A stretch of DNA of 64,000 bases, taken from positions 199,687 to 263,686 of IMG/VR virus record IMGVR_UViG_3300021387_001774. The stretch is one strand, 5' to 3'. Of the stretch, positions 1 through 64,000 are shown one piece after another. The notes beneath the pieces were generated by a model. That model was given only the letters and a program-made list of their open reading frames with translations. It did not search any database and was not told the origin of the DNA. The DNA is from a virus. Taxonomy: Duplodnaviria > Caudoviricetes. A program made the position numbers and the translations under genes. Positions within the stretch are counted from its first letter, which is position 1. Each line of letters starts with the position of its first letter.

Positions 1-17
1 TTGGTAAATTCGATTTC

Positions 18-233
18 ATGGATCAAGTAGAAATATCATTAAATCTACAGAAATTTGAAGCCGAACTTGAAGCTCAAATGAATAGGGAATGTCATCTAAA
101 ATATTCGTTTGATAAAGAAAATAAACATGTTGATGTTAGAATTGAGATGGAAGGACTGAAATACCCAGTCAAGGTTAGGTATTTTAATAACAATGGATCT
201 ATACGTGTTATAGAACCTCAATTTAATGACTAA
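18..233 (+). CDS. hypothetical protein (may be 5'-truncated by the window edge)
   Basis: ORF track; no recognisable motif. Confidence 0.6.
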   Translation: MDQVEISLNLQKFEAELEAQMNRECHLKYSFDKENKHVDVRIEMEGLKYPVKVRYFNNNGSIRVIEPQFND

Positions 234-247
234 AATGGAGTTTATAT

Positions 248-976
248 ATGGAAAATAACAACTATGCTTCTAGATTTGGTAATACGAATCTTCTTACAGA
301 TGAAGAAAAATCTTCATACAGAGAATTTGCTCAAAAAGTTCATAAAATGAGCCATAAGGATATATTTCTCCTTAATAGTAATATGAGAGATACATTAACT
401 ACGGAACAGCAAGATATTGTAGCTTGGGAACTTAAATTAAGAGAACTCGAAATATATAAGAAAAAGAATATTAAACCTGAAGAAACTTTTGACACAATGA
501 ATGTAACTGGAAACGTTCCATTGGATTATGAACTATCTTATGCAGAATTACAGAATAGAGTAAATGCTGAAAAGAAAGCTATGATTGGTATGGATGATAA
601 ATTACTTGAAAGAAGTAAGAAAATTTTGGAAGAACACCCGGTAGTTATTTCTGCTAACAATTTACATAATGTACGTGGTGGTGGTGTAAATATGTTAGCT
701 AAAAGTTATATCGTAGAAGACGATAATGGTAAACGAATTTCTGTAGATAATCAAAAGATTCAAGAGCATTATCGTAAGATGTATATAAGACGTATGTCTG
801 AAGTTACAGGCATCGATTATACTCAATATGATTTAACTCCAGATGAAGAAAATATGGATTATCTTGATCCTCCAACAAATACTGATAATAATAAACCTAT
901 AAATACTCAAGAAGATTTTGTAGGAATGGAAGTTTCTTCTAATATTAATTTGAACGACTATGAAGATGACGATTAA
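248..976 (+). CDS. hypothetical protein
   Basis: 242 aa ORF with GGAG RBS; acidic C-terminus. Confidence 0.8.
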   Translation: MENNNYASRFGNTNLLTDEEKSSYREFAQKVHKMSHKDIFLLNSNMRDTLTTEQQDIVAWELKLRELEIYKKKNIKPEETFDTMNVTGNVPLDYELSYAELQNRVNAEKKAMIGMDDKLLERSKKILEEHPVVISANNLHNVRGGGVNMLAKSYIVEDDNGKRISVDNQKIQEHYRKMYIRRMSEVTGIDYTQYDLTPDEENMDYLDPPTNTDNNKPINTQEDFVGMEVSSNINLNDYEDDD

Positions 977-979
977 TTA

Positions 980-994
980 AATTATATATTATAT
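980..994 (+). promoter_or_regulatory. early-type phage promoter AATTATATATTATAT (representative of ~26 copies)
   Basis: Near-identical copies start at 980, 1611, 3493, 3905, 11324, 15815, 16174, 16568, 17745, 18691, 19422, 25219, 25420, 30616, 37944, 39572, 40262, 46371, 46977, 47902, 53621, 55033, 56295 and 57746, and on the minus strand at 13232 and 36870. Essentially all intergenic, usually just after a terminator. The TATATTAT core resembles phiKZ/AR9 early promoters. Confidence 0.85.
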
Positions 995-1012
995 ACTTGT
1001 GGAGGAACAAAT

Positions 1013-1579
1013 ATGAAAGAGTTCGAAATCAAAAATCCAATCAACGAAAATGATCAAGAATTTGATCTTTTCTGTGACGGTATGTATAAAGATTGTTATC
1101 AAGGTTTATTATATCTTGAAGATATCTTTGTAGGTGTAACATTCTATAATAATGGTAGATTTTTACCTTATACTTTTGTAATCCCAAAAGCTTCTACAGA
1201 AGTAGCTATTGAGAAAGACACAGGAATTATTCGTGCTACGTCTAATAGTTGGTTTAAATTTGATTTGCCGGATTTCCCAGAAATCAAATTTCAAATATAC
1301 GAAACGTTGTATAGATATTTCCAAAAAGCTTTCAAGCATTTTGTAAATGGTACAAATTCTGGTTACAACGAATCTAAAATTCAATGGAATTATGTAACAT
1401 TTGAACCTGTAAGGTTTAAATTGGAAAGTCGTTCTAATGTAACTATAGGATTTTTAAATAATGTAAAAGGTTACGTTAGTATAAACGATGATATTGTAAA
1501 GAAGTATGCTGAATCTAATTTGGAAGAACTCGATAAAGCTGTCGATAAAGTCCAATTAGATCTACCATTTGAAGATTAA
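1013..1579 (+). CDS. hypothetical early protein
   Basis: GGAGG RBS downstream of an early promoter. Confidence 0.8.
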   Translation: MKEFEIKNPINENDQEFDLFCDGMYKDCYQGLLYLEDIFVGVTFYNNGRFLPYTFVIPKASTEVAIEKDTGIIRATSNSWFKFDLPDFPEIKFQIYETLYRYFQKAFKHFVNGTNSGYNESKIQWNYVTFEPVRFKLESRSNVTIGFLNNVKGYVSINDDIVKKYAESNLEELDKAVDKVQLDLPFED

Positions 1580-1649
1580 TTAAAAAGAGGGCTATACGCC
1601 CTCTTTTTTTAATTATATATTATATAAAGGTTAGGAGGATTTAGGTATT

Positions 1650-1946
1650 ATGTTTAATTTAAAAGAGTTTTATGTTTATACTGTGAAAAAAGGTAAACTA
1701 AAGATGTACTATAATAAAGGTAATAAACCAATATCCTCGAAGAAAAGACAAAAATTAATTAATGATTTTTATGCAGATGTAAATGAATTAAACATGGAAA
1801 GAGAAAAATTTCTTAAAAGAAATCCAGAACTTGTTCAACTTCATAATGAACTAAAAAAAGAAGATAGAATAGCAATATGTCAATTTTTAGGAGTTATTGT
1901 AGCTTTAATTGTAGTTATTATATTACTTTTGAAATTAATATTTTAG
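1650..1946 (+). CDS. small protein with C-terminal transmembrane anchor
   Basis: AGGAGG RBS; hydrophobic IAICQFLGVIVALIVVIILLL. Confidence 0.8.
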   Translation: MFNLKEFYVYTVKKGKLKMYYNKGNKPISSKKRQKLINDFYADVNELNMEREKFLKRNPELVQLHNELKKEDRIAICQFLGVIVALIVVIILLLKLIF

Positions 1947-1999
1947 ATTATATATTTAAAGAAGAACGTTTTACGTTCTTCTATTTATTTTTTTCCGAC

Positions 2000-2011
2000 G
2001 ACAACCCTATA
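2000..2011 (+). promoter_or_regulatory. late-type promoter RACA-N6-TR (representative of ~18 copies)
   Basis: Copies on + at 2000, 3439, 8247, 20270, 25802, 31569, 36920, 38534, 43529, 44062, 48373, 58525 and 62169, and on - at 5591, 11318, 13095, 57718 and 62157. Mostly upstream of structural and RNAP genes. Matches the AR9 late consensus AACA-N6-TA/G. Confidence 0.75.
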
Positions 2012-2033
2012 TACTTAAGATGAGGTATCTATT

Positions 2034-3422
2034 ATGAAAATGATTAAAACAGTAGATAATAAGATAACCAAATATAAAGATGTTGATAAGATGCAACAAA
2101 TTTATTTAGAAAATGACGAAGTTAAATTTGTATCTACGGAATATGAAAATAAAGAAGTTCCATTAGATGATGTATGTAAATTGTATAATATTCTTATGGG
2201 AACAATAACCAAATATGATTCTCAATATAAACATGATGATACAAAAACGAAAGAATATATTATCAATGAGTTAAAGAATGAACGTCAAATGTTTATGCTT
2301 TATATGGATAATGATTCTGTTAAAGGTTTTGTTACATTTGGTAAAAATGGTAATGATATTAATGTAAATAAATTAGTTGTTGATGATAACTATAGAAAAC
2401 AAGGAATCGGTACATATATTCTCAAGTATGTAGAATATGTTGCAGATAATATGTATGAAAGTTCTAAGATTACTTTAAACGTAGCTGATAAAAATACTAC
2501 TGCTATAGATTTCTATAGAGATTATGGTTTTATGTCAGAAGATGAATCAAAAGAATCGTTTTGGTTTATTTCTGTAGAAGATTATAAGAATACAGGAAGC
2601 AAGAAATACATTTATAATAATAGAAAAGATGTAGGCGGAAGACGTAGATTCAAATGTTTAGATTGTGGACAACGTTTTCATGAATTTAATGACCTTGTAA
2701 AACATGCTTCCAAATATCATAAAGATTTAGTTGGTGATGAAGATATTTATAAATATCTTTATGAAAAAAGAAATCCTGGTCCATATATCTGTCCTATATG
2801 TAATAAAAATCCTAGACCTTGGGATCCTGTAAAACGTAAATATAAACGTATTTGTGATTCTCCAGAATGTGCTAAGAAAAGTAGAGAAGCTTTTAAAAAG
2901 AATATGAAAAAGGTTTATGGTACAGATAATCTTCTTAAAGATCCAGAACATCAAGCTAAAATGATGGCTAATAGACATATTTCTGGTAAGTTTAAATTCC
3001 CAGATGGTGTAGAAATTACTTATGTAGGGAATTATGAATTGGATTTTTTGAGATATCTTGTAGATAAATATAAATTTGATTCTACTGATATCATTGAATG
3101 TCCTAGAGAATTATATATTCAGTATTATGATATTTACACTGAAAAGGAACGTTGGTATATTCCAGATTTCTTCTTACCAAAATTTGATCTTGTTGTAGAA
3201 ATAAAAGATGGAAGCAAATATCCAAAGGATTCTAAACAGAAATCATTACTTAAAGATAAAGCAGTGATTAAAGAAGATAAGTTTAATTATATTAAAATCG
3301 TTGATAAGGACTATACAGATTTTGATAACTTTATTAATATGGTTATCGAGAATCATTATAGTGAAGAGAAGAGGGATACTAAACATATCTTTATGATTCC
3401 GGTACAAAAGTTTGCTTTATAA
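2034..3422 (+). CDS. GNAT acetyltransferase - C2H2/C4 zinc finger - PD-(D/E)xK (TnsA-like) nuclease fusion
   Basis: GNAT motif A LVVDDNYRKQGIGTYIL; CLDC...HASKYH; CPIC...CDSPEC; YIPDFFLPKFDLVVEIK. Confidence 0.75.
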   Translation: MKMIKTVDNKITKYKDVDKMQQIYLENDEVKFVSTEYENKEVPLDDVCKLYNILMGTITKYDSQYKHDDTKTKEYIINELKNERQMFMLYMDNDSVKGFVTFGKNGNDINVNKLVVDDNYRKQGIGTYILKYVEYVADNMYESSKITLNVADKNTTAIDFYRDYGFMSEDESKESFWFISVEDYKNTGSKKYIYNNRKDVGGRRRFKCLDCGQRFHEFNDLVKHASKYHKDLVGDEDIYKYLYEKRNPGPYICPICNKNPRPWDPVKRKYKRICDSPECAKKSREAFKKNMKKVYGTDNLLKDPEHQAKMMANRHISGKFKFPDGVEITYVGNYELDFLRYLVDKYKFDSTDIIECPRELYIQYYDIYTEKERWYIPDFFLPKFDLVVEIKDGSKYPKDSKQKSLLKDKAVIKEDKFNYIKIVDKDYTDFDNFINMVIENHYSEEKRDTKHIFMIPVQKFAL

Positions 3423-3582
3423 TTTTTTATATATAAAGAACAAATAGATGTATTTCTATTACAGTAGATAGTGTAAAAACTGAAAATTTTTTAGTTATAT
3501 ATTATATGACTGAATGTAGAGATACATCCAAAAACAAAGTAGCCAAAGCGCGCGCTACTAAATATTTCTTCAGGAGGGCCAT

Positions 3583-3747
3583 ATGGCTGACAATGAAAAG
3601 AAGGGATTTGTAAAGTCTGTAACAGACTCAGTTAAGGACGTGGTACCAAAGACCACAGGTGGAAAGGTTGCTGGCGGTGTATTCGCCGGATTGCTTTCTG
3701 TTGGATCCTTCTTTATTGGAAGGATTACAAAGAAATCAAAGAAGTAA
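3583..3747 (+). CDS. 54-aa small membrane protein (not in ORF track)
   Basis: AGGAGGG RBS at 3572; MADNEKKGFVKSVTDSVKDVVPKTTGGKVAGGVFAGLLSVGSFFIGRITKKSKK, a Gly-rich TM segment with a basic tail. Confidence 0.8.
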   Translation: MADNEKKGFVKSVTDSVKDVVPKTTGGKVAGGVFAGLLSVGSFFIGRITKKSKK

Positions 3748-3757
3748 TCTTTCTGGT

Positions 3758-3818
3758 AGCACTATAGTTTAAATGGTAAAACAGTTTATCTATGGGAGTT
3801 CAAATCTCCCTAGTGCTG
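3758..3818 (+). ncRNA. tRNA-like RNA lacking the anticodon arm
   Basis: Acceptor AGCACTA/TAGTGCT, D arm GTTT-AAATGGTA-AAAC, T arm GGGAG-TTCAAAT-CTCCC; only 11 nt between the D and T arms. Confidence 0.8.
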
Positions 3819-3890
3819 TATGAAAATCTTATTAACTAAAGATTTTCATAATTGACTCCTTGGGGACCCGGTAGTAACCGGGTCCCATTT
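3819..3890 (+). ncRNA. candidate antisense sRNA S1 (hairpin - anti-SD toehold - terminator)
   Basis: Hairpin TATGAAAATCTT/AAGATTTTCATA, single-stranded ATTGACTCCTT, terminator GGGACCCGG/CCGGGTCCC; 3840-3861 is complementary to 18754-18776. Confidence 0.65.
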
Positions 3891-3937
3891 TATATTTTTT
3901 TTCTAATTATATATTATATAAGTGGAGGATTTAAACT

Positions 3938-4831
3938 ATGAATTTAGGAACAGATTTTGAGGTCTTGAGTGAATATCCACTTTGGACATACGACGAACAT
4001 GATAAGCCAGTATTGATACAGAATACATACGATAATATCAATGTAATTCGTTATTGGCCTATGGGTAAAAAGAATCATCATTTTTATGATATCCCTATTG
4101 AAGAACCAATTACAGCATTTATGCCGTTTGGAACATTCTTCTTTAAAACACAAGAAGAATGTGCTAGATTTGGTAAATTAATCGATTCTCAAGAGGGTAA
4201 GCAGACAGTTCTAGAAAATTCGTATGAGTGTTCTAGAAAAAATAAACATATAGTTAAAATGAGTTGTAGAGATGATATACCTAATGGTATATATTCTACT
4301 AAAGTATTAGACGATATTATAAATGCTGATGAACTCTTTAACTTACGTTATGTAGATGAAGAGTGTAAAATAAAAGAAATTATGCAAGCTAATGACATCA
4401 TTAATAAATATGTAAGAGAATACATGAAGATGTTTACTTTTACAGAACGTCATGATTTACGATATGAGAGAGTTTTATTTGAATTATATAAAGAAGGAAA
4501 TAAACTATATATTAATCACGTTTTTATAAGTTGCGGTAGTTATTTTACAAATAATGATATTTTATTACATTCAAGGATAATGAATTATCCTATTTGTGTA
4601 GCACCAAATTGTGCTAAAACTGTACAAATAGTTTTGACAAATGGTGGTTTTAATGCATTGAGTATGCAAGAACGACAAATTTCTTTGAAAAATATTAAAG
4701 ATGCAAAAGCTAGAAAAGAAAGACATAAAAAATTAGCTAAAAATATTGCTAAGATGTGTGGAGAATATGCTTGGGAACATAAAGGTGAGATATTCATGAA
4801 ACTAAAGAGCTTAGTGTCTACAGTTGTATAA
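3938..4831 (+). CDS. hypothetical early protein
   Basis: GGAGG RBS, early promoter at 3905. Confidence 0.8.
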   Translation: MNLGTDFEVLSEYPLWTYDEHDKPVLIQNTYDNINVIRYWPMGKKNHHFYDIPIEEPITAFMPFGTFFFKTQEECARFGKLIDSQEGKQTVLENSYECSRKNKHIVKMSCRDDIPNGIYSTKVLDDIINADELFNLRYVDEECKIKEIMQANDIINKYVREYMKMFTFTERHDLRYERVLFELYKEGNKLYINHVFISCGSYFTNNDILLHSRIMNYPICVAPNCAKTVQIVLTNGGFNALSMQERQISLKNIKDAKARKERHKKLAKNIAKMCGEYAWEHKGEIFMKLKSLVSTVV

Positions 4832-4835
4832 AACT

Positions 4836-4869
4836 AGTGGGAGGATATAATTCCTCCCACTTATTTTTT
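4836..4869. terminator. bidirectional intrinsic terminator between convergent genes
   Basis: AGTGGGAGGA/TCCTCCCACT hairpin with a T tract. Confidence 0.75.
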
Positions 4870-5558
4870 TATTTAAGTCTAGAAATTACAGAAGTTAATG
4901 CTTTGTCCATATCATTTAACTTCGTAGACATATCGTTCACTTTTCCAAGGATATTATTGTCAGAGAATTGTGAATTGATTTGCTTAGCAGACGTTTCTAA
5001 TGAAATCATTGATAATAATGAATCATTAGCTTTATCTATAATAGCTCTAGATTTTTCTAGTTGGGATCCTACAGAATCTAATGAATTATCATAAATTTCT
5101 GTAAATTCAATAGATACTTTTTCTTTTTCTATATTATAAGCTTTATCTATAGCATTTTTTATAGTTTTTACAATATCATCTTTGTTAAATGTATCTGTAT
5201 TAGAAAGATTCTTTATTTTAAACTCCATCTTATATACGTGACTTTCATTTATAATCTCTGTTTTATCAAAATCAATAATATCGTCCCAAAGGATTAAATG
5301 ATCATTAGTAATTATCCATTCACCATTTTTGTTTTCAACTACAGCACAATCATAATAAATTTGATTTTTAAGATATTCTAGTGTATCTCCATCACCAACA
5401 TTATTAATGAATTTTTCATTAATAGCTACATTTTCTACCATAGAATTATATTGGGAAGCACGTTCATAATTAATATATCCCAATATTTTAACTTGTTTGT
5501 TTTCTATGTAATTGGATGTAGTAAATACAGAATAAAGCTTATTTATATTTAATTTCAT
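4869..5558 (-). CDS. hypothetical late (probably virion) protein with C-terminal coiled coil
   Basis: AGGAG RBS; late promoter 5591-5580. Confidence 0.8.
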   Translation of the reverse strand: MKLNINKLYSVFTTSNYIENKQVKILGYINYERASQYNSMVENVAINEKFINNVGDGDTLEYLKNQIYYDCAVVENKNGEWIITNDHLILWDDIIDFDKTEIINESHVYKMEFKIKNLSNTDTFNKDDIVKTIKNAIDKAYNIEKEKVSIEFTEIYDNSLDSVGSQLEKSRAIIDKANDSLLSMISLETSAKQINSQFSDNNILGKVNDMSTKLNDMDKALTSVISRLK

Positions 5559-5663
5559 ATAATTACTCCTATTATGGTATATTAGAATGTTTTTCTTATA
5601 AATATTAAAAATATTTAAAATAATAAAATATAATGAGTTTTATTTTTCGAAAAGGAGTCTTAT

Positions 5664-6197
5664 ATGAAAGAGATCGTTGATAATTTTACTATTCATTTTG
5701 GAAATATAAAATTTTTTGATGTGGCAGATGGTCCTGGAGTTAGAATAGCTTTGTATGTTTCTGGTTGTCCTCATGCTTGCGAGGGATGCCACAATAAAGA
5801 ATCTTGGGATTATAATTACGGTAAAAAGTTTACTAATGATGAAATGACTATAATTGTAGAAAATCTTAAAAAAGAATTTATTACTGGATTTTCTATACTT
5901 GGTGGAGAACCTCTTGATCCTAAGAATCGTTCAGATGTTTATTCTATTATAGAACTAATAAAAGAACAATTTCCTGATAAAAGTATTTGGGTATGGACCG
6001 GTTATACATGGGAAGAATTAATGGAAAAGAAAGCTATTCCACAAGACATTTTAAAACTTATAGATGTAATTGTAGATGGACGATTTATTCTTTCCCAAAG
6101 AGATATTACACTAAAATATAGAGGTTCACCAAATCAAAGAGTTATCGATGTACAGAAAACTCTAAAAAGTAATTCGATTACATATTATTGTGACTGA
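5664..6197 (+). CDS. nrdG: anaerobic ribonucleotide reductase activating protein (radical SAM)
   Basis: DGPGVR, GCPHACEGCHN (CxxxCxxC), LGGEPL, DGRF, RGSPNQR. Confidence 0.95.
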   Translation: MKEIVDNFTIHFGNIKFFDVADGPGVRIALYVSGCPHACEGCHNKESWDYNYGKKFTNDEMTIIVENLKKEFITGFSILGGEPLDPKNRSDVYSIIELIKEQFPDKSIWVWTGYTWEELMEKKAIPQDILKLIDVIVDGRFILSQRDITLKYRGSPNQRVIDVQKTLKSNSITYYCD

Positions 6198-6211
6198 AAA
6201 GGAACAAGAAT

Positions 6212-7285
6212 ATGAATATTTTATGTATTGGTGATATCCATTTTGGAAAATTGAATAATGATGATTATGTTTATGAATGTCTTAGAAAACATTTTATAGA
6301 ATACGCTAAGAAGAATAAAGTTGATCTTATAGTAATATGTGGAGATTCGTATGATTGTAGAGTAATGGTAGATTCTACAGCAAATATTAATTTTAATAAA
6401 TTTATATCTGATTGTATTTCTACCGGTGCTACAATTATAGTAATAGAAGGAACTGAATCACATGAAAGATATCAAATAAATGGATTACTTCATTATATAT
6501 CAGACAAATTCTTTATAGTTAATACTGTAACTAAGTTAAATATATTAGGTCTAAAATTACTTATTCTTCCAGAAGAATATGTTAGAGATCAATCATATTA
6601 TAAAGAATATCTTGATGATAAATATGACTTTATATTTGGTCATGGTATGAGTACTCATGTAGGTTTTGCTGGTAAAGTAAGCGATGAGATTATGAAATCA
6701 CCATATGTTTGGGATGCTAAAAAATTGGAACAGATTTGTAGATACTATACTGTGTTTGGTCATATACACACCCATTCTGAATACCATCATTTTATTTATA
6801 CTGGATCATTCTCTAGATTAAACTTTGGAGAAATGGAACCCAAAGGTTTTATTCACATTAAACTCGATAAGAAATGTACTTACGAATTTATTGAAAATAC
6901 AGATGCTCCGAGATTTACAGATATAATAGAATCTAAATTACCAAATGATACAGAAGCATTATTAAAACATCTACGTGGTTATCAAGAAAATAATGACTTT
7001 CTTAGAATTATTATAGATCAATCCGATGATAGTAAGTTCAATACGATAAAAGGATTTGTAATGAATCATAAAAATTGTTGTACTAAGAAAGTTATAAATA
7101 CATCAGAGAAGAAACTTGAAGAAATATCTGAGAATATAAAGGAGAAACAAAATTTATTAAACGATAAGATGAAAGATTATAATAATATGAATTTTGTACA
7201 AATTACACAGAAGATAGCAAAAGATGAATATCATGAAGATTTTTCTCAAGAAGAGATAAATACAATTCTAAACTACGTTGTATAA
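6212..7285 (+). CDS. sbcD: SbcD/Mre11-like metallophosphoesterase nuclease
   Basis: GDIHFG, GDSYD, GTESHE, FGHG, FGHIH, YTGS motifs. Confidence 0.85.
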   Translation: MNILCIGDIHFGKLNNDDYVYECLRKHFIEYAKKNKVDLIVICGDSYDCRVMVDSTANINFNKFISDCISTGATIIVIEGTESHERYQINGLLHYISDKFFIVNTVTKLNILGLKLLILPEEYVRDQSYYKEYLDDKYDFIFGHGMSTHVGFAGKVSDEIMKSPYVWDAKKLEQICRYYTVFGHIHTHSEYHHFIYTGSFSRLNFGEMEPKGFIHIKLDKKCTYEFIENTDAPRFTDIIESKLPNDTEALLKHLRGYQENNDFLRIIIDQSDDSKFNTIKGFVMNHKNCCTKKVINTSEKKLEEISENIKEKQNLLNDKMKDYNNMNFVQITQKIAKDEYHEDFSQEEINTILNYVV

Positions 7286-7300
7286 AGGAGAGTAGACGTA

Positions 7301-7750
7301 ATGACAGTGACTGAACTTAGGGTAACAATGGATGAATTGTTGGGTTTTAATGAGTTTTTAAAACGTAATGATTTTGGTGATAAAATTCTTTATAAAGCAA
7401 AATCACTTACTGATCAGCCATATATAGATATGACGTCATTGGCTAGGAGAATGTATAAATTTTGTTATCAGAGAATTTCAAATGAAACAATAGAAAAGAA
7501 AATTAATAAAGGTAAATATGAAACTTGGAACGAATTTATTGGTTCATACAGAATCATTTTAAAAGATAACAATCCTAGGGACTTCGATGGTGTTGATTTG
7601 CCTGGAGAAGAAAAAACTGAAGATGCGACTGATTTTGCAAAAATGCTTTTTATGTGTATATACGATTTCTGTTATAAACAAATAGTTAGTATTTCTAAAG
7701 ATATATATGGTAACTTTTTACACAATGTTGCTATTGAAACCAAAAAATAA
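7301..7750 (+). CDS. hypothetical protein
   Basis: AAGGAG RBS; same operon as nrdG/sbcD. Confidence 0.8.
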   Translation: MTVTELRVTMDELLGFNEFLKRNDFGDKILYKAKSLTDQPYIDMTSLARRMYKFCYQRISNETIEKKINKGKYETWNEFIGSYRIILKDNNPRDFDGVDLPGEEKTEDATDFAKMLFMCIYDFCYKQIVSISKDIYGNFLHNVAIETKK

Positions 7751-7799
7751 ATAAAATATATATAATATATGTGAATTAAATACGCCAAGGAGTTTTACC

Positions 7800-8231
7800 A
7801 TGACTAGAGAAGAACCAATGGATTTTGGTGGATCACCTATTGATATACAAGACTGTATCAGTGATGATCTTATTAGTAGGATTAAAGGATTGAATCCTGA
7901 TTTAGGTGTAGCAGGAAAAGATCCTTTATATGAACATTATGCACAGCACCGTGACGAAATTGAAAATGCTGAACTTATAATCATAGATGCTAATAGTCTT
8001 AATAGAAGTTCTATTATGAATCTTGATTTGTTCGGAGATATTTCTGGTATACAAGATCTACCGGCAGATTATTTCCAGTTGAGAGATGACACTCTTGAAT
8101 ATGGATTTGGTAGAGATGAATTTAGTGTAGACTGGAGTGATAATAGTAATGAAGGTTTCGGAGATGAATTTGGTGGATACACTGACTTTGGAGAAACTGA
8201 ATTTAGTCTAGAATCAGATGGTATTTATTAA
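7800..8231 (+). CDS. acidic hypothetical protein
   Basis: AAGGAG RBS. Confidence 0.75.
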   Translation: MTREEPMDFGGSPIDIQDCISDDLISRIKGLNPDLGVAGKDPLYEHYAQHRDEIENAELIIIDANSLNRSSIMNLDLFGDISGIQDLPADYFQLRDDTLEYGFGRDEFSVDWSDNSNEGFGDEFGGYTDFGETEFSLESDGIY

Positions 8232-8258
8232 AAGTTAAAAATACTGAACAAATAAATG

Positions 8259-8319
8259 TAGCAGAGGAAATACTTGTATCCAAAAATCCCATCCCACTCA
8301 TACTGTATGACCTCTGCTA
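8259..8319 (+). ncRNA. hairpin RNA with C-rich loop in the tRNA-Asn 5' leader
   Basis: TAGCAGAGG/CCTCTGCTA stem directly after late promoter 8247; loop AATCCCATCCCACTC. Confidence 0.45.
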
Positions 8320-8330
8320 TTTTTATAAAT

Positions 8331-8404
8331 GTCTCTTTAGCTCAGTTGGTTAGAGCTCCAGCCTGTTAAGCTGGATGTCGTAGGTTCGAGCCCTACAAGA
8401 GACG
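8331..8404 (+). tRNA. tRNA-Asn(GTT)
   Basis: Full cloverleaf GTCTCTT/AAGAGAC, CCAGC-CTGTTAA-GCTGG, GGTTCGAGCCC; no encoded CCA. Confidence 0.95.
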
Positions 8405-8488
8405 TTCTGCTAACAAATAACATTCATAGGCTGGTGTGTTTTTGTTCTCCTTTTTATGGTAGCTTGTTAAGCTACCATATTTTTTTTT
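8405..8488 (+). ncRNA. candidate anti-SD sRNA S2 in the tRNA-Asn trailer
   Basis: Weak hairpin, then TTGTTCTCCTTT, then terminator ATGGTAGC/GCTACCAT with a T tract. Confidence 0.45.
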
Positions 8489-8526
8489 GTTTTTATTCTA
8501 AATAAATTAATATATGAGGTTTTATT

Positions 8527-9882
8527 ATGCATAGACATTATGAATATTTTTTCGATATATTATTTACGATACCTGCTAGAAACATTTCTTTTAAACCTTA
8601 TTCAATGGTAGAATTTGTTAAAGAATGTAATTATCATAATAGTACCATTCCTTCATATAAACTTAAATGTAAAATAAAAGATAAGAATTTAAACGTTTTA
8701 CGTTTATATGATAAAGAAGTAATGGTAAATATAAAACAATATATGTATTATGGAGAAAAAAGAGAAAATTTAAGTGATTGTAAAATATTATTGGATCTAG
8801 ATTTTGCTTGTTACTTTGATAAGAATTCGTTACCTAATTATATGGCTTCTGCTAAAAAGGCTAGTCCTACAATAGGTGAGAAAGACGAATATTTACCAAA
8901 TACTCTTGGTGTAGAAACACCACACGAAATTCAATTTTTTCTTTTATTAAAAGATGATTTGAAAATGAAAACATTTATACATAATTATGTATTTGGTTCA
9001 GAAGAAATGCCTGCGTCAACTATAGATGCGGTAATGACTATAGTTGAACAGAATCCATATGTAAAAGAAGTACTTATAGATCCTCCAGATAATACGAATA
9101 AATATACAGATATTATAGTTGAACCAGCAGAACTAAAAGATGCTATTAAAAATATACAATATAAATATGGTATATATTCTAAAGGATTAGAATTATTTTT
9201 TGATAACGGAATGCTTTATATTTTAAATAAAATGGAAATAAATCATTCTAAACGAGAGAAAGAATTAAATGTTATTCAGATAAGAGCTAATGAAAGAACA
9301 GATATACCAAGTACAATAGATTATGCTCTAATTAATGAAGACGAAGGATATATAGGATATGAACGAAAAACAACAGTTTCTAAAATGGATTTTGAAGCAA
9401 TAGAAGGTATTTACTCTGGTGATAAATTTGTATTTAGCAATTATGGAACGGTTATAAATTCTATGTTTGGTGATAAAGGTAAAACAACATTTGTTTCACC
9501 ATTGAATAGCGTTGATAGACCTAGACCAGCTAGAGTAGATGTAGGAGTTAAAAAAATATTGGATTACGATATGCTAAATAATCCATTTAATATGAGTTCA
9601 TATATGTTCGAAAAGACACCGGGTGTACCTATAAGTTTAGCTATAACATCTATGAATCCTGAACATTTTACTCCTAATAAAATGGTTAAGATAGGTTTTG
9701 ATACATCCGAATCACAAAAGATGTATTCTGGTTTATATAATATACAATCTGCTTCTTTTGTTTATAGACAAACTCAATCTAATCCTGCAAAACGTTTTAA
9801 TGCTTTTGGACATGCTGTATTAGTATTGGGTAATAAACAAGAAGGATATGATAAAGATTATGAACCATTAAAAGAAAAATAA
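8527..9882 (+). CDS. hypothetical protein, possibly tail/baseplate hub-like
   Basis: 451 aa ORF with GAGG RBS; function is a guess. Confidence 0.7.
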   Translation: MHRHYEYFFDILFTIPARNISFKPYSMVEFVKECNYHNSTIPSYKLKCKIKDKNLNVLRLYDKEVMVNIKQYMYYGEKRENLSDCKILLDLDFACYFDKNSLPNYMASAKKASPTIGEKDEYLPNTLGVETPHEIQFFLLLKDDLKMKTFIHNYVFGSEEMPASTIDAVMTIVEQNPYVKEVLIDPPDNTNKYTDIIVEPAELKDAIKNIQYKYGIYSKGLELFFDNGMLYILNKMEINHSKREKELNVIQIRANERTDIPSTIDYALINEDEGYIGYERKTTVSKMDFEAIEGIYSGDKFVFSNYGTVINSMFGDKGKTTFVSPLNSVDRPRPARVDVGVKKILDYDMLNNPFNMSSYMFEKTPGVPISLAITSMNPEHFTPNKMVKIGFDTSESQKMYSGLYNIQSASFVYRQTQSNPAKRFNAFGHAVLVLGNKQEGYDKDYEPLKEK

Positions 9883-9920
9883 AATAAACAGGGAGATATT
9901 TCTCCCTGTTTATTTACTTA

Positions 9921-11258
9921 TTATAAAGGTTTAAAAATATTTAAAGTTGAACACAGAGAATAAGTCAAATTATCCACTGGATGCAAACTATTTACGGTAT
10001 TTTGATTATTAAACATATCAACAAATGGATTACCAGTTGATACATTAGCTTTCATAACTCTAGAATATTCTTTATTTCTAGCTTCACGTTCAGCAGACAA
10101 TTTTTTATAAAGTTTTGGCAAGAAATCTGGATTATTAATGATATATCTTTCGTAATCATTTCCTCCACATCTTACTTTATTTTCATTAGGAAGTTCTTCC
10201 CAATAAGGCAAATCTTCACGCAAAAGATTAGCCAAAGATTCAATGAATCTAGGTTGTTCATCGATCATTTCACCAAAACACATGGAGTTATAATGCCAGA
10301 AACCAAGAACATGACCAATCTCATGTATTAAGACTTTATGAATTACATTACCTTTAGTGTTTTTAAAATATTGTTCTCGAATTTTAACAATACTTCCATG
10401 ACCTAAACCTCTATAGATATTAGCTGGCCACCATCCACCTTGAGTAACAGCGGCACCAATCTTGTCACTATTTGGACAAGCACCAAGACTAAATGTGTTT
10501 CTAGTTTGTGGACCACCATAATGTGATGAACCAATTCCCCATACTTTTAATAAATGATTTAAATCTTCATCTTCAGTAAGGTCAATACACATGATTTCTT
10601 CTGGTGTATTCGTTGGGAAATTTTTATAATTATTTGTACCTGCGCCAGTATCATCTTTATATTCTGGTAAGATTCTAAATTTTTTACCAACAATTTTTTC
10701 GAAATTACGTAAAGTTTTTACCATTTCTTCAGATTGCATAGTGTATGCTAGATTAGTGATAGCCATTAAAATATTTTTAACGTCTTCTTTTGTTTGTCTT
10801 TTCTTTGCACCATATTCGCAATACATTGGAATAGTAACATTCCAACAAATGTTCATATTTAGAAGTTTTTTATATCGTTCATCTTCTACTTCTACACTCA
10901 TTTTGAATTCGTTATATTTATCCATAACTCCAGTCTTAATGATAATATTCTCCAAAGGTTCAATAGTTAATGTAAAAATTTTATGTTTACCTTCAGCAAG
11001 CACTGGATATTCAAAATATACATCAACTTCGAGTGTGTATAATGAATAATTCATCAATTCGATAGTATCTTTATATTCGCCATATTTAACTACTAATGGA
11101 TCTCTAAGTGGAATAACTTGACCAGAGTACCAATGATCTGTACTAGGATCCAACACATTTTTAGATGTTATTGAAGGTTTGATAAATTTGAAGGGGTTCT
11201 CATAAGTAGGAACAGATTCAGAAACCTCAACAACATCGTCATTAAAAATTTGACTCAT
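9921..11258 (-). CDS. zinc metallopeptidase (metzincin-type)
   Basis: HEIGHVLGFWH = HExxHxxGxxH followed by a Met (YNSM); late promoter at 11318. Confidence 0.8.
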   Translation of the reverse strand: MSQIFNDDVVEVSESVPTYENPFKFIKPSITSKNVLDPSTDHWYSGQVIPLRDPLVVKYGEYKDTIELMNYSLYTLEVDVYFEYPVLAEGKHKIFTLTIEPLENIIIKTGVMDKYNEFKMSVEVEDERYKKLLNMNICWNVTIPMYCEYGAKKRQTKEDVKNILMAITNLAYTMQSEEMVKTLRNFEKIVGKKFRILPEYKDDTGAGTNNYKNFPTNTPEEIMCIDLTEDEDLNHLLKVWGIGSSHYGGPQTRNTFSLGACPNSDKIGAAVTQGGWWPANIYRGLGHGSIVKIREQYFKNTKGNVIHKVLIHEIGHVLGFWHYNSMCFGEMIDEQPRFIESLANLLREDLPYWEELPNENKVRCGGNDYERYIINNPDFLPKLYKKLSAEREARNKEYSRVMKANVSTGNPFVDMFNNQNTVNSLHPVDNLTYSLCSTLNIFKPL

Positions 11259-11385
11259 ATTACTCTCCGATAAAAAAGAATTAGAAAGATCATAACGACC
11301 TTTCTATATTTTAATGTTATTTAAATTACATATTATATTCGTGGATAGTAGAAATACTATACTAAATAATATAAGGAAGGAAGAA

Positions 11386-11652
11386 ATGGTATTTTACAAT
11401 TCATTGACCGGATATGTAAACGTTAAGGATCTTTCAAAAGATGTTTTTGAAAGTATTATGAAAAAGATTGGATGTGAATATTCTATCCATAAAGAAGATG
11501 GGGAAGAATACTATAAATTCACATACAAGCGTACAAACAATTTTTCAATGTCTAATGGAACTGCAGCTAAATTAGATTTTAGTGGAGTTACAATGGAAGA
11601 TGTTGATTTAGTCGCCAATCAATTAACTGAAACTGTTGATAATTTGGTTTAA
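11386..11652 (+). CDS. hypothetical early protein (start reassigned to ATG 11386)
   Basis: AAGGAAGG RBS before ATG 11386; the ORF-track start overlaps the promoter. Confidence 0.75.
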   Translation: MVFYNSLTGYVNVKDLSKDVFESIMKKIGCEYSIHKEDGEEYYKFTYKRTNNFSMSNGTAAKLDFSGVTMEDVDLVANQLTETVDNLV

Positions 11653-11665
11653 GAGGGTAGATAGA

Positions 11666-11839
11666 ATGAATGATAAAGTTAATTTCGATTCTGTCTATAT
11701 TGATGATTACGTCAATGCGAAAGAGCCTGATAAAAAGGAATTCGCAATGATACGTGCTAGGTTTTATGTAAAAGATAAATATGGGGTCGTTGTAGAAGAT
11801 CCTATAAAATATCTTATTGCTATAAGATCTGGTAAATAA
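11666..11839 (+). CDS. small hypothetical protein
   Basis: GAGGG RBS before ATG 11666. Confidence 0.65.
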   Translation: MNDKVNFDSVYIDDYVNAKEPDKKEFAMIRARFYVKDKYGVVVEDPIKYLIAIRSGK

Positions 11840-11879
11840 AATAAATAGGGGAGAATTAATTCTCCCCTATTTATTTTTT

Positions 11880-13082
11880 TTAATTCATTGTTGCTACAGT
11901 TATTGATTTTTTTGCTCTAGTTATACCAGTATATAACCAGCGGAAATATATGTGTGATGGTATTCTGTCTTCGACTACTAGTAATACATTATCGGCTTCT
12001 GATCCTTGATATTTATGTACAGAAGCAGCATATCCATAGTCAATCATACATATATCACCTAATGTTTCATCATCTATATTTTCATTATATAGCTCTTCTA
12101 TAAATGCTTCTTTAGCTGGATTCTTTTGATACTGCTCAAATATTTGACAGAAGCATTTAGGTTTCAATGATAATTCAGGATTAGTATTATCTAAGAAATC
12201 TGGAGTGAAATTTAGATCGACTAATTCTAAATCATTATAATCTGTAATCTTTGCATCTTGATTTACAATACCAAACATTCCATTTATAATATAAATAGGA
12301 ATATCTTGGTAATCAATCATGTAATTATAATTATTCATTAAACACATAATTCGTTCACCTTTTACTGGATAAACACTTGTATATCCTTTAAGTTGACGAA
12401 TATATAAATTTAATTTTCTTCTCATAGCATTTGAAAAACAAAGTACTATGTCGTAATCTAATATTTTTTCACCAATTTCTTCAAAATGTACCACTTTACT
12501 AGCATTATAAGTTCCATATTCCAATTGTTGACAACTTCTAGCTATACTAGCTAATTGTAATATACCACTAGAGTCATCTTGTCTCATAGGTTTTGATAAG
12601 AATACATCTGAATATTTTTCAGGTTCTGCAATCAAAAAATTAATTTTTCCGAGACAAGGTAACTGAAACCAGTCACCTAAACAAATAGTCGGAACTCCAA
12701 ACGATAATATATCTTGTAGCATTTTTTCTGTAACCATAGAAACTTCATCTATAACTATAAGTTTTATATTTGGATTAATATGTTTTTTGAGATTAAACCC
12801 AAATGAAGTTCTCGTTTTGAATACAGAATAAAATGTTTTATGCACTGTGTTAGCTGGATTACCTTTCATTCTTAGAACTAAAGCTGCTTTACCAGTTAAT
12901 GTACAGAAAATTACATCTTGATTATTTAATCCTAGCATTTTAATAATGATACTAAGTACAGTTGATTTACCAGTTCCTGCTAAACCAAATATAGTAAAAT
13001 ATGGTTTAAATACAGAATCAGTAAAATACCATTGTACACATTTCTTCACAGCGTCTAACTGTTGATCATTTAAAGTAATCAT
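11880..13082 (-). CDS. SF1B helicase (Dda/RecD-like)
   Basis: GLAGTGKST Walker A, DEVSM, GDWFQL, HKYQGSE, YTGITRAK. Confidence 0.9.
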   Translation of the reverse strand: MITLNDQQLDAVKKCVQWYFTDSVFKPYFTIFGLAGTGKSTVLSIIIKMLGLNNQDVIFCTLTGKAALVLRMKGNPANTVHKTFYSVFKTRTSFGFNLKKHINPNIKLIVIDEVSMVTEKMLQDILSFGVPTICLGDWFQLPCLGKINFLIAEPEKYSDVFLSKPMRQDDSSGILQLASIARSCQQLEYGTYNASKVVHFEEIGEKILDYDIVLCFSNAMRRKLNLYIRQLKGYTSVYPVKGERIMCLMNNYNYMIDYQDIPIYIINGMFGIVNQDAKITDYNDLELVDLNFTPDFLDNTNPELSLKPKCFCQIFEQYQKNPAKEAFIEELYNENIDDETLGDICMIDYGYAASVHKYQGSEADNVLLVVEDRIPSHIYFRWLYTGITRAKKSITVATMN

Positions 13083-13100
13083 ATATTGTTGTGTTTCTGG

Positions 13101-13216
13101 AAAAAAATAAAAAGGAGGAGATCGCTAACTGGGTGGGAAGAAATGCGACCTCCTCCTAACATAAGGAAGAAAAATGGGGAAAGCTATTAGAGAATGGACA
13201 CTCTATAGCTTCCATG
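13101..13216 (-). ncRNA. candidate antisense sRNA S3
   Basis: Own early-type promoter (13232-13218), 5' hairpin, single-stranded CCATTTTTCTTCCTTATGTT, terminator AGGAGGAG/CTCCTCCT with a T tract; no ORF. Confidence 0.7.
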
Positions 13217-13290
13217 TAAATAATATATAATTATAAATTCTTTTATTTTTATTCTAAAATATATCTATATAATGTTTTAGGAGTTTAATT

Positions 13291-13815
13291 ATGTCTAATA
13301 AAAAAGAAAAAGATGTAGAAATGACTAATTATCAGGAATATTTTAAACCTGAATTAGATGCACTTGATAACCAATATAATAAGAATGAAAAATTGTATGA
13401 TGAAGTGCATAAAAGTCTTGAGAAAAAGCTCGATACACTAGAAGGTAAATCTATGTTTGGTTCTGGTTCACCACATCGTGATGTAGCAGAACTTGGTAAA
13501 GTGCTTAATGATATTCGTGGTAATCAGGTTCAAACTATTAAAGAAAGGACCAATGTAAAGAAGACTATTAAAGATTTTGAATTACGTGAACGTAATCTTA
13601 ATACTGCTACTACTGAAACAGAAGCACTTCAGGAAGTTATGAAGAAAGTAGTAACAAGTATTCAATATAGTAATCCTACAGCTGTTTTACCTACTGCTAG
13701 TGAAAAAGCTAATAATGATGGCATAGAAAAACTTAAAGATCTTGATCCTCAAAAGTTAGGTTTGAATGAGAATGATCTAAAGATGATTGACCGTTTTAAG
13801 AAAGCAAATTCTTAA
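13291..13815 (+). CDS. coiled-coil hypothetical protein
   Basis: AGGAG RBS. Confidence 0.8.
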   Translation: MSNKKEKDVEMTNYQEYFKPELDALDNQYNKNEKLYDEVHKSLEKKLDTLEGKSMFGSGSPHRDVAELGKVLNDIRGNQVQTIKERTNVKKTIKDFELRERNLNTATTETEALQEVMKKVVTSIQYSNPTAVLPTASEKANNDGIEKLKDLDPQKLGLNENDLKMIDRFKKANS

Positions 13816-13824
13816 GGAGTAATA

Positions 13825-15816
13825 ATGAATCTTCTTAAAGATACACCGTGTACATTCCGTTATGGTTTGTATCATACATCAGATCATAAAGTTCTTATAG
13901 TGTTTCTAAAATCTAAAGAAGAAATTAATGATTATTCTAGTACTATTCTAGAAACACTCTATGAAAATGCTATATTTCTTAATTATAAAATAAATAAGAA
14001 CGAAACCGTTAAAGTTACATGTAGTGATAATCAAGTAACTATGAAACAATTCGATTCAGATATTAACAATTATTGTAAAAAATATGGTAATACTACAGAT
14101 GAAATACGTGTAATAAATGCAACACCAGAGCATAAATTGCTTTTTGGTATTGATGTATTTACTACTATAGTAAATAATACAAAGAATCTGTATATGGAAC
14201 TTGGTGAAAGTGGTTTTCATGTTAGTTCTTCAGAGTTTAATACGCTTGATACGTTTACTATTCAAACAGGTAAGTTATATCCAGAATCAACAGTTAATCT
14301 TTATGTAAAGAAAATATCTGTTATGAATCTAGAAATAACTGTAGCTAATAAAGATGAAGATATTCATGCTTTTAACTTTATTATTTCTTCGTTTGCAAAT
14401 ATAATTTATCTCAAACTCTATTCTACTATTACTACAATTATTACTGCTGGTTCTAAAGAAGGCGAAAATATTTCTAATGCAAAACTTATTTCTAACTATA
14501 TTGAATTTTATGGTGAAGAAAAAGTAGAAGATAATAATAAAGAACGATTAGGAATATTTGGATTCAAGAGTGCATTAATTGGTGAGATTCAAGTAAATGA
14601 AGAAGTTGTTGTAGGTAATATTCTTAAAGTTGATAAATTAGTTTCATTTACTTTAAATAGATTTCATAGAAAGATTAATTCTATGTCTAATGGATATGGG
14701 GTTTGTATATATAGAGTAGCTAATGTAAATCTTTCTGATTTATCATATGAGATAACTAAAGATTCCGATATTCCTAAGGATGTATCTATTGTACATTTCC
14801 TTAAAGATACAGATAGTGGTTTCCATAAAAAGATATTTTTATACAATTCTTCTATTAAAAATGCGACCGATAATAATATTACGTTACTTTCATTAGAAGA
14901 AACAACTGTAGAAAATGTTTATATTTCTGATTGTGAAATTGGTAATGGAGTAACATTTATAAAGAAACACGACGATACTGAAATATTAAAATTAACATTT
15001 AATAATATTACTATGGATGTTATAGAAGATATCTTGTTTAATAATGTAGATAAACTCTATTTTACAAATTGCATATTTACTACTCTTGGTACTATAAGTG
15101 TAACTAGCGAATTTATAAGTATCAACGGAGGAATGTGGAAGTTTAAGAAGTGTGAACTTGGAAATAGTAACTTTATTTCACATAATGTAAATATACAGAA
15201 TGTTGAATTCCATGGAGACATCTTTAATGTATTAAATGATAGAGCAAATTCTCTAGATGGAAAATTTTTCGATAATGATAGTAAAATAGATGTAGAAAAA
15301 ATAACTGTTGATGGATATCAGACATCTTTAGCTGGTACCGTGTTATATAGCAAATCGTTTGTATGTGGTTGTGATAAAACACTTACTTTAACTCGTGCAA
15401 CTATAGATATAAAAGAATCCTCAGAAATTACAGCAAATTGTTCATTGTCTGGTACTCTTATGGCTATTAGTGATGATCCAGAATACAAACTAAACATTAA
15501 AGTAGAAGATAAAGAGAAGTTCTTATCTAATAATACCTTAGATATTATAAGTATTGGTGGAGAATCACCAATTATTAAATGTATTACAAATAATACATTA
15601 AAGGTGAAACTTATAAATGATAGTAATGATATTTTCTATATTGATTATCTTAGTGATTATAATTCTGATCAGAACTCTAGAATAACTTTTGTACCATTAT
15701 TTGATAATCCTATAGATTACAAAGTTATCACAGATACTGAAAAACTTGTTCAGATAAATAAAATGGAATCCTCCAAAGAAAATAGCGATATAGTTTTTGA
15801 AGTAATCAAAAAATAA
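13825..15816 (+). CDS. hypothetical protein with beta-helix-like C-terminal half
   Basis: 663 aa; I/N/F/T-rich alternating strands. Confidence 0.75.
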   Translation: MNLLKDTPCTFRYGLYHTSDHKVLIVFLKSKEEINDYSSTILETLYENAIFLNYKINKNETVKVTCSDNQVTMKQFDSDINNYCKKYGNTTDEIRVINATPEHKLLFGIDVFTTIVNNTKNLYMELGESGFHVSSSEFNTLDTFTIQTGKLYPESTVNLYVKKISVMNLEITVANKDEDIHAFNFIISSFANIIYLKLYSTITTIITAGSKEGENISNAKLISNYIEFYGEEKVEDNNKERLGIFGFKSALIGEIQVNEEVVVGNILKVDKLVSFTLNRFHRKINSMSNGYGVCIYRVANVNLSDLSYEITKDSDIPKDVSIVHFLKDTDSGFHKKIFLYNSSIKNATDNNITLLSLEETTVENVYISDCEIGNGVTFIKKHDDTEILKLTFNNITMDVIEDILFNNVDKLYFTNCIFTTLGTISVTSEFISINGGMWKFKKCELGNSNFISHNVNIQNVEFHGDIFNVLNDRANSLDGKFFDNDSKIDVEKITVDGYQTSLAGTVLYSKSFVCGCDKTLTLTRATIDIKESSEITANCSLSGTLMAISDDPEYKLNIKVEDKEKFLSNNTLDIISIGGESPIIKCITNNTLKVKLINDSNDIFYIDYLSDYNSDQNSRITFVPLFDNPIDYKVITDTEKLVQINKMESSKENSDIVFEVIKK

Positions 15817-15845
15817 TTATATATTATTTATTTGGAGGTCAAGTT

Positions 15846-16112
15846 ATGGAAACATATGTATTTTCAACTGATGAAAAACAAGCTAAACCAAACAGTATTA
15901 TTCTTAAAAGGTACAAAATACCCTTTCTAAGAATAGAGAAAGAGTACAAAGTAGATGAGAATGGAAAGAAACACAAAACAAGAACCGAAGTATCAATGTG
16001 TGAAGACAAAGATATGGGAAAATCGGCAGCAATAGTCATTGTATCAAGTATAGGATTTTCTACACTGTGTACAGGACTTGCAAAACTTGTAAATGCTTTT
16101 AAGAAAAATTAA
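15846..16112 (+). CDS. small early protein with C-terminal hydrophobic helix
   Basis: GGAGG RBS; AAIVIVSSIGFSTLCTGLA. Confidence 0.75.
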   Translation: METYVFSTDEKQAKPNSIILKRYKIPFLRIEKEYKVDENGKKHKTRTEVSMCEDKDMGKSAAIVIVSSIGFSTLCTGLAKLVNAFKKN

Positions 16113-16261
16113 TTAATAAGAGTGGTCCTAACGACCACTCTTATTTTTTTTTACTGTTCAAACTATACCATCTAATTATATATTATATTAATGAGGTAAA
16201 GATTAGGGAGGGTACACCACACCCTCCCTAAAATTGTGTTATCTCAAAGGAGGTAATCAGT

Positions 16262-16408
16262 ATGCTTTTTAAATACTATTATTCGTTCCTAGACGAAGAT
16301 GGTAACCTGAAAGCTGATCATACTTATCTTAGTAGAGATGAGTTCATCAGAATTACAGGTGGAATAGATCCTGTTGAAGCTGGTGCCGAAGTTTACCGAA
16401 GGCATTAA
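16262..16408 (+). CDS. 48-aa small protein (not in ORF track)
   Basis: AAAGGAGGT RBS; MLFKYYYSFLDEDGNLKADHTYLSRDEFIRITGGIDPVEAGAEVYRRH. Confidence 0.7.
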   Translation: MLFKYYYSFLDEDGNLKADHTYLSRDEFIRITGGIDPVEAGAEVYRRH

Positions 16409-16599
16409 ATTTCAACAGGATCAAGTTCTTTGAGATAATATACTATAATGTATAATATTAAATAGAAAAATATTCTTTATAATGAAGCTTCGTTGAAAAC
16501 ATTATAAAGAATGACAGGTCAACTAACAGTACCTGTTTTTTATTTTTTCTGTTCAACGTGCAAGTATAATTATATATTATATGTATGGGAGGTGTTAAG

Positions 16600-16845
16600 A
16601 TGAATAGTCTGGATCTACTTTGTCTTAACGTTGTTGCCCCTGTTAAAAAGATTGAACAAAGTGGGTTGTTCAATAATAAATATAGGGGAACAGGGATTGA
16701 CTTTCAGAAGATGATAGAAGAAGAATCTAAAAAGTCTTCTGGAAGAAAAGAAGAGGTTCGTTCAAGTACCTCAAATCAAAACTTGGATTATGCCTATATT
16801 GCCATGGCTTCTTTCTTGGTAAAGAAAGATGACAAGAAAATATAG
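16600..16845 (+). CDS. small early protein
   Basis: GGGAGG RBS before ATG 16600. Confidence 0.7.
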   Translation: MNSLDLLCLNVVAPVKKIEQSGLFNNKYRGTGIDFQKMIEEESKKSSGRKEEVRSSTSNQNLDYAYIAMASFLVKKDDKKI

Positions 16846-16901
16846 GCAAAATAAAAAGAAGTATCCAGGATAGATACTTCTTTTTTTAAGGGAGAACAGT
16901 T

Positions 16902-17303
16902 ATGAAAAAGAAATTATTTATATTCTTTTTATTTATTTTATTTTTTGTTATTAATTCTGGTGCATTAGGTAATGAGATTGTTAAGACAGAAGTGAAAAAT
17001 GGTCTTTATAAATATAATAGAGATATTAATATAGAATGGATTTATTATAAAGACTATAATGAAGTTTTATGTTTTTCATACATGGAAATGACTGAAGAAA
17101 TCGATAAAGATAATCATCATAAATATGGAGATGAACTCGAATCTGCAACATACATTTTTGTTTCATATTATAAGAATTATTTTTATAGTTCTAAACACTA
17201 TAAATCTTATAAATTTTTAAAGAAGAATTTACATTATAATGTGATACTAAAAGATGGAAAAAGCTATATTATTATGGAAATGAGATTCATATTAAAACAA
17301 TAA
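16902..17303 (+). CDS. exported protein with Sec signal peptide
   Basis: MKKKLFIFFLFILFFVINSGALG. Confidence 0.75.
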   Translation: MKKKLFIFFLFILFFVINSGALGNEIVKTEVKNGLYKYNRDINIEWIYYKDYNEVLCFSYMEMTEEIDKDNHHKYGDELESATYIFVSYYKNYFYSSKHYKSYKFLKKNLHYNVILKDGKSYIIMEMRFILKQ

Positions 17304-17313
17304 AAATATTTTT

Positions 17314-17387
17314 GAGCCTATAGCTCAGTTGGTTAGAGCTGCAGACTCATAATCTGTAGGTCCTTGGTTCAAGTCCAAGTAGGCTCA
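17314..17387 (+). tRNA. tRNA-Ile2/Met(CAT), Ile2 more likely
   Basis: Cloverleaf GAGCCTA/TAGGCTC, GCAGA-CTCATAA-TCTGT; acceptor and D arm resemble tRNA-Ile. Confidence 0.9.
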
Positions 17388-17648
17388 TTTGGTAATAGGA
17401 ATGAAGATAGAAAGGTTGTTACACAAGAAATCTTTTTATTGAGATATGTCTTTGAGTGTACAATAGGGGATATATCGAGATAAAATAATATTTTCATTCA
17501 TTAACTATTGCCGTTAGATAATAATAAACAACTCAAGTGTATTAAAACTGAGACAATGATAGATAATCGGCCGTAAAAAATCTTGTTTTCTAAACTCTTT
17601 ATTATCATCAGATAAATAAAGAGCTAGTTTTAATGAGTTGTTAATTTT

Positions 17649-17713
17649 CGTCTTATAGCTCAGTGGTAGAGCGGTGGACGCATAATCCGTTGGTCCGAAT
17701 CCAAGTAAGACTC
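17649..17713 (+). pseudogene. degenerate tRNA(CAT)
   Basis: D arm and anticodon arm present, but G at position 33, 1-72 mismatch and the 5' half of the T arm deleted (GGTC^CGAATCCAAG). Confidence 0.75.
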
Positions 17714-17782
17714 ATATTTTAAGTATTTAAACTAAATATAATATAATTATATATTATATTAGTGAATAAAGAAATTTATTTT

Positions 17783-17863
17783 GGGGAAGTGGTGGAATGC
17801 AGACACATGAGCCTTAAGAGCTTACGCCGTATTGGCATACGGGTTCGAGTCCCGTCTTCCCTA
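17783..17863 (+). tRNA. tRNA-Leu(TAA)
   Basis: GGGGAAG/CTTCCCT, TGAGC-CTTAAGA-GCTTA, long variable arm, GGTTCGAGTCC. Confidence 0.92.
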
Positions 17864-17986
17864 AGGCAGAAAACATAAGTCTATCGTGAAAAGGGATTAA
17901 GTTCCCCTATGATAGATGGTCGAACTAGGATGGAATATCCTCAGGAAGAGAGTTTTGCACGTATTAGATCTTCCAACTTTGTTTAA

Positions 17987-18134
17987 GGTATAGCAAAACG
18001 GCTAGTCATTGATACGTATCATTAGGTGATAGGACTTCTTAAGCGTAGTTCAAACCATTATAGTTGAAACTTATTGCTGGGAAGACTTAATGATATTAGT
18101 ACTTTGATTGTGAGTTCGATCCTCACCTATACCA
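17987..18134 (+). ncRNA. 148-nt tRNA-like RNA with a long rod replacing the D/anticodon arms
   Basis: Acceptor GGTATAG/CTATACC-A, T arm GTGAG-TTCGATC-CTCAC, internal helices TATCATTAGG/CTTAATGATA and CTTCTTAAGC/GCTGGGAAG. Confidence 0.65.
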
Positions 18135-18137
18135 ATC

Positions 18138-18390
18138 GGTGGTTTATAACAAAGTGGCTAAAAAGTATGCCCACCATCAAGCTTCTTTCTTCATTGTATA
18201 CTGGGGAGAAAAGAAGTATAAATATCCTACCACGCATGCGTGATCGCTTATACTGCTGTAGCCATGAGAAAGTCGCTAGTATAAGACGGAAGAGTAGGTA
18301 CTTTTACAAATGAACAGTCCCTTTGCCTGTTTCGAGAACGACGGCATTTGTAGAAGTAATGGTTTATAGCTGGTTATGAAATAGGCACTT
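18138..18390 (+). ncRNA. multibranched structured RNA within the tRNA cluster
   Basis: Helices TTTATAAC/GTTATGAA, CCTAC/GTAGG, CTTATACT/AGTATAAG, TACTTTTACAAATG/CATTTGTAGAAGTA; raised GC. Confidence 0.55.
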
Positions 18391-18391
18391 T

Positions 18392-18464
18392 GGACTTTTA
18401 GCTCAGTTGGTAGAGCAACGCCCTTTTAAGGCGTGGGTCGCGGGTTCAAATCCCGCAAAGTTCA
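18392..18464 (+). tRNA. tRNA-Lys(TTT)
   Basis: GGACTTT/AAAGTTC, ACGCC-CTTTTAA-GGCGT, GGTTCAAATCC. Confidence 0.95.
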
Positions 18465-18471
18465 TTTTTAT

Positions 18472-18544
18472 TCGGATGTCGTCAAGTGGTAAGACAATGG
18501 CTTTTGGTGCCATCATTCCGCAGGTTCGAATCCTGCCATCCGAA
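18472..18544 (+). tRNA. tRNA-Gln(TTG)
   Basis: TCGGATG/CATCCGA, ATGGC-TTTTGGT-GCCAT, GGTTCGAATCC. Confidence 0.92.
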
Positions 18545-18765
18545 AGAGTATATAGGTGAAGGGCAACAACCTGTATACTTATATGATTAGAGCCAACTTG
18601 GTAGAGGCTTTAGTTGTATGTACCTCTTATATTGAAGAGTGGGTTTCGCCGCCCACTCTTCTTTTTTTATACTGTTAGAGAGAGAGTGTCAATTATATAT
18701 TATATTAATAGTAAGGAATGGAAATTGGTTCCATATCCGAAAGAGATTTCATTAAGGAGTCAATT

Positions 18766-19353
18766 ATGGAAAATCTCAGAGAAATTAATGATGACATTAT
18801 GCTTTATGTCATTAAAAGATCAAGCAGTTCACATGAAGAATATACGGGGATTCCACTCCCCGTATATTTTGTAGATCTACGTGATCTTTACAAAAATGCT
18901 ATTGAGGTCGGCATTTTTGATTATATAGCTGACCTCACGGCTGGATCGTCAGCATTCTGTTTCAGATACGGAATAGTTTGCGATGAACGGATCAAGAATA
19001 ATTCTGAATTGGCCTTTATTCTTCATCATGAGGCAGGTCATATCTTAAATGGAGACATTTATGAACCTTCTGATGATGATGAAAAGGAGTATGCTGCAGA
19101 TCGTCATGCTTATGATGTGACACACCATATTCCTGATTTTAGTAAGATGATCATTGATTATGCGATTCATTGTTTCGATGAATTCACTGATCAAGAGATC
19201 AATGAAATAACTTCAGGGAATTTCAGCGGCCTTGAAGATTATAGAATGACTGCTGAAAAGATGCTTTCTGAGAGCGAATGTGGAGAAGCTTTGACTCTTA
19301 GAAAATTAAAACTGCAAGAGTACATAAACTCTAAAAACGAGTTTAATTATTAG
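18766..19353 (+). CDS. HExxH zinc metallopeptidase (ImmA/IrrE-like); start reassigned to ATG 18766
   Basis: LHHEAGH...EKEYAADRHA; AAGGAG RBS at 18754. Confidence 0.75.
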   Translation: MENLREINDDIMLYVIKRSSSSHEEYTGIPLPVYFVDLRDLYKNAIEVGIFDYIADLTAGSSAFCFRYGIVCDERIKNNSELAFILHHEAGHILNGDIYEPSDDDEKEYAADRHAYDVTHHIPDFSKMIIDYAIHCFDEFTDQEINEITSGNFSGLEDYRMTAEKMLSESECGEALTLRKLKLQEYINSKNEFNY

Positions 19354-19481
19354 TAGTCCTGAATTAATTAAATCGTGGGGGGTGAAATGCTCCCACGATT
19401 TAATTTTTTTAATATTTTTTTAATTATATATTATATTAATGTAAAAGGATCGTTGATCCTTAAATATTTTAACCAAAAAGT

Positions 19482-19552
19482 ACCTGAGTAGGAGAAATGA
19501 AAGGGTCGCCTAGAGAAAGGTCTACTATGTTATAGGGATAATCACAAAGGAG
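19482..19552 (+). promoter_or_regulatory. conserved structured 5' leader RNA, copy A
   Basis: ACCT-GAGTAGGAGAAATGAAA-GGGT, hairpin, CTA, hairpin, GGATAA; other copies at 30656, 46426, 47032 and 57801. Confidence 0.8.
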
Positions 19553-19557
19553 CAATT

Positions 19558-20163
19558 ATGAAATATACTGCTAAGACAAACGGAAAGATTACTTATGATG
19601 TTAAGGCAACAGACAATGCTACAGGCGTCATTACTAATCTTTGGAAAAAGATCTCAGGCATTATTTCAAATTCAAAAGAAGACACCAGTACCCAAAAGGT
19701 TGAAAAACCTGAAGGGGGGTTGATCGCTGGTGGTGTTTTCGAATGGAATGTCGAAGCAAATCTCGATATTACAGTCGAAGAAATGGCTGAGTTATTTAAG
19801 ATCAGCAAGGAGAATGATCTCCATGCCTGGGATCTTCTCAAAACCGCCGGAAAAGATCTCGTAAAGGGATCAAGAGTCCTTCTCAACGAATTCAAGGCAC
19901 AGGGTCCAGAATGGATGGACGCTGTGCACTCCATGGACCTCATATCTGAGGATCAGGAAAAGGAGCGTGAGCTCCATAAGTTCAGAAATGAACGTGAGCT
20001 CGATGCCGAGATTAAGAAGGCTGGCTGGACTCGTAAAGGTTCATTCTGGTATGAAAATGAGACAGAGGGTCGTAAAACCTCAGTCCATTTCAACGGCTTC
20101 AAGAAGGACAAAAAGGATGAACCTCACAAGGGTTCATTCGACAACCTCAACGACGAGGAGTAG
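19558..20163 (+). CDS. hypothetical early cassette protein
   Basis: AAGGAG RBS; GC higher than flanking genes. Confidence 0.85.
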   Translation: MKYTAKTNGKITYDVKATDNATGVITNLWKKISGIISNSKEDTSTQKVEKPEGGLIAGGVFEWNVEANLDITVEEMAELFKISKENDLHAWDLLKTAGKDLVKGSRVLLNEFKAQGPEWMDAVHSMDLISEDQEKERELHKFRNERELDAEIKKAGWTRKGSFWYENETEGRKTSVHFNGFKKDKKDEPHKGSFDNLNDEE

Positions 20164-20300
20164 GATTTCTCCCTCTGTAAAAAGAGGGAGTTAGACTAAA
20201 AAACGGAGGAAGAGGTAGAGAGATTTACATCTCTCTACCTCTATTTTTTTTCTTTTATACTTAAAGAAAGACAATTCTATATACGAAAAGGTACTATTTT

Positions 20301-21008
20301 ATGCGTAAACTAAATGAATTAACAACAAACAAGATGGTAAATTTAGTATCTAAAGAAACCAAAAATGGCAATGTAATTATATCTATGGAAGATTCTAAGT
20401 ATTACTATTTACCATTTGATAAATCGTATTTGGATCTTAGTGATCCTAAAATACGTACTTCTTTTATAAAACATGTAGAGAAAATTGTTAGAACTAGTAA
20501 ATTATATAAGAAATATATTAATTATCTTAAAACTGATATTGGATTAACACATTGTGCAGTATTTGGTAATATTGATGCTAAAAAAGGAGATAAGACTAAA
20601 ATAGAAATGCATCATGGACCAGTATTTACACTTTATGATTATGTAAGTATTGTTCTTGAGAAATATATTACTGAGAAAAAAGATATTAATACATTTGATA
20701 TTGCTGATGAAGTATTAGATCTTCATAAAAGAAAATTAGTACAAACAGTAATGTTATCACAATCTGTACATAAATCAATGGATAATAAAAAATTAGCACC
20801 ATTTATTTCATTAGATATGACATTTGGTGATTTATTTGGTTTTATAAAAGAATATGGAAGATATTTCTCTCCGCAACACAGAGCTGATCTTAAAATATAT
20901 CTTAATAAACATATTACTAATTCTAATATGGATTTGAATATGTTTAAACCAATATTTACAAAATACAATATTAAATTTGTAGATAAACGATTAGGAGAAC
21001 CAACATGA
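20301..21008 (+). CDS. late protein with degenerate HNH-like motif
   Basis: CAVFG...IEMHHGP...LSQSVH; late promoter at 20270. Confidence 0.65.
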   Translation: MRKLNELTTNKMVNLVSKETKNGNVIISMEDSKYYYLPFDKSYLDLSDPKIRTSFIKHVEKIVRTSKLYKKYINYLKTDIGLTHCAVFGNIDAKKGDKTKIEMHHGPVFTLYDYVSIVLEKYITEKKDINTFDIADEVLDLHKRKLVQTVMLSQSVHKSMDNKKLAPFISLDMTFGDLFGFIKEYGRYFSPQHRADLKIYLNKHITNSNMDLNMFKPIFTKYNIKFVDKRLGEPT

Positions 21009-24000
21009 GTTTTGAATCAGTATATCGAAGTAGACAAGGTGTTGGAGAAATAACAAAGATATCAGATTTTATAGGTTCATTAGTTATAAAAAATCAATAC
21101 GAAGCAAACAAAGCTGAGACATCTGAATCATTATACGAATACATAAAGTATCATGGAGCTTATACTAAAACAGATGACTTTACAGATTATGCTCTAGAAG
21201 ATAGACGTTTGTATAAAGATTTTGCTTATGGTTATCTTAGAACTATAAATAAATCTTATGCTTTCGATAAATCTATTCTTAATACTATTACTGAGTTTAG
21301 AATAGATACTCTTAATAAACGACTTGATATAAAAGATCCTCTTATAACAGATTATCTTACAGCTTTACGTTTAGCTAGAATATATATGTATGACGAAAAG
21401 AATCTATATTATCGTCAATTTCTTGGTAAACCTTCTCCATTATCTGAACCTATTTGGGTAATAAATAAAGATGTTGGTATTGATGGATTTACTAAAGTTG
21501 AAGATCTGTCTTCTCCACCAATTCCCACATATATTTATTATTCAAAAGATCCAAACAGTGTAGAGAATAATTTTATTCTTTTAGGTCAGTTATCTTCATG
21601 GACCAAAATCGATGAAGAAACTGGTAATGAAGTTCCTATAGCAGATGAATTTTATTTTTTGAATTATATAAAGATAGAAGAAATATCAGATAAAGATACG
21701 ACACCATTAACGTATAACTTCTATATTTTACAAAATCATATAGCAGAAATTATTAAAGATCATCCAGATGAATATTATCTTAGATTTATTGGATCAGGAT
21801 TTACACCTTTCTATCTTAGATCTCTAGAGAATTATTCTATCATTAAATATGATAATACTGTATTATCTAATACAGAGCTTTTTTATTTCTTTAAAGCTTA
21901 TGATAAAGCAAAGAAACAAGTTGTTTTGGATTACATAAATGGTTTTGATTCTAAACAACCATTATACAATTTATTGATGATACAGAATCTTTTGTATTAT
22001 ACTGTAATAAATTATTCTAATTCATATATAGAACGTTATTCAGTAGGCATTTATACAAAAGAAAATTGTGATGATATTTTATCATCTTATGGATATGATT
22101 CACTTATAAATGTTTCTGACCTTTCTATTAAACAGAGAATTGTTAGAAATCTTAATGAATTGATATCTAATAAAGGTAACAACTATATTCTTGAAATTAT
22201 TCTTAATAAAATACTACAGGATCCAAATGTAGAACTTAAACGTTATTATCTTGAAAAGAAATATAGAGTAAAAGATACTGATGCATCTATTGATATCGAT
22301 ACAACAAAAGGATTAGAGAATTCTATTTCGTTAGTATTCCGTGAAGTTCCCGCTTTGTCTATTCAAGATTCACATTCTTCAGCAGATAAATATAGGGATT
22401 ATGATCAGTTTGTTGATAATGATGATATGTGGGGTGGAATAACCTCTAATGATTCAAACGATGTCAAAATAACTAAGAAAGAATATATAAAGAAGAAATT
22501 GATTTCAAGTAACTTTAGTTCTATATTAACTAAATATATAACTCTTACAAGAACTATTGATATTCAAGAATCTCAACGTTCTTTGAGAGATATGATTTAT
22601 ATGATGCTCAAATATATAAATGAGTATTATTCTGATGAATTCTTTAAACTAAAAATAAATTTTGATAAATACAGTGTTACACCTGCTGGGTTATTTGCTG
22701 CATTATGTTGGACACAACAAATGAAGAACTCTAAGAATCTTATTAGTGATTCTGGTTTGGAAGCAGAAGATGTGGTACAAAACAATCGTTTTGACGATGC
22801 TGATGTAATCTGTTATGATGAATGTGTTATAACTAGTTCTGTAGTTTTCCGTAAGATGGGGTTACTTTCTGTTGATATAAACAATATTGAAAATAATATG
22901 ATTATAATTAACGGAAAACCTGTTAAAGTTATGGATATATCTCCAGAGATTGCATCATGGAAAGTTATAGATTTTATAAAAGAAAACCCAGATCTTTTTG
23001 TAGAATTATTAAAAGATATAGATATTGATGGTACAACTATTCCTACAGCCAGATTCACAGATGTTAAACTGATGGATGGTGTTGTTAGCGAAAAAGGTAT
23101 ACTTACTATGGAAGAAGCTCCAAAAGATGGATTTAAACATCTTGTTGATTATAATGAACAAATTGATGACTTCCTAGTACATTTCCGTTATTATGAGAAT
23201 GGTGAACAACTTGGTGAAATTACCGCTAAGACAACCTTCGCTGAATTAGTAATGGATTATAAAAATCAATATCCTAATCTTATAGATAAGATAACAAAGA
23301 AATTACAAAAGTCTTATGACTTCAGAGAATTCCAAGCTTGGCAATATATGCTCCAGCAGTCTAGGACTAATAACTCTATAGGATTCATATTTAAAGGTTA
23401 TCACAGATTTACAGATTTCTTAGATTATGTGGAATCGAATGGTCTTATAGATTATTTAAACACAGTTATTCCAGTAAGAAATGGTAGATATAAACTATCC
23501 GATGTTATATTTGCTCAAAATGAAATAAATACAGCATTTAAAACGTGGGTTACAGATTCATTCTCAACATTAGTCTACACAGGATCAATGAATGATGACG
23601 GTACAGTAAATACAGCAAGTGATAGTTCATTCGTTAATGATATGAAACTTTTATTTGATGAATTTTTATCTGTATTTTCTCAGTTGTATTCTGTTGATTA
23701 TGATTATTCGTTTGGTGGTGGGGCTGAAACCGGTGGTCTATATTTACAGTTATTCTACAATCCAATCTCGACATTAATAAAAGATAGTTATCGTGATAAG
23801 ATAGGTATTTATGGTGGACTGAAATCTAATTCAGAAGATAATTTTGAAGATAAGATTGAACTCAAACATACGTATACTACAGAAAAAACTGATAGTTTCT
23901 ACGACAACATTAATAATAATGTTGAAATAGATGAGGATGATAATGTAATTCTCGACGATCAGTTTAAATATGAAGCTTCTACTCATATGGGAGAATCATT

Positions 24001-24139
24001 CTATGATAAGATTGGAGTAACTGAAAAAACAAATATTCATGCTGCGGATTATATCGAAGACTCGATGAAATTACGTGGTATTCTTACAATAACTACATCT
24101 TCAGGAGAAAAGAAGGTATATTATGAAAAAGATAATTAA
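21005..24139 (+). CDS. large virion structural protein (baseplate wedge-like)
   Basis: 1044 aa in a late operon, next to a baseplate-like gene; function inferred. Confidence 0.6.
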   Translation: MSFESVYRSRQGVGEITKISDFIGSLVIKNQYEANKAETSESLYEYIKYHGAYTKTDDFTDYALEDRRLYKDFAYGYLRTINKSYAFDKSILNTITEFRIDTLNKRLDIKDPLITDYLTALRLARIYMYDEKNLYYRQFLGKPSPLSEPIWVINKDVGIDGFTKVEDLSSPPIPTYIYYSKDPNSVENNFILLGQLSSWTKIDEETGNEVPIADEFYFLNYIKIEEISDKDTTPLTYNFYILQNHIAEIIKDHPDEYYLRFIGSGFTPFYLRSLENYSIIKYDNTVLSNTELFYFFKAYDKAKKQVVLDYINGFDSKQPLYNLLMIQNLLYYTVINYSNSYIERYSVGIYTKENCDDILSSYGYDSLINVSDLSIKQRIVRNLNELISNKGNNYILEIILNKILQDPNVELKRYYLEKKYRVKDTDASIDIDTTKGLENSISLVFREVPALSIQDSHSSADKYRDYDQFVDNDDMWGGITSNDSNDVKITKKEYIKKKLISSNFSSILTKYITLTRTIDIQESQRSLRDMIYMMLKYINEYYSDEFFKLKINFDKYSVTPAGLFAALCWTQQMKNSKNLISDSGLEAEDVVQNNRFDDADVICYDECVITSSVVFRKMGLLSVDINNIENNMIIINGKPVKVMDISPEIASWKVIDFIKENPDLFVELLKDIDIDGTTIPTARFTDVKLMDGVVSEKGILTMEEAPKDGFKHLVDYNEQIDDFLVHFRYYENGEQLGEITAKTTFAELVMDYKNQYPNLIDKITKKLQKSYDFREFQAWQYMLQQSRTNNSIGFIFKGYHRFTDFLDYVESNGLIDYLNTVIPVRNGRYKLSDVIFAQNEINTAFKTWVTDSFSTLVYTGSMNDDGTVNTASDSSFVNDMKLLFDEFLSVFSQLYSVDYDYSFGGGAETGGLYLQLFYNPISTLIKDSYRDKIGIYGGLKSNSEDNFEDKIELKHTYTTEKTDSFYDNINNNVEIDEDDNVILDDQFKYEASTHMGESFYDKIGVTEKTNIHAADYIEDSMKLRGILTITTSSGEKKVYYEKDN

Positions 24140-25157
24140 TTTGTCTGACGGTATTGTTACCAGAGATTCGATAAAAATCGATGAACATAAGACAGGTTTC
24201 AATACAGAAATTCTTATAACTGCAAAGAACTGTCGTCATGATGGTTCCATTGAACAACAAGTTCTTCATAATCAAACTGTTTTGCCAGGAAGAACGCAAC
24301 TTCTAGAAAGTGTTTTCCCCGTTAGACCAAATATTGAAGATCAACATATCTTCATTAATGATAATGTTCTTGGAGCTTTTGATCCAAATACTGGTGCAGA
24401 TCCAGTTAATGTAGAAAAGATCGAAGGTCTTTCACAGAATTTCGATAGTTCAAAACTTCCTAGAAACAATATGAGTTTGTTTAGAAGAAGAAAGGTTGCT
24501 TATTGGTGTGCTGGTGACGGTGCTATCAATAGAACAGTTCTTAGTCAAGCATATCCTCCACATTCTACAAACGCTAGATTGTATCACATGATTCCATTTA
24601 TCGTTGTAGATGATAAGAGTTTGATTAATAAGAATATTTATAAAGGAATTGTTCATTATAGTAACAATCATCCTCTTGCTGGTAAATGGGGAGCATATTT
24701 CAAGAAGATTGAATTCAACAGTCTTGATGGAATTAATATGCTTGTTGATAAAGTACCATATTCACCATCATGGGGAGATACGGCTACAGATCTTAATGCA
24801 GAAACTCCAGGATATGTCAATAAGTTTAAGGGTGATAAAACACAACTAAACTATATTGATCTTAAAATGGATGTTAACTCTACAGAATTTAAAGAATGGT
24901 TCCAACGTATGGATGGTACAATTGCTAATGCTACTATTAGTGAAATTGGACTTATCACAGGTTTGGATGCATATCTTATGGAATCTGGTAATCTTGGATG
25001 TGTTGAAGATTTGAATCCTGATGATCCATCTTATACTCAGAATGCTCAAAATTCTGAAGTATTTGATGCTGAGCTTTTCTCTCATCTCACATTTGATCCA
25101 TATCCAGTATCTAGAGAGAATAATACTTTGACATTCAATTATAGAATTTATTCTTAA
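24123..25157 (+). CDS. baseplate/tail-fibre attachment-like structural protein
   Basis: YWCAGDG...ISEIGLITG...FSHLTF...LTFNYRIY pattern typical of tail-collar/baseplate domains. Confidence 0.6.
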   Translation: MKKIINLSDGIVTRDSIKIDEHKTGFNTEILITAKNCRHDGSIEQQVLHNQTVLPGRTQLLESVFPVRPNIEDQHIFINDNVLGAFDPNTGADPVNVEKIEGLSQNFDSSKLPRNNMSLFRRRKVAYWCAGDGAINRTVLSQAYPPHSTNARLYHMIPFIVVDDKSLINKNIYKGIVHYSNNHPLAGKWGAYFKKIEFNSLDGINMLVDKVPYSPSWGDTATDLNAETPGYVNKFKGDKTQLNYIDLKMDVNSTEFKEWFQRMDGTIANATISEIGLITGLDAYLMESGNLGCVEDLNPDDPSYTQNAQNSEVFDAELFSHLTFDPYPVSRENNTLTFNYRIYS

Positions 25158-25481
25158 TTAAACTTTAAGATAGAGTAGAAATACTCTATCTTAAAATTTC
25201 TGTTCAAACCCCATGTCTAATTATATATTATATTAATGAACACATATATAAAACATCTGTTTCATAAGCCTAAATGTGTTCAAGGGGGTGAATTAATATG
25301 GATACAGATGTAGAGATTGACATCGAAGGTTATATTGAATCTAATCTATAAAGATTGATTCGACCTTCGATGAGAAATTTTATTAAAGAAAGGGATCAAA
25401 TGATCCCTTTCTTTTTTTTAATTATATATTATATTAGTGAGTGGGAAAACAAAGAAATATATCCTACTAAGGGAGAAATTT

Positions 25482-25730
25482 ATGTTAAAGTTGAGAACGA
25501 TCTTAAAGTACACGTATGGAATTCCTTATACGTATAACTATGATCTAGGTTCGAGAGAATGGGTTCGAGAAGATGGATTGGTCACATTTACAACTTCGGT
25601 AATAGTTCAATTAATAAATGAACGTCGTTTGAAGGTTGTAGAGCAAAACTTTAAAACTCATCTTATAAAAGACGGAGAATCTTTAATCGAAGCCATTCAA
25701 ATGTCTAGATTATGTAATAAGATCGCTTAA
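25482..25730 (+). CDS. small early protein (start ATG 25482)
   Basis: AAGGGAG RBS. Confidence 0.7.
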   Translation: MLKLRTILKYTYGIPYTYNYDLGSREWVREDGLVTFTTSVIVQLINERRLKVVEQNFKTHLIKDGESLIEAIQMSRLCNKIA

Positions 25731-25833
25731 TATCACTACAGCTTTTAAAGAAAGTGGATTAGTTCCACTTTCTTTTTTTTTTAATTTAATCCTTAACCGA
25801 AAACATCATAATATACAAACATTGAGGTAAATT

Positions 25834-27525
25834 ATGGCTGCTAACAAAAGTATGTTACTTGATTTATACGATATTGAAAGAGATATCGCATTACACGGAT
25901 GGAAAGAAGTAACCACTGCCCAATATTTTATACCTAATACAAAAGAAATACATCCTAATGGATTATTTTCTAAAGAAATATTTGGAGAGCCTGGTACTGA
26001 AGATAGAGAGAAAATGTGGGGCTATATTAGTTTAAATGAAACTTTTATGAATCCTCAAGCTTATTATGTATTATCTAGACTTAAGAAAAATATTGCTGAA
26101 GATATGAAGACTGGTATGAATAGATATTATGTTGATTCTACTGGTGAAATAACTAAGTTACCTAAAGGTCAGACTGTTCCAGAAAGTGCTAAGTATAAAG
26201 TAATTGGCTCTGGTTTTGATTGGCTTAAAGATGCTTGGCCTCATATTTCTTGGAAGATTACTAAGGATATGACTAAGACTGCTAAGGTACGTAGAAAGTT
26301 CTTAAAGACTTTCCCTATCTCAGCAATATTTTGGAATAAATTTCCTATAATGCCTGCGTTTTATAGAGACGTTGATTACAATTCAAACAAACAGAACGTA
26401 ATAAATAAACAATATATTAAACTCATCCATATTGCACAGATTATCAAAACTACTGATAATCTTATGTTTAGTGATGATTATGATACACCACTTAAATCTA
26501 TTTCGTATTCAAAATGTCAAGATCTTATGAATGAGATATCTAAATTCTTTTTTGATATGTTAGGTGGTGCAAATGGTTTTATCAATAAACATGTTGCTGG
26601 TAAACAAACTGATTATGGTGCACGTCTTGTTATCTCTACATGTACTTCAAACTATGAAACAGTGAACGATATGGAAACAGATTTCTTTACTAGTGCTGTA
26701 CCATTATCTGTAGCTATAAACATTTTTGCACCATTCATGATTTATAATGTAAAACAATGGGTGCAAGGTTTTGTATCTGGACGACGTTTTTTAAGTTGTT
26801 ATGATTTTAAAACTAAAGAATATGTTTCTAAAGAAATGGCTCCATCGTATATGGATGAATTTACATCAGATAATATTCGTAAAATGATGGACTTATATAA
26901 AAAGAATAAGAAGTATAGAGTAGAGCCTATGACTTTAAAAGGTGCAGATGGTGAAAGAATTCCTATACAAGCTTTAATTAAAGTTGAGCCAAGTACAAAT
27001 AAAATCAATGTATCTATACTCGATAATAATGTTAAAATAGATATGGAAAATACAACAATACGCAATTTAACACATTGTGAATTTTTCCACATAATTGCTA
27101 CACAGTGTCTTAATGATAAATGTATAGATATTTGTCGTTATCCTGTTGATGATTATTATCACGTTTATCCATCTAAAATGAATATAATACCTTCTAATAA
27201 ATATACGAAAGTATTTTTTAATGGTGTAGAAGTAAAAAGATACCCTATTCTCAAATATGAAACTGAAGAAGAAATTGAACACATGTTTGTAGATACTTTA
27301 AAAATGTTCTCTATTTATCCTGCATCTCTTGGTGGAGATTTTGATGGAGACCAAGTATCTGTACAAGGAATTTTCTCTGATGAAGCTAATGCTGAAGCTA
27401 TTAAACAAATGAATAGTGTATCACACTTTGTTGGTTTGGATGGTTCAGTTATGCGAACATTACCACTTGGTGTTAGACATGGATTACATTGTTTAACATA
27501 CAAAAATAGAAAAACTGGAGTATAA
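25834..27525 (+). CDS. rpoC: phage RNA polymerase beta' subunit, N-terminal/catalytic part (probably virion RNAP)
   Basis: GLFSKEIFG...WGYISL, GKQTDYGARLVI, RYP, catalytic GGDFDGDQ; late promoter at 25802. Confidence 0.9.
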   Translation: MAANKSMLLDLYDIERDIALHGWKEVTTAQYFIPNTKEIHPNGLFSKEIFGEPGTEDREKMWGYISLNETFMNPQAYYVLSRLKKNIAEDMKTGMNRYYVDSTGEITKLPKGQTVPESAKYKVIGSGFDWLKDAWPHISWKITKDMTKTAKVRRKFLKTFPISAIFWNKFPIMPAFYRDVDYNSNKQNVINKQYIKLIHIAQIIKTTDNLMFSDDYDTPLKSISYSKCQDLMNEISKFFFDMLGGANGFINKHVAGKQTDYGARLVISTCTSNYETVNDMETDFFTSAVPLSVAINIFAPFMIYNVKQWVQGFVSGRRFLSCYDFKTKEYVSKEMAPSYMDEFTSDNIRKMMDLYKKNKKYRVEPMTLKGADGERIPIQALIKVEPSTNKINVSILDNNVKIDMENTTIRNLTHCEFFHIIATQCLNDKCIDICRYPVDDYYHVYPSKMNIIPSNKYTKVFFNGVEVKRYPILKYETEEEIEHMFVDTLKMFSIYPASLGGDFDGDQVSVQGIFSDEANAEAIKQMNSVSHFVGLDGSVMRTLPLGVRHGLHCLTYKNRKTGV

Positions 27526-27528
27526 TGT

Positions 27529-30500
27529 ATGGACAAAAAGAAATCAAATAACGATGATCCATTGAATAACGAAACAAATAACATTATTTATGCGGATCAT
27601 TATGGACTAACTCCACAATTTGTAAAACAGAATAAAGATAAAATAGAAGATATAGAGAAACGTGTTAAAAAGTCATTACAGATTGATGAATCTTCTGATG
27701 ATACTAAAGCGTTGTATAACACAATGGGTACTATGCAGAAGATTATTCAAAAGACATATATTTCCGATTCTTTTGATAATAATCTTAATATAACACCCAA
27801 ATCTCCATATAGTTCATTTACTACTAGAGATGGTATGCGAATGGTTTATGGAGATGCTGAAAACTACGAAGATAATCTTCTTTTTAGTTATCATTCTTCT
27901 CTATTCTCCAATTATAGAAATCTTGTTTCAGAATATAGAAATATCTCACGTCTTATTAATGAAGTTGATAGATGTGCAGATATGAAATCTAGAGATATTT
28001 TAGCTATCAATGAAATTACAAAGAAAGCTATTACAAACGTTTATCAACCTGAATCTTTAGATAAGAATAAAAACTTACCACAGAATTTAATAAATGATCC
28101 AGTAAATAAAGCGTTACAGGAAGAAATCCTTGATAGATATGAGATTGAAGATAAATTGCCTAGATATATTAAACTTTCTCTCATCGAAGGAGCAAGACCT
28201 GTAGCAATTTTTCCATTTAAAGATATTCTCGATATGGCTAATTATAATATCGAGTTATATCGTAAGAATTATGGAGATTTTAATCTTAATGAACAGAAAG
28301 CTGAAAGATCTGGAGAAAATTATCAAGAATTCTTGAGCTCTTATTGCAAAAGATCTCATAAGATTATTCCTTCTCAATTCTATGATAATTTTAATACTTT
28401 TGGTTCCGAAGATTTACATAGTACTAAAGAAGAAGCGTATAGAGCTAAACGTGATGCAATTATAAACAAATATGTTTCTACAGAAGAATTTAGAGAATAT
28501 GTAGATAGAGGTCGTGAAGATGTACATTCTACTTTAGATAAGAAAGAACATGAACGTCTTGTTGAAATCTATGGTAAGAATGCTATGAATACTTCAGATC
28601 TTATCGATGATACAAAGAAAGAATTTGAAGAACTTCATGCTAAAGTAAAAGTTGATGGTTCGTTATCTGAGCATTTTAAAGAACAAATTTTTAATGCTAT
28701 AAAGAAACTTGATGATAATATTGAGTTTTATGATGAAGGTGAATCATCGATGGCTTTTGCTATAAATAACTTTAGAAGGTTAATGCAATTCACTGCATAT
28801 AAAGAAGATCCACAAATGGGTCTTATTGCATATGGTGCAGTACAACAACCATCTGAAAAACAAAAAGCTAAGAATCCATTCTATGATCAAGATAATCCCG
28901 ATTATAAAAAAGGTATAGCTAAATCAAAGAAACCTAAATCGATTCTTGATGAGTTTGATGATTTTGATCAAAACTCTAAATCAGTCATGGACGATTGTCT
29001 TATTAAAGAATATGATGCTGAAGATGTTATTCCAGTAATTGTATCAGGAAAACATGTAGGTTATTATGTAATCGAAATGTCTCCATATACTGGAAACGTA
29101 GAATCTATAAATAAAAGAAACTGTAACTTTACAGATATGTTCTTGAATCTCGGTATGAATAATGATGTACCATTATCACCGTCTCCAGCTGTATCAGGTT
29201 CATTCTCATCTGGTGTAACATCTATGCCTCTTGGTGGAACTGGGCCAGCATCAGAAATTGGTGGTTTAGGTGTAGTTGGTGCAGGTTCTACTGCATTAGC
29301 TGGTGGAATGGATATATCTGGATTTGAAACAGGTCTTATTGGTGAAGATGCTCTAAGAAGAAATAACATTATGAAAAAAATTATCTTTAATGTACTTAAA
29401 GATAAGCTTAATCGTAAAGATATTGGTGATGACGAATCATTTACTGATACAATTATGGCTCTTATTAGAGATGGTGCAATTATACAAAATAAAGTAAAGA
29501 TTGTTTATATTCCTGAAAAATACATGTGTTATTTCACTCCAGGATTAGACGGAAATGGTATTCCTCAATCATTCTTAAAGAATTGTTTGTTTACTTGTTA
29601 TGAAAAGATTCTTATCAATATGAATAACGTAATGACAAGAATTACAAGAACAACAACTAGAGATATGATTAAGGTAAATGTTGGTAAAGCAAAGAATATG
29701 GGTGCTTCTATTAGATCTATTGAAAATGCTTTAACGACTAGACGACTTAATGTCGAATCACCATTTACATCACTTTCTAGAGTTCTTAAAGCTGCATCAT
29801 TATCAGAAACTATCGTTGTTCCTGTATTTGATGGAGAAACTTTATTTGAATATGAAGATCTTTCTACACATAATGAACCACAAACACAAGACGACTATGA
29901 AGAAAAACTTTCTAATCAGATTGTTACTGCTCTTAAATGTCCAGTAACTATAACGAATCCATATCAAGAAGAAGATTTTGCTTCTCTTGCGGCATCTAGA
30001 AATGCAGAATATAGATTTGATATTATTAGACATCAAAAAATATATACGAAAACAATCGAAAAGATGATCAAGCTTTTATTTGTTGGTTCAGGATTATATG
30101 ACAAACTAAAGAAAAGCGGTATAAAAAATATTAGTCTTAAAAATATTCATGTTAACTTAGCTCCACCTGAATCGCTCAATATGCAACATGCTAATGAGTT
30201 ATTTAGTACTGTTTCATCTTATGTTGAGAATATTATTGGTGTTATTATTAATCCTGATGATTCTTCAGAAACAACCAATATGCAAAGATGGTTGTTTAAG
30301 CAGAAATTGTATCAGAGATTTATGCCAGGTATCGATTTCGAAACTTTCCTTAATGATGCTAATGATCTTCTTGATGAGGCTAGAGTTAAGACAGTTAGAC
30401 AGAAACAAGACGATAGTATTAATAATGAACTTGTTAATACAACATTTGAACCTGTACAACTGGACGATGAAGGAAACCCAATCACTAGAGACGATTCCAA

Positions 30501-30561
30501 CAAGGATGTTGGTATGGGTAATGGTGATGGTGGTTCTAACGACGATAGTTTTAGTTGGTAA
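27529..30561 (+). CDS. probable portal protein
   Basis: 1010 aa; ALKCPVTITNPYQEEDFASLAASRNAEY...Q pattern resembles T4 gp20/phiKZ-type portals; late operon. Confidence 0.6.
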   Translation: MDKKKSNNDDPLNNETNNIIYADHYGLTPQFVKQNKDKIEDIEKRVKKSLQIDESSDDTKALYNTMGTMQKIIQKTYISDSFDNNLNITPKSPYSSFTTRDGMRMVYGDAENYEDNLLFSYHSSLFSNYRNLVSEYRNISRLINEVDRCADMKSRDILAINEITKKAITNVYQPESLDKNKNLPQNLINDPVNKALQEEILDRYEIEDKLPRYIKLSLIEGARPVAIFPFKDILDMANYNIELYRKNYGDFNLNEQKAERSGENYQEFLSSYCKRSHKIIPSQFYDNFNTFGSEDLHSTKEEAYRAKRDAIINKYVSTEEFREYVDRGREDVHSTLDKKEHERLVEIYGKNAMNTSDLIDDTKKEFEELHAKVKVDGSLSEHFKEQIFNAIKKLDDNIEFYDEGESSMAFAINNFRRLMQFTAYKEDPQMGLIAYGAVQQPSEKQKAKNPFYDQDNPDYKKGIAKSKKPKSILDEFDDFDQNSKSVMDDCLIKEYDAEDVIPVIVSGKHVGYYVIEMSPYTGNVESINKRNCNFTDMFLNLGMNNDVPLSPSPAVSGSFSSGVTSMPLGGTGPASEIGGLGVVGAGSTALAGGMDISGFETGLIGEDALRRNNIMKKIIFNVLKDKLNRKDIGDDESFTDTIMALIRDGAIIQNKVKIVYIPEKYMCYFTPGLDGNGIPQSFLKNCLFTCYEKILINMNNVMTRITRTTTRDMIKVNVGKAKNMGASIRSIENALTTRRLNVESPFTSLSRVLKAASLSETIVVPVFDGETLFEYEDLSTHNEPQTQDDYEEKLSNQIVTALKCPVTITNPYQEEDFASLAASRNAEYRFDIIRHQKIYTKTIEKMIKLLFVGSGLYDKLKKSGIKNISLKNIHVNLAPPESLNMQHANELFSTVSSYVENIIGVIINPDDSSETTNMQRWLFKQKLYQRFMPGIDFETFLNDANDLLDEARVKTVRQKQDDSINNELVNTTFEPVQLDDEGNPITRDDSNKDVGMGNGDGGSNDDSFSW

Positions 30562-30655
30562 TATTATAATAGTAAGAGGGATTTACTCCCTCTTACTTAT
30601 ATTAAAACTGTTCAAGATTATATATTATATTAATAGAATAAACTGAAAAAGAAGT

Positions 30656-30716
30656 ACCTGAGTAGGAGAAATGAAAGGGTCACCTAATGAATAGGTCTAC
30701 TATGCTATAGGGATAA
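30656..30716 (+). promoter_or_regulatory. conserved structured 5' leader RNA, copy B
   Basis: Nearly identical to copy A, with a compensated P2 (ACCTA/TAGGT). Confidence 0.8.
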
Positions 30717-30738
30717 ATTCATAACATAGGAGGAAAAT

Positions 30739-31485
30739 ATGGACGAAATGATTATTAGATGGAACAATGGAAAAATCAATTATGATGAATCTATTGGCGG
30801 AACATTCAAGATTGAATTGATTGCCAATACGTTTAAATTTAAACGTATTTCGGGATCAGCAATTCCAACTGATCAGTTGATTGGGTTCCTATGGTTCTGG
30901 CCTGGTCTTGAAAAGGCCAGAGAAAAGGCCAAGAATCTGCGGAGAATAAATCCGTGGAAAGTCAGTCGTAGAGATGGAATGTCGGGTTGTTCCGACTGGT
31001 ATATCCAGTTTTTGGATAGGCTCGGGTTCGTTAGAAAAACCAAGACCATCATCCATTCATCAATGAATGGAAAACAAAATGAGGACATAGATGTCTGGGT
31101 TAAAGACCTCTATGATGTTCTGTGGTGGATGAAGAAGGAAGGATGTTTTCCTTCTTCATTTGAAGGAGGACCTGATCCTGATTGTTTCGCATTTCTTGAT
31201 ATAACCGATGAGGTTATATCAAGACGAAAAGAATTCAACGAAGGTTCACTCGAACCTGAATGTGGGTTTGGATACGAGGAAGCGCTGATCGATGAAGATC
31301 TTCTTTATAAAGATCACTTAAATGACTATTCTAACTACACTCCTACTACTGAGGAGAAGGAGGAAGAGGTTGACGATAATGGGATCCGCCCCGTCGTTCC
31401 CGTCTCTTCTAACTATCGAGGAAAAGATGGGATCCGCCCCGTCGTTCCCGTCTCTTCTAAAGAGGATGAAGACGAATTTGTTTGA
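30739..31485 (+). CDS. hypothetical early cassette protein, acidic C-terminus with duplicated GIRPVVPVSS
   Basis: AGGAGG RBS; Trp-rich. Confidence 0.85.
   Translation: MDEMIIRWNNGKINYDESIGGTFKIELIANTFKFKRISGSAIPTDQLIGFLWFWPGLEKAREKAKNLRRINPWKVSRRDGMSGCSDWYIQFLDRLGFVRKTKTIIHSSMNGKQNEDIDVWVKDLYDVLWWMKKEGCFPSSFEGGPDPDCFAFLDITDEVISRRKEFNEGSLEPECGFGYEEALIDEDLLYKDHLNDYSNYTPTTEEKEEEVDDNGIRPVVPVSSNYRGKDGIRPVVPVSSKEDEDEFV
31379..31460 (+). repeat. 34-bp GC-rich direct repeat x2 (period 48)
   Basis: ATGGGATCCGCCCCGTCGTTCCCGTCTCTTCTAA at 31379 and 31427. Confidence 0.95.
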
Positions 31486-31501
31486 TTCCTAATCTTCTTA
31501 A

Positions 31502-31558
31502 ACAGTAAAACATCCTTATGGAGGTTTTCTGTACCGTATTTCTACGGTTTCTTTTTTT
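31502..31558 (+). terminator. conserved 3' double-hairpin trailer, copy 1
   Basis: ACAG-T-AAAAC...GTTTT-CTGT + ACCGTA/TACGGT + T tract; also at 46921 and 58459. Confidence 0.8.
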
Positions 31559-31602
31559 CTATAAAAATGACAACCCTATATACTAATTAATGAGGATTTG
31601 TT

Positions 31603-34600
31603 ATGAATGATATATTAACTGATGCGGTTAAACCGTTTAAATTGATACGTCCTAAAACAAATAAGGGTGAACCACATCCTCTTATTACATATACTAAACA
31701 ATTATCAGGAAACATTTTTTTTAATGTCGGATCTTCTACAGACGATATAAAGAATGGTCTTATGAATCTTTTTGGACCAAATGGAGCACAGAAATCTTTT
31801 AAGAGATATTATTATCCAAAAAAGATTGTATGGAAACCTTCACTTTATGTACAACCTAGAGAAGTAACGGTATTAAATCCAAAAGAAAAGACAGAATTTG
31901 TTATGAAAAATATTCCTAGGTTTAATGGTATGGTTAGAGATAGAGTAATAGATAATAGAAATCTTATTGTAGATTTTTCAGATCTTATCGCTAAAGCTGT
32001 ACCAACTGAAAGAATGTTTATGCAAAAACCTGATGTTCTTCAGTATGTAGAAAAGATTTATCCAGAAATTATTTGTTATGCTTTATTTAAGAATGATAAA
32101 CATGATACAAGTAAAGATATTGATGTAGAAGAGGGAACGGAAGCATTTACAGAAAAGGTATTTCAGTCTTCTTCAGTTATATCTATGGGTAAAACTGCTA
32201 TAGGTCTTGAACAAGCTGGATTTGATAAATTTATTATTTCTATTCCTTATACACTAAAAGCTACACGTTTCTTAACTCCTCAGTTCTTAAAAGGTTCTCT
32301 TCCTATACAACGTAACATGAAGATCAATCCAGATCTTATTTATCAATTATCTTTGATAAAGTTTGTTTATGAATGTTATGCTGCATACAATGGAGGAGCT
32401 TCTAGTTCTGAATTTGTTAAAGAAGTTATTAGACGTAATGTAGTATTCCATTTCTATTGTGAAACTGGTGTAGGTTTTACTATAAATTTAAGAGAACTTA
32501 AATCTTATCTCAGATATAATACAGATAGATTCCTTAAACTTTTTATAAATAGACTTAAAGTATTAACTATGTGTAATACTGGTGCTCTTAAAACTTCAGA
32601 TATCGATGAAATCGATAAAGATGAAGTTAATGAAGAGATAGAAGGATACTATAAGAAATCTTCTGATATTCTTGATGAAGAAAATAGTAATACTATAAAG
32701 TCTAAACTTAAAAAGACTTTTAAATCTATTCTTAAACATGATGATGTTTTAAAAACTATAGCTGATGCAAAAAATAAGAATGGGGAAGATGAAGTAATAG
32801 AATTCCCAGAAGAAGTACAAGATACTTCACATAAGATGGCTCATGGTATTGCTATAAAGAGTAAAGCAAAATATGATAAAGATTCTATGAATAAACTGGC
32901 AGATATTGAGAAACAGTTTAGTAATAAAAATACAACAATTGTTTCTCATGATAAAGAAGAAGCATCCGATATTACTCTTACAGATTCAGATTTTGATGAA
33001 ATTCTTAATAGTAACGATGGTGAAACTGAACAAGTTGATGAAACGGAAATCGATGATGAAAATCTCGTCGAAGAATCAAATAATACAGATGAATCAGATT
33101 TTTCTTTTGATGATGAAGATAAAGAATTTGATGAGATGTACGAATTTGATGAGACAGAAACTACGGATGATGACATAGAGGAAGAACCAGAATATGTAGA
33201 AATAAAACAACCTAAAACTGGTCCTATTAAACTAGAAAAAGTAGAAAATAAAGAAGTTTATAGAACACCTGCCGAACAGAAACGTTTGAATAATCTTAAA
33301 GAGAAATATAAATCTGTAGAGCTTAATGGTAAAAAGATTGAAGATATTATTGGTGATTCTTCTAAAATCGAATTAACTAAAAGTTCAGAGACTATCACAG
33401 ATAAACCAAAGACTAAAGATCAAGATACTATGAATATGAATCTTATGGATTTTCAACGTTCATATATTGAGAATAATTATCAATCCGATATAATTAATGC
33501 TGTACGTTCTCTTTCTATTAATAAAGAGAATCCTCTTTATATTACTGGTGCAAAAGTAAATGATTCTTCAGATCAGTTTAACGATCGTTATTCTTATGAG
33601 TTTACTCTAGAGGATGAGAATAAAAAGAAACATACGCTCAAGTTTGATATTCCAAAGATTGACGAAACTGGTAAGATGAAAATCAATGGTACAGAATATT
33701 ATCTTAAAAATCAGTTGATTAGAAAACCAATTGTTAAGATTGGTCCAGATAAAGTTTATGTAACTACTCAACTTAACTCTTTCCAAGTAATGCGTACTGG
33801 AATTATGCTAAATCGTGGTTCTGAAGTTATTCGAAAACTCTTTGGATTATATTTAGACGGTAAAGAAAATGTTATTGTAGAACGTGGTGATTGTGAATTG
33901 GATAATGCACCATATCTTACTACGCTCGAATATGATGTACTTGCTAAATCTTACTTTATGATTAAAATCAATAATGAAAAGAGTAAGTATGGTGAATATG
34001 TAGAGATATTCTTCTCACAGAAAGCTATTCGTGAACGTATAGAAAAGCATAGTATTAATACTGGATATAAAGATAATGTACTTCCAGATAATATCTTACC
34101 AATCGCTATTAACTATACGACAAAAACCCTTGTTACCATAGATATAAATCAAAATAATAGTGTTAATAGTACTATTATAGCATTATTGAATGAATATCTT
34201 AAAGATCCTCACTTATTGGAATTCGTTAAGAGTGTAAAGACTCCTAAGAAACGTCTTTCTACTAAAATAGAAATTCAGTCATTTACTGTACCTCTTATAG
34301 CTTTCTTGAATTATCTATTTGGATGGGATAGAGTTTCTAGTTATTTCAAAGAAAATGAAATAGAATTCTCTGATAAACTTATTAAGAATACTAATAAAAT
34401 GAGTATAAAGTTTTATGATGGGTATCTGTATTATAATCAGTATCCTATTCGTGGAGCTTTGTTCTTAAATGGTCTTACAGAAATAGATACAGAGAATTAT
34501 AAGTACGAAGATCTTAATAATCAAGGTCTATACATAAATTATACATATAATCGTTTTAAAACAAGAAACGTTGTTAAAGGTTGGATAACTGCTAAAGAGA

Positions 34601-36450
34601 ATATGCTCGATCTTAAGACATTACAGATTCTTGAAGCTCTTAAACTTCCTACAGATTTCTTGGAAATATTCTTGTATTGTAATGATCTTCTTGTGGATAA
34701 TCAATGTCCATCTGAATCAGATATTAGTAATTATAGACTTCGTTCTAATGAAATTGTATCTGAATGTTTATTTAAAGTACTTAATGATCATTATAACGTA
34801 TATAAGAAACGTTCTGGAAAGACAAATAAAATGTCTATTCCACCAGATGCAGTAATTTCTAAAGTACGTCAAACTGAAATTCTAGAAACATATAACTCTA
34901 TTTCTCCTGTAGGTGAAATTCGTGACTTTGGTATGACTACATTTAAAGGACCAGGTGGAACAAAAGTTGATCAAGCATTTACTCTTGGTAAGCGTGCTTT
35001 CGATAGTTCTTATTATGGTATCTTTGGTATGTCTACCCCAGATAACTCTAATGCTGGTGTTCAGAAAGAATTAACATTGAATCCGAATATTCAGAATACT
35101 TTAGGATTCTGTGCACCTATAGATAGAAATTCTAGGTCTATTACCAATCTTGCTCCAATTGGTGAAGCTATTATGCCATTCGTTACAGACTATGATGATC
35201 CTTCTCGTATTGCGTTTGCATCTATTCAGTCTAATCACGTTGGTGGTATGATGAATGCTTCATTACCTGTTGTAAGAACTGGTATAGAAAAGACTATTAA
35301 ATATCAAACAAGTGAATCGTTCGCTAAAGTAGCTAAAAAGAATGGTGTTATTTCTAGTATAGATGAAGTAGAAAAGAAAGTATATATAACTTATAAAGAT
35401 GGAACCAAAGATATAATAGATTATAAGAATGCGATGATGAAAAACTCTGATGCATTTAACCAAGCTGAGTATGAATGTTTCGTAAAGGTTGGTCAAAAAG
35501 TAGGTCCTAGAGATCTAATAGCTGGAGATGCAAGATTCTTCAAGAAAGATCCAATTACCAAAGAAATTATTTATACACAAGCTGTAAATGGTTTAGTAGC
35601 TATTACTGAAGGCTCTTATACAGAAGATGACTCTAGTTTGTTGTCTGCATCATTTGCTGATAAATTGGTTATAGACTTTACTAAACGTAAACAAATATCA
35701 CTAAAAGCTTCCGATACACTTATTGAATATAAAACTGTAGGTGAAAAAGTAAGTCTTGGTGATCCAATTATAGTATTTGATGAATCTGGTGCTTTCGAAG
35801 AAGAGCAAGATGATGAAGAAGATTCGATGTATAAGATGTTGTTTGATAATCTTGATAAAGAAACTTTGGCTCAAATGATTCACCAAACGCCAAAAGCTCC
35901 AATATCTGGTACTATTTCCGATATGAAAGTTTATTGGACAGTTCCTGTGAATAAATTGAGTAAGACTCTTGGTAATTTTGTCAAAGCATATATAAAGAAA
36001 ATAACTAAAGAAATAGTTGAAGAAGAAACATTTACAGGTAAACCATCACCTAAACGTAAACTTATTGATGTGACTAATGTTACAGCTGGTAGAGATCGTG
36101 TTAATGGATGTGAGGTTGATCCTGATGGTGCAGTAGTTATAGAATACTTTATTTCTCATGGAGATACAATGTCTGCTGGCGATAAAGTTTCATTAAACTC
36201 AGCACTTAAAACAGTTACTTCAACAGTAGTACCTAAAGGTCTAGAACCTTATAGCGAATCTGGTAAACGTATTGATGGTATATTTAGTTTGATCTCTGTA
36301 GATGCTCGTATGATTAATTCTGTTTGGTACACAGGTTGGTTAGGAAAGATTTTGTATGACTATTCAAAACGTTTTGCAAAGGAATTCTTAACAGAAATCG
36401 GTGCTGATATACCAAAAAATCCAAGAGATGTAACGGTTGTAAAAAAATAA
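31603..36450 (+). CDS. rpoB: phage RNA polymerase beta subunit (N-terminal/main part) with long N-terminal extension and acidic linker
   Basis: KINGTEY, STPDNSNAG, PFVTDYDDPSR, YTEDDS, GDKVS...K, RMINS; late promoter at 31569. Confidence 0.9.
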   Translation: MNDILTDAVKPFKLIRPKTNKGEPHPLITYTKQLSGNIFFNVGSSTDDIKNGLMNLFGPNGAQKSFKRYYYPKKIVWKPSLYVQPREVTVLNPKEKTEFVMKNIPRFNGMVRDRVIDNRNLIVDFSDLIAKAVPTERMFMQKPDVLQYVEKIYPEIICYALFKNDKHDTSKDIDVEEGTEAFTEKVFQSSSVISMGKTAIGLEQAGFDKFIISIPYTLKATRFLTPQFLKGSLPIQRNMKINPDLIYQLSLIKFVYECYAAYNGGASSSEFVKEVIRRNVVFHFYCETGVGFTINLRELKSYLRYNTDRFLKLFINRLKVLTMCNTGALKTSDIDEIDKDEVNEEIEGYYKKSSDILDEENSNTIKSKLKKTFKSILKHDDVLKTIADAKNKNGEDEVIEFPEEVQDTSHKMAHGIAIKSKAKYDKDSMNKLADIEKQFSNKNTTIVSHDKEEASDITLTDSDFDEILNSNDGETEQVDETEIDDENLVEESNNTDESDFSFDDEDKEFDEMYEFDETETTDDDIEEEPEYVEIKQPKTGPIKLEKVENKEVYRTPAEQKRLNNLKEKYKSVELNGKKIEDIIGDSSKIELTKSSETITDKPKTKDQDTMNMNLMDFQRSYIENNYQSDIINAVRSLSINKENPLYITGAKVNDSSDQFNDRYSYEFTLEDENKKKHTLKFDIPKIDETGKMKINGTEYYLKNQLIRKPIVKIGPDKVYVTTQLNSFQVMRTGIMLNRGSEVIRKLFGLYLDGKENVIVERGDCELDNAPYLTTLEYDVLAKSYFMIKINNEKSKYGEYVEIFFSQKAIRERIEKHSINTGYKDNVLPDNILPIAINYTTKTLVTIDINQNNSVNSTIIALLNEYLKDPHLLEFVKSVKTPKKRLSTKIEIQSFTVPLIAFLNYLFGWDRVSSYFKENEIEFSDKLIKNTNKMSIKFYDGYLYYNQYPIRGALFLNGLTEIDTENYKYEDLNNQGLYINYTYNRFKTRNVVKGWITAKENMLDLKTLQILEALKLPTDFLEIFLYCNDLLVDNQCPSESDISNYRLRSNEIVSECLFKVLNDHYNVYKKRSGKTNKMSIPPDAVISKVRQTEILETYNSISPVGEIRDFGMTTFKGPGGTKVDQAFTLGKRAFDSSYYGIFGMSTPDNSNAGVQKELTLNPNIQNTLGFCAPIDRNSRSITNLAPIGEAIMPFVTDYDDPSRIAFASIQSNHVGGMMNASLPVVRTGIEKTIKYQTSESFAKVAKKNGVISSIDEVEKKVYITYKDGTKDIIDYKNAMMKNSDAFNQAEYECFVKVGQKVGPRDLIAGDARFFKKDPITKEIIYTQAVNGLVAITEGSYTEDDSSLLSASFADKLVIDFTKRKQISLKASDTLIEYKTVGEKVSLGDPIIVFDESGAFEEEQDDEEDSMYKMLFDNLDKETLAQMIHQTPKAPISGTISDMKVYWTVPVNKLSKTLGNFVKAYIKKITKEIVEEETFTGKPSPKRKLIDVTNVTAGRDRVNGCEVDPDGAVVIEYFISHGDTMSAGDKVSLNSALKTVTSTVVPKGLEPYSESGKRIDGIFSLISVDARMINSVWYTGWLGKILYDYSKRFAKEFLTEIGADIPKNPRDVTVVKK

Positions 36451-36486
36451 AAAAAAACTAGTGGGTCTATACCCACTAGTTTTTAT

Positions 36487-36804
36487 CTACGCTTCTTCCC
36501 AAACAGAGTAGTCACGTTCACCATCATCAACATACGAAGAATTACTGTTATTAACAGAATCTTTTTCATTTGGATATTTAATCTTATATTTATTGTATTC
36601 AGTTAAACCATAACATATTGAATCTAATATTGATTTAGAAACGTTAGAAATCGTTTCTAGTTTATTTTCAATAATTTTTGTAATTTTTTCTTCATCTTTG
36701 GTTATAAAATCTAAAGTTGATTTTACATCTTCTTTAGATATTTCTGATCCATCAGAATTCAATATCTCGATAATGTGACCATGTTCATCTCTAGTTATTT
36801 TCAT
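36487..36804 (-). CDS. hypothetical early protein
   Basis: GGAG RBS; early promoter 36870-36856 on the minus strand. Confidence 0.75.
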   Translation of the reverse strand: MKITRDEHGHIIEILNSDGSEISKEDVKSTLDFITKDEEKITKIIENKLETISNVSKSILDSICYGLTEYNKYKIKYPNEKDSVNNSNSSYVDDGERDYSVWEEA

Positions 36805-37098
36805 AGTATAACTCCATAAAATATAAATAGTAGAGTTATTTCTAACTCTCCATTTATATAATATGTAAATAAAAAAAGAGCGGTAGGCTTATCCTACCGC
36901 TTATTTGTTTTATAATTAAAACAAATCATTAAATCATAGAGTGATTATAAATTCCTGGGAGGGGAAAACAAGATGGCTATTTCACATGTTTAACAAAAAG
37001 AAACTTGTGTAACGATTCCACTCTAAAAATCGTAGGGCCTAACCATCTATATTTATATATTCACATATTTATATAAAATTAAATTTATAGGAGATATT

Positions 37099-37575
37099 AT
37101 GGATGAAGAATTCAAAATTTCGAAAAAGCTTATTATTGCTTGCTGTGTTACTATTGTTCTTTGTATCGGGTCTTTCTGCGCAGGCAGATACATCCGATTT
37201 GGAAGAATTTCAGGAACTAGCCAGCAGCTTATCGACGGAATCGTACTTAGCAGAGAAACAGCAGATAAACTCGCTAATGAGCTTAATATTGCAGGAGCTT
37301 CGCTCAAGTCCTCAGAAAACTATGGACAAACAATCCTTGAAGGAATTGGAGAATTACGAAAAGCTAGTGAAGTCGGCAGATTATGCTCAGATGCCATTAA
37401 GCTCTCAATTGAAAGAGATGCGGAAAACAATGAAAATCTACTCCAAGCTAGAGGAGACTATTTCGAATCAGTCGACTATGCTATCGAGTTGGCAGCTCAA
37501 CGTGCTGAATTATATGAGCAAATTGTTCGAACATATGAACAGGCTGTCTCAGATAATGGAAAAAATAGTTACTAG
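37099..37575 (+). CDS. N-terminal TM + coiled-coil protein (i-spanin/Rz-like)
   Basis: KKLIIACCVTIVLCIGSFCAGRY then a helical periplasmic-type domain; AGGAG RBS. Confidence 0.65.
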   Translation: MDEEFKISKKLIIACCVTIVLCIGSFCAGRYIRFGRISGTSQQLIDGIVLSRETADKLANELNIAGASLKSSENYGQTILEGIGELRKASEVGRLCSDAIKLSIERDAENNENLLQARGDYFESVDYAIELAAQRAELYEQIVRTYEQAVSDNGKNSY

Positions 37576-37909
37576 TCAAAATCAGGACATGGGTCTAGCT
37601 ATTGATGAACTAAATAAGGCTTTATCTGATGCTGAATTTCTAAAAACGCATTTAAACACTATGGAGATTTTAGCTAGAAATCAAGCAGAAGAAATAGCAG
37701 CACTAAATAAACGATATAAAGGTTTAAAGAGAGTTAGAATCGGAAGTCTTTGTGTTGGTGGTGCTGGTTTAGTTATAGGTCTTACTGGTTATTTTGTAGA
37801 GAAAAACAGTAGTTCTGAAGATTTAGGTAAAATGATGATGATTGGTGGTGCTACAGCTTTGGGTTGTAGTGCAGCAACATTTGGACTAAGTTTTAGTATT
37901 CCGTTTTAA
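37103..37909 (+). CDS. overprinted exported coiled-coil protein with C-terminal hydrophobic hairpin
   Basis: Signal peptide MKNSKFRKSLLLLAVLLLFFVSGLSAQA; two C-terminal Gly-rich hydrophobic helices ending FSIPF. Confidence 0.7.
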   Translation: MKNSKFRKSLLLLAVLLLFFVSGLSAQADTSDLEEFQELASSLSTESYLAEKQQINSLMSLILQELRSSPQKTMDKQSLKELENYEKLVKSADYAQMPLSSQLKEMRKTMKIYSKLEETISNQSTMLSSWQLNVLNYMSKLFEHMNRLSQIMEKIVTSQNQDMGLAIDELNKALSDAEFLKTHLNTMEILARNQAEEIAALNKRYKGLKRVRIGSLCVGGAGLVIGLTGYFVEKNSSSEDLGKMMMIGGATALGCSAATFGLSFSIPF

Positions 37910-38041
37910 AATAAAGATGGGGTATATTTACCCCATCTTTTTTATTTATATATTATATTAATGAAAGATTCGTTGTATCTTATTATAATAATTATTGAAG
38001 TAGAGATGATACTACTATAAACATAAGGAAGGAATTGGAAT

Positions 38042-38479
38042 ATGACTAAAGAAGAAAAGAAAGAATGTATGAAGAAGTATCGTGAAACTCATAAAGAACA
38101 GATCAAAGCTCAGAATAAGAGGTATTATGATACTCATAAAGATAAAAGCAAAAAATATTATAAAAATAATAAAGATAAAATTATTGAACAGACTAAGAAA
38201 CGCTATGAATCTACTAAAGAACTAGTTTTAAAATTTAATAAATATCGACGATATTTTTATAAGAAATTTTATAGGTTTATTACTTTAAAGAATTATATTA
38301 TTATAATGAAACTAGAAGATGAATCATTAAAACGTTCTATTATGGCTAAGTTAGGTCATGGCATCATAGATCAAGATGAAGCAGTAGCATTATCAGGTAT
38401 GATATTTACAAAAGATGATCTGAAAGAAATGAATGAGTGGCTTTATAATGTCTGTAGATGTAAAAGTAATTTATCTTGA
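38042..38479 (+). CDS. basic K/Y-repeat protein, paralog of 56392..56886
   Basis: KKYRETHK-type repeats; shared C-terminus NY.IIMKL.D.SLKRSIM.KLG.G.I..DEAV.LSGM. Confidence 0.85.
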   Translation: MTKEEKKECMKKYRETHKEQIKAQNKRYYDTHKDKSKKYYKNNKDKIIEQTKKRYESTKELVLKFNKYRRYFYKKFYRFITLKNYIIIMKLEDESLKRSIMAKLGHGIIDQDEAVALSGMIFTKDDLKEMNEWLYNVCRCKSNLS

Positions 38480-38565
38480 TCTATAAATAAAGGTAGTCTT
38501 TAGACTACCTTTATTTTTTTATTCTATATTGAAGACAAACCTATATATTTTATAGGAGAATTACT

Positions 38566-39504
38566 ATGGTTAATAATTATATTGCTAAAGAAGATATGCT
38601 TATAGTAAGTGATGATGATCTTACTTCTTCTAATGGAAAAATTACTAAAACTGTTATGAATGGTGTAAGTGATTGTGCAAGTCTTATTAATGCTATCGAA
38701 AATTACAATGATACTAATAAACTTGGTCTAGGAAAACGTGTCAATTATGCAGTTTCTACAGGAATAACATACATTTCTGTATTAAGAGCTTATCCTGTAG
38801 GTGCTTCACATATGTGTATTATTGGATGGGATAGTAATGGTAAATCTGTTGCCACATTTGATGTTAATAATACACAAACTAATCTTATGACAAGTTTGTC
38901 TACACATTTGATTCCAAATGATAAGATTCATGATGTTGTATTAGGTTCTTGTGATCCTGATAAACTTACAGATATTATTAATACATTTAAAACTAAAGAT
39001 GATATTGATGAGAGAACATTGCTCGATATTCTTGAAAGACTTTATCAAGATATTACTGATTATATTACTTCTAATAACTATAGAGGTGCTATTGAGATCT
39101 TTAATTATACTATGAAATCCAATAACCTCAATGATTATGATTATCATCACAAACGTAGAGCATATAATAAATATGTCGATGTTTATGTTAAATATATTAC
39201 TATTCTTAAAGATATCGTTATGGAATACAATGAATGGTCAAAAACAAAAGATCATGATCTTGCTGTATTTAAGAAAGTAAGATTAGTTGATTTTGTTGAA
39301 ACTGAAGATGATATCGATACGCTTGTTAGAAATAAACATGAATACGAATATGGTACATCTGTTTATGATATGCAGTATGACAGTTGGAAAGCAGAAGTTC
39401 TTCAGAAGACATTTACTGTAGACGAAGTAGAGACTTTCAAACAATGTATCGATTATGAACATATGAGTTTTGATCCAGCTGGTAATCCTATCTGGAAAAA
39501 CTAA
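38566..39504 (+). CDS. hypothetical late protein
   Basis: AGGAG RBS; late promoter at 38534. Confidence 0.8.
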   Translation: MVNNYIAKEDMLIVSDDDLTSSNGKITKTVMNGVSDCASLINAIENYNDTNKLGLGKRVNYAVSTGITYISVLRAYPVGASHMCIIGWDSNGKSVATFDVNNTQTNLMTSLSTHLIPNDKIHDVVLGSCDPDKLTDIINTFKTKDDIDERTLLDILERLYQDITDYITSNNYRGAIEIFNYTMKSNNLNDYDYHHKRRAYNKYVDVYVKYITILKDIVMEYNEWSKTKDHDLAVFKKVRLVDFVETEDDIDTLVRNKHEYEYGTSVYDMQYDSWKAEVLQKTFTVDEVETFKQCIDYEHMSFDPAGNPIWKN

Positions 39505-39637
39505 ATATTATATAAAAGTTACTGGGATTTGTTCCCAGTAACTTTATATTAAACTTGTTGAAGAAATAATCAAATATATATTATATTTATGAAAGATACG
39601 TTGTATCTTATTGAATATATGAAGAGGAGTAATCAAT

Positions 39638-39877
39638 ATGAATAAAACCGAAACTGATCCGTACTATGAAGAAAAATTGAAAAACTCTATTGAAAATTTT
39701 AAAAAATGGTGCTTAAACAACCCAACATGTATTGGAAAAGGTTGTTGTCAAGATTGTACACATTTGATCGATCCTAAACGATATGGAGAATGTTCTGGTC
39801 CTCCATTAGATAGGAACGAATTGTGTGAACCAGGTTATCAACAATTTAAGGAGAAAAATAATGAAGAAGGAAAATAA
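39638..39877 (+). CDS. small Cys-rich early protein
   Basis: GAGGAG RBS; 7 Cys. Confidence 0.7.
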   Translation: MNKTETDPYYEEKLKNSIENFKKWCLNNPTCIGKGCCQDCTHLIDPKRYGECSGPPLDRNELCEPGYQQFKEKNNEEGK

Positions 39878-40208
39878 AGAAATATTAGAACGGATAAAAC
39901 TTGTTATTAAACAATACGATAAAATGGGGGTAACACTTGATTCATTTTTAATTGGTGGTAGAGAAACCGATTATTTTGATGAAAAAGAAAAAGAATTGAA
40001 AATCCCATCTGTAGAATCAATTTACTGTTCAGGTTATATTGATTCTGAAAGTGTTGGACATTTACATCCACAAATATTAATGAGTAAATTTCAATTATAT
40101 AATGAATCTGTTAATAGTCTTATAAATGGAGCACTTGGTAAAGAAAATAATGAATTTTCTAAATCTACATTTTTAAGAACTACTGGGATTAAACGTATCG
40201 ACGATTAA
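39861..40208 (+). CDS. hypothetical protein (start ATG 39861)
   Basis: AAGGAG RBS. Confidence 0.75.
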   Translation: MKKENKEILERIKLVIKQYDKMGVTLDSFLIGGRETDYFDEKEKELKIPSVESIYCSGYIDSESVGHLHPQILMSKFQLYNESVNSLINGALGKENNEFSKSTFLRTTGIKRIDD

Positions 40209-40316
40209 TTGAAAGAATAGAAGGGTGCTGCCATCCACCCTTCTTTTTTTATTTTTTTCTTAAATATATATTATAAGAAAGATACTTACAATAAAATATC
40301 TATAAAGGAGTAAATT

Positions 40317-40541
40317 ATGGCAGTTGTTAGAATTAATAAAGCTGGTAAAAGAATCCATCATCGTAATCCTTCGGGATTCATAAATAAAATAAGGTATTTG
40401 TTATGCGAATCAAAAAGAGATATTGGTAAACTACGATATATTGTTAAATATGAAATAGATTATACTAATTGTGGTAAAGCGACTTGGGATCATGCATATT
40501 CGATGGCTTTGAAACTAATAATTAATGGAGATACTTTATAA
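40317..40541 (+). CDS. small hypothetical protein
   Basis: AAGGAG RBS. Confidence 0.75.
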   Translation: MAVVRINKAGKRIHHRNPSGFINKIRYLLCESKRDIGKLRYIVKYEIDYTNCGKATWDHAYSMALKLIINGDTL

Positions 40542-40551
40542 GGAGTTATAT

Positions 40552-42963
40552 ATGTCAGATAGAGTTGAAGATAAAAAGAAATTATATCTTGATGATGCCA
40601 TTAAACATCTAGATGATATAGAACACATTCGTTTACGTGTTTCTATGTATCTTGGTACTATTGGTACATTAGGATTGTATAAATTGGATTGTGAACCTAT
40701 TCAGAATGCTTTGGATGAAGCTATGGAAGGTTTCGGTACAAAAGTTAAAGTAACATTAGACTCTAATCAAAATCTTATGGTTGTGGAAGATTGGGGTCGT
40801 GGTATTCCTGTTACTAAAATGAAAGCGGTATTTACTGAATCTCATACCGGTGGTAAATTCAATAATGATACTTATAAATTTCATGCTGGTGCTAACGGAA
40901 CAGGTAATGCAGTTTTAGCAGCACTTTCTAATTGGTTAAAAGTTGAAGTATATCGTGAAGGTTATGAATATGAAGGAGAAAAAGTTCCTGCTAAACATGG
41001 AATTATTGTACTTGAACGAGGTGTTTTGAAAGAAGAGTTTTATGAGGATCTTCCTAAAGGAATTCCTTCTGGAAAACATAGAGGTACAACTGTTTCATAC
41101 ATAACGGATGATTCCGTATTGAAAACTACTGAACATGATGTTAAAAGACTTTGTGATCAATTTAATAACTTATCATATTCTAATAATGGAATTGAATTCA
41201 TATTTGATCATGATGGTACTGTTGATAGGTTTTATCACACTGGTGGTATCGAAGAACAGATTAAAGATTTTATTCATGCTAAGAAAATCCATCCAATTAT
41301 TCCAACAGTTACTTTTTATAAAGATGAACCACATTTTGACTTTAATGTAATATTTACATATGGAACAAAGAACTCTGGTGATTCTAACGTTGTTTCTTAT
41401 GTTAATGGTAATACAACTCCATTACATGGATATCATGTAGGATCTGTAAGAGCTGGAGCATCATTAGCGTTAACAGATTATGCAAAAGAAAATCAAGATC
41501 TTATTCCTAAGTCTTTTAAAGATAATCTTTCTGGTACACTTATTAGTGATAACTTAGTTATTGTAATTGGTGTTAGACATGAAGATCCATTGTTTGATGG
41601 ACAGACGAAAGACAGTTTTAAATCCCCAGATGTACAAGAACCAATAAAACAAACTACACGACGTGTATTTGGTAAGTGGCTTAGAGATAATCCACAACAT
41701 GCAAAGAAACTTATCAATCTTATGATTGATTATGCTAAGTATGAAGAAGAAAGAAAGAAACTTAAGAAAAATCTTATAGAAACTAAAGCTACGAAAAGCG
41801 TTTTTGCAGCTAATGGTATAGATCCTAATAAGTATACTACTTGTAGAAGTAATAATCCTGAAGAACGTGAACTATTTATTGTTGAAGGAGAATCTGCTGG
41901 TGGTTCTGTAGCATTGGCTCAAGATCGTCAATTCCAAGCATTATATATGCTTACTGGTAAGATTCTCAATGTTATAAAGGCTAGTCCAAATAATCTTAGT
42001 AAAGTAATTCTGGATCTTGTACAAGCTCTTGGTATGGGACTTCCTAATGCTGGACCTGTAAATTATAAGAACTTACAATATCATAAAATTATTATTCTGA
42101 CTGATGCTGATGATGATGGTGCACATATTGCCACACTTCTATTAGCATTCTTCTGGAGATTTTATCCAAAGATTATCGAAGAAGGAAAGGTATTTATTGC
42201 TAATCCTCCAATTAAGAAATTAACAATGTCTGATGGTAAGTATTTCTATATTCATACTGATGCTGATTATAACAGACTTATGAGAAAGTTTAATGCTGAA
42301 TTATTTGATCTCGTCAGTATAAAGACTAATAAAGTTCTTAGTAAGTCTTTGTTTGAAGAGTTTATTTATCATTGTACTAATTATGATATTCTTATTAATA
42401 ACCATTGTAAATCTCTTGCAATGGAACCAGATCTTCTAGAACATATTGTAGTAAATATTAATACTCTTATGGAATGTGATGAAAATATGAGTTCTAAAGC
42501 AAATATGGAATTCTATAAGAAAACAGGATATAGAGTAACAAGAAGCGATAATATTTATTTCACATTTGATAAAGGTGTTACCCACTTTAATCTAAAAATG
42601 GATAAAGGGTTCATGGATCATCATTTCTCTATTATTAGAGAAAAGCTTGAAGAGATTATGATTTATGGTGTATATCTTAGAGGAAAGAAATCTGGAAAAG
42701 AATATCGTGGAACGATATATTATTTAATGAGTATCATGAATTCTATACTAGGACAGAAAATCGAAATAAACAGGTTTAAGGGTCTTGGTGAAATGGAATA
42801 TTATGAACTTAGTGAAACAGCAGTAAATCCTGCAACTAGAAGATTAACTAGAGTAAACATGGAAGATGCTAGCAAAGCTGAAAAAGCTATGAATTTATTT
42901 ATGAGTGATCAGAATATTAAATTCAAGCGATTTTACTATGCTGGGAAAGTAGATTTTGACTAA
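40552..42963 (+). CDS. gyrB: type IIA topoisomerase subunit B (GyrB/ParE-like)
   Basis: EPIQNALDE, DWGRGIP, HTGGKF, GANGTG, VEGESA, DADDDG, RFKGLGEM; AAGGAG before ATG 40552. Confidence 0.93.
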   Translation: MSDRVEDKKKLYLDDAIKHLDDIEHIRLRVSMYLGTIGTLGLYKLDCEPIQNALDEAMEGFGTKVKVTLDSNQNLMVVEDWGRGIPVTKMKAVFTESHTGGKFNNDTYKFHAGANGTGNAVLAALSNWLKVEVYREGYEYEGEKVPAKHGIIVLERGVLKEEFYEDLPKGIPSGKHRGTTVSYITDDSVLKTTEHDVKRLCDQFNNLSYSNNGIEFIFDHDGTVDRFYHTGGIEEQIKDFIHAKKIHPIIPTVTFYKDEPHFDFNVIFTYGTKNSGDSNVVSYVNGNTTPLHGYHVGSVRAGASLALTDYAKENQDLIPKSFKDNLSGTLISDNLVIVIGVRHEDPLFDGQTKDSFKSPDVQEPIKQTTRRVFGKWLRDNPQHAKKLINLMIDYAKYEEERKKLKKNLIETKATKSVFAANGIDPNKYTTCRSNNPEERELFIVEGESAGGSVALAQDRQFQALYMLTGKILNVIKASPNNLSKVILDLVQALGMGLPNAGPVNYKNLQYHKIIILTDADDDGAHIATLLLAFFWRFYPKIIEEGKVFIANPPIKKLTMSDGKYFYIHTDADYNRLMRKFNAELFDLVSIKTNKVLSKSLFEEFIYHCTNYDILINNHCKSLAMEPDLLEHIVVNINTLMECDENMSSKANMEFYKKTGYRVTRSDNIYFTFDKGVTHFNLKMDKGFMDHHFSIIREKLEEIMIYGVYLRGKKSGKEYRGTIYYLMSIMNSILGQKIEINRFKGLGEMEYYELSETAVNPATRRLTRVNMEDASKAEKAMNLFMSDQNIKFKRFYYAGKVDFD

Positions 42964-42978
42964 AAGGAGAGTCGGAGA

Positions 42979-43518
42979 ATGAGTATATTAGCTATAGCTA
43001 CAGAGTTTAATCGTTTGGTTAAATCTAAATCTGGACCTATCTCTGATGATTATAACGTTCAATTGAATGTGGAATTATTTAGAGATACTGTGTCCAATAT
43101 TTTTAATAACGAAATGTTAAAACTTAAGATAGAAGTTCTTACAGAATATTCTGTTGATAGTAAAGAGTTTGTTGATTATATTAAAACCAAGATAATCAAT
43201 TTAGATTATTCATTTTTACCATCTGGTATTAATAGAGAAGACACATTATGTATTTGCTCAGCCACATTAAAAAATGACTATAAAATCATTGGTACCTTTG
43301 TTTGTCAAAAAGGTAAATATGTTAAGAAAACTATGGAAAATAGAGCGTTTGATGATGTGCTGGATAAACTAAAAACTTTAGAACGATATTATCTTATGAA
43401 TAAACTGTTTGAAGTAAACGATAAAATAAATAACTTAAGAATGGTCAAAATGGATATTGAAAGAAATTTAATTAATCTAATCAAAAACAATAAAGTTATT
43501 ATTCCAATAGTTTTCTAA
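42979..43518 (+). CDS. hypothetical protein
   Basis: AAGGAG/GGAG RBS. Confidence 0.75.
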   Translation: MSILAIATEFNRLVKSKSGPISDDYNVQLNVELFRDTVSNIFNNEMLKLKIEVLTEYSVDSKEFVDYIKTKIINLDYSFLPSGINREDTLCICSATLKNDYKIIGTFVCQKGKYVKKTMENRAFDDVLDKLKTLERYYLMNKLFEVNDKINNLRMVKMDIERNLINLIKNNKVIIPIVF

Positions 43519-43539
43519 ATTTTATTATAACATATAAAT

Positions 43540-43726
43540 ATACTTGTATGTACACGAATTGAATTTTGAAATTTTTGATTAAAGAAATTTGCCTTTTTGT
43601 AGGAAGTGTTATGAACATAGTATAACCCACTAGTTTATAACGCGGGTCGTATCAATGGGTTAGATACGATAACATAACCTCGTGACTACATATTTCCCTT
43701 AGTCACGAGGTTATTATTTTTTTTTT
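43540..43726 (+). ncRNA. candidate late sRNA S4 (pseudoknot-capable, anti-SD terminator loop)
   Basis: Late promoter at 43529; TCGTATC/GATACGA hairpin whose loop TGGGTTA can pair with upstream TAACCCA; 14-bp terminator stem with loop ACATATTTCCCTT. Confidence 0.55.
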
Positions 43727-43793
43727 GAATCAATGTATGGTTTTCTAGTTTTTACCGCATTGATTAGAAAAATTTAAAACGATATATTTTTAT

Positions 43794-43904
43794 GCCTGCG
43801 TTTTGTCATTTTCGGTAATGGTTGATAGAAATGTTTGAAAGACACCTTATAAAGGTGAATCGAATGAGCAGTCTATCATAGAGGTTCAAAACCTTTCGTG
43901 GGCG
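43794..43904 (+). ncRNA. 111-nt tRNA-like RNA with extended anticodon arm
   Basis: Acceptor GCCTGCG/CGTGGGC, D-like hairpin TCATT/AATGG, TGATAGA/TCTATCA enclosing CACCTT/AAGGTG, T arm AGAGG-TTCAAAA-CCTTT. Confidence 0.65.
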
Positions 43905-44052
43905 TTTGACAATTCAGACTGTCATGTCCCCTTATTGGCGGGTGTTTTTCATGCTTTCCTCCTTATTCATGTTAAACATTAGGGATACGGTGCTCCTGAA
44001 TGGTTACTTGCTCGTACTGATGTACTGCTGTCGTTGACAGCAGTACTTTTTT
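43905..44052 (+). ncRNA. candidate antisense sRNA S5 in the tRNA-like trailer
   Basis: Hairpin TGTTT..CATG/CATG..AAACA presenting loop CTTTCCTCCTTATT; terminator GTACTGCTGTC/GACAGCAGTAC. Confidence 0.6.
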
Positions 44053-44093
44053 ATTACAAAAAACATTACTATATATTTATTTAATATATAAGG

Positions 44094-44546
44094 ATGAAGA
44101 TTATGTTTGGTTATGAATCTTTATATAGACCCATGACTGTAAAACTAAAACCTAAAGATTCATATTCAACTATAAAGAAATTCCATAATAAATATAAAAA
44201 ATATAATAATTTTATATTTTTGACTAAGTCTTATGAAGATCTTTATAATCTTCATCAAGATCGATATTTATTACAATTAACAGATGGAATATCATATGAA
44301 TCGTTTATGTTTAATATTGTAAAAGACAATTATGGGTATTGTATTTATGATAATAAAGAAATAAGACGATTTAGAAATAAAAATAATGCTCTTAAATATA
44401 AAATAAGTAAATCTTTTTTAAAAACATTTGATAAATATACTAATTCTGTAGAAGTTTTTTGTTTCAAATATAATGGTACAGAGCATGATGAATTTGAGTT
44501 TATAAATAATTCTTATTACAATGGAAGGAGAGTAAAGATAAAATGA
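44094..44546 (+). CDS. hypothetical late protein
   Basis: Late promoter at 44062; N-terminal GYE motif. Confidence 0.7.
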   Translation: MKIMFGYESLYRPMTVKLKPKDSYSTIKKFHNKYKKYNNFIFLTKSYEDLYNLHQDRYLLQLTDGISYESFMFNIVKDNYGYCIYDNKEIRRFRNKNNALKYKISKSFLKTFDKYTNSVEVFCFKYNGTEHDEFEFINNSYYNGRRVKIK

Positions 44547-44737
44547 AAGAAATTAGAAAATATCAATCTTATTCTCCTTGTATGGAGAGATTATCAGATG
44601 TAGAATCTGAAGAAGTGGGAGTTTATGCTTGTTCACAAGGAATGTTCGAAGCACCAAATCAAAATTCAAATATTATTGGTGGTTACATTCTGAACGAAGA
44701 AGATAATAAAAAAGAAGAGGTAGATGAAGATGAGTGA
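44543..44737 (+). CDS. small acidic protein
   Basis: AAGGAG RBS. Confidence 0.65.
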   Translation: MKEIRKYQSYSPCMERLSDVESEEVGVYACSQGMFEAPNQNSNIIGGYILNEEDNKKEEVDEDE

Positions 44738-45578
44738 TACTATGTCATACGAATCATTATATAACGAATTGAGTACAGAAGAAGTTATACCTAATCAGTA
44801 TTTTTTCTTTATGAGACTATATAATGCAGTTTATAAATCTAAATTAAATCCTACTGCTACACTTGATAAAGCGATCAAATTTGTTGATCAAAAAACTAAT
44901 GATCCAGTAGGTCATTTCAATCACGCTGCTTGTTCATATAAATTAACTGATGATTTTACAGGATTAACTACTAACAGTAAAGGTGAACCATATGCAGTAA
45001 AAATAGAATCTTGTGAAGTTACAGATTATAATAGATATATGAAATCTACAGATATTACTAAATCTGAATTTGCAGTATATGCTTTACCAGTAACTAAAGA
45101 AGAATGGGAAAATATTAGGCATTTTCTTGATCTCGAAATTAGAGATCCAAAAATTAGATATGGTACTCTTTCATTAGTTGGTTTCGCTGTAGATAAGATT
45201 GGTAAAAAACTTGCACGTAATACAGTGTATGGTAAAGAAGATATCCCTCTTCAATTTTCAAAACAAAATGATCAACTTCAATATAATGATGAAGAAATGA
45301 TTGGTAAAAAAGATAGCCTTGTTTGTTCATCATTTGTTGGATATGTTTTAAATAAGTTTACTAGTTATAAAAATACTTTTGATAGAACTGCTACAAACTT
45401 TCATCTTTTGGCTCCTTCTGATCTTACTAGGATTCCTGGAGCTAAGTATGTTTGTTCTGGTTATTTTAAAGACTATAATAAATCTGTAGCTGCTGCAGTT
45501 AAAAATAAACCGTATGATTTATTTTATACACCATTTTTAAGCGAGGTTAGAACTGGATGCTCCCCGATGAAAAAATAA
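44724..45578 (+). CDS. permuted papain-like (NlpC/P60, YiiX-type) amidase/peptidase
   Basis: His motif FNHAAC precedes Cys motif LVCSSFVGYVL; downstream LAPSDL. Confidence 0.7.
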   Translation: MKMSDTMSYESLYNELSTEEVIPNQYFFFMRLYNAVYKSKLNPTATLDKAIKFVDQKTNDPVGHFNHAACSYKLTDDFTGLTTNSKGEPYAVKIESCEVTDYNRYMKSTDITKSEFAVYALPVTKEEWENIRHFLDLEIRDPKIRYGTLSLVGFAVDKIGKKLARNTVYGKEDIPLQFSKQNDQLQYNDEEMIGKKDSLVCSSFVGYVLNKFTSYKNTFDRTATNFHLLAPSDLTRIPGAKYVCSGYFKDYNKSVAAAVKNKPYDLFYTPFLSEVRTGCSPMKK

Positions 45579-46312
45579 AAGCTATACGTAAAAAATATGA
45601 AACTCAATTGTATGCTCTTATGGATGATATGGATCCATCAGGATATAATACAGAACTATACAAAGAAACTTTTTCCAAAATGAGTAACAAAGATTTTATT
45701 CAAATGTGTAAAAATATGATTGCTAATGATGATCAAAATTTCTCATTTGAAATAAAGCAATTAGAAAAACCAAAAGATGGTGGTATTTCTCTAGATAAAA
45801 TAAAGAATATTGCCAAGAAATATAATATAAAACTTGTTGAGTATATGTTTATGCCATTTAGAAATCCTAATGGTGAGCCTATGTGTACTTATACAAGAGT
45901 ACCTATAGTTTATGCACCAATACGACGTTTCTTTCAGCAGATGCTTCAACACAAGAACTCTATTTCAAATAACAATACAAAGATTAATCCTATTACTGGA
46001 CAGGTAACTTCTGAAGATAAAACTGCTTCTACAACAAATATTCAGACTTATGCATTAACTATCACTAATAGAAAAAATGCTCTTAAAGAATATTTAGGAC
46101 CTCGTTCTGATGATAATGTTGCTAAACAAGAAATGTTAACTCAGATAGAGAATACGGGTAGATTTAGACTAGAAGATACAAATATTCAGACTCATAATAA
46201 ACGTTCTATAAAAACTTCTGAAGTATTTGCTAAAGCTGCTGGAGTTATTATGGAATTCGCTGGAAATGATTATAAGATTAATCTTGATGAACTAGAAGTT
46301 GAACATGAATAA
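45557..46312 (+). CDS. phage RNA polymerase beta subunit, C-terminal fragment
   Basis: QQMLQHK...NPITGQV...ALKEYLGPRSDD aligns with the beta C-terminal conserved blocks missing from 31603..36450. Confidence 0.7.
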   Translation: MLPDEKIKAIRKKYETQLYALMDDMDPSGYNTELYKETFSKMSNKDFIQMCKNMIANDDQNFSFEIKQLEKPKDGGISLDKIKNIAKKYNIKLVEYMFMPFRNPNGEPMCTYTRVPIVYAPIRRFFQQMLQHKNSISNNNTKINPITGQVTSEDKTASTTNIQTYALTITNRKNALKEYLGPRSDDNVAKQEMLTQIENTGRFRLEDTNIQTHNKRSIKTSEVFAKAAGVIMEFAGNDYKINLDELEVEHE

Positions 46313-46406
46313 AAGAATACTGGGTATTTATTACCCAGTATTCTATAACTACTGTTAAACCCCACTATCTAATTATATATTATATTAATGAAGTAAGTCG
46401 TATGAC

Positions 46407-46501
46407 TGAAACATAATAATTATAAGAGGGATAATAAGAGAAATAAAACCCCACCTCAGAGAAGAGGTCTACCGAAAGGAGATATAAACACAAGGGAAGA
46501 A
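46407..46501 (+). repeat. 95-bp perfect repeat with 57782..57876 (structured leader copy D)
   Basis: Direct sequence identity. Confidence 0.95.
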
Positions 46502-46505
46502 AATT

Positions 46506-46910
46506 ATGAAGAAAATTGAAGATGGAATCCATGACGTATCAAACTACATGTTGGCTAATCGCCAGATATTCACTGTAGAAGAAATGGAAGAGTTGAGGAA
46601 TCAATTTCTCAATATAAAGCCAGGTTATTATGTTAAACTGTGGGTTTTCAATGATGAACTATGTATACAGGTAGCCGGCGATTTTATTCTGTTAACGAAG
46701 GTCGATAAGACCGACGCAATCTTCAATCATATGGATTTAGGATTTAAAATCCGATCCATACATGGAGATTCTCTGTACGGAGAAATCGTGGATGTCTCAA
46801 AAGATATCTACGATACTAACGGTTCCCGGGTAACGCCTAAGGATTGGTTATATAGCCTCGATCATAATAGCATAAATTATGATCGAGCTTTAACTGGCCA
46901 TCGTCTTTAA
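46506..46910 (+). CDS. hypothetical early cassette protein
   Basis: Between leader D and trailer copy 2. Confidence 0.8.
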   Translation: MKKIEDGIHDVSNYMLANRQIFTVEEMEELRNQFLNIKPGYYVKLWVFNDELCIQVAGDFILLTKVDKTDAIFNHMDLGFKIRSIHGDSLYGEIVDVSKDIYDTNGSRVTPKDWLYSLDHNSINYDRALTGHRL

Positions 46911-46920
46911 TCTCCAATAA

Positions 46921-46976
46921 ACAGTAAAACTCTTTATAGAGTTTTCTGTACCGGATTGCTACGGTTTCTTTTTTTT
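46921..46976 (+). terminator. conserved 3' double-hairpin trailer, copy 2
   Basis: ACAG-T-AAAAC-TCT-TTAT-AGA-GTTTT-CTGT + ACCG/CGGT + T tract. Confidence 0.8.
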
Positions 46977-47031
46977 AATTATATATTATATTAATGAGTA
47001 AGATCGTATGATCTGAAAAATAAAATATTAA

Positions 47032-47104
47032 AACCTAAGTAGGAGAAATGAAAGGGTTGCTTCGGAGATGAAGCCTACCAGAAATGGGGATAAAGCACAA
47101 GGAG
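47032..47104 (+). promoter_or_regulatory. conserved structured 5' leader RNA, copy C
   Basis: AACCT...GGGTT, GCTTC/GAAGC, CTA, CCA-GAAA-TGG, GGATAA. Confidence 0.8.
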
Positions 47105-47111
47105 TTATATT

Positions 47112-47846
47112 ATGACTAAAGAAGAAAAGGGTATTTCGAAAGACGCAGAGTTTTCAAAACATTTTTTAACAGTATTTTCAAGTGTTATACATGCATTTAA
47201 AACTCTTCCAAAAGATGTTAAAGAAAAAATTGAAAAATCCGTCGATGAATGTTTGGTAACGTGTTCTCCTTATTCATTAACATATTTTGCTAATACATTA
47301 AAAAGATGGCAAACAAAAGATATTGTCGAAAATGAAAAGAAGGAAACGGAAACAACTGAAGATAAAACTATAACAACTTTGGCAGACTTTATTAATGAAA
47401 AGAATGAAAAGTGTATAGAATTAGGAACACCAAGGGGCGGTAATTATGAACCTTCGGATATTAAAGCCTATCGAACTCTTGCTTTAATATTGATTGACAA
47501 AGATTGTTGGTGTGATGGGTGGAAGAGAGATGCAGATTCAATGGTGCTCATTTTATCTGAAAAAGGTACACAAATGATGAGAGAATGCGTCGAGATTCTT
47601 GGAAGCGAATCATTAGAATCAAATCCATTTATTATTGATCCAGTTATTTCTTCAAGAACTTATATACAAATTAAAGGATTTTATAAAACAAACATGAAAA
47701 TTGTATTGGGTCGAAGAAATATTTCTATTGATACTGAGAAAGAATTACAGTTCATAATTGATAGACTTTGCATGTTAGGAAATACATCTAAGGAACAAAT
47801 AGTGGATTCGATTAATGACTTGAAGTCACGCTTCAACAGTTTCTAA
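47112..47846 (+). CDS. hypothetical early cassette protein
   Basis: AAGGAG RBS. Confidence 0.8.
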   Translation: MTKEEKGISKDAEFSKHFLTVFSSVIHAFKTLPKDVKEKIEKSVDECLVTCSPYSLTYFANTLKRWQTKDIVENEKKETETTEDKTITTLADFINEKNEKCIELGTPRGGNYEPSDIKAYRTLALILIDKDCWCDGWKRDADSMVLILSEKGTQMMRECVEILGSESLESNPFIIDPVISSRTYIQIKGFYKTNMKIVLGRRNISIDTEKELQFIIDRLCMLGNTSKEQIVDSINDLKSRFNSF

Positions 47847-47972
47847 AAATTCTAATTAAAAGAAAGGGCTTCGTCCCTTTCTTTTTTATAATTATTTTTA
47901 CAATTATATATTATATTAATGTAAAACCTTAGAGTTTTACAAATCTTAATTTAAGGGTGGGTAAAAGGAGAA

Positions 47973-48308
47973 ATGGTGACATTCGTTTTTAGCCATAAGA
48001 GTCAATCTGACGCGATCTCAAGTGCAGAGTATTTGCACAAAGCCATGCAGGGCGACAAAGCATATGTTAACGGTGACATATGTATTTGTGTTTCCACAAT
48101 TGATGGAAAAACAAAGAAGCCAACCTGCGAAGACGGCAATTTGGATTATGCCTTTAACGGAAAGGTATTACATCATTGTGTTCTTCTGGATGTGGGCACA
48201 ATTGATAATCCAGTAGAACCAATTGTAATGGTTCTAGACCATCCATTGGACGATAAGTATAACAGTACTTACGTTCATAAGACTTATGGTCTTGATGAGA
48301 TCGACTAA
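47973..48308 (+). CDS. hypothetical early protein
   Basis: AAGGAG RBS; early promoter at 47902. Confidence 0.8.
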   Translation: MVTFVFSHKSQSDAISSAEYLHKAMQGDKAYVNGDICICVSTIDGKTKKPTCEDGNLDYAFNGKVLHHCVLLDVGTIDNPVEPIVMVLDHPLDDKYNSTYVHKTYGLDEID

Positions 48309-48412
48309 CACACCAATTTTAAAGCCTAGCGAAATTGCTAGGCTTTATTTTTTTGTTTAAAAGGTATCGGAAAACATATTTATATACCTTATCTTTTAAT
48401 ATGGAGTAAAAT

Positions 48413-50851
48413 ATGGCATTAAAGAACCATTTGACTACAAAAAATACAAAAGATAACCATCACGAACTAACAGCCTTTTTCTATATAAAAGGTTCTAAAG
48501 ATTATCCAGTAGGACAATCTATTTCTGAACCTTTTGGATATGATGTAAAAGAAACTGATGGTGAATCTTCGATTAATAGTGAAAGACCTATTTTCGGTTC
48601 TTCAATCAGGGATCTTTATATAAACTATCCTGATTTACTAGAAGTCACAAATAATTATAGTGGTTATGAAGATACAGATAACTTAATTAGAAGTAATCAA
48701 ACTATTTCACTTAATGGTACTAGACCAAGATTGGATAGAGATGAAGAATACATTAGTACTCTTCTTATTAAGAATGCATCTTCTGATGAAGCATATAAAA
48801 CAATTTATCCCAACTATGAAGCTAGTTCTAAAGAAGAACTTATTGAAAATCTTAATGGTGAAACAACTAAAGTAGATTATTTGATTAATCCTTCTGCTAA
48901 AAAGTTTAATTATCGTACTTGTGTATTCTGGCAGAAGATTTTTACATTACTTGAATATATCAAGAAATATGAATCTCACATTTATGCTGATGAACAGGGT
49001 AATATTCCTATGCCTGGATTCTTTGATGATAATAGTACTTATTGGTACAGAAATCCTCAACAGGCTATTAACAAGGTATCTTCATTACCTACATTAGCAA
49101 AATATATTGCACTATTTATTCCGCATGTTATGCCAAGTAATAGTGCTACACAAAATATTGCTGATCTTGTACCTAAGAGACATCTTTTTAATCCTGTACG
49201 TACACGTATTATTGCTGGTGATGGAGAAGAAATTTCTACATATAAACTAGACGATAATTATAAATACGGAGAAGATGAGAACTTTAAAAAAGAATTTTCT
49301 ACAGATGTTTATCTTGATCAATTGTGGAATAAACTAGACGCCAATGCTAATGATGATGGTAAAGAAATGATGTTTGATGGTCTTGATATTCGTATTACGG
49401 ACCTTTATAATATTTCTTGTTCATTCTCAGAGCATACTGGTCGTCTTACAAAGATTAGATTTGAATTAGGTTATAAACATCTTACTGACGTTGAAGGTCA
49501 GAACTTTACAGAAGAAGAAGATAATTATGAAACCTGGGCATTCAATATTTATTTTGATCCAGATGCTTTCATAGATAGTGATACAACTACTGAACAATTC
49601 CCAGTATGGACATATAATGATCTTGACTTCGATAATGAATTTAGAGGTCAAGAATATCAGTATGACTATACAAATCCTCTGTTCAATAAGTTTGATAATG
49701 ACTATGCAAACATTCTTGTTCCTAATACAGAACCAGATGGAACACCAATATTGAATTCTATTCATGGTAAGTTTGTTGCTACAGCAGCTGAAATTGAATC
49801 TCAGATGTTGAAAGCTGTTCTTGATAAAACAAAGTCTGGTGGATATACTAACTATACAATTTATCCAGTTAAACGTATTTCTCCGTATATTGGAGACGAT
49901 GGTGAGGTTGTATGGGATCCTTCTAACGCTATCGATCAGAAGTTCTATATCTTCTATAAGAACGTTCCTCCAACATCAGAACAGTGTAATACAGCTGTAT
50001 ACAATTATCTTCTTACCTTACATAGTGATACAAATAATTGTCATGGTGAACACAGAAATCCTGATACAAATAAAGTAGAGTTTATTGGTCACGATCCAGA
50101 AAATATTGCTGAGACAATTAACTTCTTAGCAAATATGTATCCTACATTGTTTGAAGCTACAGAGATTTATATTATCCCTGCAGATAAAAAACATTGTTCA
50201 AATGGTAATAATGTAGATTTGGCAGATTATAGTGATCCTCAAACATACTTTAGCGGAACTACACCAAAACGTATTAGAGAATCTATTGTAAATACAAAGA
50301 AAGAATTTGAACAATTCTCATTTACACAGACTGGTGAACCACAGAATTCTAGTTCTACTACTCTTAAATATTATCCAGTTGAAGTATTTAAGATTGGTTC
50401 TATTGAAGGTTCAGATAATGGTTCTACATCATTTAAGTTTGACTTCCCTTGGTATGCTGTAAATAAGGGTGGTAACTTAGCTGATAATTGTCTTACTACG
50501 CTCGAAGGTTTCCACGATTATAAACAAAAGATGTTTGCTAATAGTCAAGATCCTACAAGTATGGCAGATATATTCCAGATCATTATGATTCTTCTTACTA
50601 GAAATATGTTTACTGGTCCAAGTAGTATTAATATGCATGATCCTATGAAATCGCGTTATGGTAATATTCTTGGTATTCCTATTACGTATAGTATAGATAA
50701 TGAAAAGGATACAACTGTTTCTGATAAGTATTATAATAAAGCAACATTTGTTATTAATGCTGTTAAGTTTATAGTATATGCTCAGAATGGTAAAGACTTT
50801 GGTTCAACTACTGGACGTTCTATTAATATTACTAGTATAGGAAGTATTTAA
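48413..50851 (+). CDS. large late (virion structural) protein
   Basis: 812 aa; late promoter at 48373. Confidence 0.75.
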   Translation: MALKNHLTTKNTKDNHHELTAFFYIKGSKDYPVGQSISEPFGYDVKETDGESSINSERPIFGSSIRDLYINYPDLLEVTNNYSGYEDTDNLIRSNQTISLNGTRPRLDRDEEYISTLLIKNASSDEAYKTIYPNYEASSKEELIENLNGETTKVDYLINPSAKKFNYRTCVFWQKIFTLLEYIKKYESHIYADEQGNIPMPGFFDDNSTYWYRNPQQAINKVSSLPTLAKYIALFIPHVMPSNSATQNIADLVPKRHLFNPVRTRIIAGDGEEISTYKLDDNYKYGEDENFKKEFSTDVYLDQLWNKLDANANDDGKEMMFDGLDIRITDLYNISCSFSEHTGRLTKIRFELGYKHLTDVEGQNFTEEEDNYETWAFNIYFDPDAFIDSDTTTEQFPVWTYNDLDFDNEFRGQEYQYDYTNPLFNKFDNDYANILVPNTEPDGTPILNSIHGKFVATAAEIESQMLKAVLDKTKSGGYTNYTIYPVKRISPYIGDDGEVVWDPSNAIDQKFYIFYKNVPPTSEQCNTAVYNYLLTLHSDTNNCHGEHRNPDTNKVEFIGHDPENIAETINFLANMYPTLFEATEIYIIPADKKHCSNGNNVDLADYSDPQTYFSGTTPKRIRESIVNTKKEFEQFSFTQTGEPQNSSSTTLKYYPVEVFKIGSIEGSDNGSTSFKFDFPWYAVNKGGNLADNCLTTLEGFHDYKQKMFANSQDPTSMADIFQIIMILLTRNMFTGPSSINMHDPMKSRYGNILGIPITYSIDNEKDTTVSDKYYNKATFVINAVKFIVYAQNGKDFGSTTGRSINITSIGSI

Positions 50852-50865
50852 TAGAGGTGTAATAT

Positions 50866-51660
50866 ATGATAAAGAATATAGAATATTCTAAACCATACAA
50901 ATTACAACTGTTACCATTATATGGTGCAAAAGATTATAATTGTTTTGTTATAGGTGAAACAAATATTGATAATGTTGCAAACAACCAAGATCAATATAAC
51001 ATTTATGAAACTTATTTCGCTCCTTTAGGATATGGATTAGGCTCATATTATGCAGCTATAACAGAAAAAACAAAAATTTTTATTTGTAATGAAATAACTT
51101 CATTTGAACCATTAACTGTTGAAAGAGATAAGAAAATATTTATTCCCGAATCTCTAATCAATAAAAATGAATCATATGAATATGTAGAATGTGGAAATAT
51201 TTCTTTTACTATTTATCCTGTTATCAAGTTATTTGATTCTATAGATAGTCAAGAAAAGTTTCTAAATGAACTTAAAAATAAAATGCGAAAGAAGCTTGGA
51301 GAGCTTATTGAATTTAGTATTCTTAGTAATGAAATCGAATCATATGTAGAACCAATGTATCTTACTCGTGAAGAAATCACGGATATAGAAAATAGACGTT
51401 CTGCTATGTATAAGAAACATATTGACACTCAAGAATCACTAATTAAGTTTAAGGATGTCAAAGATCATCAATATAATGAATTGATATCTAAACTTAAACA
51501 CAGTATAGATGATAATATTCGTAAGAGCGATGATCTTGCTACAACGAAACTTAATCTAGAACGTGTTATTCAAGAATATGAAGCTATCATAAGAGATCTA
51601 ACTAATCAACAGCTTAGATCCCCAGCTCCTAAACCTGCAGAACCTGAAGAAGGTGAATAA
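50866..51660 (+). CDS. late protein with C-terminal coiled coil
   Basis: GAGGTG RBS; same operon. Confidence 0.75.
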   Translation: MIKNIEYSKPYKLQLLPLYGAKDYNCFVIGETNIDNVANNQDQYNIYETYFAPLGYGLGSYYAAITEKTKIFICNEITSFEPLTVERDKKIFIPESLINKNESYEYVECGNISFTIYPVIKLFDSIDSQEKFLNELKNKMRKKLGELIEFSILSNEIESYVEPMYLTREEITDIENRRSAMYKKHIDTQESLIKFKDVKDHQYNELISKLKHSIDDNIRKSDDLATTKLNLERVIQEYEAIIRDLTNQQLRSPAPKPAEPEEGE

Positions 51661-51745
51661 TAACTAAACAGAGGGTAGAAATACCCTCTGTTTAATATAT
51701 TAAAATACTAAGAATATAACCATATACTTATTTAAGGAGATAAGA

Positions 51746-53605
51746 ATGTCTGAAAATATTGAAGAAAAGAAAGAAACTACAGACGTTACTGTTATTGAAC
51801 TTCCTGTTCCAGAAACAGAAAAGGATTCCTCTGTAGAAGAAGTTGATAAAACTATTAATGAAGCTACAGCTAAAGAAACTTTTGACATTAAACCTACTCT
51901 ATCTGCAGATTCAGAGCAAGTAAAGAAAGTAACAGAAGAGCAAAAAGAATATTTGTTAAAGAGAGCCAAAGAAGCAAATATTGATGTAGACAAGTTGGAG
52001 TATGAAGAAGATGGTGTTACTCCTAAAGTTACAGATGAAATGCTCGAACTCTTTGCTATTTATTCTAATGGTATTTTTGATAAAGAGTTCTTCCAGATTT
52101 ATATAGATCAAGCTAAATCTATTATCGATCAGTATAAAGACTTCAAGTCTATGGTTGATAGAGGTCTTACTGATGAAGACGATATGGAATACTATTCCGG
52201 TTTGGCAAAGGGATATGAAGAAGCTCGTCTTATCATTGGTCTTGTACAGACTGAATACACTAAGATGTGTAAAGATTTCGAAGAGAATAAAATCTTTGAA
52301 AATCAGTCTAAAGCTATTACTCTTTCTCTTCTGAGAGATTATTTCGTTAATGAATTTAGACTAGTAGATTCATGGTTGCATCCAATCCATATAGATCCAA
52401 GTCCAAAAGAACTTGCTGAATTCGATAGAACTAAAGAACTGGAAGATAGTATTAGAAAGAGAATGTTTGTTGCACCTATATTTAAAGAGTATGCTCATAA
52501 AATGCTTATTAGGTGTAAAGCTGATAATTCTTTGAATTCTTTTGAAAAGAAGTTCACCGATTCAAACTTTGAATCACTTATTTATGGTTTGAATTCATAT
52601 ATTAAGAATAGTGGTGAGACTCATGATATTGATCTTAAGACAATCATTACTAGAGATATGAATAATATGAACTTCGTTAAAGCAATTTTAACTACGATGT
52701 TCATTTATAATAACGATGAATTTATTAAGGATATCAATGTAAGTGAAGAATCTTTGAATACTCTTAAGAAGAAGATGAATCCAAACGATGTCTATACAAA
52801 GACTGAAGAGAATATTTTCACTGAGTTATATAAGAACTTCTCTACAATTAAGCAATACTTTACTGATAAAACATTTATTACGAGGTTATTTATTATCGTA
52901 AGTAAAAATGTTACTTCAGATAAGATCTTTAAGATTGTCGGTATTGATCTTAATGAATCATATGAAAAGTTTATTATTAAGTTCTCAGAAAAACTTCCAG
53001 ATATTACTGGTACAAGTATTATAAGATGGGGTCAGTATTATTCATATCTTAAAAAGTATGAATTCTATCATTCTGTAAAACTCCTTAAAGAATATATTGA
53101 AGGAGAAGAAAAGAATGAAAAGACTGGAGAAACGTTACTTATTGATTGTATTAGTACCTATCTTGTAGAGTATCTTAATATGATTTATGGTAAGTTGCTT
53201 TCTGATCTCGATATATTTGTAAAAGAAAACGTATATTCTGCACCAATGAGACAGACTATGTTTGCCATGCTTACAAACAATATTCTTATGCAACATGAAC
53301 TTGGTTTCAAGTGTGATTTCAATCCTGAAACTGAATCATCTGGAGATGGTTTGTATGAACTTGCTCAGAAAGTATTTGGTGAACAGTATAAGTTTATCAT
53401 TGTTGATAAAGAAAAGGATATTCTTCTTAAAGAAGTAAATCTTACAGAAACAAGAAAACATTATTTCGAAGCAGTTAACGAACTTATGGAGTTGATGTTA
53501 TTCAGTTGTGACTGTTTGATGAAAGGTGATTACGATAATGGTTGTGAAAAGACGTTTAGTAATACTAAAACTAAGAAAAATAAAAAGAAACACAATCGTA
53601 AGTAA
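51746..53605 (+). CDS. hypothetical protein, acidic N-terminus and basic C-terminal tail
   Basis: AAGGAG RBS; 619 aa. Confidence 0.8.
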   Translation: MSENIEEKKETTDVTVIELPVPETEKDSSVEEVDKTINEATAKETFDIKPTLSADSEQVKKVTEEQKEYLLKRAKEANIDVDKLEYEEDGVTPKVTDEMLELFAIYSNGIFDKEFFQIYIDQAKSIIDQYKDFKSMVDRGLTDEDDMEYYSGLAKGYEEARLIIGLVQTEYTKMCKDFEENKIFENQSKAITLSLLRDYFVNEFRLVDSWLHPIHIDPSPKELAEFDRTKELEDSIRKRMFVAPIFKEYAHKMLIRCKADNSLNSFEKKFTDSNFESLIYGLNSYIKNSGETHDIDLKTIITRDMNNMNFVKAILTTMFIYNNDEFIKDINVSEESLNTLKKKMNPNDVYTKTEENIFTELYKNFSTIKQYFTDKTFITRLFIIVSKNVTSDKIFKIVGIDLNESYEKFIIKFSEKLPDITGTSIIRWGQYYSYLKKYEFYHSVKLLKEYIEGEEKNEKTGETLLIDCISTYLVEYLNMIYGKLLSDLDIFVKENVYSAPMRQTMFAMLTNNILMQHELGFKCDFNPETESSGDGLYELAQKVFGEQYKFIIVDKEKDILLKEVNLTETRKHYFEAVNELMELMLFSCDCLMKGDYDNGCEKTFSNTKTKKNKKKHNRK

Positions 53606-53687
53606 ATTATAATTTTTATTAATTATATATTATATTAATGGCTAAGACAATTTGTTTTAGCCATATTAAACCATCAGGAGGCCAATC

Positions 53688-54947
53688 ATGGCAAAGAAAG
53701 AGGTTGCAGAAGCTAAGGCAGCGGAAACATCTGCAAAAAAGGAAAAGGGACCTTCAGCATTCGTTAAATTCGATATGAATCGTCCTAAAACGATCAACGT
53801 CACAAAGGATCGCTTTGTGACAACTGTCTTGTACAAAGAGCTCAACATCATGTTCGAAGCTCAGGTCAAGACAATTGATCTGGCGGGCACAAAGGATGCG
53901 ATCATTAAATCAGTGAATCGTATCATTAAGCTCATGAGGTGTGAAGGAGTACAAAGGTACTATTCAACCGATGAGCTCAAAGCCGACAAGCCTAATTACA
54001 TCATGTCGGTCTTGGTACCATATTTTGGAAGACAAGAATTGGTAATCAAGAACATCATGAATATGCTTAAACAGCTATCTGATGAGGGCGACGTATTATG
54101 TAAAGGTTTCATCAAAAATGTTGCTCTGATCAGTGTAGACACAACTAAAGAGCAGAAAAATGTGTTCATCAAGGGATTTGTTTCCGCATCCCACGAAACG
54201 ATCACTAAGAAAAGGTTTATCGATGGTAATCCTAAGATTAGTAAGATCGAAAAGAACAACATTCGGGGTCAGACATTCCTCTCTAATTCAGTTTGGAATT
54301 CGGACGAATCCTATAAGGATATTGGGAACTATAACAGGTTCTCTATGATCCTTAACAGAATTTCCATCTATGATCCATACGATGGAAAGGTGTTCACAAA
54401 TTCTGTTCCTTTCAAGAAGTCTTTTAAGACTATCGCATATCAGATCGTTAATAACGAATCTGATAATACGTATAAATTGATTAGGAACGAATGTACGATT
54501 TCTCTCTGTCTTAAAGATAGGGAAGATAGTACAAGTGAACGCGTGAAAAAAGATGCGATTGGTGTTTATGTTGAAAACAACGAGACATCTATGAACATCA
54601 ATGATTTCAGGGATATCTTCTATCAGGACAAGAAATTCTTGTTGACAAACAATGAATATCTTAGAATCGATGAGACCGCTGTTGAAATCGATATGTTTAA
54701 GAACGATATGGATTTCATCAACGAAGACATCTTTAAGAGTCTTGAGAAAGAAGATGTTGCTGTAGAAGAAAAACCAAAGACTAAGAAGAAAGAAACAAAA
54801 AAGAAGATGGAGAAGAAAACTGAGGAACCAACATTCAATGAAGTGGGTTCCCTTGCAGATATCGAGGATGTCAATATCGATATTGATAATCAGGTATTAG
54901 CAAGTGATGATCAGACTGAACAGGAACAGCCTGAAACATCAGAATAA
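53688..54947 (+). CDS. hypothetical early protein with K/E-rich and acidic tail
   Basis: AGGAGG RBS; early promoter at 53621; C-ending codons. Confidence 0.85.
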   Translation: MAKKEVAEAKAAETSAKKEKGPSAFVKFDMNRPKTINVTKDRFVTTVLYKELNIMFEAQVKTIDLAGTKDAIIKSVNRIIKLMRCEGVQRYYSTDELKADKPNYIMSVLVPYFGRQELVIKNIMNMLKQLSDEGDVLCKGFIKNVALISVDTTKEQKNVFIKGFVSASHETITKKRFIDGNPKISKIEKNNIRGQTFLSNSVWNSDESYKDIGNYNRFSMILNRISIYDPYDGKVFTNSVPFKKSFKTIAYQIVNNESDNTYKLIRNECTISLCLKDREDSTSERVKKDAIGVYVENNETSMNINDFRDIFYQDKKFLLTNNEYLRIDETAVEIDMFKNDMDFINEDIFKSLEKEDVAVEEKPKTKKKETKKKMEKKTEEPTFNEVGSLADIEDVNIDIDNQVLASDDQTEQEQPETSE

Positions 54948-55077
54948 CTAACTGATGGTTAAAACATGGAGAGGGGGTAAAACCTCTCTCTATGTTTTTT
55001 TTTTATTTTTTTTTTCTATTAGAGAAAGTTTTATTTATATATTATATAAATGATACAATACATATAGGAGGAAAAAT

Positions 55078-56256
55078 ATGAAGTTGTATGATAATGTTAA
55101 GATCAATGTAGCCATGATACCTACATTGAAAAAGAAGGTTTCAAAGTCAAAGATCGATGATACAAAAACGATCAATGACTTTGGGGTGATTAATAATCTC
55201 TTATACGGTAAGATCATTACACACTCTGGTCAGTTCCATGCGGACGAAATCATGTGTGTTGCACTGATCTTGTTAATAAGAGACACCATCAAGTTTAAGC
55301 AAACCGGTGGTGATATGATTCACTCTGATCTTTATAGGTGGAACTATGAAAAGATCAGAGATACGGTTATACGTCGTCCGCAAGGATTGAATCCAGATGA
55401 TCCAAAAGACGTCAAATTGTATAGAGACTGTTTGGTGATTGATATCGAAAATGGTCATTTCGATCATCACCATAAAAACCAGGCAGAAGCACCTCGTATT
55501 GAAAAAGGTGATTCCGAGACAGATAGAGTTGCTTCAATCGGAGTATTGTGGCAATACCTTGGTCATTTGTTTGATATCGAAAGAGATGAAACTGTCTCTA
55601 AAGATGTTCCTGATATAAATGTCTATGATAGAATGTGGGAGAATTTCTTCCTCCCTATTTCTCTACTGGACGTTTATGGACCAAACAAATTTACAAGTCC
55701 AGTCTCTCAGATAATCAGTAACATTAATGGTTATACTGAGTTTGACTTCGACTTTGTGATTCCGGAATCAATGAACCCAGATCCGGAATACATGAAGTTC
55801 ATCGAAGCTGTTCTCTTAGCATATAAGATCCTTAGAGGACAGTTGATCAAGGAACAAAATTTTATTATTGCATTATATGGAATGGGATCTAACCCTTATA
55901 TCAAGATGAACTCTGGTGATGTTCCTAATGTTACAATTGACCAGGTACCAGAGGGAACAAAAGAACCAAAAGTAAATATCGAATCACTTAAATATATTCT
56001 TATTGACGGAGCTGATAAGCCATTAGTTCTGATTAATAAGAATCCAAGTGATCGTGATGGTTCATTTAGAATGATCTGTGTGGATTCAGAGTACGCTCAT
56101 TTTGATAAAAAGCTACTTGATAAACCTGCTAAAGGACAGATCTTCTTACATCCCGCGTTGTTTATGATCACATTTGATTCTTTGGAGAATATTGATGACT
56201 TTATGAGTCATTTGAGTTTCGATGAAGAATCTCATACGATCTGTTATATGCAGTAA
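55078..56256 (+). CDS. MYG1 (UPF0160)-family DHH-like exonuclease
   Basis: ITHSGQFHADE, DIENGHFDHH, FLHPALF. Confidence 0.85.
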   Translation: MKLYDNVKINVAMIPTLKKKVSKSKIDDTKTINDFGVINNLLYGKIITHSGQFHADEIMCVALILLIRDTIKFKQTGGDMIHSDLYRWNYEKIRDTVIRRPQGLNPDDPKDVKLYRDCLVIDIENGHFDHHHKNQAEAPRIEKGDSETDRVASIGVLWQYLGHLFDIERDETVSKDVPDINVYDRMWENFFLPISLLDVYGPNKFTSPVSQIISNINGYTEFDFDFVIPESMNPDPEYMKFIEAVLLAYKILRGQLIKEQNFIIALYGMGSNPYIKMNSGDVPNVTIDQVPEGTKEPKVNIESLKYILIDGADKPLVLINKNPSDRDGSFRMICVDSEYAHFDKKLLDKPAKGQIFLHPALFMITFDSLENIDDFMSHLSFDEESHTICYMQ

Positions 56257-56391
56257 CTAATGAAAAGAAGAGGCGTTAACGCCTCTTCTTTTTTAATTAT
56301 ATATTATATTAATGAGTACATTGTACTTATTATTAATATTATTAATCGAAGTAGAGATGATACTACTATAAACATAAGGAAGAAATGAAAA

Positions 56392-56886
56392 ATGGCAGAG
56401 AAGAAAAGAGAGTACATGAAGAAATATTATGATGATCACAAAAATGATCTCAAAGATTATCATAAAAAATATCGTGAAGCTCATAAAGATAAAGTGAATG
56501 AATATAGGATGAAATCTTATAGAAAGAATAGAGATAAAGAGAAAGAAAGATTTAAAAAATATAATGAAAAGAATAATGCTAAAATTCTTGAAAGAAAAAG
56601 GGAATATCGTAAAAATAATCATGAAATAGTAATGTTGGGTAATAGAATTTGTAAATATTATTCTCGCGATTTTTACCGTTATATTTCCCTAGAAAATTAT
56701 TTAACTATAATGAAACTAGGAGATTATTCATTAAAACGTTCTATTATGATTAAGTTAGGTAAAGGAACTATACTAGAAGATGAAGCTGTAATTTTATCTG
56801 GTATGGTATGGACCGAAGAAGATCAGAAACAATTAAATGAATATTTGAAAAGAAGTAAAAATAAAAGACCTTCTTCTAAACCTTGA
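56392..56886 (+). CDS. basic K/Y-repeat protein, paralog of 38042..38479
   Basis: Shared C-terminal block, leader and terminator. Confidence 0.85.
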   Translation: MAEKKREYMKKYYDDHKNDLKDYHKKYREAHKDKVNEYRMKSYRKNRDKEKERFKKYNEKNNAKILERKREYRKNNHEIVMLGNRICKYYSRDFYRYISLENYLTIMKLGDYSLKRSIMIKLGKGTILEDEAVILSGMVWTEEDQKQLNEYLKRSKNKRPSSKP

Positions 56887-56926
56887 TTAAATAAAGGTAG
56901 GATTATATCCTACCTTTATTTTTTTT

Positions 56927-57676
56927 TTATCCTTTTCGTTGATATAGACATTGTACTGCAAATGTTGAAGAATCTTTATAATAATCTTTTTCAAACATTT
57001 CTTCTAGTTCTTGTATTTTATTTTCTGCATCTTTAAAATCATCAAGTTTAGTATCTATTTCAATACCACCAAATACTTGTGATCCACTATCGTGTTGTTT
57101 TCGGATATAGAGATAATACTTTACTAATGCAACAAAATATTGTTGAAAGTATATCTCCATATTTTTTGGTATAGTAGAAAGAGTTCTATAAGCTTTCATA
57201 GTAACATTAAAGTTTCTATGTACTTGCTGTGGTGGATTTACTATTAATAAGTTTGGTTCTCTAAACGTTATTTGATAATATGAACGGTTATGAGGGAAAT
57301 TTGATTTAGCATTTAAGAATATAGAGTTTAACATGAAGTTTCCTCCAGTTAAAACATCAGTAGTATCATTTCCACCTATTTGATAATCTTCTATATCTAT
57401 CCAAGTAAATTTTTCTCTAGAATCTAATCCAGGAATATCAAATGAATCAGGAATTCTATAAGTAGAGAAATTATATACTCTACCACTATAATCTTGATAA
57501 GGTATAGCATCTTTTTCTGTTATACGTATATCACAAAGCATCCAATACCAATTCGAGAACCTTTTCAACGCTTCATCATACAAAATTTCATTTATAAAGT
57601 CTTCTGAAACTAAAGCAAATTGTGCAGGAGACATTTCTCTTTTAAGTTTTCTAATTAATTCTGATCTAGAAATCAT
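56927..57676 (-). CDS. late protein, possibly neck/head-tail adaptor
   Basis: AGGAG RBS; late promoter at 57718; function is a guess. Confidence 0.65.
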   Translation of the reverse strand: MISRSELIRKLKREMSPAQFALVSEDFINEILYDEALKRFSNWYWMLCDIRITEKDAIPYQDYSGRVYNFSTYRIPDSFDIPGLDSREKFTWIDIEDYQIGGNDTTDVLTGGNFMLNSIFLNAKSNFPHNRSYYQITFREPNLLIVNPPQQVHRNFNVTMKAYRTLSTIPKNMEIYFQQYFVALVKYYLYIRKQHDSGSQVFGGIEIDTKLDDFKDAENKIQELEEMFEKDYYKDSSTFAVQCLYQRKG

Positions 57677-57781
57677 AAATGTTTCTCCTAAGAAATATAT
57701 AAGATATATAGAATTGTTTCGAGGTACTGTTCAAACCCCCCGATTGATTATATATTATATTAATGAAGTAACCTGTATAGG

Positions 57782-57876
57782 TGAAACATAATAATTATAA
57801 GAGGGATAATAAGAGAAATAAAACCCCACCTCAGAGAAGAGGTCTACCGAAAGGAGATATAAACACAAGGGAAGAA
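57782..57876 (+). repeat. structured leader copy E (identical to 46407..46501)
   Basis: Direct sequence identity. Confidence 0.95.
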
Positions 57877-57878
57877 CT

Positions 57879-58448
57879 ATGGAAAAATTTAGATATGACC
57901 TTGGTGGTACAGAGTTTAGCGGAAAGGCAGAGAGATGGTTTACTGCTTTGAATAAAGCGGCAAACTCAACCTGTCGTTATGAAGAATGGAACAGTGATCA
58001 GTGGGGTAGGCCTTTCGGCCACCACGCAGAACTGGTGGCAAATTCTAAAGAAGACCTTGAAAAAGGTCTTAAAATTCTGGAATCATCCGGCAGATTCGAA
58101 AGGATCCCCGGGGATCCAAGAACTTTAGCTAGGTGGATTGCACCATCTAGAGGTAAAACACCATTCGCATATAATATGCGAAAGCAAGACCTGGCGAATC
58201 AGGTTAAGAAAAAGTTGAACCTAAATGATCGGCAATGGGCCGATCTTGCAAATGGGAAACCAGTATTTATTGGGGAGCAGATACTTCTCAATCAGTCATG
58301 GTTTTATGGCTATGGCCCAGATGGTGATGGGCCACACAAATGTGTGGTGTTCATATCATCTTGGCCTACGCAAAGGTTAGTTCTACAAAGAACTGACGAA
58401 AGAGGGTTTCTGGACGACAGTGTCCAGAAACGATGGGGTATCAAGTAA
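57879..58448 (+). CDS. hypothetical early cassette protein
   Basis: GC-rich relative to the genome; between leader E and trailer copy 3. Confidence 0.85.
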   Translation: MEKFRYDLGGTEFSGKAERWFTALNKAANSTCRYEEWNSDQWGRPFGHHAELVANSKEDLEKGLKILESSGRFERIPGDPRTLARWIAPSRGKTPFAYNMRKQDLANQVKKKLNLNDRQWADLANGKPVFIGEQILLNQSWFYGYGPDGDGPHKCVVFISSWPTQRLVLQRTDERGFLDDSVQKRWGIK

Positions 58449-58458
58449 CTATTAAAAA

Positions 58459-58514
58459 ACAGTAAAACTCCATAAGGGGTTTTCTGTACCGTATTATTAC
58501 GGTTTCTTTTTTTT
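58459..58514 (+). terminator. conserved 3' double-hairpin trailer, copy 3
   Basis: ACAG-T-AAAAC-TCC-ATAA-GGG-GTTTT-CTGT + ACCGTA/TACGGT + T tract. Confidence 0.8.
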
Positions 58515-58558
58515 CTATAAAAATGACAAACCTATATACTTATAATGAGGTTATATTA

Positions 58559-59347
58559 ATGAACGCGTTAACAAAAGAACTTTTTAATAAATATTTTAAA
58601 ATAACTGATAGCGGTGAAGTTATCTTTACAGGAAATAAATTGATTATTCAATTACCTGAACAGTTTTTGAACGATGGTATTACAGAAATAAATCAAACTA
58701 CTATTAAAACGCTTGGAATATTTGAAGGTCTCATTTTTGATGATACTGAGGAAGAAGATCTTACTAAATTTAATCATAGATTTATAACTAAACTTCCAGC
58801 TATTTTATTTATGAAACCTTCTCATATTAATAAAAGTATACAAACTAGTGAAGATATAGAGACTGAAACATTAGTTAAAGAAACTTATTATAATTTCGTT
58901 TTCTTAACTGGAGATACATTTATAGTCTCTACATCTCTTGTAAAAGACTTTAAAGTTGTAGATAGTTTTATTAAAATGATGTTACAAGGTAAAATTCCTA
59001 AAGATATCAGATATGATGAAATATCGGCTTTGTGGTCTAAATGTGCATTCTTGAATGGTTCTGGTTCTATGGGTTCTGATTTCGTTACTCTTTCTACTAT
59101 TGTTTCTAATCTAGTTAGAGATCCACAAGATTTTTCTAAACCATTCAGATTAAAAGCTGAAGAATATTATAAAAAAGGTATTTATAATGGTAAGATGATT
59201 CGTTACATGGATATTCCACGTTATATTTCTAACTTTACTGCTGTTACAGGTTCTGATCCTAGACATTCTATTACAGTAGCAATGGAACGTATTTATGGTG
59301 AAGGTCAAGCTGATACATTATCACCAGTAGAAGAAAACATTATGTAA
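58559..59347 (+). CDS. phage RNA polymerase beta' C-terminal fragment (start ATG 58559)
   Basis: LSTIVSNLVRD ~ HIEVIVRQMLR; SNFTAVTG...ADTLSPVEENIM ~ SFISAASF...DELRGLKENVI; late promoter at 58525. Confidence 0.65.
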   Translation: MNALTKELFNKYFKITDSGEVIFTGNKLIIQLPEQFLNDGITEINQTTIKTLGIFEGLIFDDTEEEDLTKFNHRFITKLPAILFMKPSHINKSIQTSEDIETETLVKETYYNFVFLTGDTFIVSTSLVKDFKVVDSFIKMMLQGKIPKDIRYDEISALWSKCAFLNGSGSMGSDFVTLSTIVSNLVRDPQDFSKPFRLKAEEYYKKGIYNGKMIRYMDIPRYISNFTAVTGSDPRHSITVAMERIYGEGQADTLSPVEENIM

Positions 59348-59358
59348 GGAGAAACTAA

Positions 59359-60069
59359 ATGGGTCTTAAAGATTTTGAAGAATTTTCTTCTACAGAAATT
59401 GATGAAGGTGTTTCTAGAATGGATAATCTAGTAAACAGTAAAAATTCTTCATCAAACAAATTTATTTATTATTATATACAAGATTGCTTAAAAGGTACTC
59501 CAGGAGAAGCAGTAAATAGACATTGTTTTAAATTTACTAGACTTAGAGATGAAGTTTATTTTATAACTTGTTATTTAGTTAGACCAGATAATTTATATCC
59601 AATACATCAGTTTAATTTTGTAGTAAATGATAAATCTTTCTGGAATAGATTTTCTATTTATTTGAAAGATGATCCAAATACTCCATTAGTTAAAAGTAAA
59701 CAATATACTTGCTTAGATGTATTAAAAATGATTACTAATGGTAATATAGTCGATAAATGCACTATAAATTTATTTCAATATGAAATAGATAAACTTCAAG
59801 AAATTATAGATGATGCAGTTGGTACTAATAAAGATAAATTACTTAAATATAATATGGTAAATAATGCTTCTTGTAAAATAATAGGATATAGGCATTTTAA
59901 TAAACGTGTATGGTATGAACTATTGTCACAAACCATAAAAGATCCAAAATCTGAAGGTGGTATTGGAGAAATATATAGTGAATTTGGTTCATATAAAGAA
60001 AAAGATAGCGAAATGTATTATGATCCTAATGATCCAGATTATAAAGATATTTCTTTTTTATACTTATAA
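59359..60069 (+). CDS. hypothetical late protein
   Basis: AAGGAG RBS; N-terminal STE motif. Confidence 0.75.
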   Translation: MGLKDFEEFSSTEIDEGVSRMDNLVNSKNSSSNKFIYYYIQDCLKGTPGEAVNRHCFKFTRLRDEVYFITCYLVRPDNLYPIHQFNFVVNDKSFWNRFSIYLKDDPNTPLVKSKQYTCLDVLKMITNGNIVDKCTINLFQYEIDKLQEIIDDAVGTNKDKLLKYNMVNNASCKIIGYRHFNKRVWYELLSQTIKDPKSEGGIGEIYSEFGSYKEKDSEMYYDPNDPDYKDISFLYL

Positions 60070-60111
60070 AATATAAGAGTGGGATATTGTATCCCACTCT
60101 ATTTAATTTAT

Positions 60112-62097
60112 TTAGATTTTTTCATAATATGTTACATCGGACTTGAACTTATAGACAGTTTCAGGATCACCAGGAACTGTAGAATGCTCATAGTATGTTA
60201 CATCAGGTTTGAAAGATCTTGAATTTTCATCACCGAGAGTATAATCGTCGTCAGTAGTTACTCTGTAACCACCAGCCTCTTCTACATAATAAGTTTTACT
60301 TTCATCATAATCTACATCTTCTGTTTGTGTATAAACATCTTCTTCTTTAGATTCTTCAGTAGAATCGAAATCGGTCGCCCATTCGGCTGCTCTATAAGCG
60401 TTATCACCATCAGCTACATAATATGTTTTTGATTTTACAGGTTCACTGTCTTCGGTTTCTTTATATTGTGCTCCATCAGTATCTTCTACAACATCATCAG
60501 AGTTTTCCTTTTTAGTTTCAGAATATTTCTCCAAAGAATATGTGAATGTGATAGAATCCTCATTAACTCTTTCAAGGCCAATTCCAACAGCGTTGAGTTT
60601 AGTTGTCAAATCGCCATTGAGAAGAGGCTTGTTATAACGCTTCATTCTAATGATCTTAGAAACTATATCTCTAACATTCTTACATACTTTAACAATAGCT
60701 GCTAAAGCCTGTGTGTGTGTATCAGTAGTTTCACTATCATCTCCATCATCTTCAGGTGGCTCAAGATCATCATAATTTGGAATATCTTGGGATTCGAGTT
60801 CAGAAATATAACGAGTGAGTTTATCGTTATTTACAATAACTCTACCAGTAACACTATTTTCATCTACAGTGATACCAGATTTTTCCAAAATGATACTAAA
60901 ATCAGACATATTTGTAGATCTATTTTCTACAAACACATTAATGATTCCGTTTTTAATAGATGTAACAATAGCATCTACATCAAATTCTTCTACTTGATTG
61001 GTAACAATAGCAAGAATAGGATAGTCATTAGCTTTAGTCTTAATAGCAGTTTCAACAGCAGTTTTTTCACCTTCAAATACTAGATAACTCTCAGATGATT
61101 TAACTACTGTAACAGGAATTCCATCAATTACAAAGTCAGCATCATTAAGGGTTTCCATACAAATTTTTGCAAGATCCTTAAGTTCAACATCACGGGTTTC
61201 GCCAAAGAACAATGTAATTACAGCTTTTCCAGCATCAGTTGTTGAATATTTAACCGAATTAGGATTATTTTTGACGAAATTTTTAATCGCAGTGTTCATA
61301 CTATTTTTTAATGTAGTATACTCTGGATTAGAAGTTAATATAGCCATATATTTCTCCTTACGAATTATAGGGTTATTACCATTAATAGGTATATTGATTT
61401 GTTTATCATTAATGACATCAATCATCTCTGGATCGATGACAAAATCGTCAACTACTGTATCTGGAGATTCACCATTAAGAGTTTTAATGGCTCTTTCCAT
61501 ATAAACAACAGCTTCACTTATTTTTTCTATTGATCTATATATACAATCTTTAAGTTCGTATATATCATCAGTTATAATCGTTAATAATTTAGTTTTTTGC
61601 TCAGTAGTATTTTTGATAATACCGGATTCTACACATTCATTAACGAACACATTTTTTGAATCAGTAGTTAAATTATTTTCAAAATTATTTAATGTATTTT
61701 TAACATTTGTATAAGTTTCTTTAAATTGTGTTCTAGCATTCTTTATCATATTTAAAGAATAAACTAATGTTTCTTTAGATTCATTACTTGGTTCTGAGTT
61801 TAATATTTCATCTACACTATTTTTTGTAGATTCTATTTCACCTTTTATATATTGTTCAGCTAATAAGCCAGTTCTTAGATAAATTATAAGATTTACCAAA
61901 AAATTCGGTTTAGAAACTTCTTCATCATTCCATGCTCCACATATTTGTTCTACTACTGAAGCATATTGATTTGAAATAAATTCCATACCATCTCTTTCTA
62001 ATGCTCCACTTATATCACTATCTGGTGGATAAATTAATGGTGATGATTGGTCTACTTTTGAGAAATCAATAAAACTATATTTACTTACATCTAACAT
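60112..62097 (-). CDS. acidic late protein with C-terminal TED...KTYY / FKxDVTYYE repeats
   Basis: AGGAGG upstream; late promoter at 62157; internal in-frame RBS+ATG at 61347. Confidence 0.8.
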   Translation of the reverse strand: MLDVSKYSFIDFSKVDQSSPLIYPPDSDISGALERDGMEFISNQYASVVEQICGAWNDEEVSKPNFLVNLIIYLRTGLLAEQYIKGEIESTKNSVDEILNSEPSNESKETLVYSLNMIKNARTQFKETYTNVKNTLNNFENNLTTDSKNVFVNECVESGIIKNTTEQKTKLLTIITDDIYELKDCIYRSIEKISEAVVYMERAIKTLNGESPDTVVDDFVIDPEMIDVINDKQINIPINGNNPIIRKEKYMAILTSNPEYTTLKNSMNTAIKNFVKNNPNSVKYSTTDAGKAVITLFFGETRDVELKDLAKICMETLNDADFVIDGIPVTVVKSSESYLVFEGEKTAVETAIKTKANDYPILAIVTNQVEEFDVDAIVTSIKNGIINVFVENRSTNMSDFSIILEKSGITVDENSVTGRVIVNNDKLTRYISELESQDIPNYDDLEPPEDDGDDSETTDTHTQALAAIVKVCKNVRDIVSKIIRMKRYNKPLLNGDLTTKLNAVGIGLERVNEDSITFTYSLEKYSETKKENSDDVVEDTDGAQYKETEDSEPVKSKTYYVADGDNAYRAAEWATDFDSTEESKEEDVYTQTEDVDYDESKTYYVEEAGGYRVTTDDDYTLGDENSRSFKPDVTYYEHSTVPGDPETVYKFKSDVTYYEKI

Positions 62098-62201
62098 TTT
62101 TAGCTTTTAGAACCTCCTAAAGAGTTAAAATATTTTTAAAAAATATATTTCTTTGTCCTTCTAACAAAAACAATATTATATACGTAAATAGGAGATTTTA
62201 T

Positions 62202-63653
62202 ATGCCTATTAAATACAAAAATAGTGGAAATGACCTTATAAATAACGTTCCATTTGTAGAAAAACTAAAAGAGAGTGAATCATATAGTAAAATGGATGAC
62301 ATGATGTCGGAAATAACTTCCGAACGTCTAAAAATGAAAGCATCTTCTATGATAAATATGGTAGGAGTATTGACTCCTGTTCTATATTATCAAGCTGTAC
62401 ATGATTCAACTAATAACTACAATACTGATTCAACAGGACCTTCAGATATAGCATTTGATGTAAAGAAATTTATAGAAATCAAGAATTTCAGAATCAAATT
62501 ATCTGGAGAAACTAATTTAGAAAACGAAAACGAAGAAGATGAGCAATCATATATAAGTACAGGATCTTTTATAGTACTTCCAAGAACTATTCAACCTTCT
62601 CCAGGTGATATGTTTATGATGGAGTATTATGGTAGAAACATGTGCTATCAAGTTACTACTGTAAATACTGTTACTTATGAAAATGATTCTGGTTTTGAAT
62701 GCGAATATACGCTTTATAAAGCCGATTATAAGATACCTAGTGGGCAAATAGCTGCTAGACGAATTTATAGACATGAATTAATTGGTACTACTTATAGAGC
62801 TGTATTTGATGAATATGAAGTAGAGCTTATAAATAAATTTGAAAAACTTTATAAGCATATGGAAACTGTATTCAATAACCTCTTTTATGACAAAGAAATT
62901 GATGGTTATATATGTAAAAACTACGATATAGAACGCAATAAAAGTCAAGAATTGGACAATTATAATATAAATACGTTAGGTAAACGATATGGTGTATTTA
63001 GAGCAAACACAAGTGATGACTCTAGATCTCACCAAGTAATTCCAAGAGAAGTTACTACTCAATACAAGATTTATGATAACCTTTTGAATATATTCATGGG
63101 TAAAAATCATGTATTTAGAGACTTCAATGGATTGTTATTAGCTATAGAGCCCAAGATGGGTATTGATAATGTGAATTATAGACGTTCTGTTTTTGGTTGC
63201 GTGGAAACTCAATCTATTTCTAATTACAGGAATACTTTTGTTTTACCAGTGAAAATTGAACGCTTAACTCCAGAAATCAATGCTTATTTCGTAGGAAAAT
63301 TCAATGTAATTCATGATGATGAAGTAAGTTCATTTCCTGAGTTATTTGATTTCTTCCCGAAATCTTTGATAGAAAAGATCAAGAATGGAAAGAATCAAGA
63401 TATGAACCTTAAATTCGGCGGAATTGTTTATAATTCTATTGAAAGTGTTCTTATTGATACAATTGTAAGATATATCTATAAACGTACTGATGACTTTGTA
63501 GATAGATTCTTATATTTGTTTGATAATACAGATAATCTATATGAGCATAACATCTCATATGCTAATATTTATTATCTCTTTCCTATTATTGGTTATATCA
63601 TAGAGCGTAAGCTTGAAGAGATGTATACTAGTAACTCGTTACTTAATACGTAA
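62202..63653 (+). CDS. virion structural protein (head completion/neck-like)
   Basis: GSFIVLPRTIQPSPGDMF...YQVTTV beta-barrel pattern; late promoter at 62169. Confidence 0.6.
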   Translation: MPIKYKNSGNDLINNVPFVEKLKESESYSKMDDMMSEITSERLKMKASSMINMVGVLTPVLYYQAVHDSTNNYNTDSTGPSDIAFDVKKFIEIKNFRIKLSGETNLENENEEDEQSYISTGSFIVLPRTIQPSPGDMFMMEYYGRNMCYQVTTVNTVTYENDSGFECEYTLYKADYKIPSGQIAARRIYRHELIGTTYRAVFDEYEVELINKFEKLYKHMETVFNNLFYDKEIDGYICKNYDIERNKSQELDNYNINTLGKRYGVFRANTSDDSRSHQVIPREVTTQYKIYDNLLNIFMGKNHVFRDFNGLLLAIEPKMGIDNVNYRRSVFGCVETQSISNYRNTFVLPVKIERLTPEINAYFVGKFNVIHDDEVSSFPELFDFFPKSLIEKIKNGKNQDMNLKFGGIVYNSIESVLIDTIVRYIYKRTDDFVDRFLYLFDNTDNLYEHNISYANIYYLFPIIGYIIERKLEEMYTSNSLLNT

Positions 63654-63686
63654 TTATTTATTTTTACACACATAGGAGTATAAACT

Positions 63687-64000
63687 ATGGCAAGACGTAA
63701 TCCTTGGTTTTCATTTGAATCAGATAATGATGAGATTGATCTTGAACAAGATGTAACTGGTACTGTTACAGAACTAGATGAAACAGCTGTAGATGAAGCT
63801 GGTGAAGATTCTGAAACTGTAGATGTTACACCTGATACTAATGAAACATCTCATAATGAAGTAGCATCTGCTGGTGGTGTAGCTACTGGTAACAATGCTG
63901 ATCAGTTAGAGATGGATCCTGTAGCTGCTACTGAATCATATATTCGTAGAGTATTTGGATTATCTAGAGAAGATATGGAAGAAGCTACAGATCAGATAGA
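63687..64000 (+). CDS. acidic head protein, 3'-truncated by the window edge
   Basis: AGGAG RBS; MARRNPWFSFESDNDE...AATESY...GLSRED, with several S/A-x-E motifs. Confidence 0.75.
   Translation, partial: MARRNPWFSFESDNDEIDLEQDVTGTVTELDETAVDEAGEDSETVDVTPDTNETSHNEVASAGGVATGNNADQLEMDPVAATESYIRRVFGLSREDMEEATDQI

Follow-up and report, generated by a model that had tools for sequence, protein, structure and literature searches.

Does a lytic jumbo phage encode small RNAs (sRNAs) that pair with the start regions of its own early genes, or are such RNAs aimed at its host? The question is raised by a 64,000-nucleotide stretch of the virus record IMGVR_UViG_3300021387_001774 (hereafter, the window), where a preliminary description had identified five units (S1 to S5), each with an exposed segment complementary to a Shine-Dalgarno (SD) sequence and, in most cases, a start codon. 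Post-transcriptional reduction of early genes and takeover of host translation in phiKZ/AR9-like phages constitute a largely open field. Here, we describe two specific predicted guide-leader pairs and a conserved, apparently uncatalogued sRNA of Treponema.

The Phage and Its Probable Host

The source phage is an AR9/phiKZ-like rumen jumbo phage of 263.7 kb, and no close relative was found among named phages. We infer that Treponema is its probable host. The phage tRNA-Gln is up to 92–96% identical to Treponema tRNA-Gln, and a CRISPR-spacer search for the host returned matches swamped by tRNA, with no informative host signal. RNase Z passed the cut-off in five of five Treponema genomes, and Hfq was not found. 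Screening of the window and its relatives against Rfam returned tRNAs only. The AR9 late promoter consensus was the reference for AACA-N6-TG/TA motifs, as was the AR9 work for the early, virion-RNAP-type motif (PMC5312081). Judged from its genome, this lytic phage with two RNA polymerases (RNAPs) appears to carry six or more sRNA-type units.

Layout and Conservation of the Units

All five stretches lack an ORF and fold as had been described, and S1, S2, S3, and S5 are conserved ORF-free RNAs comprising a hairpin, a linker, and a terminator. As read from sequence, the units possess a promoter or predicted processed 5′ end of their own together with a terminator. The same layout is shared by a sixth unit beyond the original five, S6 (18546..18668, + strand), which comprises a tRNA-Gln trailer with hairpins, an anti-SD linker (18622-18628), and a terminator. 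Across relatives, an anti-SD sequence ≤22 nt upstream of the terminator was detected in 14 of 24 ncRNA-class terminators versus 6 of 358 mRNA terminators (Fisher 5e-15; 7e-9 when homologues among the ncRNA terminators are discounted, reducing the count to 8/17).

Comparison of strains revealed that stems vary with compensation and that anti-SD linkers are kept, and antisense mini-ORFs are not. Between lineages, the linkers differ in sequence and retain a CAT-spacer-anti-SD design, with one lineage retaining the anti-SD without CAT. A single-stranded seed conserved inside variable stems was identified for both S1 and S3; S5 is uninformative in this respect because it is conserved throughout.

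Since S1 and S3 each read as SD plus ATG on the opposite strand, and since this genome shuffles leader cassettes, the guides might instead represent the RBSs and starts of tiny opposite-strand ORFs, or remnants of leaders duplicated in inverted orientation that do nothing as RNA. However, the ORFs antisense to the guides range from 3 to 33 codons between strains and are not conserved, which led us to reject antisense peptides. Moreover, promoter motifs, tRNAs, and U-tract terminators are all oriented along the guide strand, similarity to leaders ends at the linker, and an anti-SD without CAT is present in one lineage. We consider this alternative very improbable.

tRNA-Shaped Scaffolds

The tRNA mimic that is the proposed processing scaffold of S1 (3758..3818, + strand) is 61 nt long, lacks an anticodon arm and an encoded CCA, and matches the Rfam tRNA model with 46.7 bits (E 7.9e-7). 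It is identical in the 93% strains, and the same frame with a different middle occurs in three distant lineages. As had been proposed, S1 (3819..3895, + strand), which comprises a hairpin, an exposed anti-SD linker (guide 3840-3861), and a terminator, begins directly after the discriminator of this mimic. S2 (8405..8490, + strand), a trailer with an anti-SD linker and terminator, likewise directly follows a tRNA-Asn(GTT) (8331..8404, + strand), and S5 (43905..44056, + strand), a structured trailer RNA with an anti-SD segment, directly follows a 111-nt tRNA-like frame with a replaceable insert (43794..43904, + strand). The scaffolds of S1, S2, and S5 all lack an encoded CCA. In a further frame (17987..18134, + strand), a long insert stands where the anticodon arm would be, and this insert is replaced in strains.

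As to the placement of S1, S2, and S4 under late-type promoters, such motifs are located at 3439, 8247, and 43529. The motif at 3439..3450 (+ strand; AACA-N6-TG, AR9 consensus, PMC5312081) lies upstream of a 54-aa ORF, the tRNA mimic, and S1, and that at 8247..8258 (+ strand) precedes the unit comprising a C-rich hairpin, tRNA-Asn, and S2. However, S1, in addition to being downstream of the 54-codon ORF, is also 3′ of an early-type motif in its transcription unit (3494..3505, + strand) that recurs in relatives.

The conservation of a tRNA-like frame directly 5′ of a small RNA resembles the scaffold arrangement of the gammaherpesvirus TMERs, and the CCA-less scaffolds together with RNase Z in the likely host make miRNA-like processing of the guides plausible. 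Host RNase P and RNase Z would cut the tRNA or tRNA-shaped leader to yield a defined 5′ end of the trailer, and the terminator would set its 3′ end. Large phage genomes commonly contain tRNA look-alikes without an anticodon, and such a scaffold role may be what these do.

S1 and S3 Match Early Leaders Beyond Chance

Guide-target complementarity was evaluated against two nulls. The first comprised RBS-like 26-mers of related phages compared with the start sites of this genome, where a match of ≥15 nt was found for 2.2–4.3% of 26-mers and a two-site match for 1 of 811. The second comprised shuffles that preserved the anti-SD core (n = 150). These supersede pooled foreign-site p-values, which cannot drop below 0.22. 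A guide-by-target energy matrix is diagonal by construction and carries no evidential weight. Against these controls, S1 and S3 exceeded chance and S2, S4, S5, and S6 did not.

The match of S1 to gene 18766, an early gene of HExxH type, was upheld: positions 3840-3861 pair over 15 + 7 nt with its RBS and start (predicted target 18754..18776, + strand), and none of 150 shuffles performed as well. A second match of 15 nt falls on a gene outside the window that has the same leader type as 18766. The 16-nt site is exact in the phage and occurs in 0 of 46 Treponema genomes. In an accessibility-aware ranking, the 18766 target comes no higher than 7th, as the structures of guide and target both have to be opened. 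Across strains, stem change in S1 is compensatory and the linker is 100% conserved. Searches for target-gene homologues returned only close strains or other leaders, and for the S1 target gene close strains only; by this comparison of lineages, the S1 core predates the gene at 18766 that it seems to target.

S3 (13101..13216, − strand) is a predicted stand-alone early sRNA with an early, virion-RNAP-type promoter motif (13220..13231, − strand; PMC5312081), a 5′ hairpin, a single-stranded guide (13177-13158), and a terminator whose loop (13139-13130) bears a C-rich motif. The reported match at 56392 proved to be one of a set, with 13158-13177 pairing over 15–16 nt with five leaders that belong to one repeated early family (family A). 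These leaders comprise a promoter, two hairpins, and an open RBS, and the predicted S3 targets include those at 37945..38041 (+ strand) and, before a paralogue at 56392, at 56296..56391 (+ strand). In shuffles, neither the top-5 score nor the early-gene enrichment of S3 was equalled (0/150), and its best single site had p 0.05. Among 207 accessibility-aware targets, the top 8 are all early genes, and family A accounts for 7 of these. In strains, both S3 stems are rewritten, and the 16-nt linker core and the loop are fixed; one strain lacks the 5′ five nt of the match, and the pairing energy weakens from -22 to -17 kcal/mol.

The family A leader is also kept in a lineage with no S3 at the corresponding position, in a genome that is partly covered. 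Where the guide in the S3 slot has turned over, its best local match is an early start site in three of four lineages, each with p 0.1–0.2 except in lineage A. Compensatory guide-target change was not demonstrable in the strains and lineages compared.

Units Without a Significant Target in the Phage

The proposal that each guide silences an early gene of the phage is not supported as a general rule: for S2, S4, S5, and S6, no match within the phage rises above background. No significant target of S2 was detected among the phage's own start sites, and its pairing with a family B leader (-19 kcal/mol) was rejected as it was equalled by foreign leaders. S4 (43540..43726, + strand), a structured RNA with a pyrimidine run in its terminator loop, matches 25482 over 9 nt, at background; in another strain, the loop retains the pyrimidine run and has lost the CAT (anti-ATG). 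The matches of S5 to 30739 and 55078 are also at background, its best own match being 11 nt (p 0.15–0.8 for S4 and S5 matches), and its core is identical in another strain. The target of S6 is borderline (p about 0.05) and below significance. Likewise, no self-target emerged for the guides of a relative that is 99% complete, their best matches being 11–13 nt.

It could be argued that the whole set targets host mRNAs, or serves as broad anti-SD RNAs in a takeover of translation, and that the S1 and S3 fits to phage leaders are by-products of common SD usage. Such a view accommodates the lack of an own target in four of the six units and in every guide of the near-complete relative, the S1 core that is kept in lineages returning no homologue of its target, the invariant anti-ATG register of the S3 core, which family A matches only with a bulge, and a C-rich loop of host origin (see below). 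Yet S1 and S3 exceed both nulls, and complements of S1, S3, and S5 in 46 Treponema genomes lie in unrelated genes, with no target kept among orthologues. Neither for the guides nor for the C-rich loop did a conserved host target emerge. On balance, an exclusively host-directed role seems rather unlikely.

A C-Rich Loop Shared With a Treponema sRNA

Three C-rich-loop elements in the window were absent from the preliminary description: a hairpin before tRNA-Asn (8259..8319, + strand; loop 8288-8300), the S3 terminator, and an ORF-free unit with a terminator (36865..37050, − strand, 5′ end approximate; loop near 36963) that is 96% conserved in a strain. The C-rich loop copies the invariant loop of a Treponema sRNA, in degenerate form in this phage (including the hairpin before tRNA-Asn) and exactly in relatives; at least eight phage relatives carry the 13-nt loop either unchanged or with a single differing base. 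An unpaired UCCC motif is present in both phage and Treponema loops.

In Treponema-family genomes, the C-rich motif is single-copy in 49 of 151 (control, 0) and is positioned on a covarying stem, with two-sided change in 11 of 15 pairs. A model of the sRNA matches 35 of 41 genomes of one rumen Treponema genus, its loop is invariant in 24 of 24 copies, and a sigma28-like promoter lies upstream (promoter reference PMC9481697). The sequence of the host sRNA in many rumen Treponema itself follows the CAT-spacer-anti-SD order. Rfam returned only a weak SorY match to the host sRNA, far below cut-off, and no description of it or of a comparable phage system was found in the literature, of which coverage was incomplete. 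From these comparisons, the Treponema C-rich-loop sRNA is uncatalogued and new.

Hairpins with this loop are also found in four unrelated phage groups, one of which is a Treponema prophage; overall, the loop recurs in at least five unrelated phage groups. The host model (R1) scores only 15–25 bits on phage copies and leaves the window copies unmatched, and neither the second small hairpin nor the sigma28-like promoter of R1 was found with phage copies. By these sequence features, the phage elements are loop mimics and not full homologues of the Treponema sRNA. The host derivation of the loop points to host-directed action. A long complement was not evident in the host, where matches with two or fewer mismatches were as frequent as in the control, nor within the phages themselves. 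A 307-aa gene considered as a host-loop target was rejected, as a 15-nt start match is kept in only 2 of 10 orthologues inspected.

A 13-nt loop that is invariant in the inspected Treponema copies and several phages in the absence of a long conserved complement, and tRNA-like frames that are numerous and in some cases trailer-less, could also signify decoys or sponges for proteins. Here, the C-rich loop would titrate the protein or RNA with which the host sRNA interacts, the tRNA-like frames would decoy anticodon nucleases or other tRNA-sensing defences, and mRNA pairing would be secondary. In contrast, linker turnover with retention of the CAT-spacer-anti-SD design is more readily explained by pairing than by a fixed site for a protein, and the host sRNA of many rumen Treponema has that same design. 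We regard a primary decoy function as improbable.

Proposed Mode of Action

The reading that we favor, with about an even chance of being correct, is that the phage encodes a battery of trans-acting anti-RBS sRNAs, partly released from tRNA-shaped scaffolds, that tune its own early cassettes and probably host mRNAs. It is preferred because linkers are kept and stems and antisense ORFs are not, and because S1 and S3 beat chance on repeated early leaders. S1 and S3 would pair without Hfq across the SD and start codon in early cassettes that are present in several copies, and we propose that a whole cassette family would thereby be dampened at once. S3 is early and therefore could tune rather than simply shut off expression, setting dosage, and S1 may contribute to late shut-down. 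S2, S4, S5, S6, and the C-rich loops would act on RNAs outside the phage, most likely host mRNAs, and the C-rich loop, in imitating a sigma28-type Treponema sRNA, would either supplement the activity of that sRNA or compete with it.

A broader possibility, which we advance tentatively, is that lytic jumbo phages of rumen Treponema share a modular, tRNA-shaped platform releasing exchangeable anti-RBS guides over their own early cassette families and, in common with unrelated Treponema phages, imitate the seed loop of a sigma28 (flagellar-class) sRNA of the host, which might rewire host translation or motility during infection. Recurrence of the loop in unrelated phages would mark a host regulatory node worth attacking, and the loop may also serve as a signature for predicting the hosts of uncultured rumen phages.

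Comparison With Known Systems

In having a sigma28-like promoter, the Treponema sRNA resembles sRNAs of E. coli and Campylobacter that depend on sigma28 (PMC10578931, PMC11187230), but it has no sequence family match; in the literature searched, no sigma28-type sRNA was reported in Treponema. RsaE, RNAIII, and LhrC are C-rich-loop sRNAs of Firmicutes, and Rsa RNAs pair at the ribosome-binding site independently of Hfq (PMC2790875, PMC4132741). The phage units are similar in comprising a 5′ hairpin, an unpaired pyrimidine-rich anti-SD segment, and a terminator, but differ in being phage-encoded, in their likely spirochaete host, in their many tRNA trailers, and in having no Rfam match (the RsaE, RNAIII, and LhrC covariance models gave zero matches in the window or host loci). 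Moreover, the phage/Treponema loop is an invariant 13 nt versus the short UCCC box of those RNAs.

Bacterial Y RNAs of the YrlA type have a tRNA-like domain without a canonical anticodon arm, as do the phage frames; they occur in phages, and one member is an RNase P substrate (PMC4201824). A Y RNA identity was rejected, since no Ro60/TROVE match was detected in the genome of this phage, which is 94% complete, and Rfam returned no YrlA match.

In gammaherpesvirus TMERs and bacterial tRNA-trailer RNAs, a tRNA-shaped leader is followed by a small RNA that would be released by 3′ tRNA processing. The phage units share with TMERs the tRNA-shaped leader directly 5′ of the small RNA, but imply no Dicer/Argonaute step, and their trailers are structured RNAs of 70–150 nt; their sequence gives no hint of an Argonaute-loaded guide of about 22 nt. 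The c4 RNA undergoes RNase P processing. Together with VpdS, PreS, and AgvB, c4 (P1/P7), which targets phage mRNA, belongs to the trans-acting phage sRNAs that act on phage or host RNAs and that, as reviewed, are mostly from temperate phages (PMC12197685). Unlike these mostly Hfq-dependent, single RNAs of temperate phages, the units described here belong to a lytic phage with two RNAPs, number at least six, and combine predicted multi-copy leader targets with a loop copied from the host.

The Phage, Its Relatives, and Its Early-Gene Leaders

The virus record comprises 263,686 nt at 29.5% G+C, its terminal 64 kb being the window. Its multi-subunit RNA polymerase genes are ~30% identical to counterparts in AR9, PBS1, and LPJP1, and ~58 of its 225 genes are preceded by an AT-rich motif resembling the early consensus of AR9 (PMC5312081). 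By their sample and record names, the relatives derive from metagenomes of the rumen and of other ruminant guts; helicase identities range from 50 to 99%.

Structured leaders recur in front of many early genes, and the cargo behind them is partly unrelated. Family A comprises nine copies, and a two-member family includes the gene at 18766. The structured leaders of families B and B' (120–135 nt; 19423–19557, 30617–30738, 46372–46505, 46978–47111, and 57747–57878) likewise precede early genes and had no match in Rfam. The family B leader also occurs in three other lineages, ahead of different cargo genes, and family A copy number varies among strains (L102). Paralogous early proteins at 38042–38479 and 56392–56886, with three further copies outside the window, all lie behind family A leaders and belong to no Pfam family. 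The stretch 25220–25420 contains an early promoter and, downstream of it, a hairpin, what may be a short ORF, and a terminator. The helicase gene (11880–13082) has no SD and its late-type motif ends at the ATG, which suggests that the predicted mRNA is leaderless; in one relative (G003) this gene is apparently interrupted close to its 5' end.

Conservation of the Small RNA Units

Folding of the five candidate units, S1 (3819–3895), S2 (8405–8490), S3 (13216–13101, minus strand), S4 (43540–43726), and S5 (43905–44056), yielded for all five the layout that the preliminary description had claimed, namely hairpin(s), an open linker, and a terminator. Among strains ~93% identical, the S1 hairpin carries a compensatory change with the linker unaltered, and the S3 stems are rewritten with linker and terminator loop kept. 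Both S3 stems are novel in sequence in lineage L037, where they surround an identical 16-nt linker core. At corresponding sites in more distant lineages are units of equal design with new guides, the exposed anti-SD segments proposed to pair with ribosome-binding sites (RBSs). An anti-SD lies ≤22 nt from the terminator in 14 of 24 ncRNA-class versus 6 of 358 mRNA terminators, class being assigned solely by upstream content; the same scan revealed a sixth unit, S6 (18546–18668), behind tRNA-Gln. S3 lacks a scaffold and, judged by its promoter motif, is transcribed early. We regard it as very likely that the units are real, selected ncRNAs. ORFs antisense to the guides were ruled out as the selected feature, since they range from 3 to 33 codons among relatives.

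Related arrangements occur elsewhere. The tRNA-Ser trailer of L078 (G003, about 206100–206400), L050, and L060 carries three tandem anti-RBS-like segments with no own target, and a 3' untranslated unit (L031; G001, 77230–77380) carries two CAT-spacer-anti-SD segments and a terminator, with no clear own target. Intergenic arrays of short degenerate repeats in L078 (G003, 212600–214500), L050, and L060 might mark a replication origin or form a spacer-like array.

tRNA-Like Scaffolds and Their Processing

The tRNA mimic before S1 (3758–3818) keeps its acceptor, D, and T arms in four lineages, the middle differing in length and sequence, and the tRNA-like element before S5 (43794–43904) has its insert swapped in another strain in which the S5 core is identical. 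Such frames with replaceable middles are frequent within the phage family. RNase Z cleaves CCA-less precursors after the discriminator base. Since none of the three scaffolds (those before S1 and S5, and tRNA-Asn, 8331–8404, before S2) encodes CCA, and RNase Z scored above the model cut-off in five of five Treponema genomes, scaffold processing by tRNA-type cleavage would be plausible. Release of the units by tRNA-processing enzymes is a tentative proposal, somewhat below even chances.

Within the tRNA cluster lie two long, structured, ORF-free stretches (17389–17790, which contains a degenerate tRNA at 17649–17713, and 17865–18390). In strain L010, a tRNA-Met has shrunk to an anticodon-less frame, and in G005 (L020:12400–13080) a structured, ORF-poor region of ~680 nt behind the topoisomerase gene, at the S4/S5 position, ends in a tRNA-like frame.

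Matches of the Guides to Early-Gene Start Sites

As a null, foreign RBS-like 26-mers were compared with the start sites of this genome: 2.2–4.3% had a 15-nt match to some site, and 1 of 811 to two. S1 matches 15 nt at each of two sites, one gaining 7 nt more across a bulge; because both share one leader type, these matches are not independent. S3 has a 15–16-nt match at five family A sites, and with both molecules folded its best 8 of 207 sites were all early genes, seven of them family A. Shuffles preserving the anti-SD core supported S1 and S3 (the S1 segment was picked with its match already known, so the foreign-site rate is its fairer null), left S6 borderline, and did not support the own-genome matches of S2, S4, and S5. 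Own targets are supported for two of the six units, S1 and S3. Several observations weigh against a general rule. With folding included, the S1 target ranked only seventh. In a relative whose genome is 99% complete, no guide had an own match exceeding background, and the family A leader is kept in a lineage lacking S3 at that site. Covariation of guide and target gave a mixed picture: changed guides in the S3 slot fit best at a local early site in three of four lineages (each p 0.1–0.2 except lineage A), and L037 shortens the S3 match.

The preliminary observation is partly confirmed and its interpretation partly supported. Complementarity to the phage's own early genes exceeds chance for S1 and S3, under the foreign-site null and the core-keeping shuffles, and fails the shuffles for S2, S4, and S5. 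S4, one of the four units described as complementary to an SD, spacer, and ATG, has lost its CAT in another strain. The units probably act by pairing at RBSs; that S1 and S3 would regulate the phage's own early cassettes is close to an even prospect, falling just short of it.

A C-Rich Loop Common to Phages and Treponema

A C-rich motif, CCCCTCCCACCCA, is located in hairpin loops of most of the sampled lineages; in one it takes the anticodon's place in a tRNA-like frame. The window contains degenerate copies: one precedes tRNA-Asn, another occupies the terminator loop of S3, and a third belongs to an additional unit near 36963. In IMG/VR, hairpins bearing this loop turned up in four unrelated phage groups (L111 of G011; L129/L182; L138; L175), one of which has it directly 3' of a tRNA-like element and one of which is a prophage of the uncultured Treponema sp. 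RUG517. Clustered tRNA-like frames carrying long inserts are a further feature of L129.

As a 14-mer, the motif is present in a single copy on the chromosome in 49 of 151 genomes of the RUG517 family (controls, 0). All 31 inspected loci comprise an RNA gene of ~80 nt in which a long stem encloses the loop; a small hairpin and a terminator complete the gene. The upstream neighbor is the same gene in most of these loci; the conserved neighbor encodes ~330 aa. The stem covaries. In a rumen Treponema genus, a model search located a single copy in 35 of 41 genomes, and the loop was invariant in 24 of 24. An upstream AAG-N14/15-CGAT motif (28 of 31 by the strict pattern) resembles, by its sequence, the sigma28 promoter mapped for T. 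denticola flaB2 (PMC9481697). Among 61 genomes sampled phylum-wide, five had the exact 14-mer: three of the Treponema family with the sRNA and two without its layout. Rfam has no family for this sRNA. Phage copies have the stem and loop in common with it and nothing further.

The common loop, together with a phage tRNA-Gln up to 92–96% identical to that of Treponema (compared with Treponema only), makes rumen Treponema the likely host. Searches of Treponema genomes found no conserved targets of the loop or guides, and two functions were therefore considered: the loop may pair by a short seed at G-rich SD sequences, by analogy with RsaE (PMC2790875), or may bind protein. Neither the phage nor any of four Treponema genomes yielded an Hfq.

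Comparison With Known Systems

In the literature searched, we found no description of an sRNA battery in a lytic jumbo phage, of replaceable tRNA-like scaffolds, or of a host sRNA loop borrowed by a phage. The uncatalogued, single-copy Treponema sRNA (L242:1480–1575; L244–L273; L365–L389), whose C-rich loop is invariant, whose stem covaries, and whose promoter is of sigma28-like type, merits separate study. The mechanism proposed for the phage units is similar to that of known anti-SD sRNAs.

Follow-up and report, generated by a model that had tools for sequence, protein, structure and literature searches.

A short RNA encoded by a jumbo phage, here called S1, is probably (we put this at roughly 60%) a trans-acting antisense RNA of about 72 nt, similar to the csRNAs of Streptococcus, which would be released from a longer transcript by RNase Z and would damp several early genes of the phage. 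Computational analysis showed a fold under selection, a conserved seed, complementarity to the starts of early genes, and phage promoter motifs ahead of the unit.

The window analyzed is a stretch of 64,000 bp, positions 199687-263686 of a whole virus record (G000; 263,686 bp, 29.5% GC). Custom scripts served to delineate the gene starts of G000 (224 genes), its promoters, and its terminators. Since the best protein matches of G000 are from PBS1/AR9, phiR1-37, LPJP1, and LY01 (22-23% identity), we regard it as an AR9/PBS1-like jumbo phage (264 kb). The window encodes the beta subunit of a phage RNA polymerase, and bovine gut metagenomes contain close relatives of G000. A strongly repeated motif in G000 matches the AR9 early promoter, AAATATATATTAT-N6-G, and non-early genes are preceded by the AR9 late motif, AACA-N6-TA/G, more often than expected (20/94, against a shuffle mean of 10.3 and maximum of 18); the consensus of both promoter types is given in PMC5312081. 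Fifty-nine of the 224 called genes are the first gene behind an early promoter. Throughout G000, leader cassettes consisting of promoter, hairpin, and ribosome-binding site (RBS) are duplicated before unrelated early genes, with up to 29 identical nt at the start site. The PeSL early cassettes of T4-like phages are shuffled promoter-hairpin-RBS units of the same kind. In the following, L-numbers denote contigs or loci of other assemblies, including relatives, and G001 is a more distant relative (32% complete). On contig L122 (1-1382), a homologue of a 297-aa early gene with a phage early promoter lies amid bacterial genes of about 60% GC (PP2C, alpha-2-macroglobulin, and PBP1C), possibly through gene capture or as a chimeric contig, and this may be a clue to the host.

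The S1 transcription unit consists of the following elements.
3439-3450, plus strand: late promoter motif of the AR9 type (AACA-N6-TG), heading the unit and kept in L119, L121, L123, and L125
3493-3512, plus strand: early (virion RNA polymerase) promoter of the AR9 type, predicted start G3512
3583-3747, plus strand: 54-aa open reading frame (ORF) with a hydrophobic C-terminal half, predicted to be co-transcribed with S1
3758-3818, plus strand: tRNA-like module with a 7-bp acceptor, D arm, T arm, discriminator G3818, and no CCA
3819-3850, plus strand: 5' hairpin of S1 (12 bp, 3819-3830 with 3839-3850), which cages the anti-AUG and begins at the predicted RNase Z cut
3851-3862, plus strand: single-stranded toehold complementary to Shine-Dalgarno (SD) sequence and spacer, predicted to be unpaired in the processed RNA with a probability of 0.95 or more
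3863-3893, plus strand: intrinsic terminator (stem 3863-3886 plus U tract), rewritten in sequence but kept in pairing in relatives

The early promoter of the unit is one base off the G000 consensus, to which the L123 copy conforms; the 54-aa ORF has no PHROG family. The first-pass annotation had described S1 as a hairpin, a free linker, and a terminator, and this fold was recovered by prediction (z of -6.7 relative to shuffles), so that S1 appears as two stem-loops flanking an unpaired anti-SD stretch. In every variant, the anti-start codon CAU (3847-3849) is part of the hairpin stem, on its 3' side. Masking of the toehold was also predicted in the uncut precursor, to which we gave little weight, as it depends on pairing within the ORF that L121 lacks.

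That S1 is preceded by a tRNA mimic without an anticodon, as noticed earlier, was borne out by a score of 46.7 bits against the Rfam tRNA model, with the anticodon arm deleted in the alignment. A short variable segment, differing in length and sequence among relatives, replaces this arm. The module has no anticodon stem or 7-nt loop and ARAGORN called no tRNA at 3758-3818, and we therefore rejected a functional tRNA gene at this position. CCA is not encoded, likewise in the five true tRNAs of the window, and the phage record yielded no CCA-adding enzyme. RNase Z cleaves CCA-less precursors immediately after the discriminator and needs the acceptor and T arm, not the anticodon loop; in the structure of the Bacillus subtilis enzyme, the acceptor stem and T arm are touched and the anticodon loop is not (PMC7479834). 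A cut after G3818 would place the 5' end of S1 at the base of its hairpin.

Further tRNA-like elements were observed. At 17988-18134 of the window and 14411-14545 of L127, an element with acceptor, T arm, and encoded CCA has its anticodon region replaced by a large, variable insert; neither ARAGORN nor Rfam at its cut-off detected it. A degenerate tRNA-Met copy with a shortened T arm (32.4 bits in Rfam) lies at 17649-17713, and 18138-18390 and 43529-44052 are additional long, structured, GC-richer non-coding stretches. In G001 (63624-63695, minus strand), a hairpin with a GAAA tetraloop replaces the anticodon loop of a tRNA-like element directly upstream of a gene. The AR9 record (NC_031039.1, about 208903-208975) contains a canonical-looking tRNA gene that is not annotated there. 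On unrelated phage contigs in IMG/VR (L005-L115), we saw some 45 different tRNA-like units that have no anticodon, many of them just upstream of genes; a simple pattern search found no S1-like anti-start trailer among them.

Syntenic S1 loci were reached in several assemblies via homologues of the downstream gene, and the unit is kept at the corresponding position in related phages, in which the identity of the downstream gene is 43-71%. The comparison set comprised six distinct S1 sequences including that of G000; a seventh differs in the terminator only. Across the unit, 95.7% of cells are paired, against 40-50% in slid controls, and double changes occur in 7 of 37 pairs, a level reached by none or one of 500 shuffles. 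The acceptor, D, and T helices of the tRNA-like module are paired in 100% of cells, with double changes in the acceptor and T stems. The mean pairwise difference is 5% in the conserved antisense core (3844-3861, 18 nt) and 9% in the tRNA arms, against 38% in the segment replacing the anticodon, 43% in the terminator, 65% in the hairpin loop, and 50% at four-fold sites of the adjacent ORF. Because the linker is unpaired yet conserved between rewritten flanks, it bears the signature of a sequence-specific seed, and sequence selection on the anti-SD/AUG stretch is supported. Relatives also keep the complementarity: the two substitutions in the core (A to G and C to U) each leave a G-U pair with the target. 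These two tolerated transitions are weak evidence; no compensatory change between S1 and target was found among the compared variants.

A covariance model of S1 matched just an ordinary tRNA and a genuine gene start in AR9, gave no match in phiR1-37, LPJP1, or LY01, and did not reveal a clear S1 paralogue within G000. The S1 locus is absent from the available part of G001, isolated phages gave no DNA match, and neither the S1 pattern nor a relative of the peptidase described below was found in IMG/VR. One GTDB match (L198) was rejected as an ordinary terminator behind a tRNA.

The opposite strand reads SD-N6-ATG, and sigma70-like sites are present, so that a minus-strand minigene or dead gene start transcribed from a sigma70-like promoter (3906-3942) could be imagined. 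This is scarcely probable: the encoded peptide would have only 3-12 aa and is not conserved, the SD is damaged in L123, the match to the -10 element is a mere reverse of the early promoter motif, and the tRNA fold, promoters, and U tract all lie on the plus strand.

The complementarity of S1 to gene starts involves the following sites in the window.
18754-18776, plus strand: best target site, comprising the SD, ATG, and first codons of a 195-aa HExxH metallopeptidase-like gene (18766-19353)
19547-19563, plus strand: secondary target, start of a 201-aa early gene (19558-20163), 17 bp with one bulge
47098-47115, plus strand: weaker target, start of a 244-aa early gene (47112-47846)
40305-40319, plus strand: weak match (14/15) at the start of a 74-aa gene (40317), rank 11 and not convincing as a target

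All four matches had been reported in the first-pass annotation, and their coordinates hold. Positions 3840-3861 of S1 are the reverse complement of 18754-18776 in 15 + 7 pairs with one bulged G, spanning the SD and the ATG at 18766. The 15-mer from SD to ATG has two further copies in G000, each at a gene start, namely that of the peptidase-like gene and that of a 109-aa gene (G000:108242, minus strand) outside the window, which had been missed. The probability of such a match had been proposed as a check. A given 15-mer is expected 0.001 times in the genome, and given a start of the form AAGGAG-N6-ATG, the spacer matching S1 is expected 0.05 times. The best-target energy of -28 kcal/mol was reached by 0 of 250 plain shuffles and by 1 of 250 shuffles in which the anti-SD and anti-AUG were kept; in the most conservative null, with the query rebuilt from parts of real start sites, the best target was matched in 19 of 250 cases and the top three in 36 of 250. 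Furthermore, when the anti-start 22-mer of each gene itself served as the query, 8 of 224 reached -27 on another gene, several via duplicated leaders. The match thus goes well beyond a generic anti-SD, yet a genome-wide probability for 22 bp would overstate its significance. The two perfect sites count as one event rather than two independent ones, because the peptidase and 109-aa genes have homologous promoter-hairpin-RBS leaders.

Among the 224 start regions (mean duplex energy -11.9, sd 3.4), S1 pairs best with the peptidase gene (-28.0), the 109-aa gene (-23.5), a 315-aa gene (G000:114881; -22.4), and the 19558 gene (-20.9), followed by two genes at about -20, including 47112. With opening costs included (mean -5.0, sd 2.5), the peptidase gene ranks second of 224 (-13.0), with the 47112 and 315-aa genes next; the 109-aa (-7.7) and 201-aa (19558; -5.4) genes are then unremarkable, and the target list past the peptidase is for this reason provisional. 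In the predicted leaders of the top three targets, the SD and spacer are partly exposed in a loop. The site of the 109-aa gene is kept in relatives, in that of the 315-aa gene the changes seen across three runs are confined to the stretch separating the SD block from the CAATT-ATG block, and that of the 19558 gene is more variable. The best targets encode 109-315 aa and lie 15-95 kb off, and the adjacent 54-aa ORF is outside the top 40 targets of S1; a type I toxin-antitoxin arrangement was accordingly rejected.

The peptidase-like gene has an early promoter at 18691-18703, and its predicted leader hairpin (18743-18777) leaves the SD and spacer mostly in a loop. Its identification as a metallopeptidase is of modest confidence, pointing to the invariant residues H88, E89, H92, and E108, a PHROG metallo-protease match (E 1e-4), a Pfam M48 match below the cut-off, and M48/M78-like Atlas clusters; the predicted structure (pLDDT 41) was too poor for use. 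The first-pass annotation had taken S1 for a trans-acting translational repressor with a toehold and a 22-bp match to this gene; read narrowly, S1 would be a repressor dedicated to the peptidase and comparable to an antitoxin. In favor of this narrow reading, none of the five S1 variants ranked has a better target than the peptidase, full opening of the S1 hairpin is predicted for the peptidase mRNA only, and the peptidase site shows no change across L116-L118 and L142-L143. However, in four of the six variants (L119, L121, L125, and L130) the base that perfects the 7-bp extension and the base opposite it in the S1 hairpin are both changed while the peptidase site stays constant, so that the extension covaries within the S1 hairpin and not with the peptidase mRNA. 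Moreover, L127 has an intact S1 on a contig with a clean deletion of the peptidase gene at that locus and damage to its promoter, and several early genes carry the site, one of them, the 109-aa gene, perfectly. An exclusive role at the peptidase appears quite unlikely. The regions 14816-14890 and 15420-15450 of L127 show an extra tRNA-like gene, located where the decayed or absent ones would be, and this precise deletion of the peptidase gene.

The top five targets of the core are all first genes behind early promoters (p of about 0.001, post hoc), and no late motif was found upstream of them; with a stricter start position there was no early-gene enrichment. S1 might also be a real antisense RNA aimed mainly at host mRNAs or at strong SD sites in general, serving host shut-off or reallocation of resources, with the phage matches being secondary. 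The toehold resembles the 3' tail of 16S rRNA and AAGGAG is carried by 53 of 224 phage genes; S1 persists in L127, where the best phage target is lost at its locus, and the streptococcal csRNAs share the design (weak Rfam match; PMC3091779). In contrast, the conserved core takes in the spacer and thereby selects the rare phage early genes with CAATT before the ATG, which are 5 of 224, four of them first genes behind early promoters and identical with the top four targets of S1. Two further units, S3 and the trailer of tRNA-Gln, likewise point at classes of phage early genes. We consider a mainly host-directed role unlikely.

These two units and a third were found when the 25 nt before each of the 92 terminators of G000 were scored against all start regions.
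13101-13213, minus strand: sister unit S3, with early promoter, hairpin, anti-start linker, and terminator but no ORF
18545-18667, plus strand: 3' trailer of tRNA-Gln, with hairpins, anti-SD/AUG linker, and terminator
8405-8488, plus strand: 3' trailer of tRNA-Asn with an anti-SD linker, a weaker, possible sister unit

With two overlaps with own starts set aside, S1 ranked first (-29.4), followed by the tRNA-Gln trailer (-23.7), S3 (-23.3), and the tRNA-Asn trailer (-22.1); the best score for the 222 terminators of AR9, phiR1-37, LPJP1, and LY01 was -22.4. In relatives, the hairpin and terminator of S3 are rewritten while its 16-nt linker is invariant. Its top eight targets include six early-first genes, and a family of early paralogues is matched. 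The tRNA-Gln trailer is conserved and is predicted to pair best with the starts of an early 179-aa gene (G000:36560) and of the 54-aa ORF that precedes S1; units of this type may therefore cross-regulate. The tRNA-Asn trailer is kept in close relatives and replaced in L123. Judging from the sequences, S1 seems to be one of a set of three or four such units.

Such a set bears on the idea that the conserved linker serves to bind a protein or acts as a decoy, perhaps as a sponge that takes up an RNA-binding protein; its complementarity would then go back to an early leader cassette that was duplicated in inverted orientation. In support of this, duplicated cassettes of that type are visible in G000, the 5' arm of S1 copies the sense start sequence, and conservation by itself is no proof of pairing. 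Three or four units with differing linkers, each antisense to another class of start sites, speak against it, and a shared protein motif is not evident; we regard it as distinctly improbable.

The preferred reading, an antisense RNA acting on several early genes, is consistent with what is found for trans-acting RNAs directed at ribosome-binding sites, since an accessible, conserved seed complementary to distant initiation regions was computed for S1. The csRNAs of Streptococcus (CiaR regulon; RF02379), with several related RNAs per genome, have been proposed to block ribosome binding in trans (PMC3091779). As in csRNAs, two stem-loops surround an anti-SD/anti-start stretch, but in S1 the anti-AUG is caged in a stem, whereas it is unpaired in csRNAs, and S1 is encoded by a phage behind a tRNA-like module and phage early and late promoter motifs. 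S1 scored 26.1 bits (E 0.33) against the csRNA family, for which the cut-off is 57, and the L125 and L130 variants gave no match at E<=1. AbsR28 and other Rfam matches to S1 were rejected as generic hairpin matches below the cut-off.

The C4 antisense RNA of phages P1 and P7, as outlined in PMC5320573 with reference to Hartmann 1995, has about 75 nt, is matured by a host tRNA-processing enzyme, and occludes phage ribosome-binding sites. S1 is predicted to share both the maturation by tRNA enzymes and the covering of phage ribosome-binding sites. As far as that account goes, the RNase P substrate itself is the regulator in C4, with a'/b' loops, whereas the tRNA-like part of S1 would be a separate tag; and C4 acts on its own operon in temperate immunity, whereas the targets of S1 are 15-95 kb off. 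The Rfam C4 family gave no match to S1 at E<=10. The CI RNA of phage P4 is another antisense RNA of this kind, its maturation likewise relying on a host enzyme that processes tRNAs. In the tRNA 3' trailer 3'ETS-leuZ of E. coli, a base-pairing RNA follows a functional tRNA, is released by RNase E, and sponges sRNAs. In the tRNA-miRNA-encoded RNAs (TMERs) of MHV68, a viral tRNA-like element is followed by regulatory hairpins that are released by tRNase Z (PMC4838037). Unlike S1, TMERs belong to a eukaryotic virus and involve Pol III, Dicer, and miRNA silencing, so that they are analogues without homology. By analogy, S1 would act like a csRNA, mature like C4, and be built like a TMER, without belonging to any of the three. 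An incomplete search of the phage literature found no description of such an arrangement.

Taken together, S1 may be transcribed from the late and early phage promoters behind the 54-aa ORF, with the tRNA-like module as a processing tag that host RNase P would cut at its 5' side and RNase Z after G3818. The released RNA would have a 5' end protected by the hairpin. Its toehold could pair with the AAGGAG and spacer of target leaders and then invade the AUG region, and the duplex would block loading of the 30S subunit. S1 carries both types of promoter, its top targets only the early one; accumulation of S1 could therefore serve as a delay switch, a timer that lowers the expression of early genes in the course of infection. 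For other classes of early genes, this task would fall to S3 and the tRNA-Gln trailer. In phage T4, the proteins RegA and RegB turn early mRNAs down at initiation regions; the proposed agent here would act at start sites in the same way but is an RNA. More tentatively, and at somewhat less than even odds, this jumbo-phage clade, of lytic type, may run a network of several small RNAs, in which tRNAs and the armless mimic serve as RNase P/Z tags and toehold-gated antisense RNAs each fit one class of early leader cassettes, so that RNA and not protein times the early shut-off.

What small RNAs do in lytic phages is for the most part an open question. A dRNA-seq study of phiKZ confirmed no small RNA (PMC8244752), the targets of the LUZ7 candidates are unknown (PMC9163698), and AR9 early transcripts, many of which fall in level at later stages, have unexplained motifs in long 5' UTRs (PMC5312081). 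With its predicted ends, seed, and targets, S1 is a concrete example, and it points to an RNA-based off-switch of a kind rarely documented in lytic phages. It also suggests a role for anticodon-less tRNA-like elements, which are common yet unannotated in phage contigs. A hairpin-gated repressor released by a tRNA tag would suit synthetic biology as a compact part. If true, the network of tRNA-tagged RNAs would be a prokaryotic counterpart of the herpesvirus TMERs.

Follow-up and report, generated by a model that had tools for sequence, protein, structure and literature searches.

LhrC of Listeria monocytogenes binds Shine-Dalgarno (SD) regions through C/U-rich sites located in a single-stranded stretch and in the terminator loop (PMC4132741). 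The small RNA (sRNA) described here resembles LhrC and the UCCC-motif class (RsaE, RNAIII, SprD, FsrA) in its predicted C/U-rich pairing against ribosome-binding sites (RBS), but it is not a member of the LhrC family. LhrC is a multicopy, LisRK-induced RNA of Listeria with three redundant UCCC sites, whereas the present RNA is phage-encoded, preceded by an early promoter of a phage polymerase, represented by a single copy (no second significant one), and would address the phage's own repeated leader. Its two seeds are non-redundant, with UCCC located in the terminator loop, a CUUCCUU core in the linker, and neither UCCC nor a seed in the 5′ loop. An Rfam search of this stretch of the window returned no LhrC and no C4 match at E≤10, and over seven homologous loci nothing except tRNAs reached the gathering level. 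The best Rfam match at the locus, ctRNA_pT181 (RF00242), has a similar two-hairpin antisense layout, but this identity was rejected on its score (26.3 bits versus a gathering score of 56, E 0.29) and on its neighbours (a helicase and a 174-aa protein). Furthermore, ctRNAs are encoded in cis and fully complementary to the rep leader, whereas the window sRNA is predicted to act on dispersed leaders.

C4 RNA represses a phage gene by pairing via exposed single-stranded segments, and it is cut from a precursor by RNase P. In phage P1, this antisense RNA controls ant (PMC8201110). While C4 is concerned with lysogeny of a temperate phage and with one operon, the RNA described here has its own promoter and terminator, at least eight dispersed putative targets, and belongs to an AR9-like phage. 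Two other RNAs are trans-acting and multi-target, as predicted for the window sRNA: SviR of the satellite PLE, which lowers translation of ICP1 phage targets across genomes (bioRxiv 10.1101/2022.04.08.487710), and PreS of lambda, which both represses and activates, its shown targets being host genes (10.1101/2024.10.31.621285). Neither has been described as addressing a repeated private leader. Neither a target nor a mechanism has been assigned to the sRNAs mapped in the jumbo phages 201phi2-1 and phiKZ (PMC11512511, PMC8244752), which are likewise short non-coding transcription units of two-polymerase giant phages. Temporal control of the AR9/phiKZ type has been described almost entirely as transcriptional (PMC5312081), and our literature search, of incomplete coverage, found no lytic-phage sRNA repressing the phage's own early genes in trans.

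The window (the whole stretch of DNA analysed, 64,000 nucleotides) is the final 64 kb of a virus record of 263,686 bases and 29.5% GC. The sequence is that of a 264-kb AR9/phiR1-37-like jumbo phage from the rumen. Its genome encodes phage β′-like RNA polymerase subunits (top matches in phiR1-37, BpSp and Staphylococcus jumbo phages), the sequencing runs containing parts of the phage are from sheep and bovine gut, and its close relatives stem from metagenome assemblies named in a way that suggests rumen studies. We estimate a probability of roughly two in three that the locus encodes a trans-acting sRNA repressing translation of the phage's own early cassettes, as a timer or a ceiling. Judged from sequence, it represents a real sRNA family that is new, while its mechanistic kind is known. 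It displays features of the anti-RBS class, both in its sequence (own promoter, intrinsic terminator, no conserved ORF) and in its predicted fold (an unpaired seed complementary to the SD-to-AUG region of distant mRNAs). The novelty lies in the RNA family, the phage setting and the lineage-specific fit to a repeated leader, the chemistry being that of known bacterial anti-RBS sRNAs.

The RNA unit and its neighbours

An earlier note on this DNA had described an early-type promoter pointing into a short RNA, and all sequence strings quoted there were found in place. The promoter 13-mer (13232–13220) has 39 exact copies genome-wide, nearly always preceding genes. It fits the AR9 early consensus, AAATATATATTAT-(6N)-G+1 (PMC5312081), and an early promoter is found at every homologous locus. 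The predicted sRNA comprises 113 nt of the minus strand, from G13213 to the U tract at ~13101. The parts of the unit and its neighbours are as follows.

13220–13232, minus strand: early promoter 13-mer of the virion RNA polymerase type; predicted +1 at G13213
13179–13213, minus strand: 5′ hairpin of 13 bp (predicted fold; relatives always have a hairpin, of freely variable sequence)
13158–13177, minus strand: seed 1, unpaired 20-nt C/U linker complementary to the SD, spacer and AUG of early leaders
13113–13157, minus strand: terminator stem of 13 bp (arms 13145–13157 and 13113–13125) closing a 19-nt open loop; homologs show compensatory changes of the pairs
13131–13137, minus strand: seed 2, the CCCACCC of the terminator loop; near-invariant among homologs and more conserved than any other motif
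13101–13112, minus strand: U-rich terminator tail, seen in the sequence of all homologs
13084–13095, minus strand: late-promoter match AACA-N6-TA (AR9 late consensus) directly before the helicase start codon
11880–13082, minus strand: Dda/RecD2-like helicase (PHROG 325, E 5e-81), the downstream neighbour, outside the RNA
13291–13815, plus strand: conserved phage protein of 174 aa, the divergent neighbour, used as anchor for locating homologous loci

The predicted fold (−38.2 kcal/mol, z about −6.9) was equalled by none of 200 shuffles, and the unpaired probability of the linker is mostly 0.9. The proposed order of hairpin, linker and terminator is upheld by the fold, but the accompanying statement that the region has no ORF needs correction, as two short ORFs overlap the sRNA, one of 18 codons with an RBS (13174, plus strand) and one of 19 codons (13215, minus strand). 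Neither is conserved, the homologs of the plus-strand ORF being 4, 1, 1 and 5 codons long or unrelated frames. This disposes of a reading in which the plus strand encodes an 18-codon peptide and the leader match merely reflects shared RBS ancestry; although an ORF with an RBS-like sequence does exist, the early promoter and the U-tail are both on the minus strand, and we consider this reading scarcely credible. One contig of 151 nt (depth ~2), obtained from RNA of bovine gut, covers 13041–13181 across the terminator; its strand and ends are not readable, and it may represent DNA carry-over or read-through.

The homologous loci, located via the divergent 174-aa gene in relatives sharing 78–95% protein identity, provided seven distinct variants of the unit (window, L007, L008, L009/L058, L059/L060, L005 and L002-4). 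These are 53–82% identical, with a constant order of parts and fold z-scores from −5.4 to −8.8. Their stems contain many two-sided changes that keep the pairing, and the linker and loop are unpaired in all seven. An alignment-based count (66% paired, with a covariation score above all 500 shuffles) was obtained from an alignment misregistered by one column in three rows, and for this reason the per-sequence stems were used as the basis. Five of the seven variants have an anti-AUG at start-site spacing from the anti-SD. A covariance model built from six homologs recovered the held-out L005 (E 0.007). Covariance-model searches of the whole genome revealed no further significant copy, those of AR9, LPJP1, SA1 and phiR1-37 gave no homolog (best E 0.38), and BLAST of the sRNA locus against cultured phages gave no match.

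In the window, L007, L008 and L009, the unit shares the strand of the helicase and lies 19 nt upstream of its start, which would be compatible with a 5′ UTR or an attenuator of the helicase. However, the unit occurs without a downstream helicase in L002-4, L005 and L059-60, while in L001 the helicase and the 174-aa gene are back to back without the sRNA. As three variants lack the downstream helicase, the unit is not the helicase 5′ UTR, and its stand-alone nature, as originally suggested, is corroborated. The match to the late consensus that lies below the terminator, likely the promoter of the helicase itself, also argues against a helicase leader or attenuator, which appears highly improbable. 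This match is conserved in L008 and L009, and as GACA in L001, where the sRNA is absent; a genome-wide comparison of spacings did not clearly favour N6 (of 171: N6 37, N5 8, N7 7, N4 26 and N8 41). As predicted here, the sRNA is a free-standing RNA gene.

The helicase itself is ~35% identical to its LPJP1, AR9 and PBS1 counterparts. It has no SD, and the predicted late-promoter +1 sits 2 nt ahead of the AUG, which would produce a near-leaderless mRNA, the relatives being alike in this respect. In L007, the helicase is broken into two ORFs (8598–9925, minus strand), and the sRNA region happens to be in frame with it. The same locus of L010 (58% clade; 9640–9885, minus strand) has an early promoter, a single hairpin of great length, a short linker of pyrimidines and a terminator that lacks CCCACCC. 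This slot may thus be occupied by an unrelated sRNA.

The linker and the repeated early leaders

The plus-strand image of the linker had been reported to match the region at 56371 (15 contiguous nt, or 20 nt with a 5-nt loop-out) and at 38020 (12 nt), and both matches were reproduced. The 12-mer AACATAAGG[G/A]AG has nine occurrences in 264 kb, one in the sRNA gene and eight in a single leader family (family 1); its exact A form was observed 7 times versus 0.07 expected. For the ranking of targets, 225 phage start regions were compared by hybrid energy and with opening energies (accessibility) added. All eight family-1 leaders ranked 1–8 of 225 with accessibility and within 1–11 by hybrid energy, and early genes constituted 15 of the 20 top-ranked linker targets (hypergeometric p 6e-7). 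In contrast, the plain 16S anti-SD used as a control retrieved 5 early genes out of 20 and ranked the family-1 leaders 56–218. None of 300 linker shuffles keeping the UCCU core equalled the real linker. The family-1 RBS regions are unusually open (opening cost of 0.3–2.4 kcal/mol versus a median of 5.0) and pair weakly with the 16S tail, a combination suited to fast translation followed by antisense shut-off. The predicted linker targets are listed below.

56371–56394, plus strand: target, the RBS in the family-1 leader of K/Y-repeat gene 56392 together with its start (−20.7 kcal/mol, first of 225 with accessibility; pairing site −21 to +3)
38020–38044, plus strand: target, family-1 leader RBS of K/Y-repeat gene 38042 (rank 4 of 225 with accessibility, −19.5)
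Outside the window: six family-1 leaders, genome starts 2915 (minus), 48111 (minus), 82143 (plus), 90615 (plus), 126963 (minus) and 137829 (minus)
11368–11388, plus strand: likely target, early gene 11386 (89 aa) at its RBS and start (third by hybrid energy, eleventh with accessibility)
46494–46508, plus strand: weaker target, family-2 leader RBS of gene 46506
57869–57881, plus strand: weaker target, the RBS in the family-2 leader of gene 57879 (hybrid energy −18.4, fourteenth of 225)
30724–30741, plus strand: possible target, RBS and start of gene 30739 with a family-2-like leader (rank 8–9 of 225)

Six of the eight family-1 leaders precede K/Y-repeat genes and the other two carry unrelated proteins as cargo; the target is therefore the leader and not the K/Y protein family. 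Thus, the earlier view of a multi-target sRNA controlling one family of early genes is supported by the ranks of the eight leaders, but what these genes have in common is the leader rather than the protein. Since the eight leaders are copies of one cassette, the number of independent target classes is only about 3–4. A C-terminal domain is shared by four of the six K/Y-repeat genes; in the two window proteins (38042–38479 and 56392–56886) it is conserved over ~60 residues, is limited to this phage clade (16 clusters, 70–94% identity) and has no Pfam match. The target proteins (89–274 aa) have no family match where scanned, with neither a Pfam nor a PHROG family and no atlas match at 0.9. A GTDB scan for the leader produced three chance matches and no host, and a viral scan with the family-2 motif produced one related contig (L011), the remaining matches being without the promoter.

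For gene 11386, the previously noted image of the terminator loop at 11379–11388 is present, but the linker is the stronger partner of this gene (−21.3, versus −13.1 for the loop). In L007 and L008, the homologs of 11386 provide the best site at the locus for the own linker. The four family-2 leaders rank 13, 14, 19 and 24 for the linker and 4, 6, 7 and 23 for the loop with accessibility. The loop-derived string GGGAAGAA, which the note had placed at leader RBSs, was found at 46494 and 57869, but taken alone it is near chance (16 seen versus 8.2 expected), and the loop part that holds it is not conserved among homologs.

A third repeated early leader with one hairpin was observed at 36848 of the window (minus strand) and at genome positions 48683, 62715 and 197538. 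It precedes four short genes, three of them with similar N-termini, and is not a strong target of the sRNA.

Linkers and leaders across lineages

Covariation of linker and leader was assessed in three lineages, with sRNA and leader paired within fetched loci only. In L002, a family-1 leader with an altered RBS is located 3 kb from the sRNA, and the L002 linker is its exact 13-nt complement. The window linker scores −22.3 with its own leader versus −12.4 with that of L002, and the L002 linker −15.6 with its own leader (13 contiguous pairs) versus −11.0 and −9.0 with the window leaders. The L005 linker reaches −14.7 with the family-2 leader right behind it, compared to −8.6 for the window linker at this site. 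Of five relative loci, four had an early-gene start as the best site of their own linker. The L009 locus held no site beating −9.3 for its own linker, and the predicted L009 target was not found among the relative loci examined. For the L008, L009 and L059 linkers, the fetched loci mostly did not yield own targets, a search for the predicted L008 target giving nine unrelated chance matches.

In the distant genome G001 (46% complete), a non-coding unit with an early promoter (C1:30636–30850; L099 ~1354–1570, plus strand) contains CCCACCC, an anti-AUG/anti-SD linker and a terminator, in an order different from that of the window sRNA. Among 123 genes, the unit has its best site (−23.5) at the start region at 95380, in a gene run downstream of an early promoter, and it places the window leaders at ranks 73–201. 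Early-gene enrichment for this unit (6/10) hardly exceeds that of the anti-SD control (5/10), and the unit is therefore regarded only as a candidate distant member of the family.

In the proposed scheme, by analogy with AR9, the injected virion RNA polymerase would transcribe the sRNA from its early promoter. The predicted fold and its conservation suggest that the 5′ hairpin and the terminator stem protect the RNA and keep the 20-nt linker unpaired. The linker would form 15–20 nt of pairing with the SD-to-AUG region of the eight-copy leader and, less strongly, with the second leader family and a few early genes, and as in LhrC/RsaE-type RNAs this pairing may block 30S binding. Synthesis of the cargo proteins would then be confined to the first minutes and cease as the sRNA, presumably stable, builds up. 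A timer or a ceiling is the likely outcome because the sRNA and its targets share one promoter class. The sRNA is probably an RNA off-switch for early genes. Tentatively, and at somewhat less than even odds, we suggest further that the repeated leader and the sRNA form a co-evolving address and key, both rewritten in each lineage, in which any gene behind the leader cassette would fall under the off-switch and the second seed would be reserved for a structured mRNA. This would amount to a post-transcriptional layer of early-gene shut-off in two-polymerase jumbo phages, one that might also discriminate against kin. For this system there are named candidate targets with exact registers of pairing, and the relatives supply natural pairs, both cognate and non-cognate, which makes RNA shut-off in jumbo phages testable by reporter swaps without phage culture.

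It is conceivable, albeit unlikely, that the sRNA is real but acts mainly on host mRNAs, with linker and loop blocking G-rich host RBSs and the phage-leader match being secondary. C-rich unpaired motifs of low-GC bacterial sRNAs bind SDs broadly (PMC4132741), any anti-SD-like linker pairs with many mRNAs, and early timing of the RNA fits host takeover. Moreover, CCCACCC is present in relatives for which no phage partner was found, its complement in G001 occurring only inside the two C-rich RNA elements. On the other hand, the linker changes between lineages in step with the phage leaders, fits a private phage 12-mer otherwise absent from the genome, and differs in its behaviour from a generic anti-SD. 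The energies across lineages also bear on RNA-based superinfection exclusion, in which accumulated sRNA would silence the early cassettes of later kin genomes more than it times its own. The leaders of L011, L061 and L067 are bound by the window linker at ~−20 kcal/mol and L002-type leaders escape, and a single promoter class for sRNA and targets would suit such a role. Nevertheless, self-regulation already explains the same-genome match of linker and leader with no extra assumptions and many essential early genes are untargeted, so that exclusion of kin as the primary role seems quite improbable.

The C-rich loop and gene 47973

The earlier note had cited the loop image GGAAGAAATG. The conservation of the loop lies instead in CCCACCC, a motif overlooked in the note, which points to early gene 47973. 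The complement of CCCACCC has three occurrences in the genome, one of them 4 nt above the SD of this gene.

47955–47975, plus strand: candidate seed-2 target by hybrid energy, early gene 47973 (111 aa) with its GGGTGGG tract, SD and start

Among the 225 start regions, 47973 is the best for the loop by hybrid energy (−18.9 versus a mean of −7.3, sd 2.8). The G-tract lies at the foot of an mRNA hairpin, its opening is predicted to cost about 6–7 kcal/mol, and the site drops out of the loop's top 18 once accessibility is counted. In this hairpin (47921–47997, plus strand), the SD and start codon are predicted to pair with codons 3–8, an arrangement kept in the orthologs of L064–L070 (72–85% identity), where the G-tract is kept and the 5′ hairpin is changed. 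It is plausible from these data that a second seed lies in the C-rich loop, with the G-tract by the 47973 RBS as its most likely partner, and its pairing there would either lock or loosen the mRNA. The mRNA's own hairpin could also explain the conservation of the G-tract. Activation of 47973 by loop binding was considered but is not supported: a forced-open G-tract cheapens RBS opening by only 1–4 kcal/mol, and not at all in L067.

Only 2 nt separate the SD of 47973 from the AUG, and 5 nt from the following GUG, which may be the true start. A structure model of the protein (pLDDT 67) gave no clear fold match (best Z 5.2). The third complement of the loop motif is a doubled G-tract at genome position C1:114363–114376 (minus strand), ~40–50 nt upstream of a 291-aa gene, and is third among the loop sites once accessibility is counted.

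The loop motif is conserved and unpaired in all homologs and recurs in a second hairpin before tRNA-Asn, as would suit a role of the unpaired C/U stretches as protein decoys or 16S-tail mimics with no mRNA pairing. We regard this explanation as very improbable, because the linker, unconserved in sequence, nonetheless follows the changes of the leader, which a protein site would not do.

The second hairpin with a C-rich loop (8262–8320, plus strand) is located upstream of tRNA-Asn (8330–8405). Its orthologs have CCCUCCCACCC in the loops of L001, L009 and L010, including genomes without the sRNA at the helicase locus, and the loop of the window hairpin contains an 8-nt complement to the predicted 5′ end of an early transcript starting near 25439.

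Follow-up and report, generated by a model that had tools for sequence, protein, structure and literature searches.

A covarying three-hairpin RNA in the early leaders of an AR9-like jumbo phage, and the cassette-like units that carry it

The window analysed here, a stretch of 64,000 nucleotides, is the terminal part of a 264-kb AR9-like jumbo phage genome that is 94% complete and encodes a UvsX-like recombinase. Five early units in the window consist of an early promoter, a leader containing a conserved RNA motif, a single open reading frame of no recognised family (the cargo) and a terminator. The motif copies lie at 19480, 30654, 46426, 47031 and 57801, essentially where the initial annotation had placed them, and two more (genome 73522 and 90075) bring the genome total to seven. 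In the list below, transcription starts follow from the promoter spacing in AR9 (PMC5312081), and late promoters are pattern predictions.

19427..19440, + strand: early (vRNAP-type) promoter with AR9-like consensus; inferred +1 at 19441
19445..19461, + strand: 5'-terminal hairpin, GTT loop, generic to early leaders
19480..19540, + strand: motif, A-type, covariance model score 49.7 bits
19558..20163, + strand: cargo ORFan, 201 aa, fourfold-site GC 0.37
~20168-20250, + strand: two ordinary terminator hairpins 3' of the 19558 cargo, without the conserved trailer
20270..20283, + strand: late-type promoter candidate of the next gene, by likeness to the AR9 late consensus (PMC5312081)
30621..30634, + strand: early promoter, with no 5' hairpin after it
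30654..30715, + strand: motif, A-type, 55.4 bits
30739..31485, + strand: cargo ORFan, 248 aa, fourfold-site GC 0.39
31500..31558, + strand: conserved double-hairpin 3' trailer/terminator
31569..31582, + strand: late-type promoter candidate before the vRNAP beta gene
31603..36450, + strand: RNA polymerase beta-type subunit gene, ~30% to an AR9 virion RNAP subunit
46376..46389, + strand: early promoter
46396..46407, + strand: 5' hairpin, GTAT loop, generic
46426..46484, + strand: motif, B-type, 86.5 bits
46506..46910, + strand: cargo ORFan, 134 aa, fourfold-site GC 0.39
46919..46976, + strand: conserved double-hairpin 3' trailer/terminator, with the next early promoter directly after
46982..46995, + strand: early promoter
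47001..47014, + strand: 5' hairpin, GTAT loop, generic
47031..47092, + strand: motif, A-type, 67.7 bits
47112..47846, + strand: cargo ORFan, 244 aa, fourfold-site GC 0.20, the most ameliorated
3' of the 47112..47846 cargo, + strand: ordinary single-hairpin terminator
57751..57764, + strand: early promoter
57771..57782, + strand: 5' hairpin, GTAT loop, generic
57801..57859, + strand: motif, B-type, identical to the 46426 copy
57879..58448, + strand: cargo ORFan, 189 aa, fourfold-site GC 0.34
58457..58514, + strand: conserved double-hairpin 3' trailer/terminator
58525..58538, + strand: late-type promoter candidate of the next gene

The motif is a real and well-supported folded RNA of early leaders. 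It spans 59-62 nt, forms three hairpins and lies 19-39 nt downstream of the inferred early +1, with 17-24 nt between it and the AUG; every true copy sits between an early promoter and a ribosome-binding site. Across 18 distinct copies 97.6% of the cells are paired, compensatory changes occur at eight pairs, and pairing is kept in all seven versions of P1 and all 12 of P2, whereas slid control alignments fall below 50%. The window copies alone provide covariation between two subfamilies only; the independent support comes from relatives. The covariation proposed by the initial annotation gained strength as sequences were added. One further covarying column pair (9-32) may be a single event. A covariance model returns the seven genomic copies at 50-87 bits, with the next match at 16 bits, and the core pattern has no match in 200 Markov-resampled windows. 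Exchange of U-G for U-A at several pairs, with wobble pairs that are strand-specific, indicates that the transcribed strand is the acting form.

Several details of the fold differ from those first proposed. The quoted P1, P2 and P3 pairings are all present, but P1 had been drawn too short: it has four pairs, the fourth being U-G/U-A or A.A, plus one more (columns 1-28) that is set off by a 1-nt bulge. The trinucleotide CTA, read earlier as a linker, pairs through its C and U with the R and G of RGATA, leaving an A bulged out, and P1, P2 and P3 therefore abut without linkers. The 5' hairpin that had been described as covarying with a uniform GTAT loop does not belong to the motif, since it has a GTT loop at 19445, is absent at 30635, and resembles hairpins that open many early leaders lacking the motif. 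Invariant residues concentrate in loops and bulges. A-type loops have AGUA...GAA on either side of an R-U-closed GAGAAA loop, and a GNRA occurs in most P2 and P3 loops, a pattern that recalls an S-turn (loop E/sarcin-ricin) module with GNRA-capped helices; the B- and C-type counterparts deviate (AAUA/AAA and AUUA/AAA), and such a module is proposed from sequence only. Two larger architectures were considered and rejected: a loop-to-CUAC pseudoknot is possible in A-type copies only, and a closing helix that would make a four-way junction is present in B-type flanks only. Predicted folding energies are modest (-6 to -13 kcal/mol), and stability would therefore need tertiary contacts or a partner.

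With respect to translation, the motif lies upstream of a free Shine-Dalgarno (SD) sequence, as a 5' stabiliser or enhancer should. It ends 6-13 nt short of the SD, where the 30S footprint has its edge, and its distance to the AUG is held as tightly as that to the +1. It has no U-tract. Motif and SD show no conserved pairing, the best SD duplex shifting along the motif and being weaker than the motif fold, and SD-like AGGAG occurs only in A-type loops. A search for antisense RNA to the leaders gave just scattered 13-mers, none in common.

Known families do not account for this RNA. In Rfam 15 the five window copies have no cmscan match at E<=10, and seven related loci have none at gathering score, which bears out the claim of an unrecognised, cis-positioned structured RNA. 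CMfinder motifs of jumbo phages did not turn up in the literature searched, and BLASTN against GenBank phages, with the region and with the leader, gave no match. Using the vRNAP beta gene as a marker for relatives, we found the motif on 12 further contigs whose vRNAP is 57-97% identical where known. Outside these relatives the jumbo-phage search suggested earlier gave nothing: the covariance model has no match above 22 bits in AR9, LPJP1 and phiR1-37, nor in more distant members of the clade (G001, G002, G006-G012; most of these records are fragments). A pattern scan of 185,579 prokaryote genomes in GTDB yielded eight matches, none behind the early promoter and the best at 23.5 bits, with no true copy among them, and four matches from a first pattern scan of viral contigs were all due to chance. 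In these searches the motif is confined to one phage clade. Two gut metatranscriptomes contain 6-9% of the words from 46200-56100, which does not count as evidence of expression.

Within the genome, the motif forms the 5' half of a cassette made of promoter, leader, cargo and trailer. Only seven of 36 early units carry it, and a conserved double-hairpin terminator follows five of these seven as against none of the 29 others (p=5.6e-5). Each motif unit is monocistronic, and the gene after it either starts from a separate promoter, early or late, or is convergent. In relatives the trailer also occurs without the motif, and a second trailer of unrelated sequence has the same tail at its end. The motif loop is complementary to the U-rich trailer tail over 8-9 nt (-7 kcal/mol; ordinary tails reach -5.6). 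In relatives, other compact folds, including tRNA-like ones, occupy the leader slot. The gene MYG1 has a motif leader in two relatives (L017 and L038) and a 26-nt leader in the present genome, which makes the motif optional and independent of any single pathway.

The cargo changes while its surroundings stay. ORFs are swapped between near-identical flanks: the slot before vRNAP beta holds ORFs of 248, 76, 135 or 152 aa, the 248-aa one here and different ones in L015, L037 and L144. Nucleotide identity is 95% in the flank versus 58% in the ORF. Homologues of the 30739 cargo share 42-47% amino acid identity, yet their leaders are 95% identical. Homologues of the 57879 cargo (63-74% amino acid identity) lie at other loci behind other motif variants, one of them in L144 behind the variant found here at 47031. 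B-type copies are near-identical, and cassette flanks are homogenised between relatives.

The cargo is also foreign-looking, as judged by unameliorated codon use. Fourfold-site GC is 0.36 in cargo versus 0.10, and six of the seven highest values among 193 ORFs belong to cargo, a result repeated in relatives. Optimal codons do not explain this, since usage is flat (GGG, AGG and CCC raised, TAC barely). The depleted base at fourfold sites is T, and adenine-specific loss on the sense strand was not found there (A 0.36 vs 0.38). The five cargo ORFs of the window show no similarity to one another by BLASTP, as originally stated, and Pfam, PHROGs and the ESM Atlas gave no match that would assign a function. 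The downstream genes overall are unrelated and mostly without assigned function, with MYG1 found twice. Structure models add little: that of the 19558 cargo is poor (pLDDT 51), and that of the 57879 cargo reaches just Z ~5 to ACT/KH/RRM-like folds. No donor was found outside the phage clade, so the description of the cargo as imported rests on base composition. The initial annotation did not cover the paired trailer, the exchange of cargo or its foreign codon use.

We tentatively favour the view, at a probability of about 0.42, that the motif is a cis-acting module for mRNA stability or translation within shuffling cassettes. The virion RNA polymerase would transcribe the unit immediately upon infection, and a 30S subunit or an RNA-binding protein would probably engage the fold through its purine-rich loop and bulges. 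The compact fold may keep the SD free and stop 5'-3' decay once the AU-rich linker has been cut, the predicted result being higher output of imported genes. The trailer would terminate the transcript, shield its 3' end and insulate neighbouring late genes, and cargo could be exchanged by homologous recombination of the repeated flanks, perhaps through the UvsX-like recombinase. We suspect a stability or translation module because of the covariation and invariant unpaired residues, the fixed place downstream of the promoter with 17-24 nt left to the AUG, the lack of conserved motif-SD pairing and the insulated monocistronic units. Its assignment to a cassette draws on the trailer association, the cargo swap, the contrast between flank and ORF identity, and fourfold GC, as well as on the optional nature of the motif and the other folds in its slot. 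Several points weigh on this reading: a second stabiliser may be redundant, since a 5'-terminal hairpin already stands in most copies, and the flat codon use does not support high expression of the cargo. The modest folding energies and the failure to find a cargo donor outside the clade count against it as well.

Precedents exist for both halves of this proposal. Promoter-early stem-loop (PeSL) cassettes are known in the T4-like phages RB49/phi1, PST and nt-1 (PMC2839356, PMC4122927); there too a repeated early promoter, stem-loops, an SD and a terminator flank ORFans in insulated units, and close relatives carry different cargo at the same locus, with exchange through repeated flanks of the kind suggested above. 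Recombination of those flanks gives PeSL mini-circles. The PeSL stem-loops, however, are terminators between or over sigma70 -35/-10 boxes, an arrangement not found here. The present promoter instead serves an AR9-type phage multisubunit RNAP, and the present fold is transcribed, has three hairpins with invariant loops, lies downstream of the +1 and is matched to a separate 3' trailer. The 5' stabilisers of phage SP82 and Bacillus, which depend on ribosome binding to the SD (PMC7509114), are likewise purine-rich and may shield the downstream mRNA, one of them from within a phage early leader, but the present element is a folded, covarying domain. AR9 shares a near-identical AT-rich early consensus and long UTRs (PMC5312081); that study predicted a motif, as yet uncharacterised, in early UTRs of AR9, and our covariance model has no match in AR9.

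Other readings of the same fold must be weighed against this one. The RNA might be a translational operator, at which a phage protein would recognise the invariant loop together with the bulged-A helix and silence these early genes after the first minutes; RegA-type control in T4 is the model for such a site. Invariant unpaired residues and bulges are typical of protein sites, a repressor site fits the invariant loop residues as well as a stabiliser does, and both the position at the 30S footprint edge and the restriction to one clade agree with it, as does a group of AR9 transcripts that peaks at 5 min in a phage whose 5'-UTR motifs are uncharacterised (PMC5312081). We nonetheless consider an operator, the main rival, unlikely, as the structure takes in neither SD nor AUG, one and the same gene occurs with and without the motif, and a search for a candidate protein found none. 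A more speculative proposal, to which we give appreciably less credence, is that the 5' fold and 3' trailer are matched RNA signals, possibly in loop-tail contact, that define a gene-capture and expression system in which a phage factor would recognise the enclosed foreign ORF as RNA for export, looping during translation or copy-back into the genome. More generally, the motif, with or without the trailer, might be an address tag that directs transcripts out of an early infection compartment, into 5'-3' looping or into RNA-mediated gene capture. The co-occurrence of motif and trailer, their loop-tail complementarity, the tail shared by the unrelated second trailer and the differing base bias of the cargo all point this way, and export from EPI vesicles is still an open question. 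Still, such a tag seems a shade less probable again: all 36 early units would need export, yet seven carry the motif; ordinary tails pair nearly as well, and loop and tail are both invariant and so cannot covary; the trailer stands without the motif in relatives; EPI vesicles are described for Chimalliviridae, not for this phage; and there is no adenine-specific sense-strand loss. Neither a reverse transcriptase (PF00078, E<=1; a divergent or host enzyme is possible) nor tubulin was found in the genome.

The initial annotation had raised two mechanisms that now look poor. The put RNA of HK022 is a ~60-nt element with hairpins just behind early promoters, and a similar RNA that attaches to the virion RNA polymerase, conferring resistance to pausing or termination, would suit the size and position of the motif and its range of one vRNAP clade, and could help elongation through foreign sequence. 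A put-like role is very doubtful: the next gene is in every case convergent or equipped with a promoter, leaving no promoter-less genes beyond the terminators, the best-conserved partner is itself a strong terminator, and, unlike put, the motif has no Rfam match, comprises three helices and is tied to the ribosome-binding site as tightly as to the +1. Placed slightly lower again is a self-cleaving ribozyme or processing signal that would create a new protected mRNA 5' end. Invariant residues mainly in loops and bulges, and tRNA-like folds in the same slot of relatives, could suit such an RNA; against it stand the failure to match any Rfam ribozyme at E<=10 and the three separate hairpins without conserved pseudoknot or closing helix. 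The other earlier suggestion, a riboswitch aptamer for a host metabolite or ion, seems highly improbable: a 5'-UTR element with stems that covary, residues that stay invariant and unpaired, and a possible S-turn would be appropriate, but it has no conserved anti-SD or terminator overlap, no shared function is apparent among its unrelated and mostly unassigned cargo genes, and the prokaryote scan found no true copy. Finally, the near-identical B-type copies and homogenised flanks might suggest a mere DNA repeat spread by recombination, its fold incidental or acting as DNA. This reading is largely refuted by the pairing kept across the versions of P1 and P2 against the slid controls and by the strand-specific wobble pairs, and a cruciform would need stems longer than the 4-5 bp present.

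The motif is a well-supported structured RNA family, for which no match was found in Rfam or the literature, from phages in which control at the RNA level has hardly been studied. It bears on how host ribosomes come to translate the early mRNAs of jumbo phages that have their own polymerase, and on how such phages take up and exchange ORFans. As a marker it singles out the genes whose composition is most foreign, which are candidate host-takeover or anti-defence genes, and a 60-nt element with compensatory variants might find use as a portable expression part. Should the motif prove to do no more than stabilise mRNA in PeSL-like cassettes, the gain would be moderate; if the 5' and 3' elements do act together on RNA, the mechanism would be new.

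The structured leader RNA that the initial annotation had proposed in front of five early genes is a real and undescribed family, lying outside every family tested. All five copies claimed in the window were found in place, two more lie elsewhere in the genome (genome positions 73522 and 90075), the core pattern occurred 0 times in 200 resampled windows, and an Rfam search over the motif, the check the annotation had itself suggested, returned no match at E<=10. Because the stem changes within the window alone split two subfamilies, we sought relatives, whose loci were gathered through the polymerase, two families of cargo (the ORF behind the motif) and pattern scans. True copies were found on 12 other contigs, each preceded by the same promoter if the contig extends that far, and our alignment, A11, holds 21 copies, 18 of them distinct. 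Pairing is kept in 97.6% of its cells, as against only 26-49% in slid controls, and 8 of the 14 pairs have changed on both sides. A relatedness-preserving control that took in all 1724 column pairs left 11 that were fully pairable with a double change, 8 of which belong to the proposed structure. When changes are mapped on a tree, the two sides of a pair change together, in about 20 events overall, with P1 occurring in seven versions and P2 in twelve. The covariation claimed from the window holds with added relatives. The fold is under selection, and the exchange of U-G for U-A pairs points to the transcribed strand.

As read from A11, P1 consists of four pairs plus a fifth across a one-base bulge, and its loop of 16-17 nt contains the invariant core A-N-UA-R-GAGAAAU-RAA, in which the U can pair with the R to close a GAGAAA hexaloop. 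With the hexaloop closed, loops of the A-type variant read AGUA/GAA and would form an S-turn module. P2 has five pairs, one an invariant C-G, and a loop that mostly contains a GNRA sequence, while P3 runs C-G, U-R, a bulged A, C-G and one to three further pairs, usually with GAAA, followed by AUA. The three helices abut without linkers, and the SD and AUG lie 6-13 nt and 17-24 nt past the motif, respectively. A 5' hairpin with a GTAT loop, previously counted as part of the motif, is instead a generic feature of early leaders. One copy (L151:620-682) lacks the 5' strand of P1 and half of the loop, by natural deletion or as an assembly artefact; the protein downstream is identical to that of the intact L150.

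The window forms bases 199,687-263,686 of a 263,686-bp virus record (GC 29.5%), and its genes include RNA polymerase beta-type subunits, virion proteins and gyrase B. Among isolates, the best counterparts of the 1615-aa polymerase subunit at 31603 are those of Bacillus phage AR9 and of Listeria phage LPJP1, at about 30% identity, whereas 46 metagenomic relatives reach 55-96%. Neither tubulin nor reverse transcriptase was found in the genome, and its anaerobic ribonucleotide reductase, together with its strong SD sequences, points to an anaerobic Firmicute as the probable host. The region 8330-18545 holds five ordinary tRNAs (Asn, Met, Leu, Lys, Gln); short tRNA-like Rfam matches of 61 and 65 nt (3758-3818 and 17649-17713) were not called by ARAGORN. 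The motif is confined to one subclade: no true copy was found in a pattern scan of GTDB genomes, in GenBank phages, in AR9, LPJP1 or phiR1-37, or in more distant clade members, one of them 99% complete. Some 40 occurrences of an AT-rich 14-mer lie upstream of genes. In AR9, early transcription starts at a G six bases past the promoter core (PMC5312081), and because the 14-mer matches that promoter, we read it as the early promoter of the virion RNA polymerase, with predicted start sites.

Within 10-20 nt of most motif genes comes a conserved double hairpin with a U-tract. This 3' trailer ends 5 of the 7 motif units in this genome and none of the 29 other early units (p=5.6e-5), an association that shared inheritance can explain. 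This trailer covaries independently and is also found without the motif in wider relatives. Promoter, motif leader, cargo and trailer together make up a cassette. The structured leader of the initial annotation stands, but its paired trailer and the setting of cargo exchange had been missed.

Other elements in this genome and on contigs of related phages
Window 31500-31558, 46919-46976, 58457-58514; L084, L142, L157-L166: double-hairpin trailer, itself covarying and more widely distributed than the 5' motif, without an Rfam match
L148:10560-10620 (+); L126 about 7850-7920 (-): another trailer family, built on a long stem whose GAAA / UGAGUA internal loop resembles an S-turn; U-rich tail as in the first
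Window 37999-38028, 56350-56379; also L037, L144, G001: second leader class, 5-bp hairpin with 8-nt purine-rich loop directly before a shared RBS, about 10 genome copies, upstream of lysine/arginine-rich paralogues; stem covaries in G001 (AGTAG/CTACT vs GATAG/CTATC); tends to go with its own terminator type
L017:3602 (+), L039:4556 (-), L126:8440 (-): third class of structured early leader, about 100 nt, in which the internal element CUGGAG...GACCC is conserved and a hairpin with a GUAU loop covaries; no Rfam match
L120:9499-9576 (+), L126:7368-7445 (-): tRNA-like leaders in which a GNRA tetraloop replaces the anticodon; they follow the early promoter directly and precede an RBS
L148:9380-9441 and 9923-9984: tandem pair of motif cassettes; in the second the promoter is shortened and the 5' hairpin absent
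Window 46355-46375, 57725-57750; genome 73450, 90005; L076, L154: box ACTGTT followed by a run of C or G, ahead of many B-type promoters; may mark the left end of the cassette
L159 about 10860-11350 (+): early promoter, about 430 nt apparently non-coding, trailer at the end; possible ncRNA
Window 20270, 31569, 38534, 58525, 62169: examples of candidate late promoter RACAA-N3/4-TATATA (13 genome-wide matches, mostly directly upstream of SD and AUG)

Two of the functions initially offered fit poorly. Antitermination would be unneeded, because the gene after each unit has its own early or late-type promoter (20270, 31569, 58525) or is convergent, and a riboswitch would be without an expression platform, because the best SD duplex shifts along the motif and is weaker than the motif's own fold. 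MYG1 nucleases, the only cargo to which a function could be assigned, lie behind the motif in L017 and L038, whereas the MYG1-like gene of this genome (window 55078-56256) has a short leader of 26 nt, and the motif's slot is also filled by other compact folds, tRNA-like leaders among them. We therefore favor a general-purpose, optional expression part. It may be a stability or translation module engaged by the ribosome or a protein, to which we assign a probability of roughly 0.4 and for which the 5' stabilizer of phage SP82 is a loose precedent. A site for a phage repressor, which sequence cannot tell from such a module, seems to us rather improbable. On a minority reading, the motif loop would pair with the trailer's tail, together with export from an early vesicle, itself an open question (PMC13282480). 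This pairing scores -7 kcal/mol versus -5.6 for common tails, and the tail type is found in 5 of 7 motif units versus 4 of 26 units; it nevertheless stays a minority reading because both partners are invariant and the trailer also occurs alone.

Cargo has been exchanged upstream of the polymerase gene, where four close relatives carry ORFs of 248, 76, 135 and 152 aa. The cargo family of the ORF at 57879 also occupies other loci, preceded there by motifs of the A, B and C types, and in that of 30739 the ORF is 58% identical and the leader 95%. A UvsX-like recombinase is encoded. Motif cargo makes up 6 of the 7 ORFs of highest fourfold-site GC among 193 (0.36 vs 0.105), with a median of 0.34 over 21 cargo genes; the other early genes have a median of 0.18 and all remaining genes one of 0.09. 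At these sites T makes up 0.32 in cargo instead of 0.54, C and G are three to four times as frequent, and codon usage is flat and unameliorated. This composition persists despite a 51-71% fourfold-site difference within the 57879 family; a donor outside the clade was looked for and not found. Optimal-codon selection was rejected, since GGG, AGG and CCC become commoner and TAC hardly increases, as was DGR-type mutagenesis, since A is unchanged at fourfold sites. Genome-wide, ORFs of at least 300 aa have a strong sense-strand T excess at such sites (T 0.54, A 0.38, C 0.05, G 0.04), which would be in keeping with DNA that contains uracil, like that of AR9, although a dUTPase is encoded.

In T4-like phages, ORFans are shuffled between PeSL cassettes (PMC2839356, PMC4122927), and cargo exchange here proceeds in the same way, although the PeSL hairpins are terminators inside a sigma70 promoter. 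With that difference, the motif forms the 5' half of PeSL-like cassettes with swapped cargo in an AR9-like jumbo phage clade.
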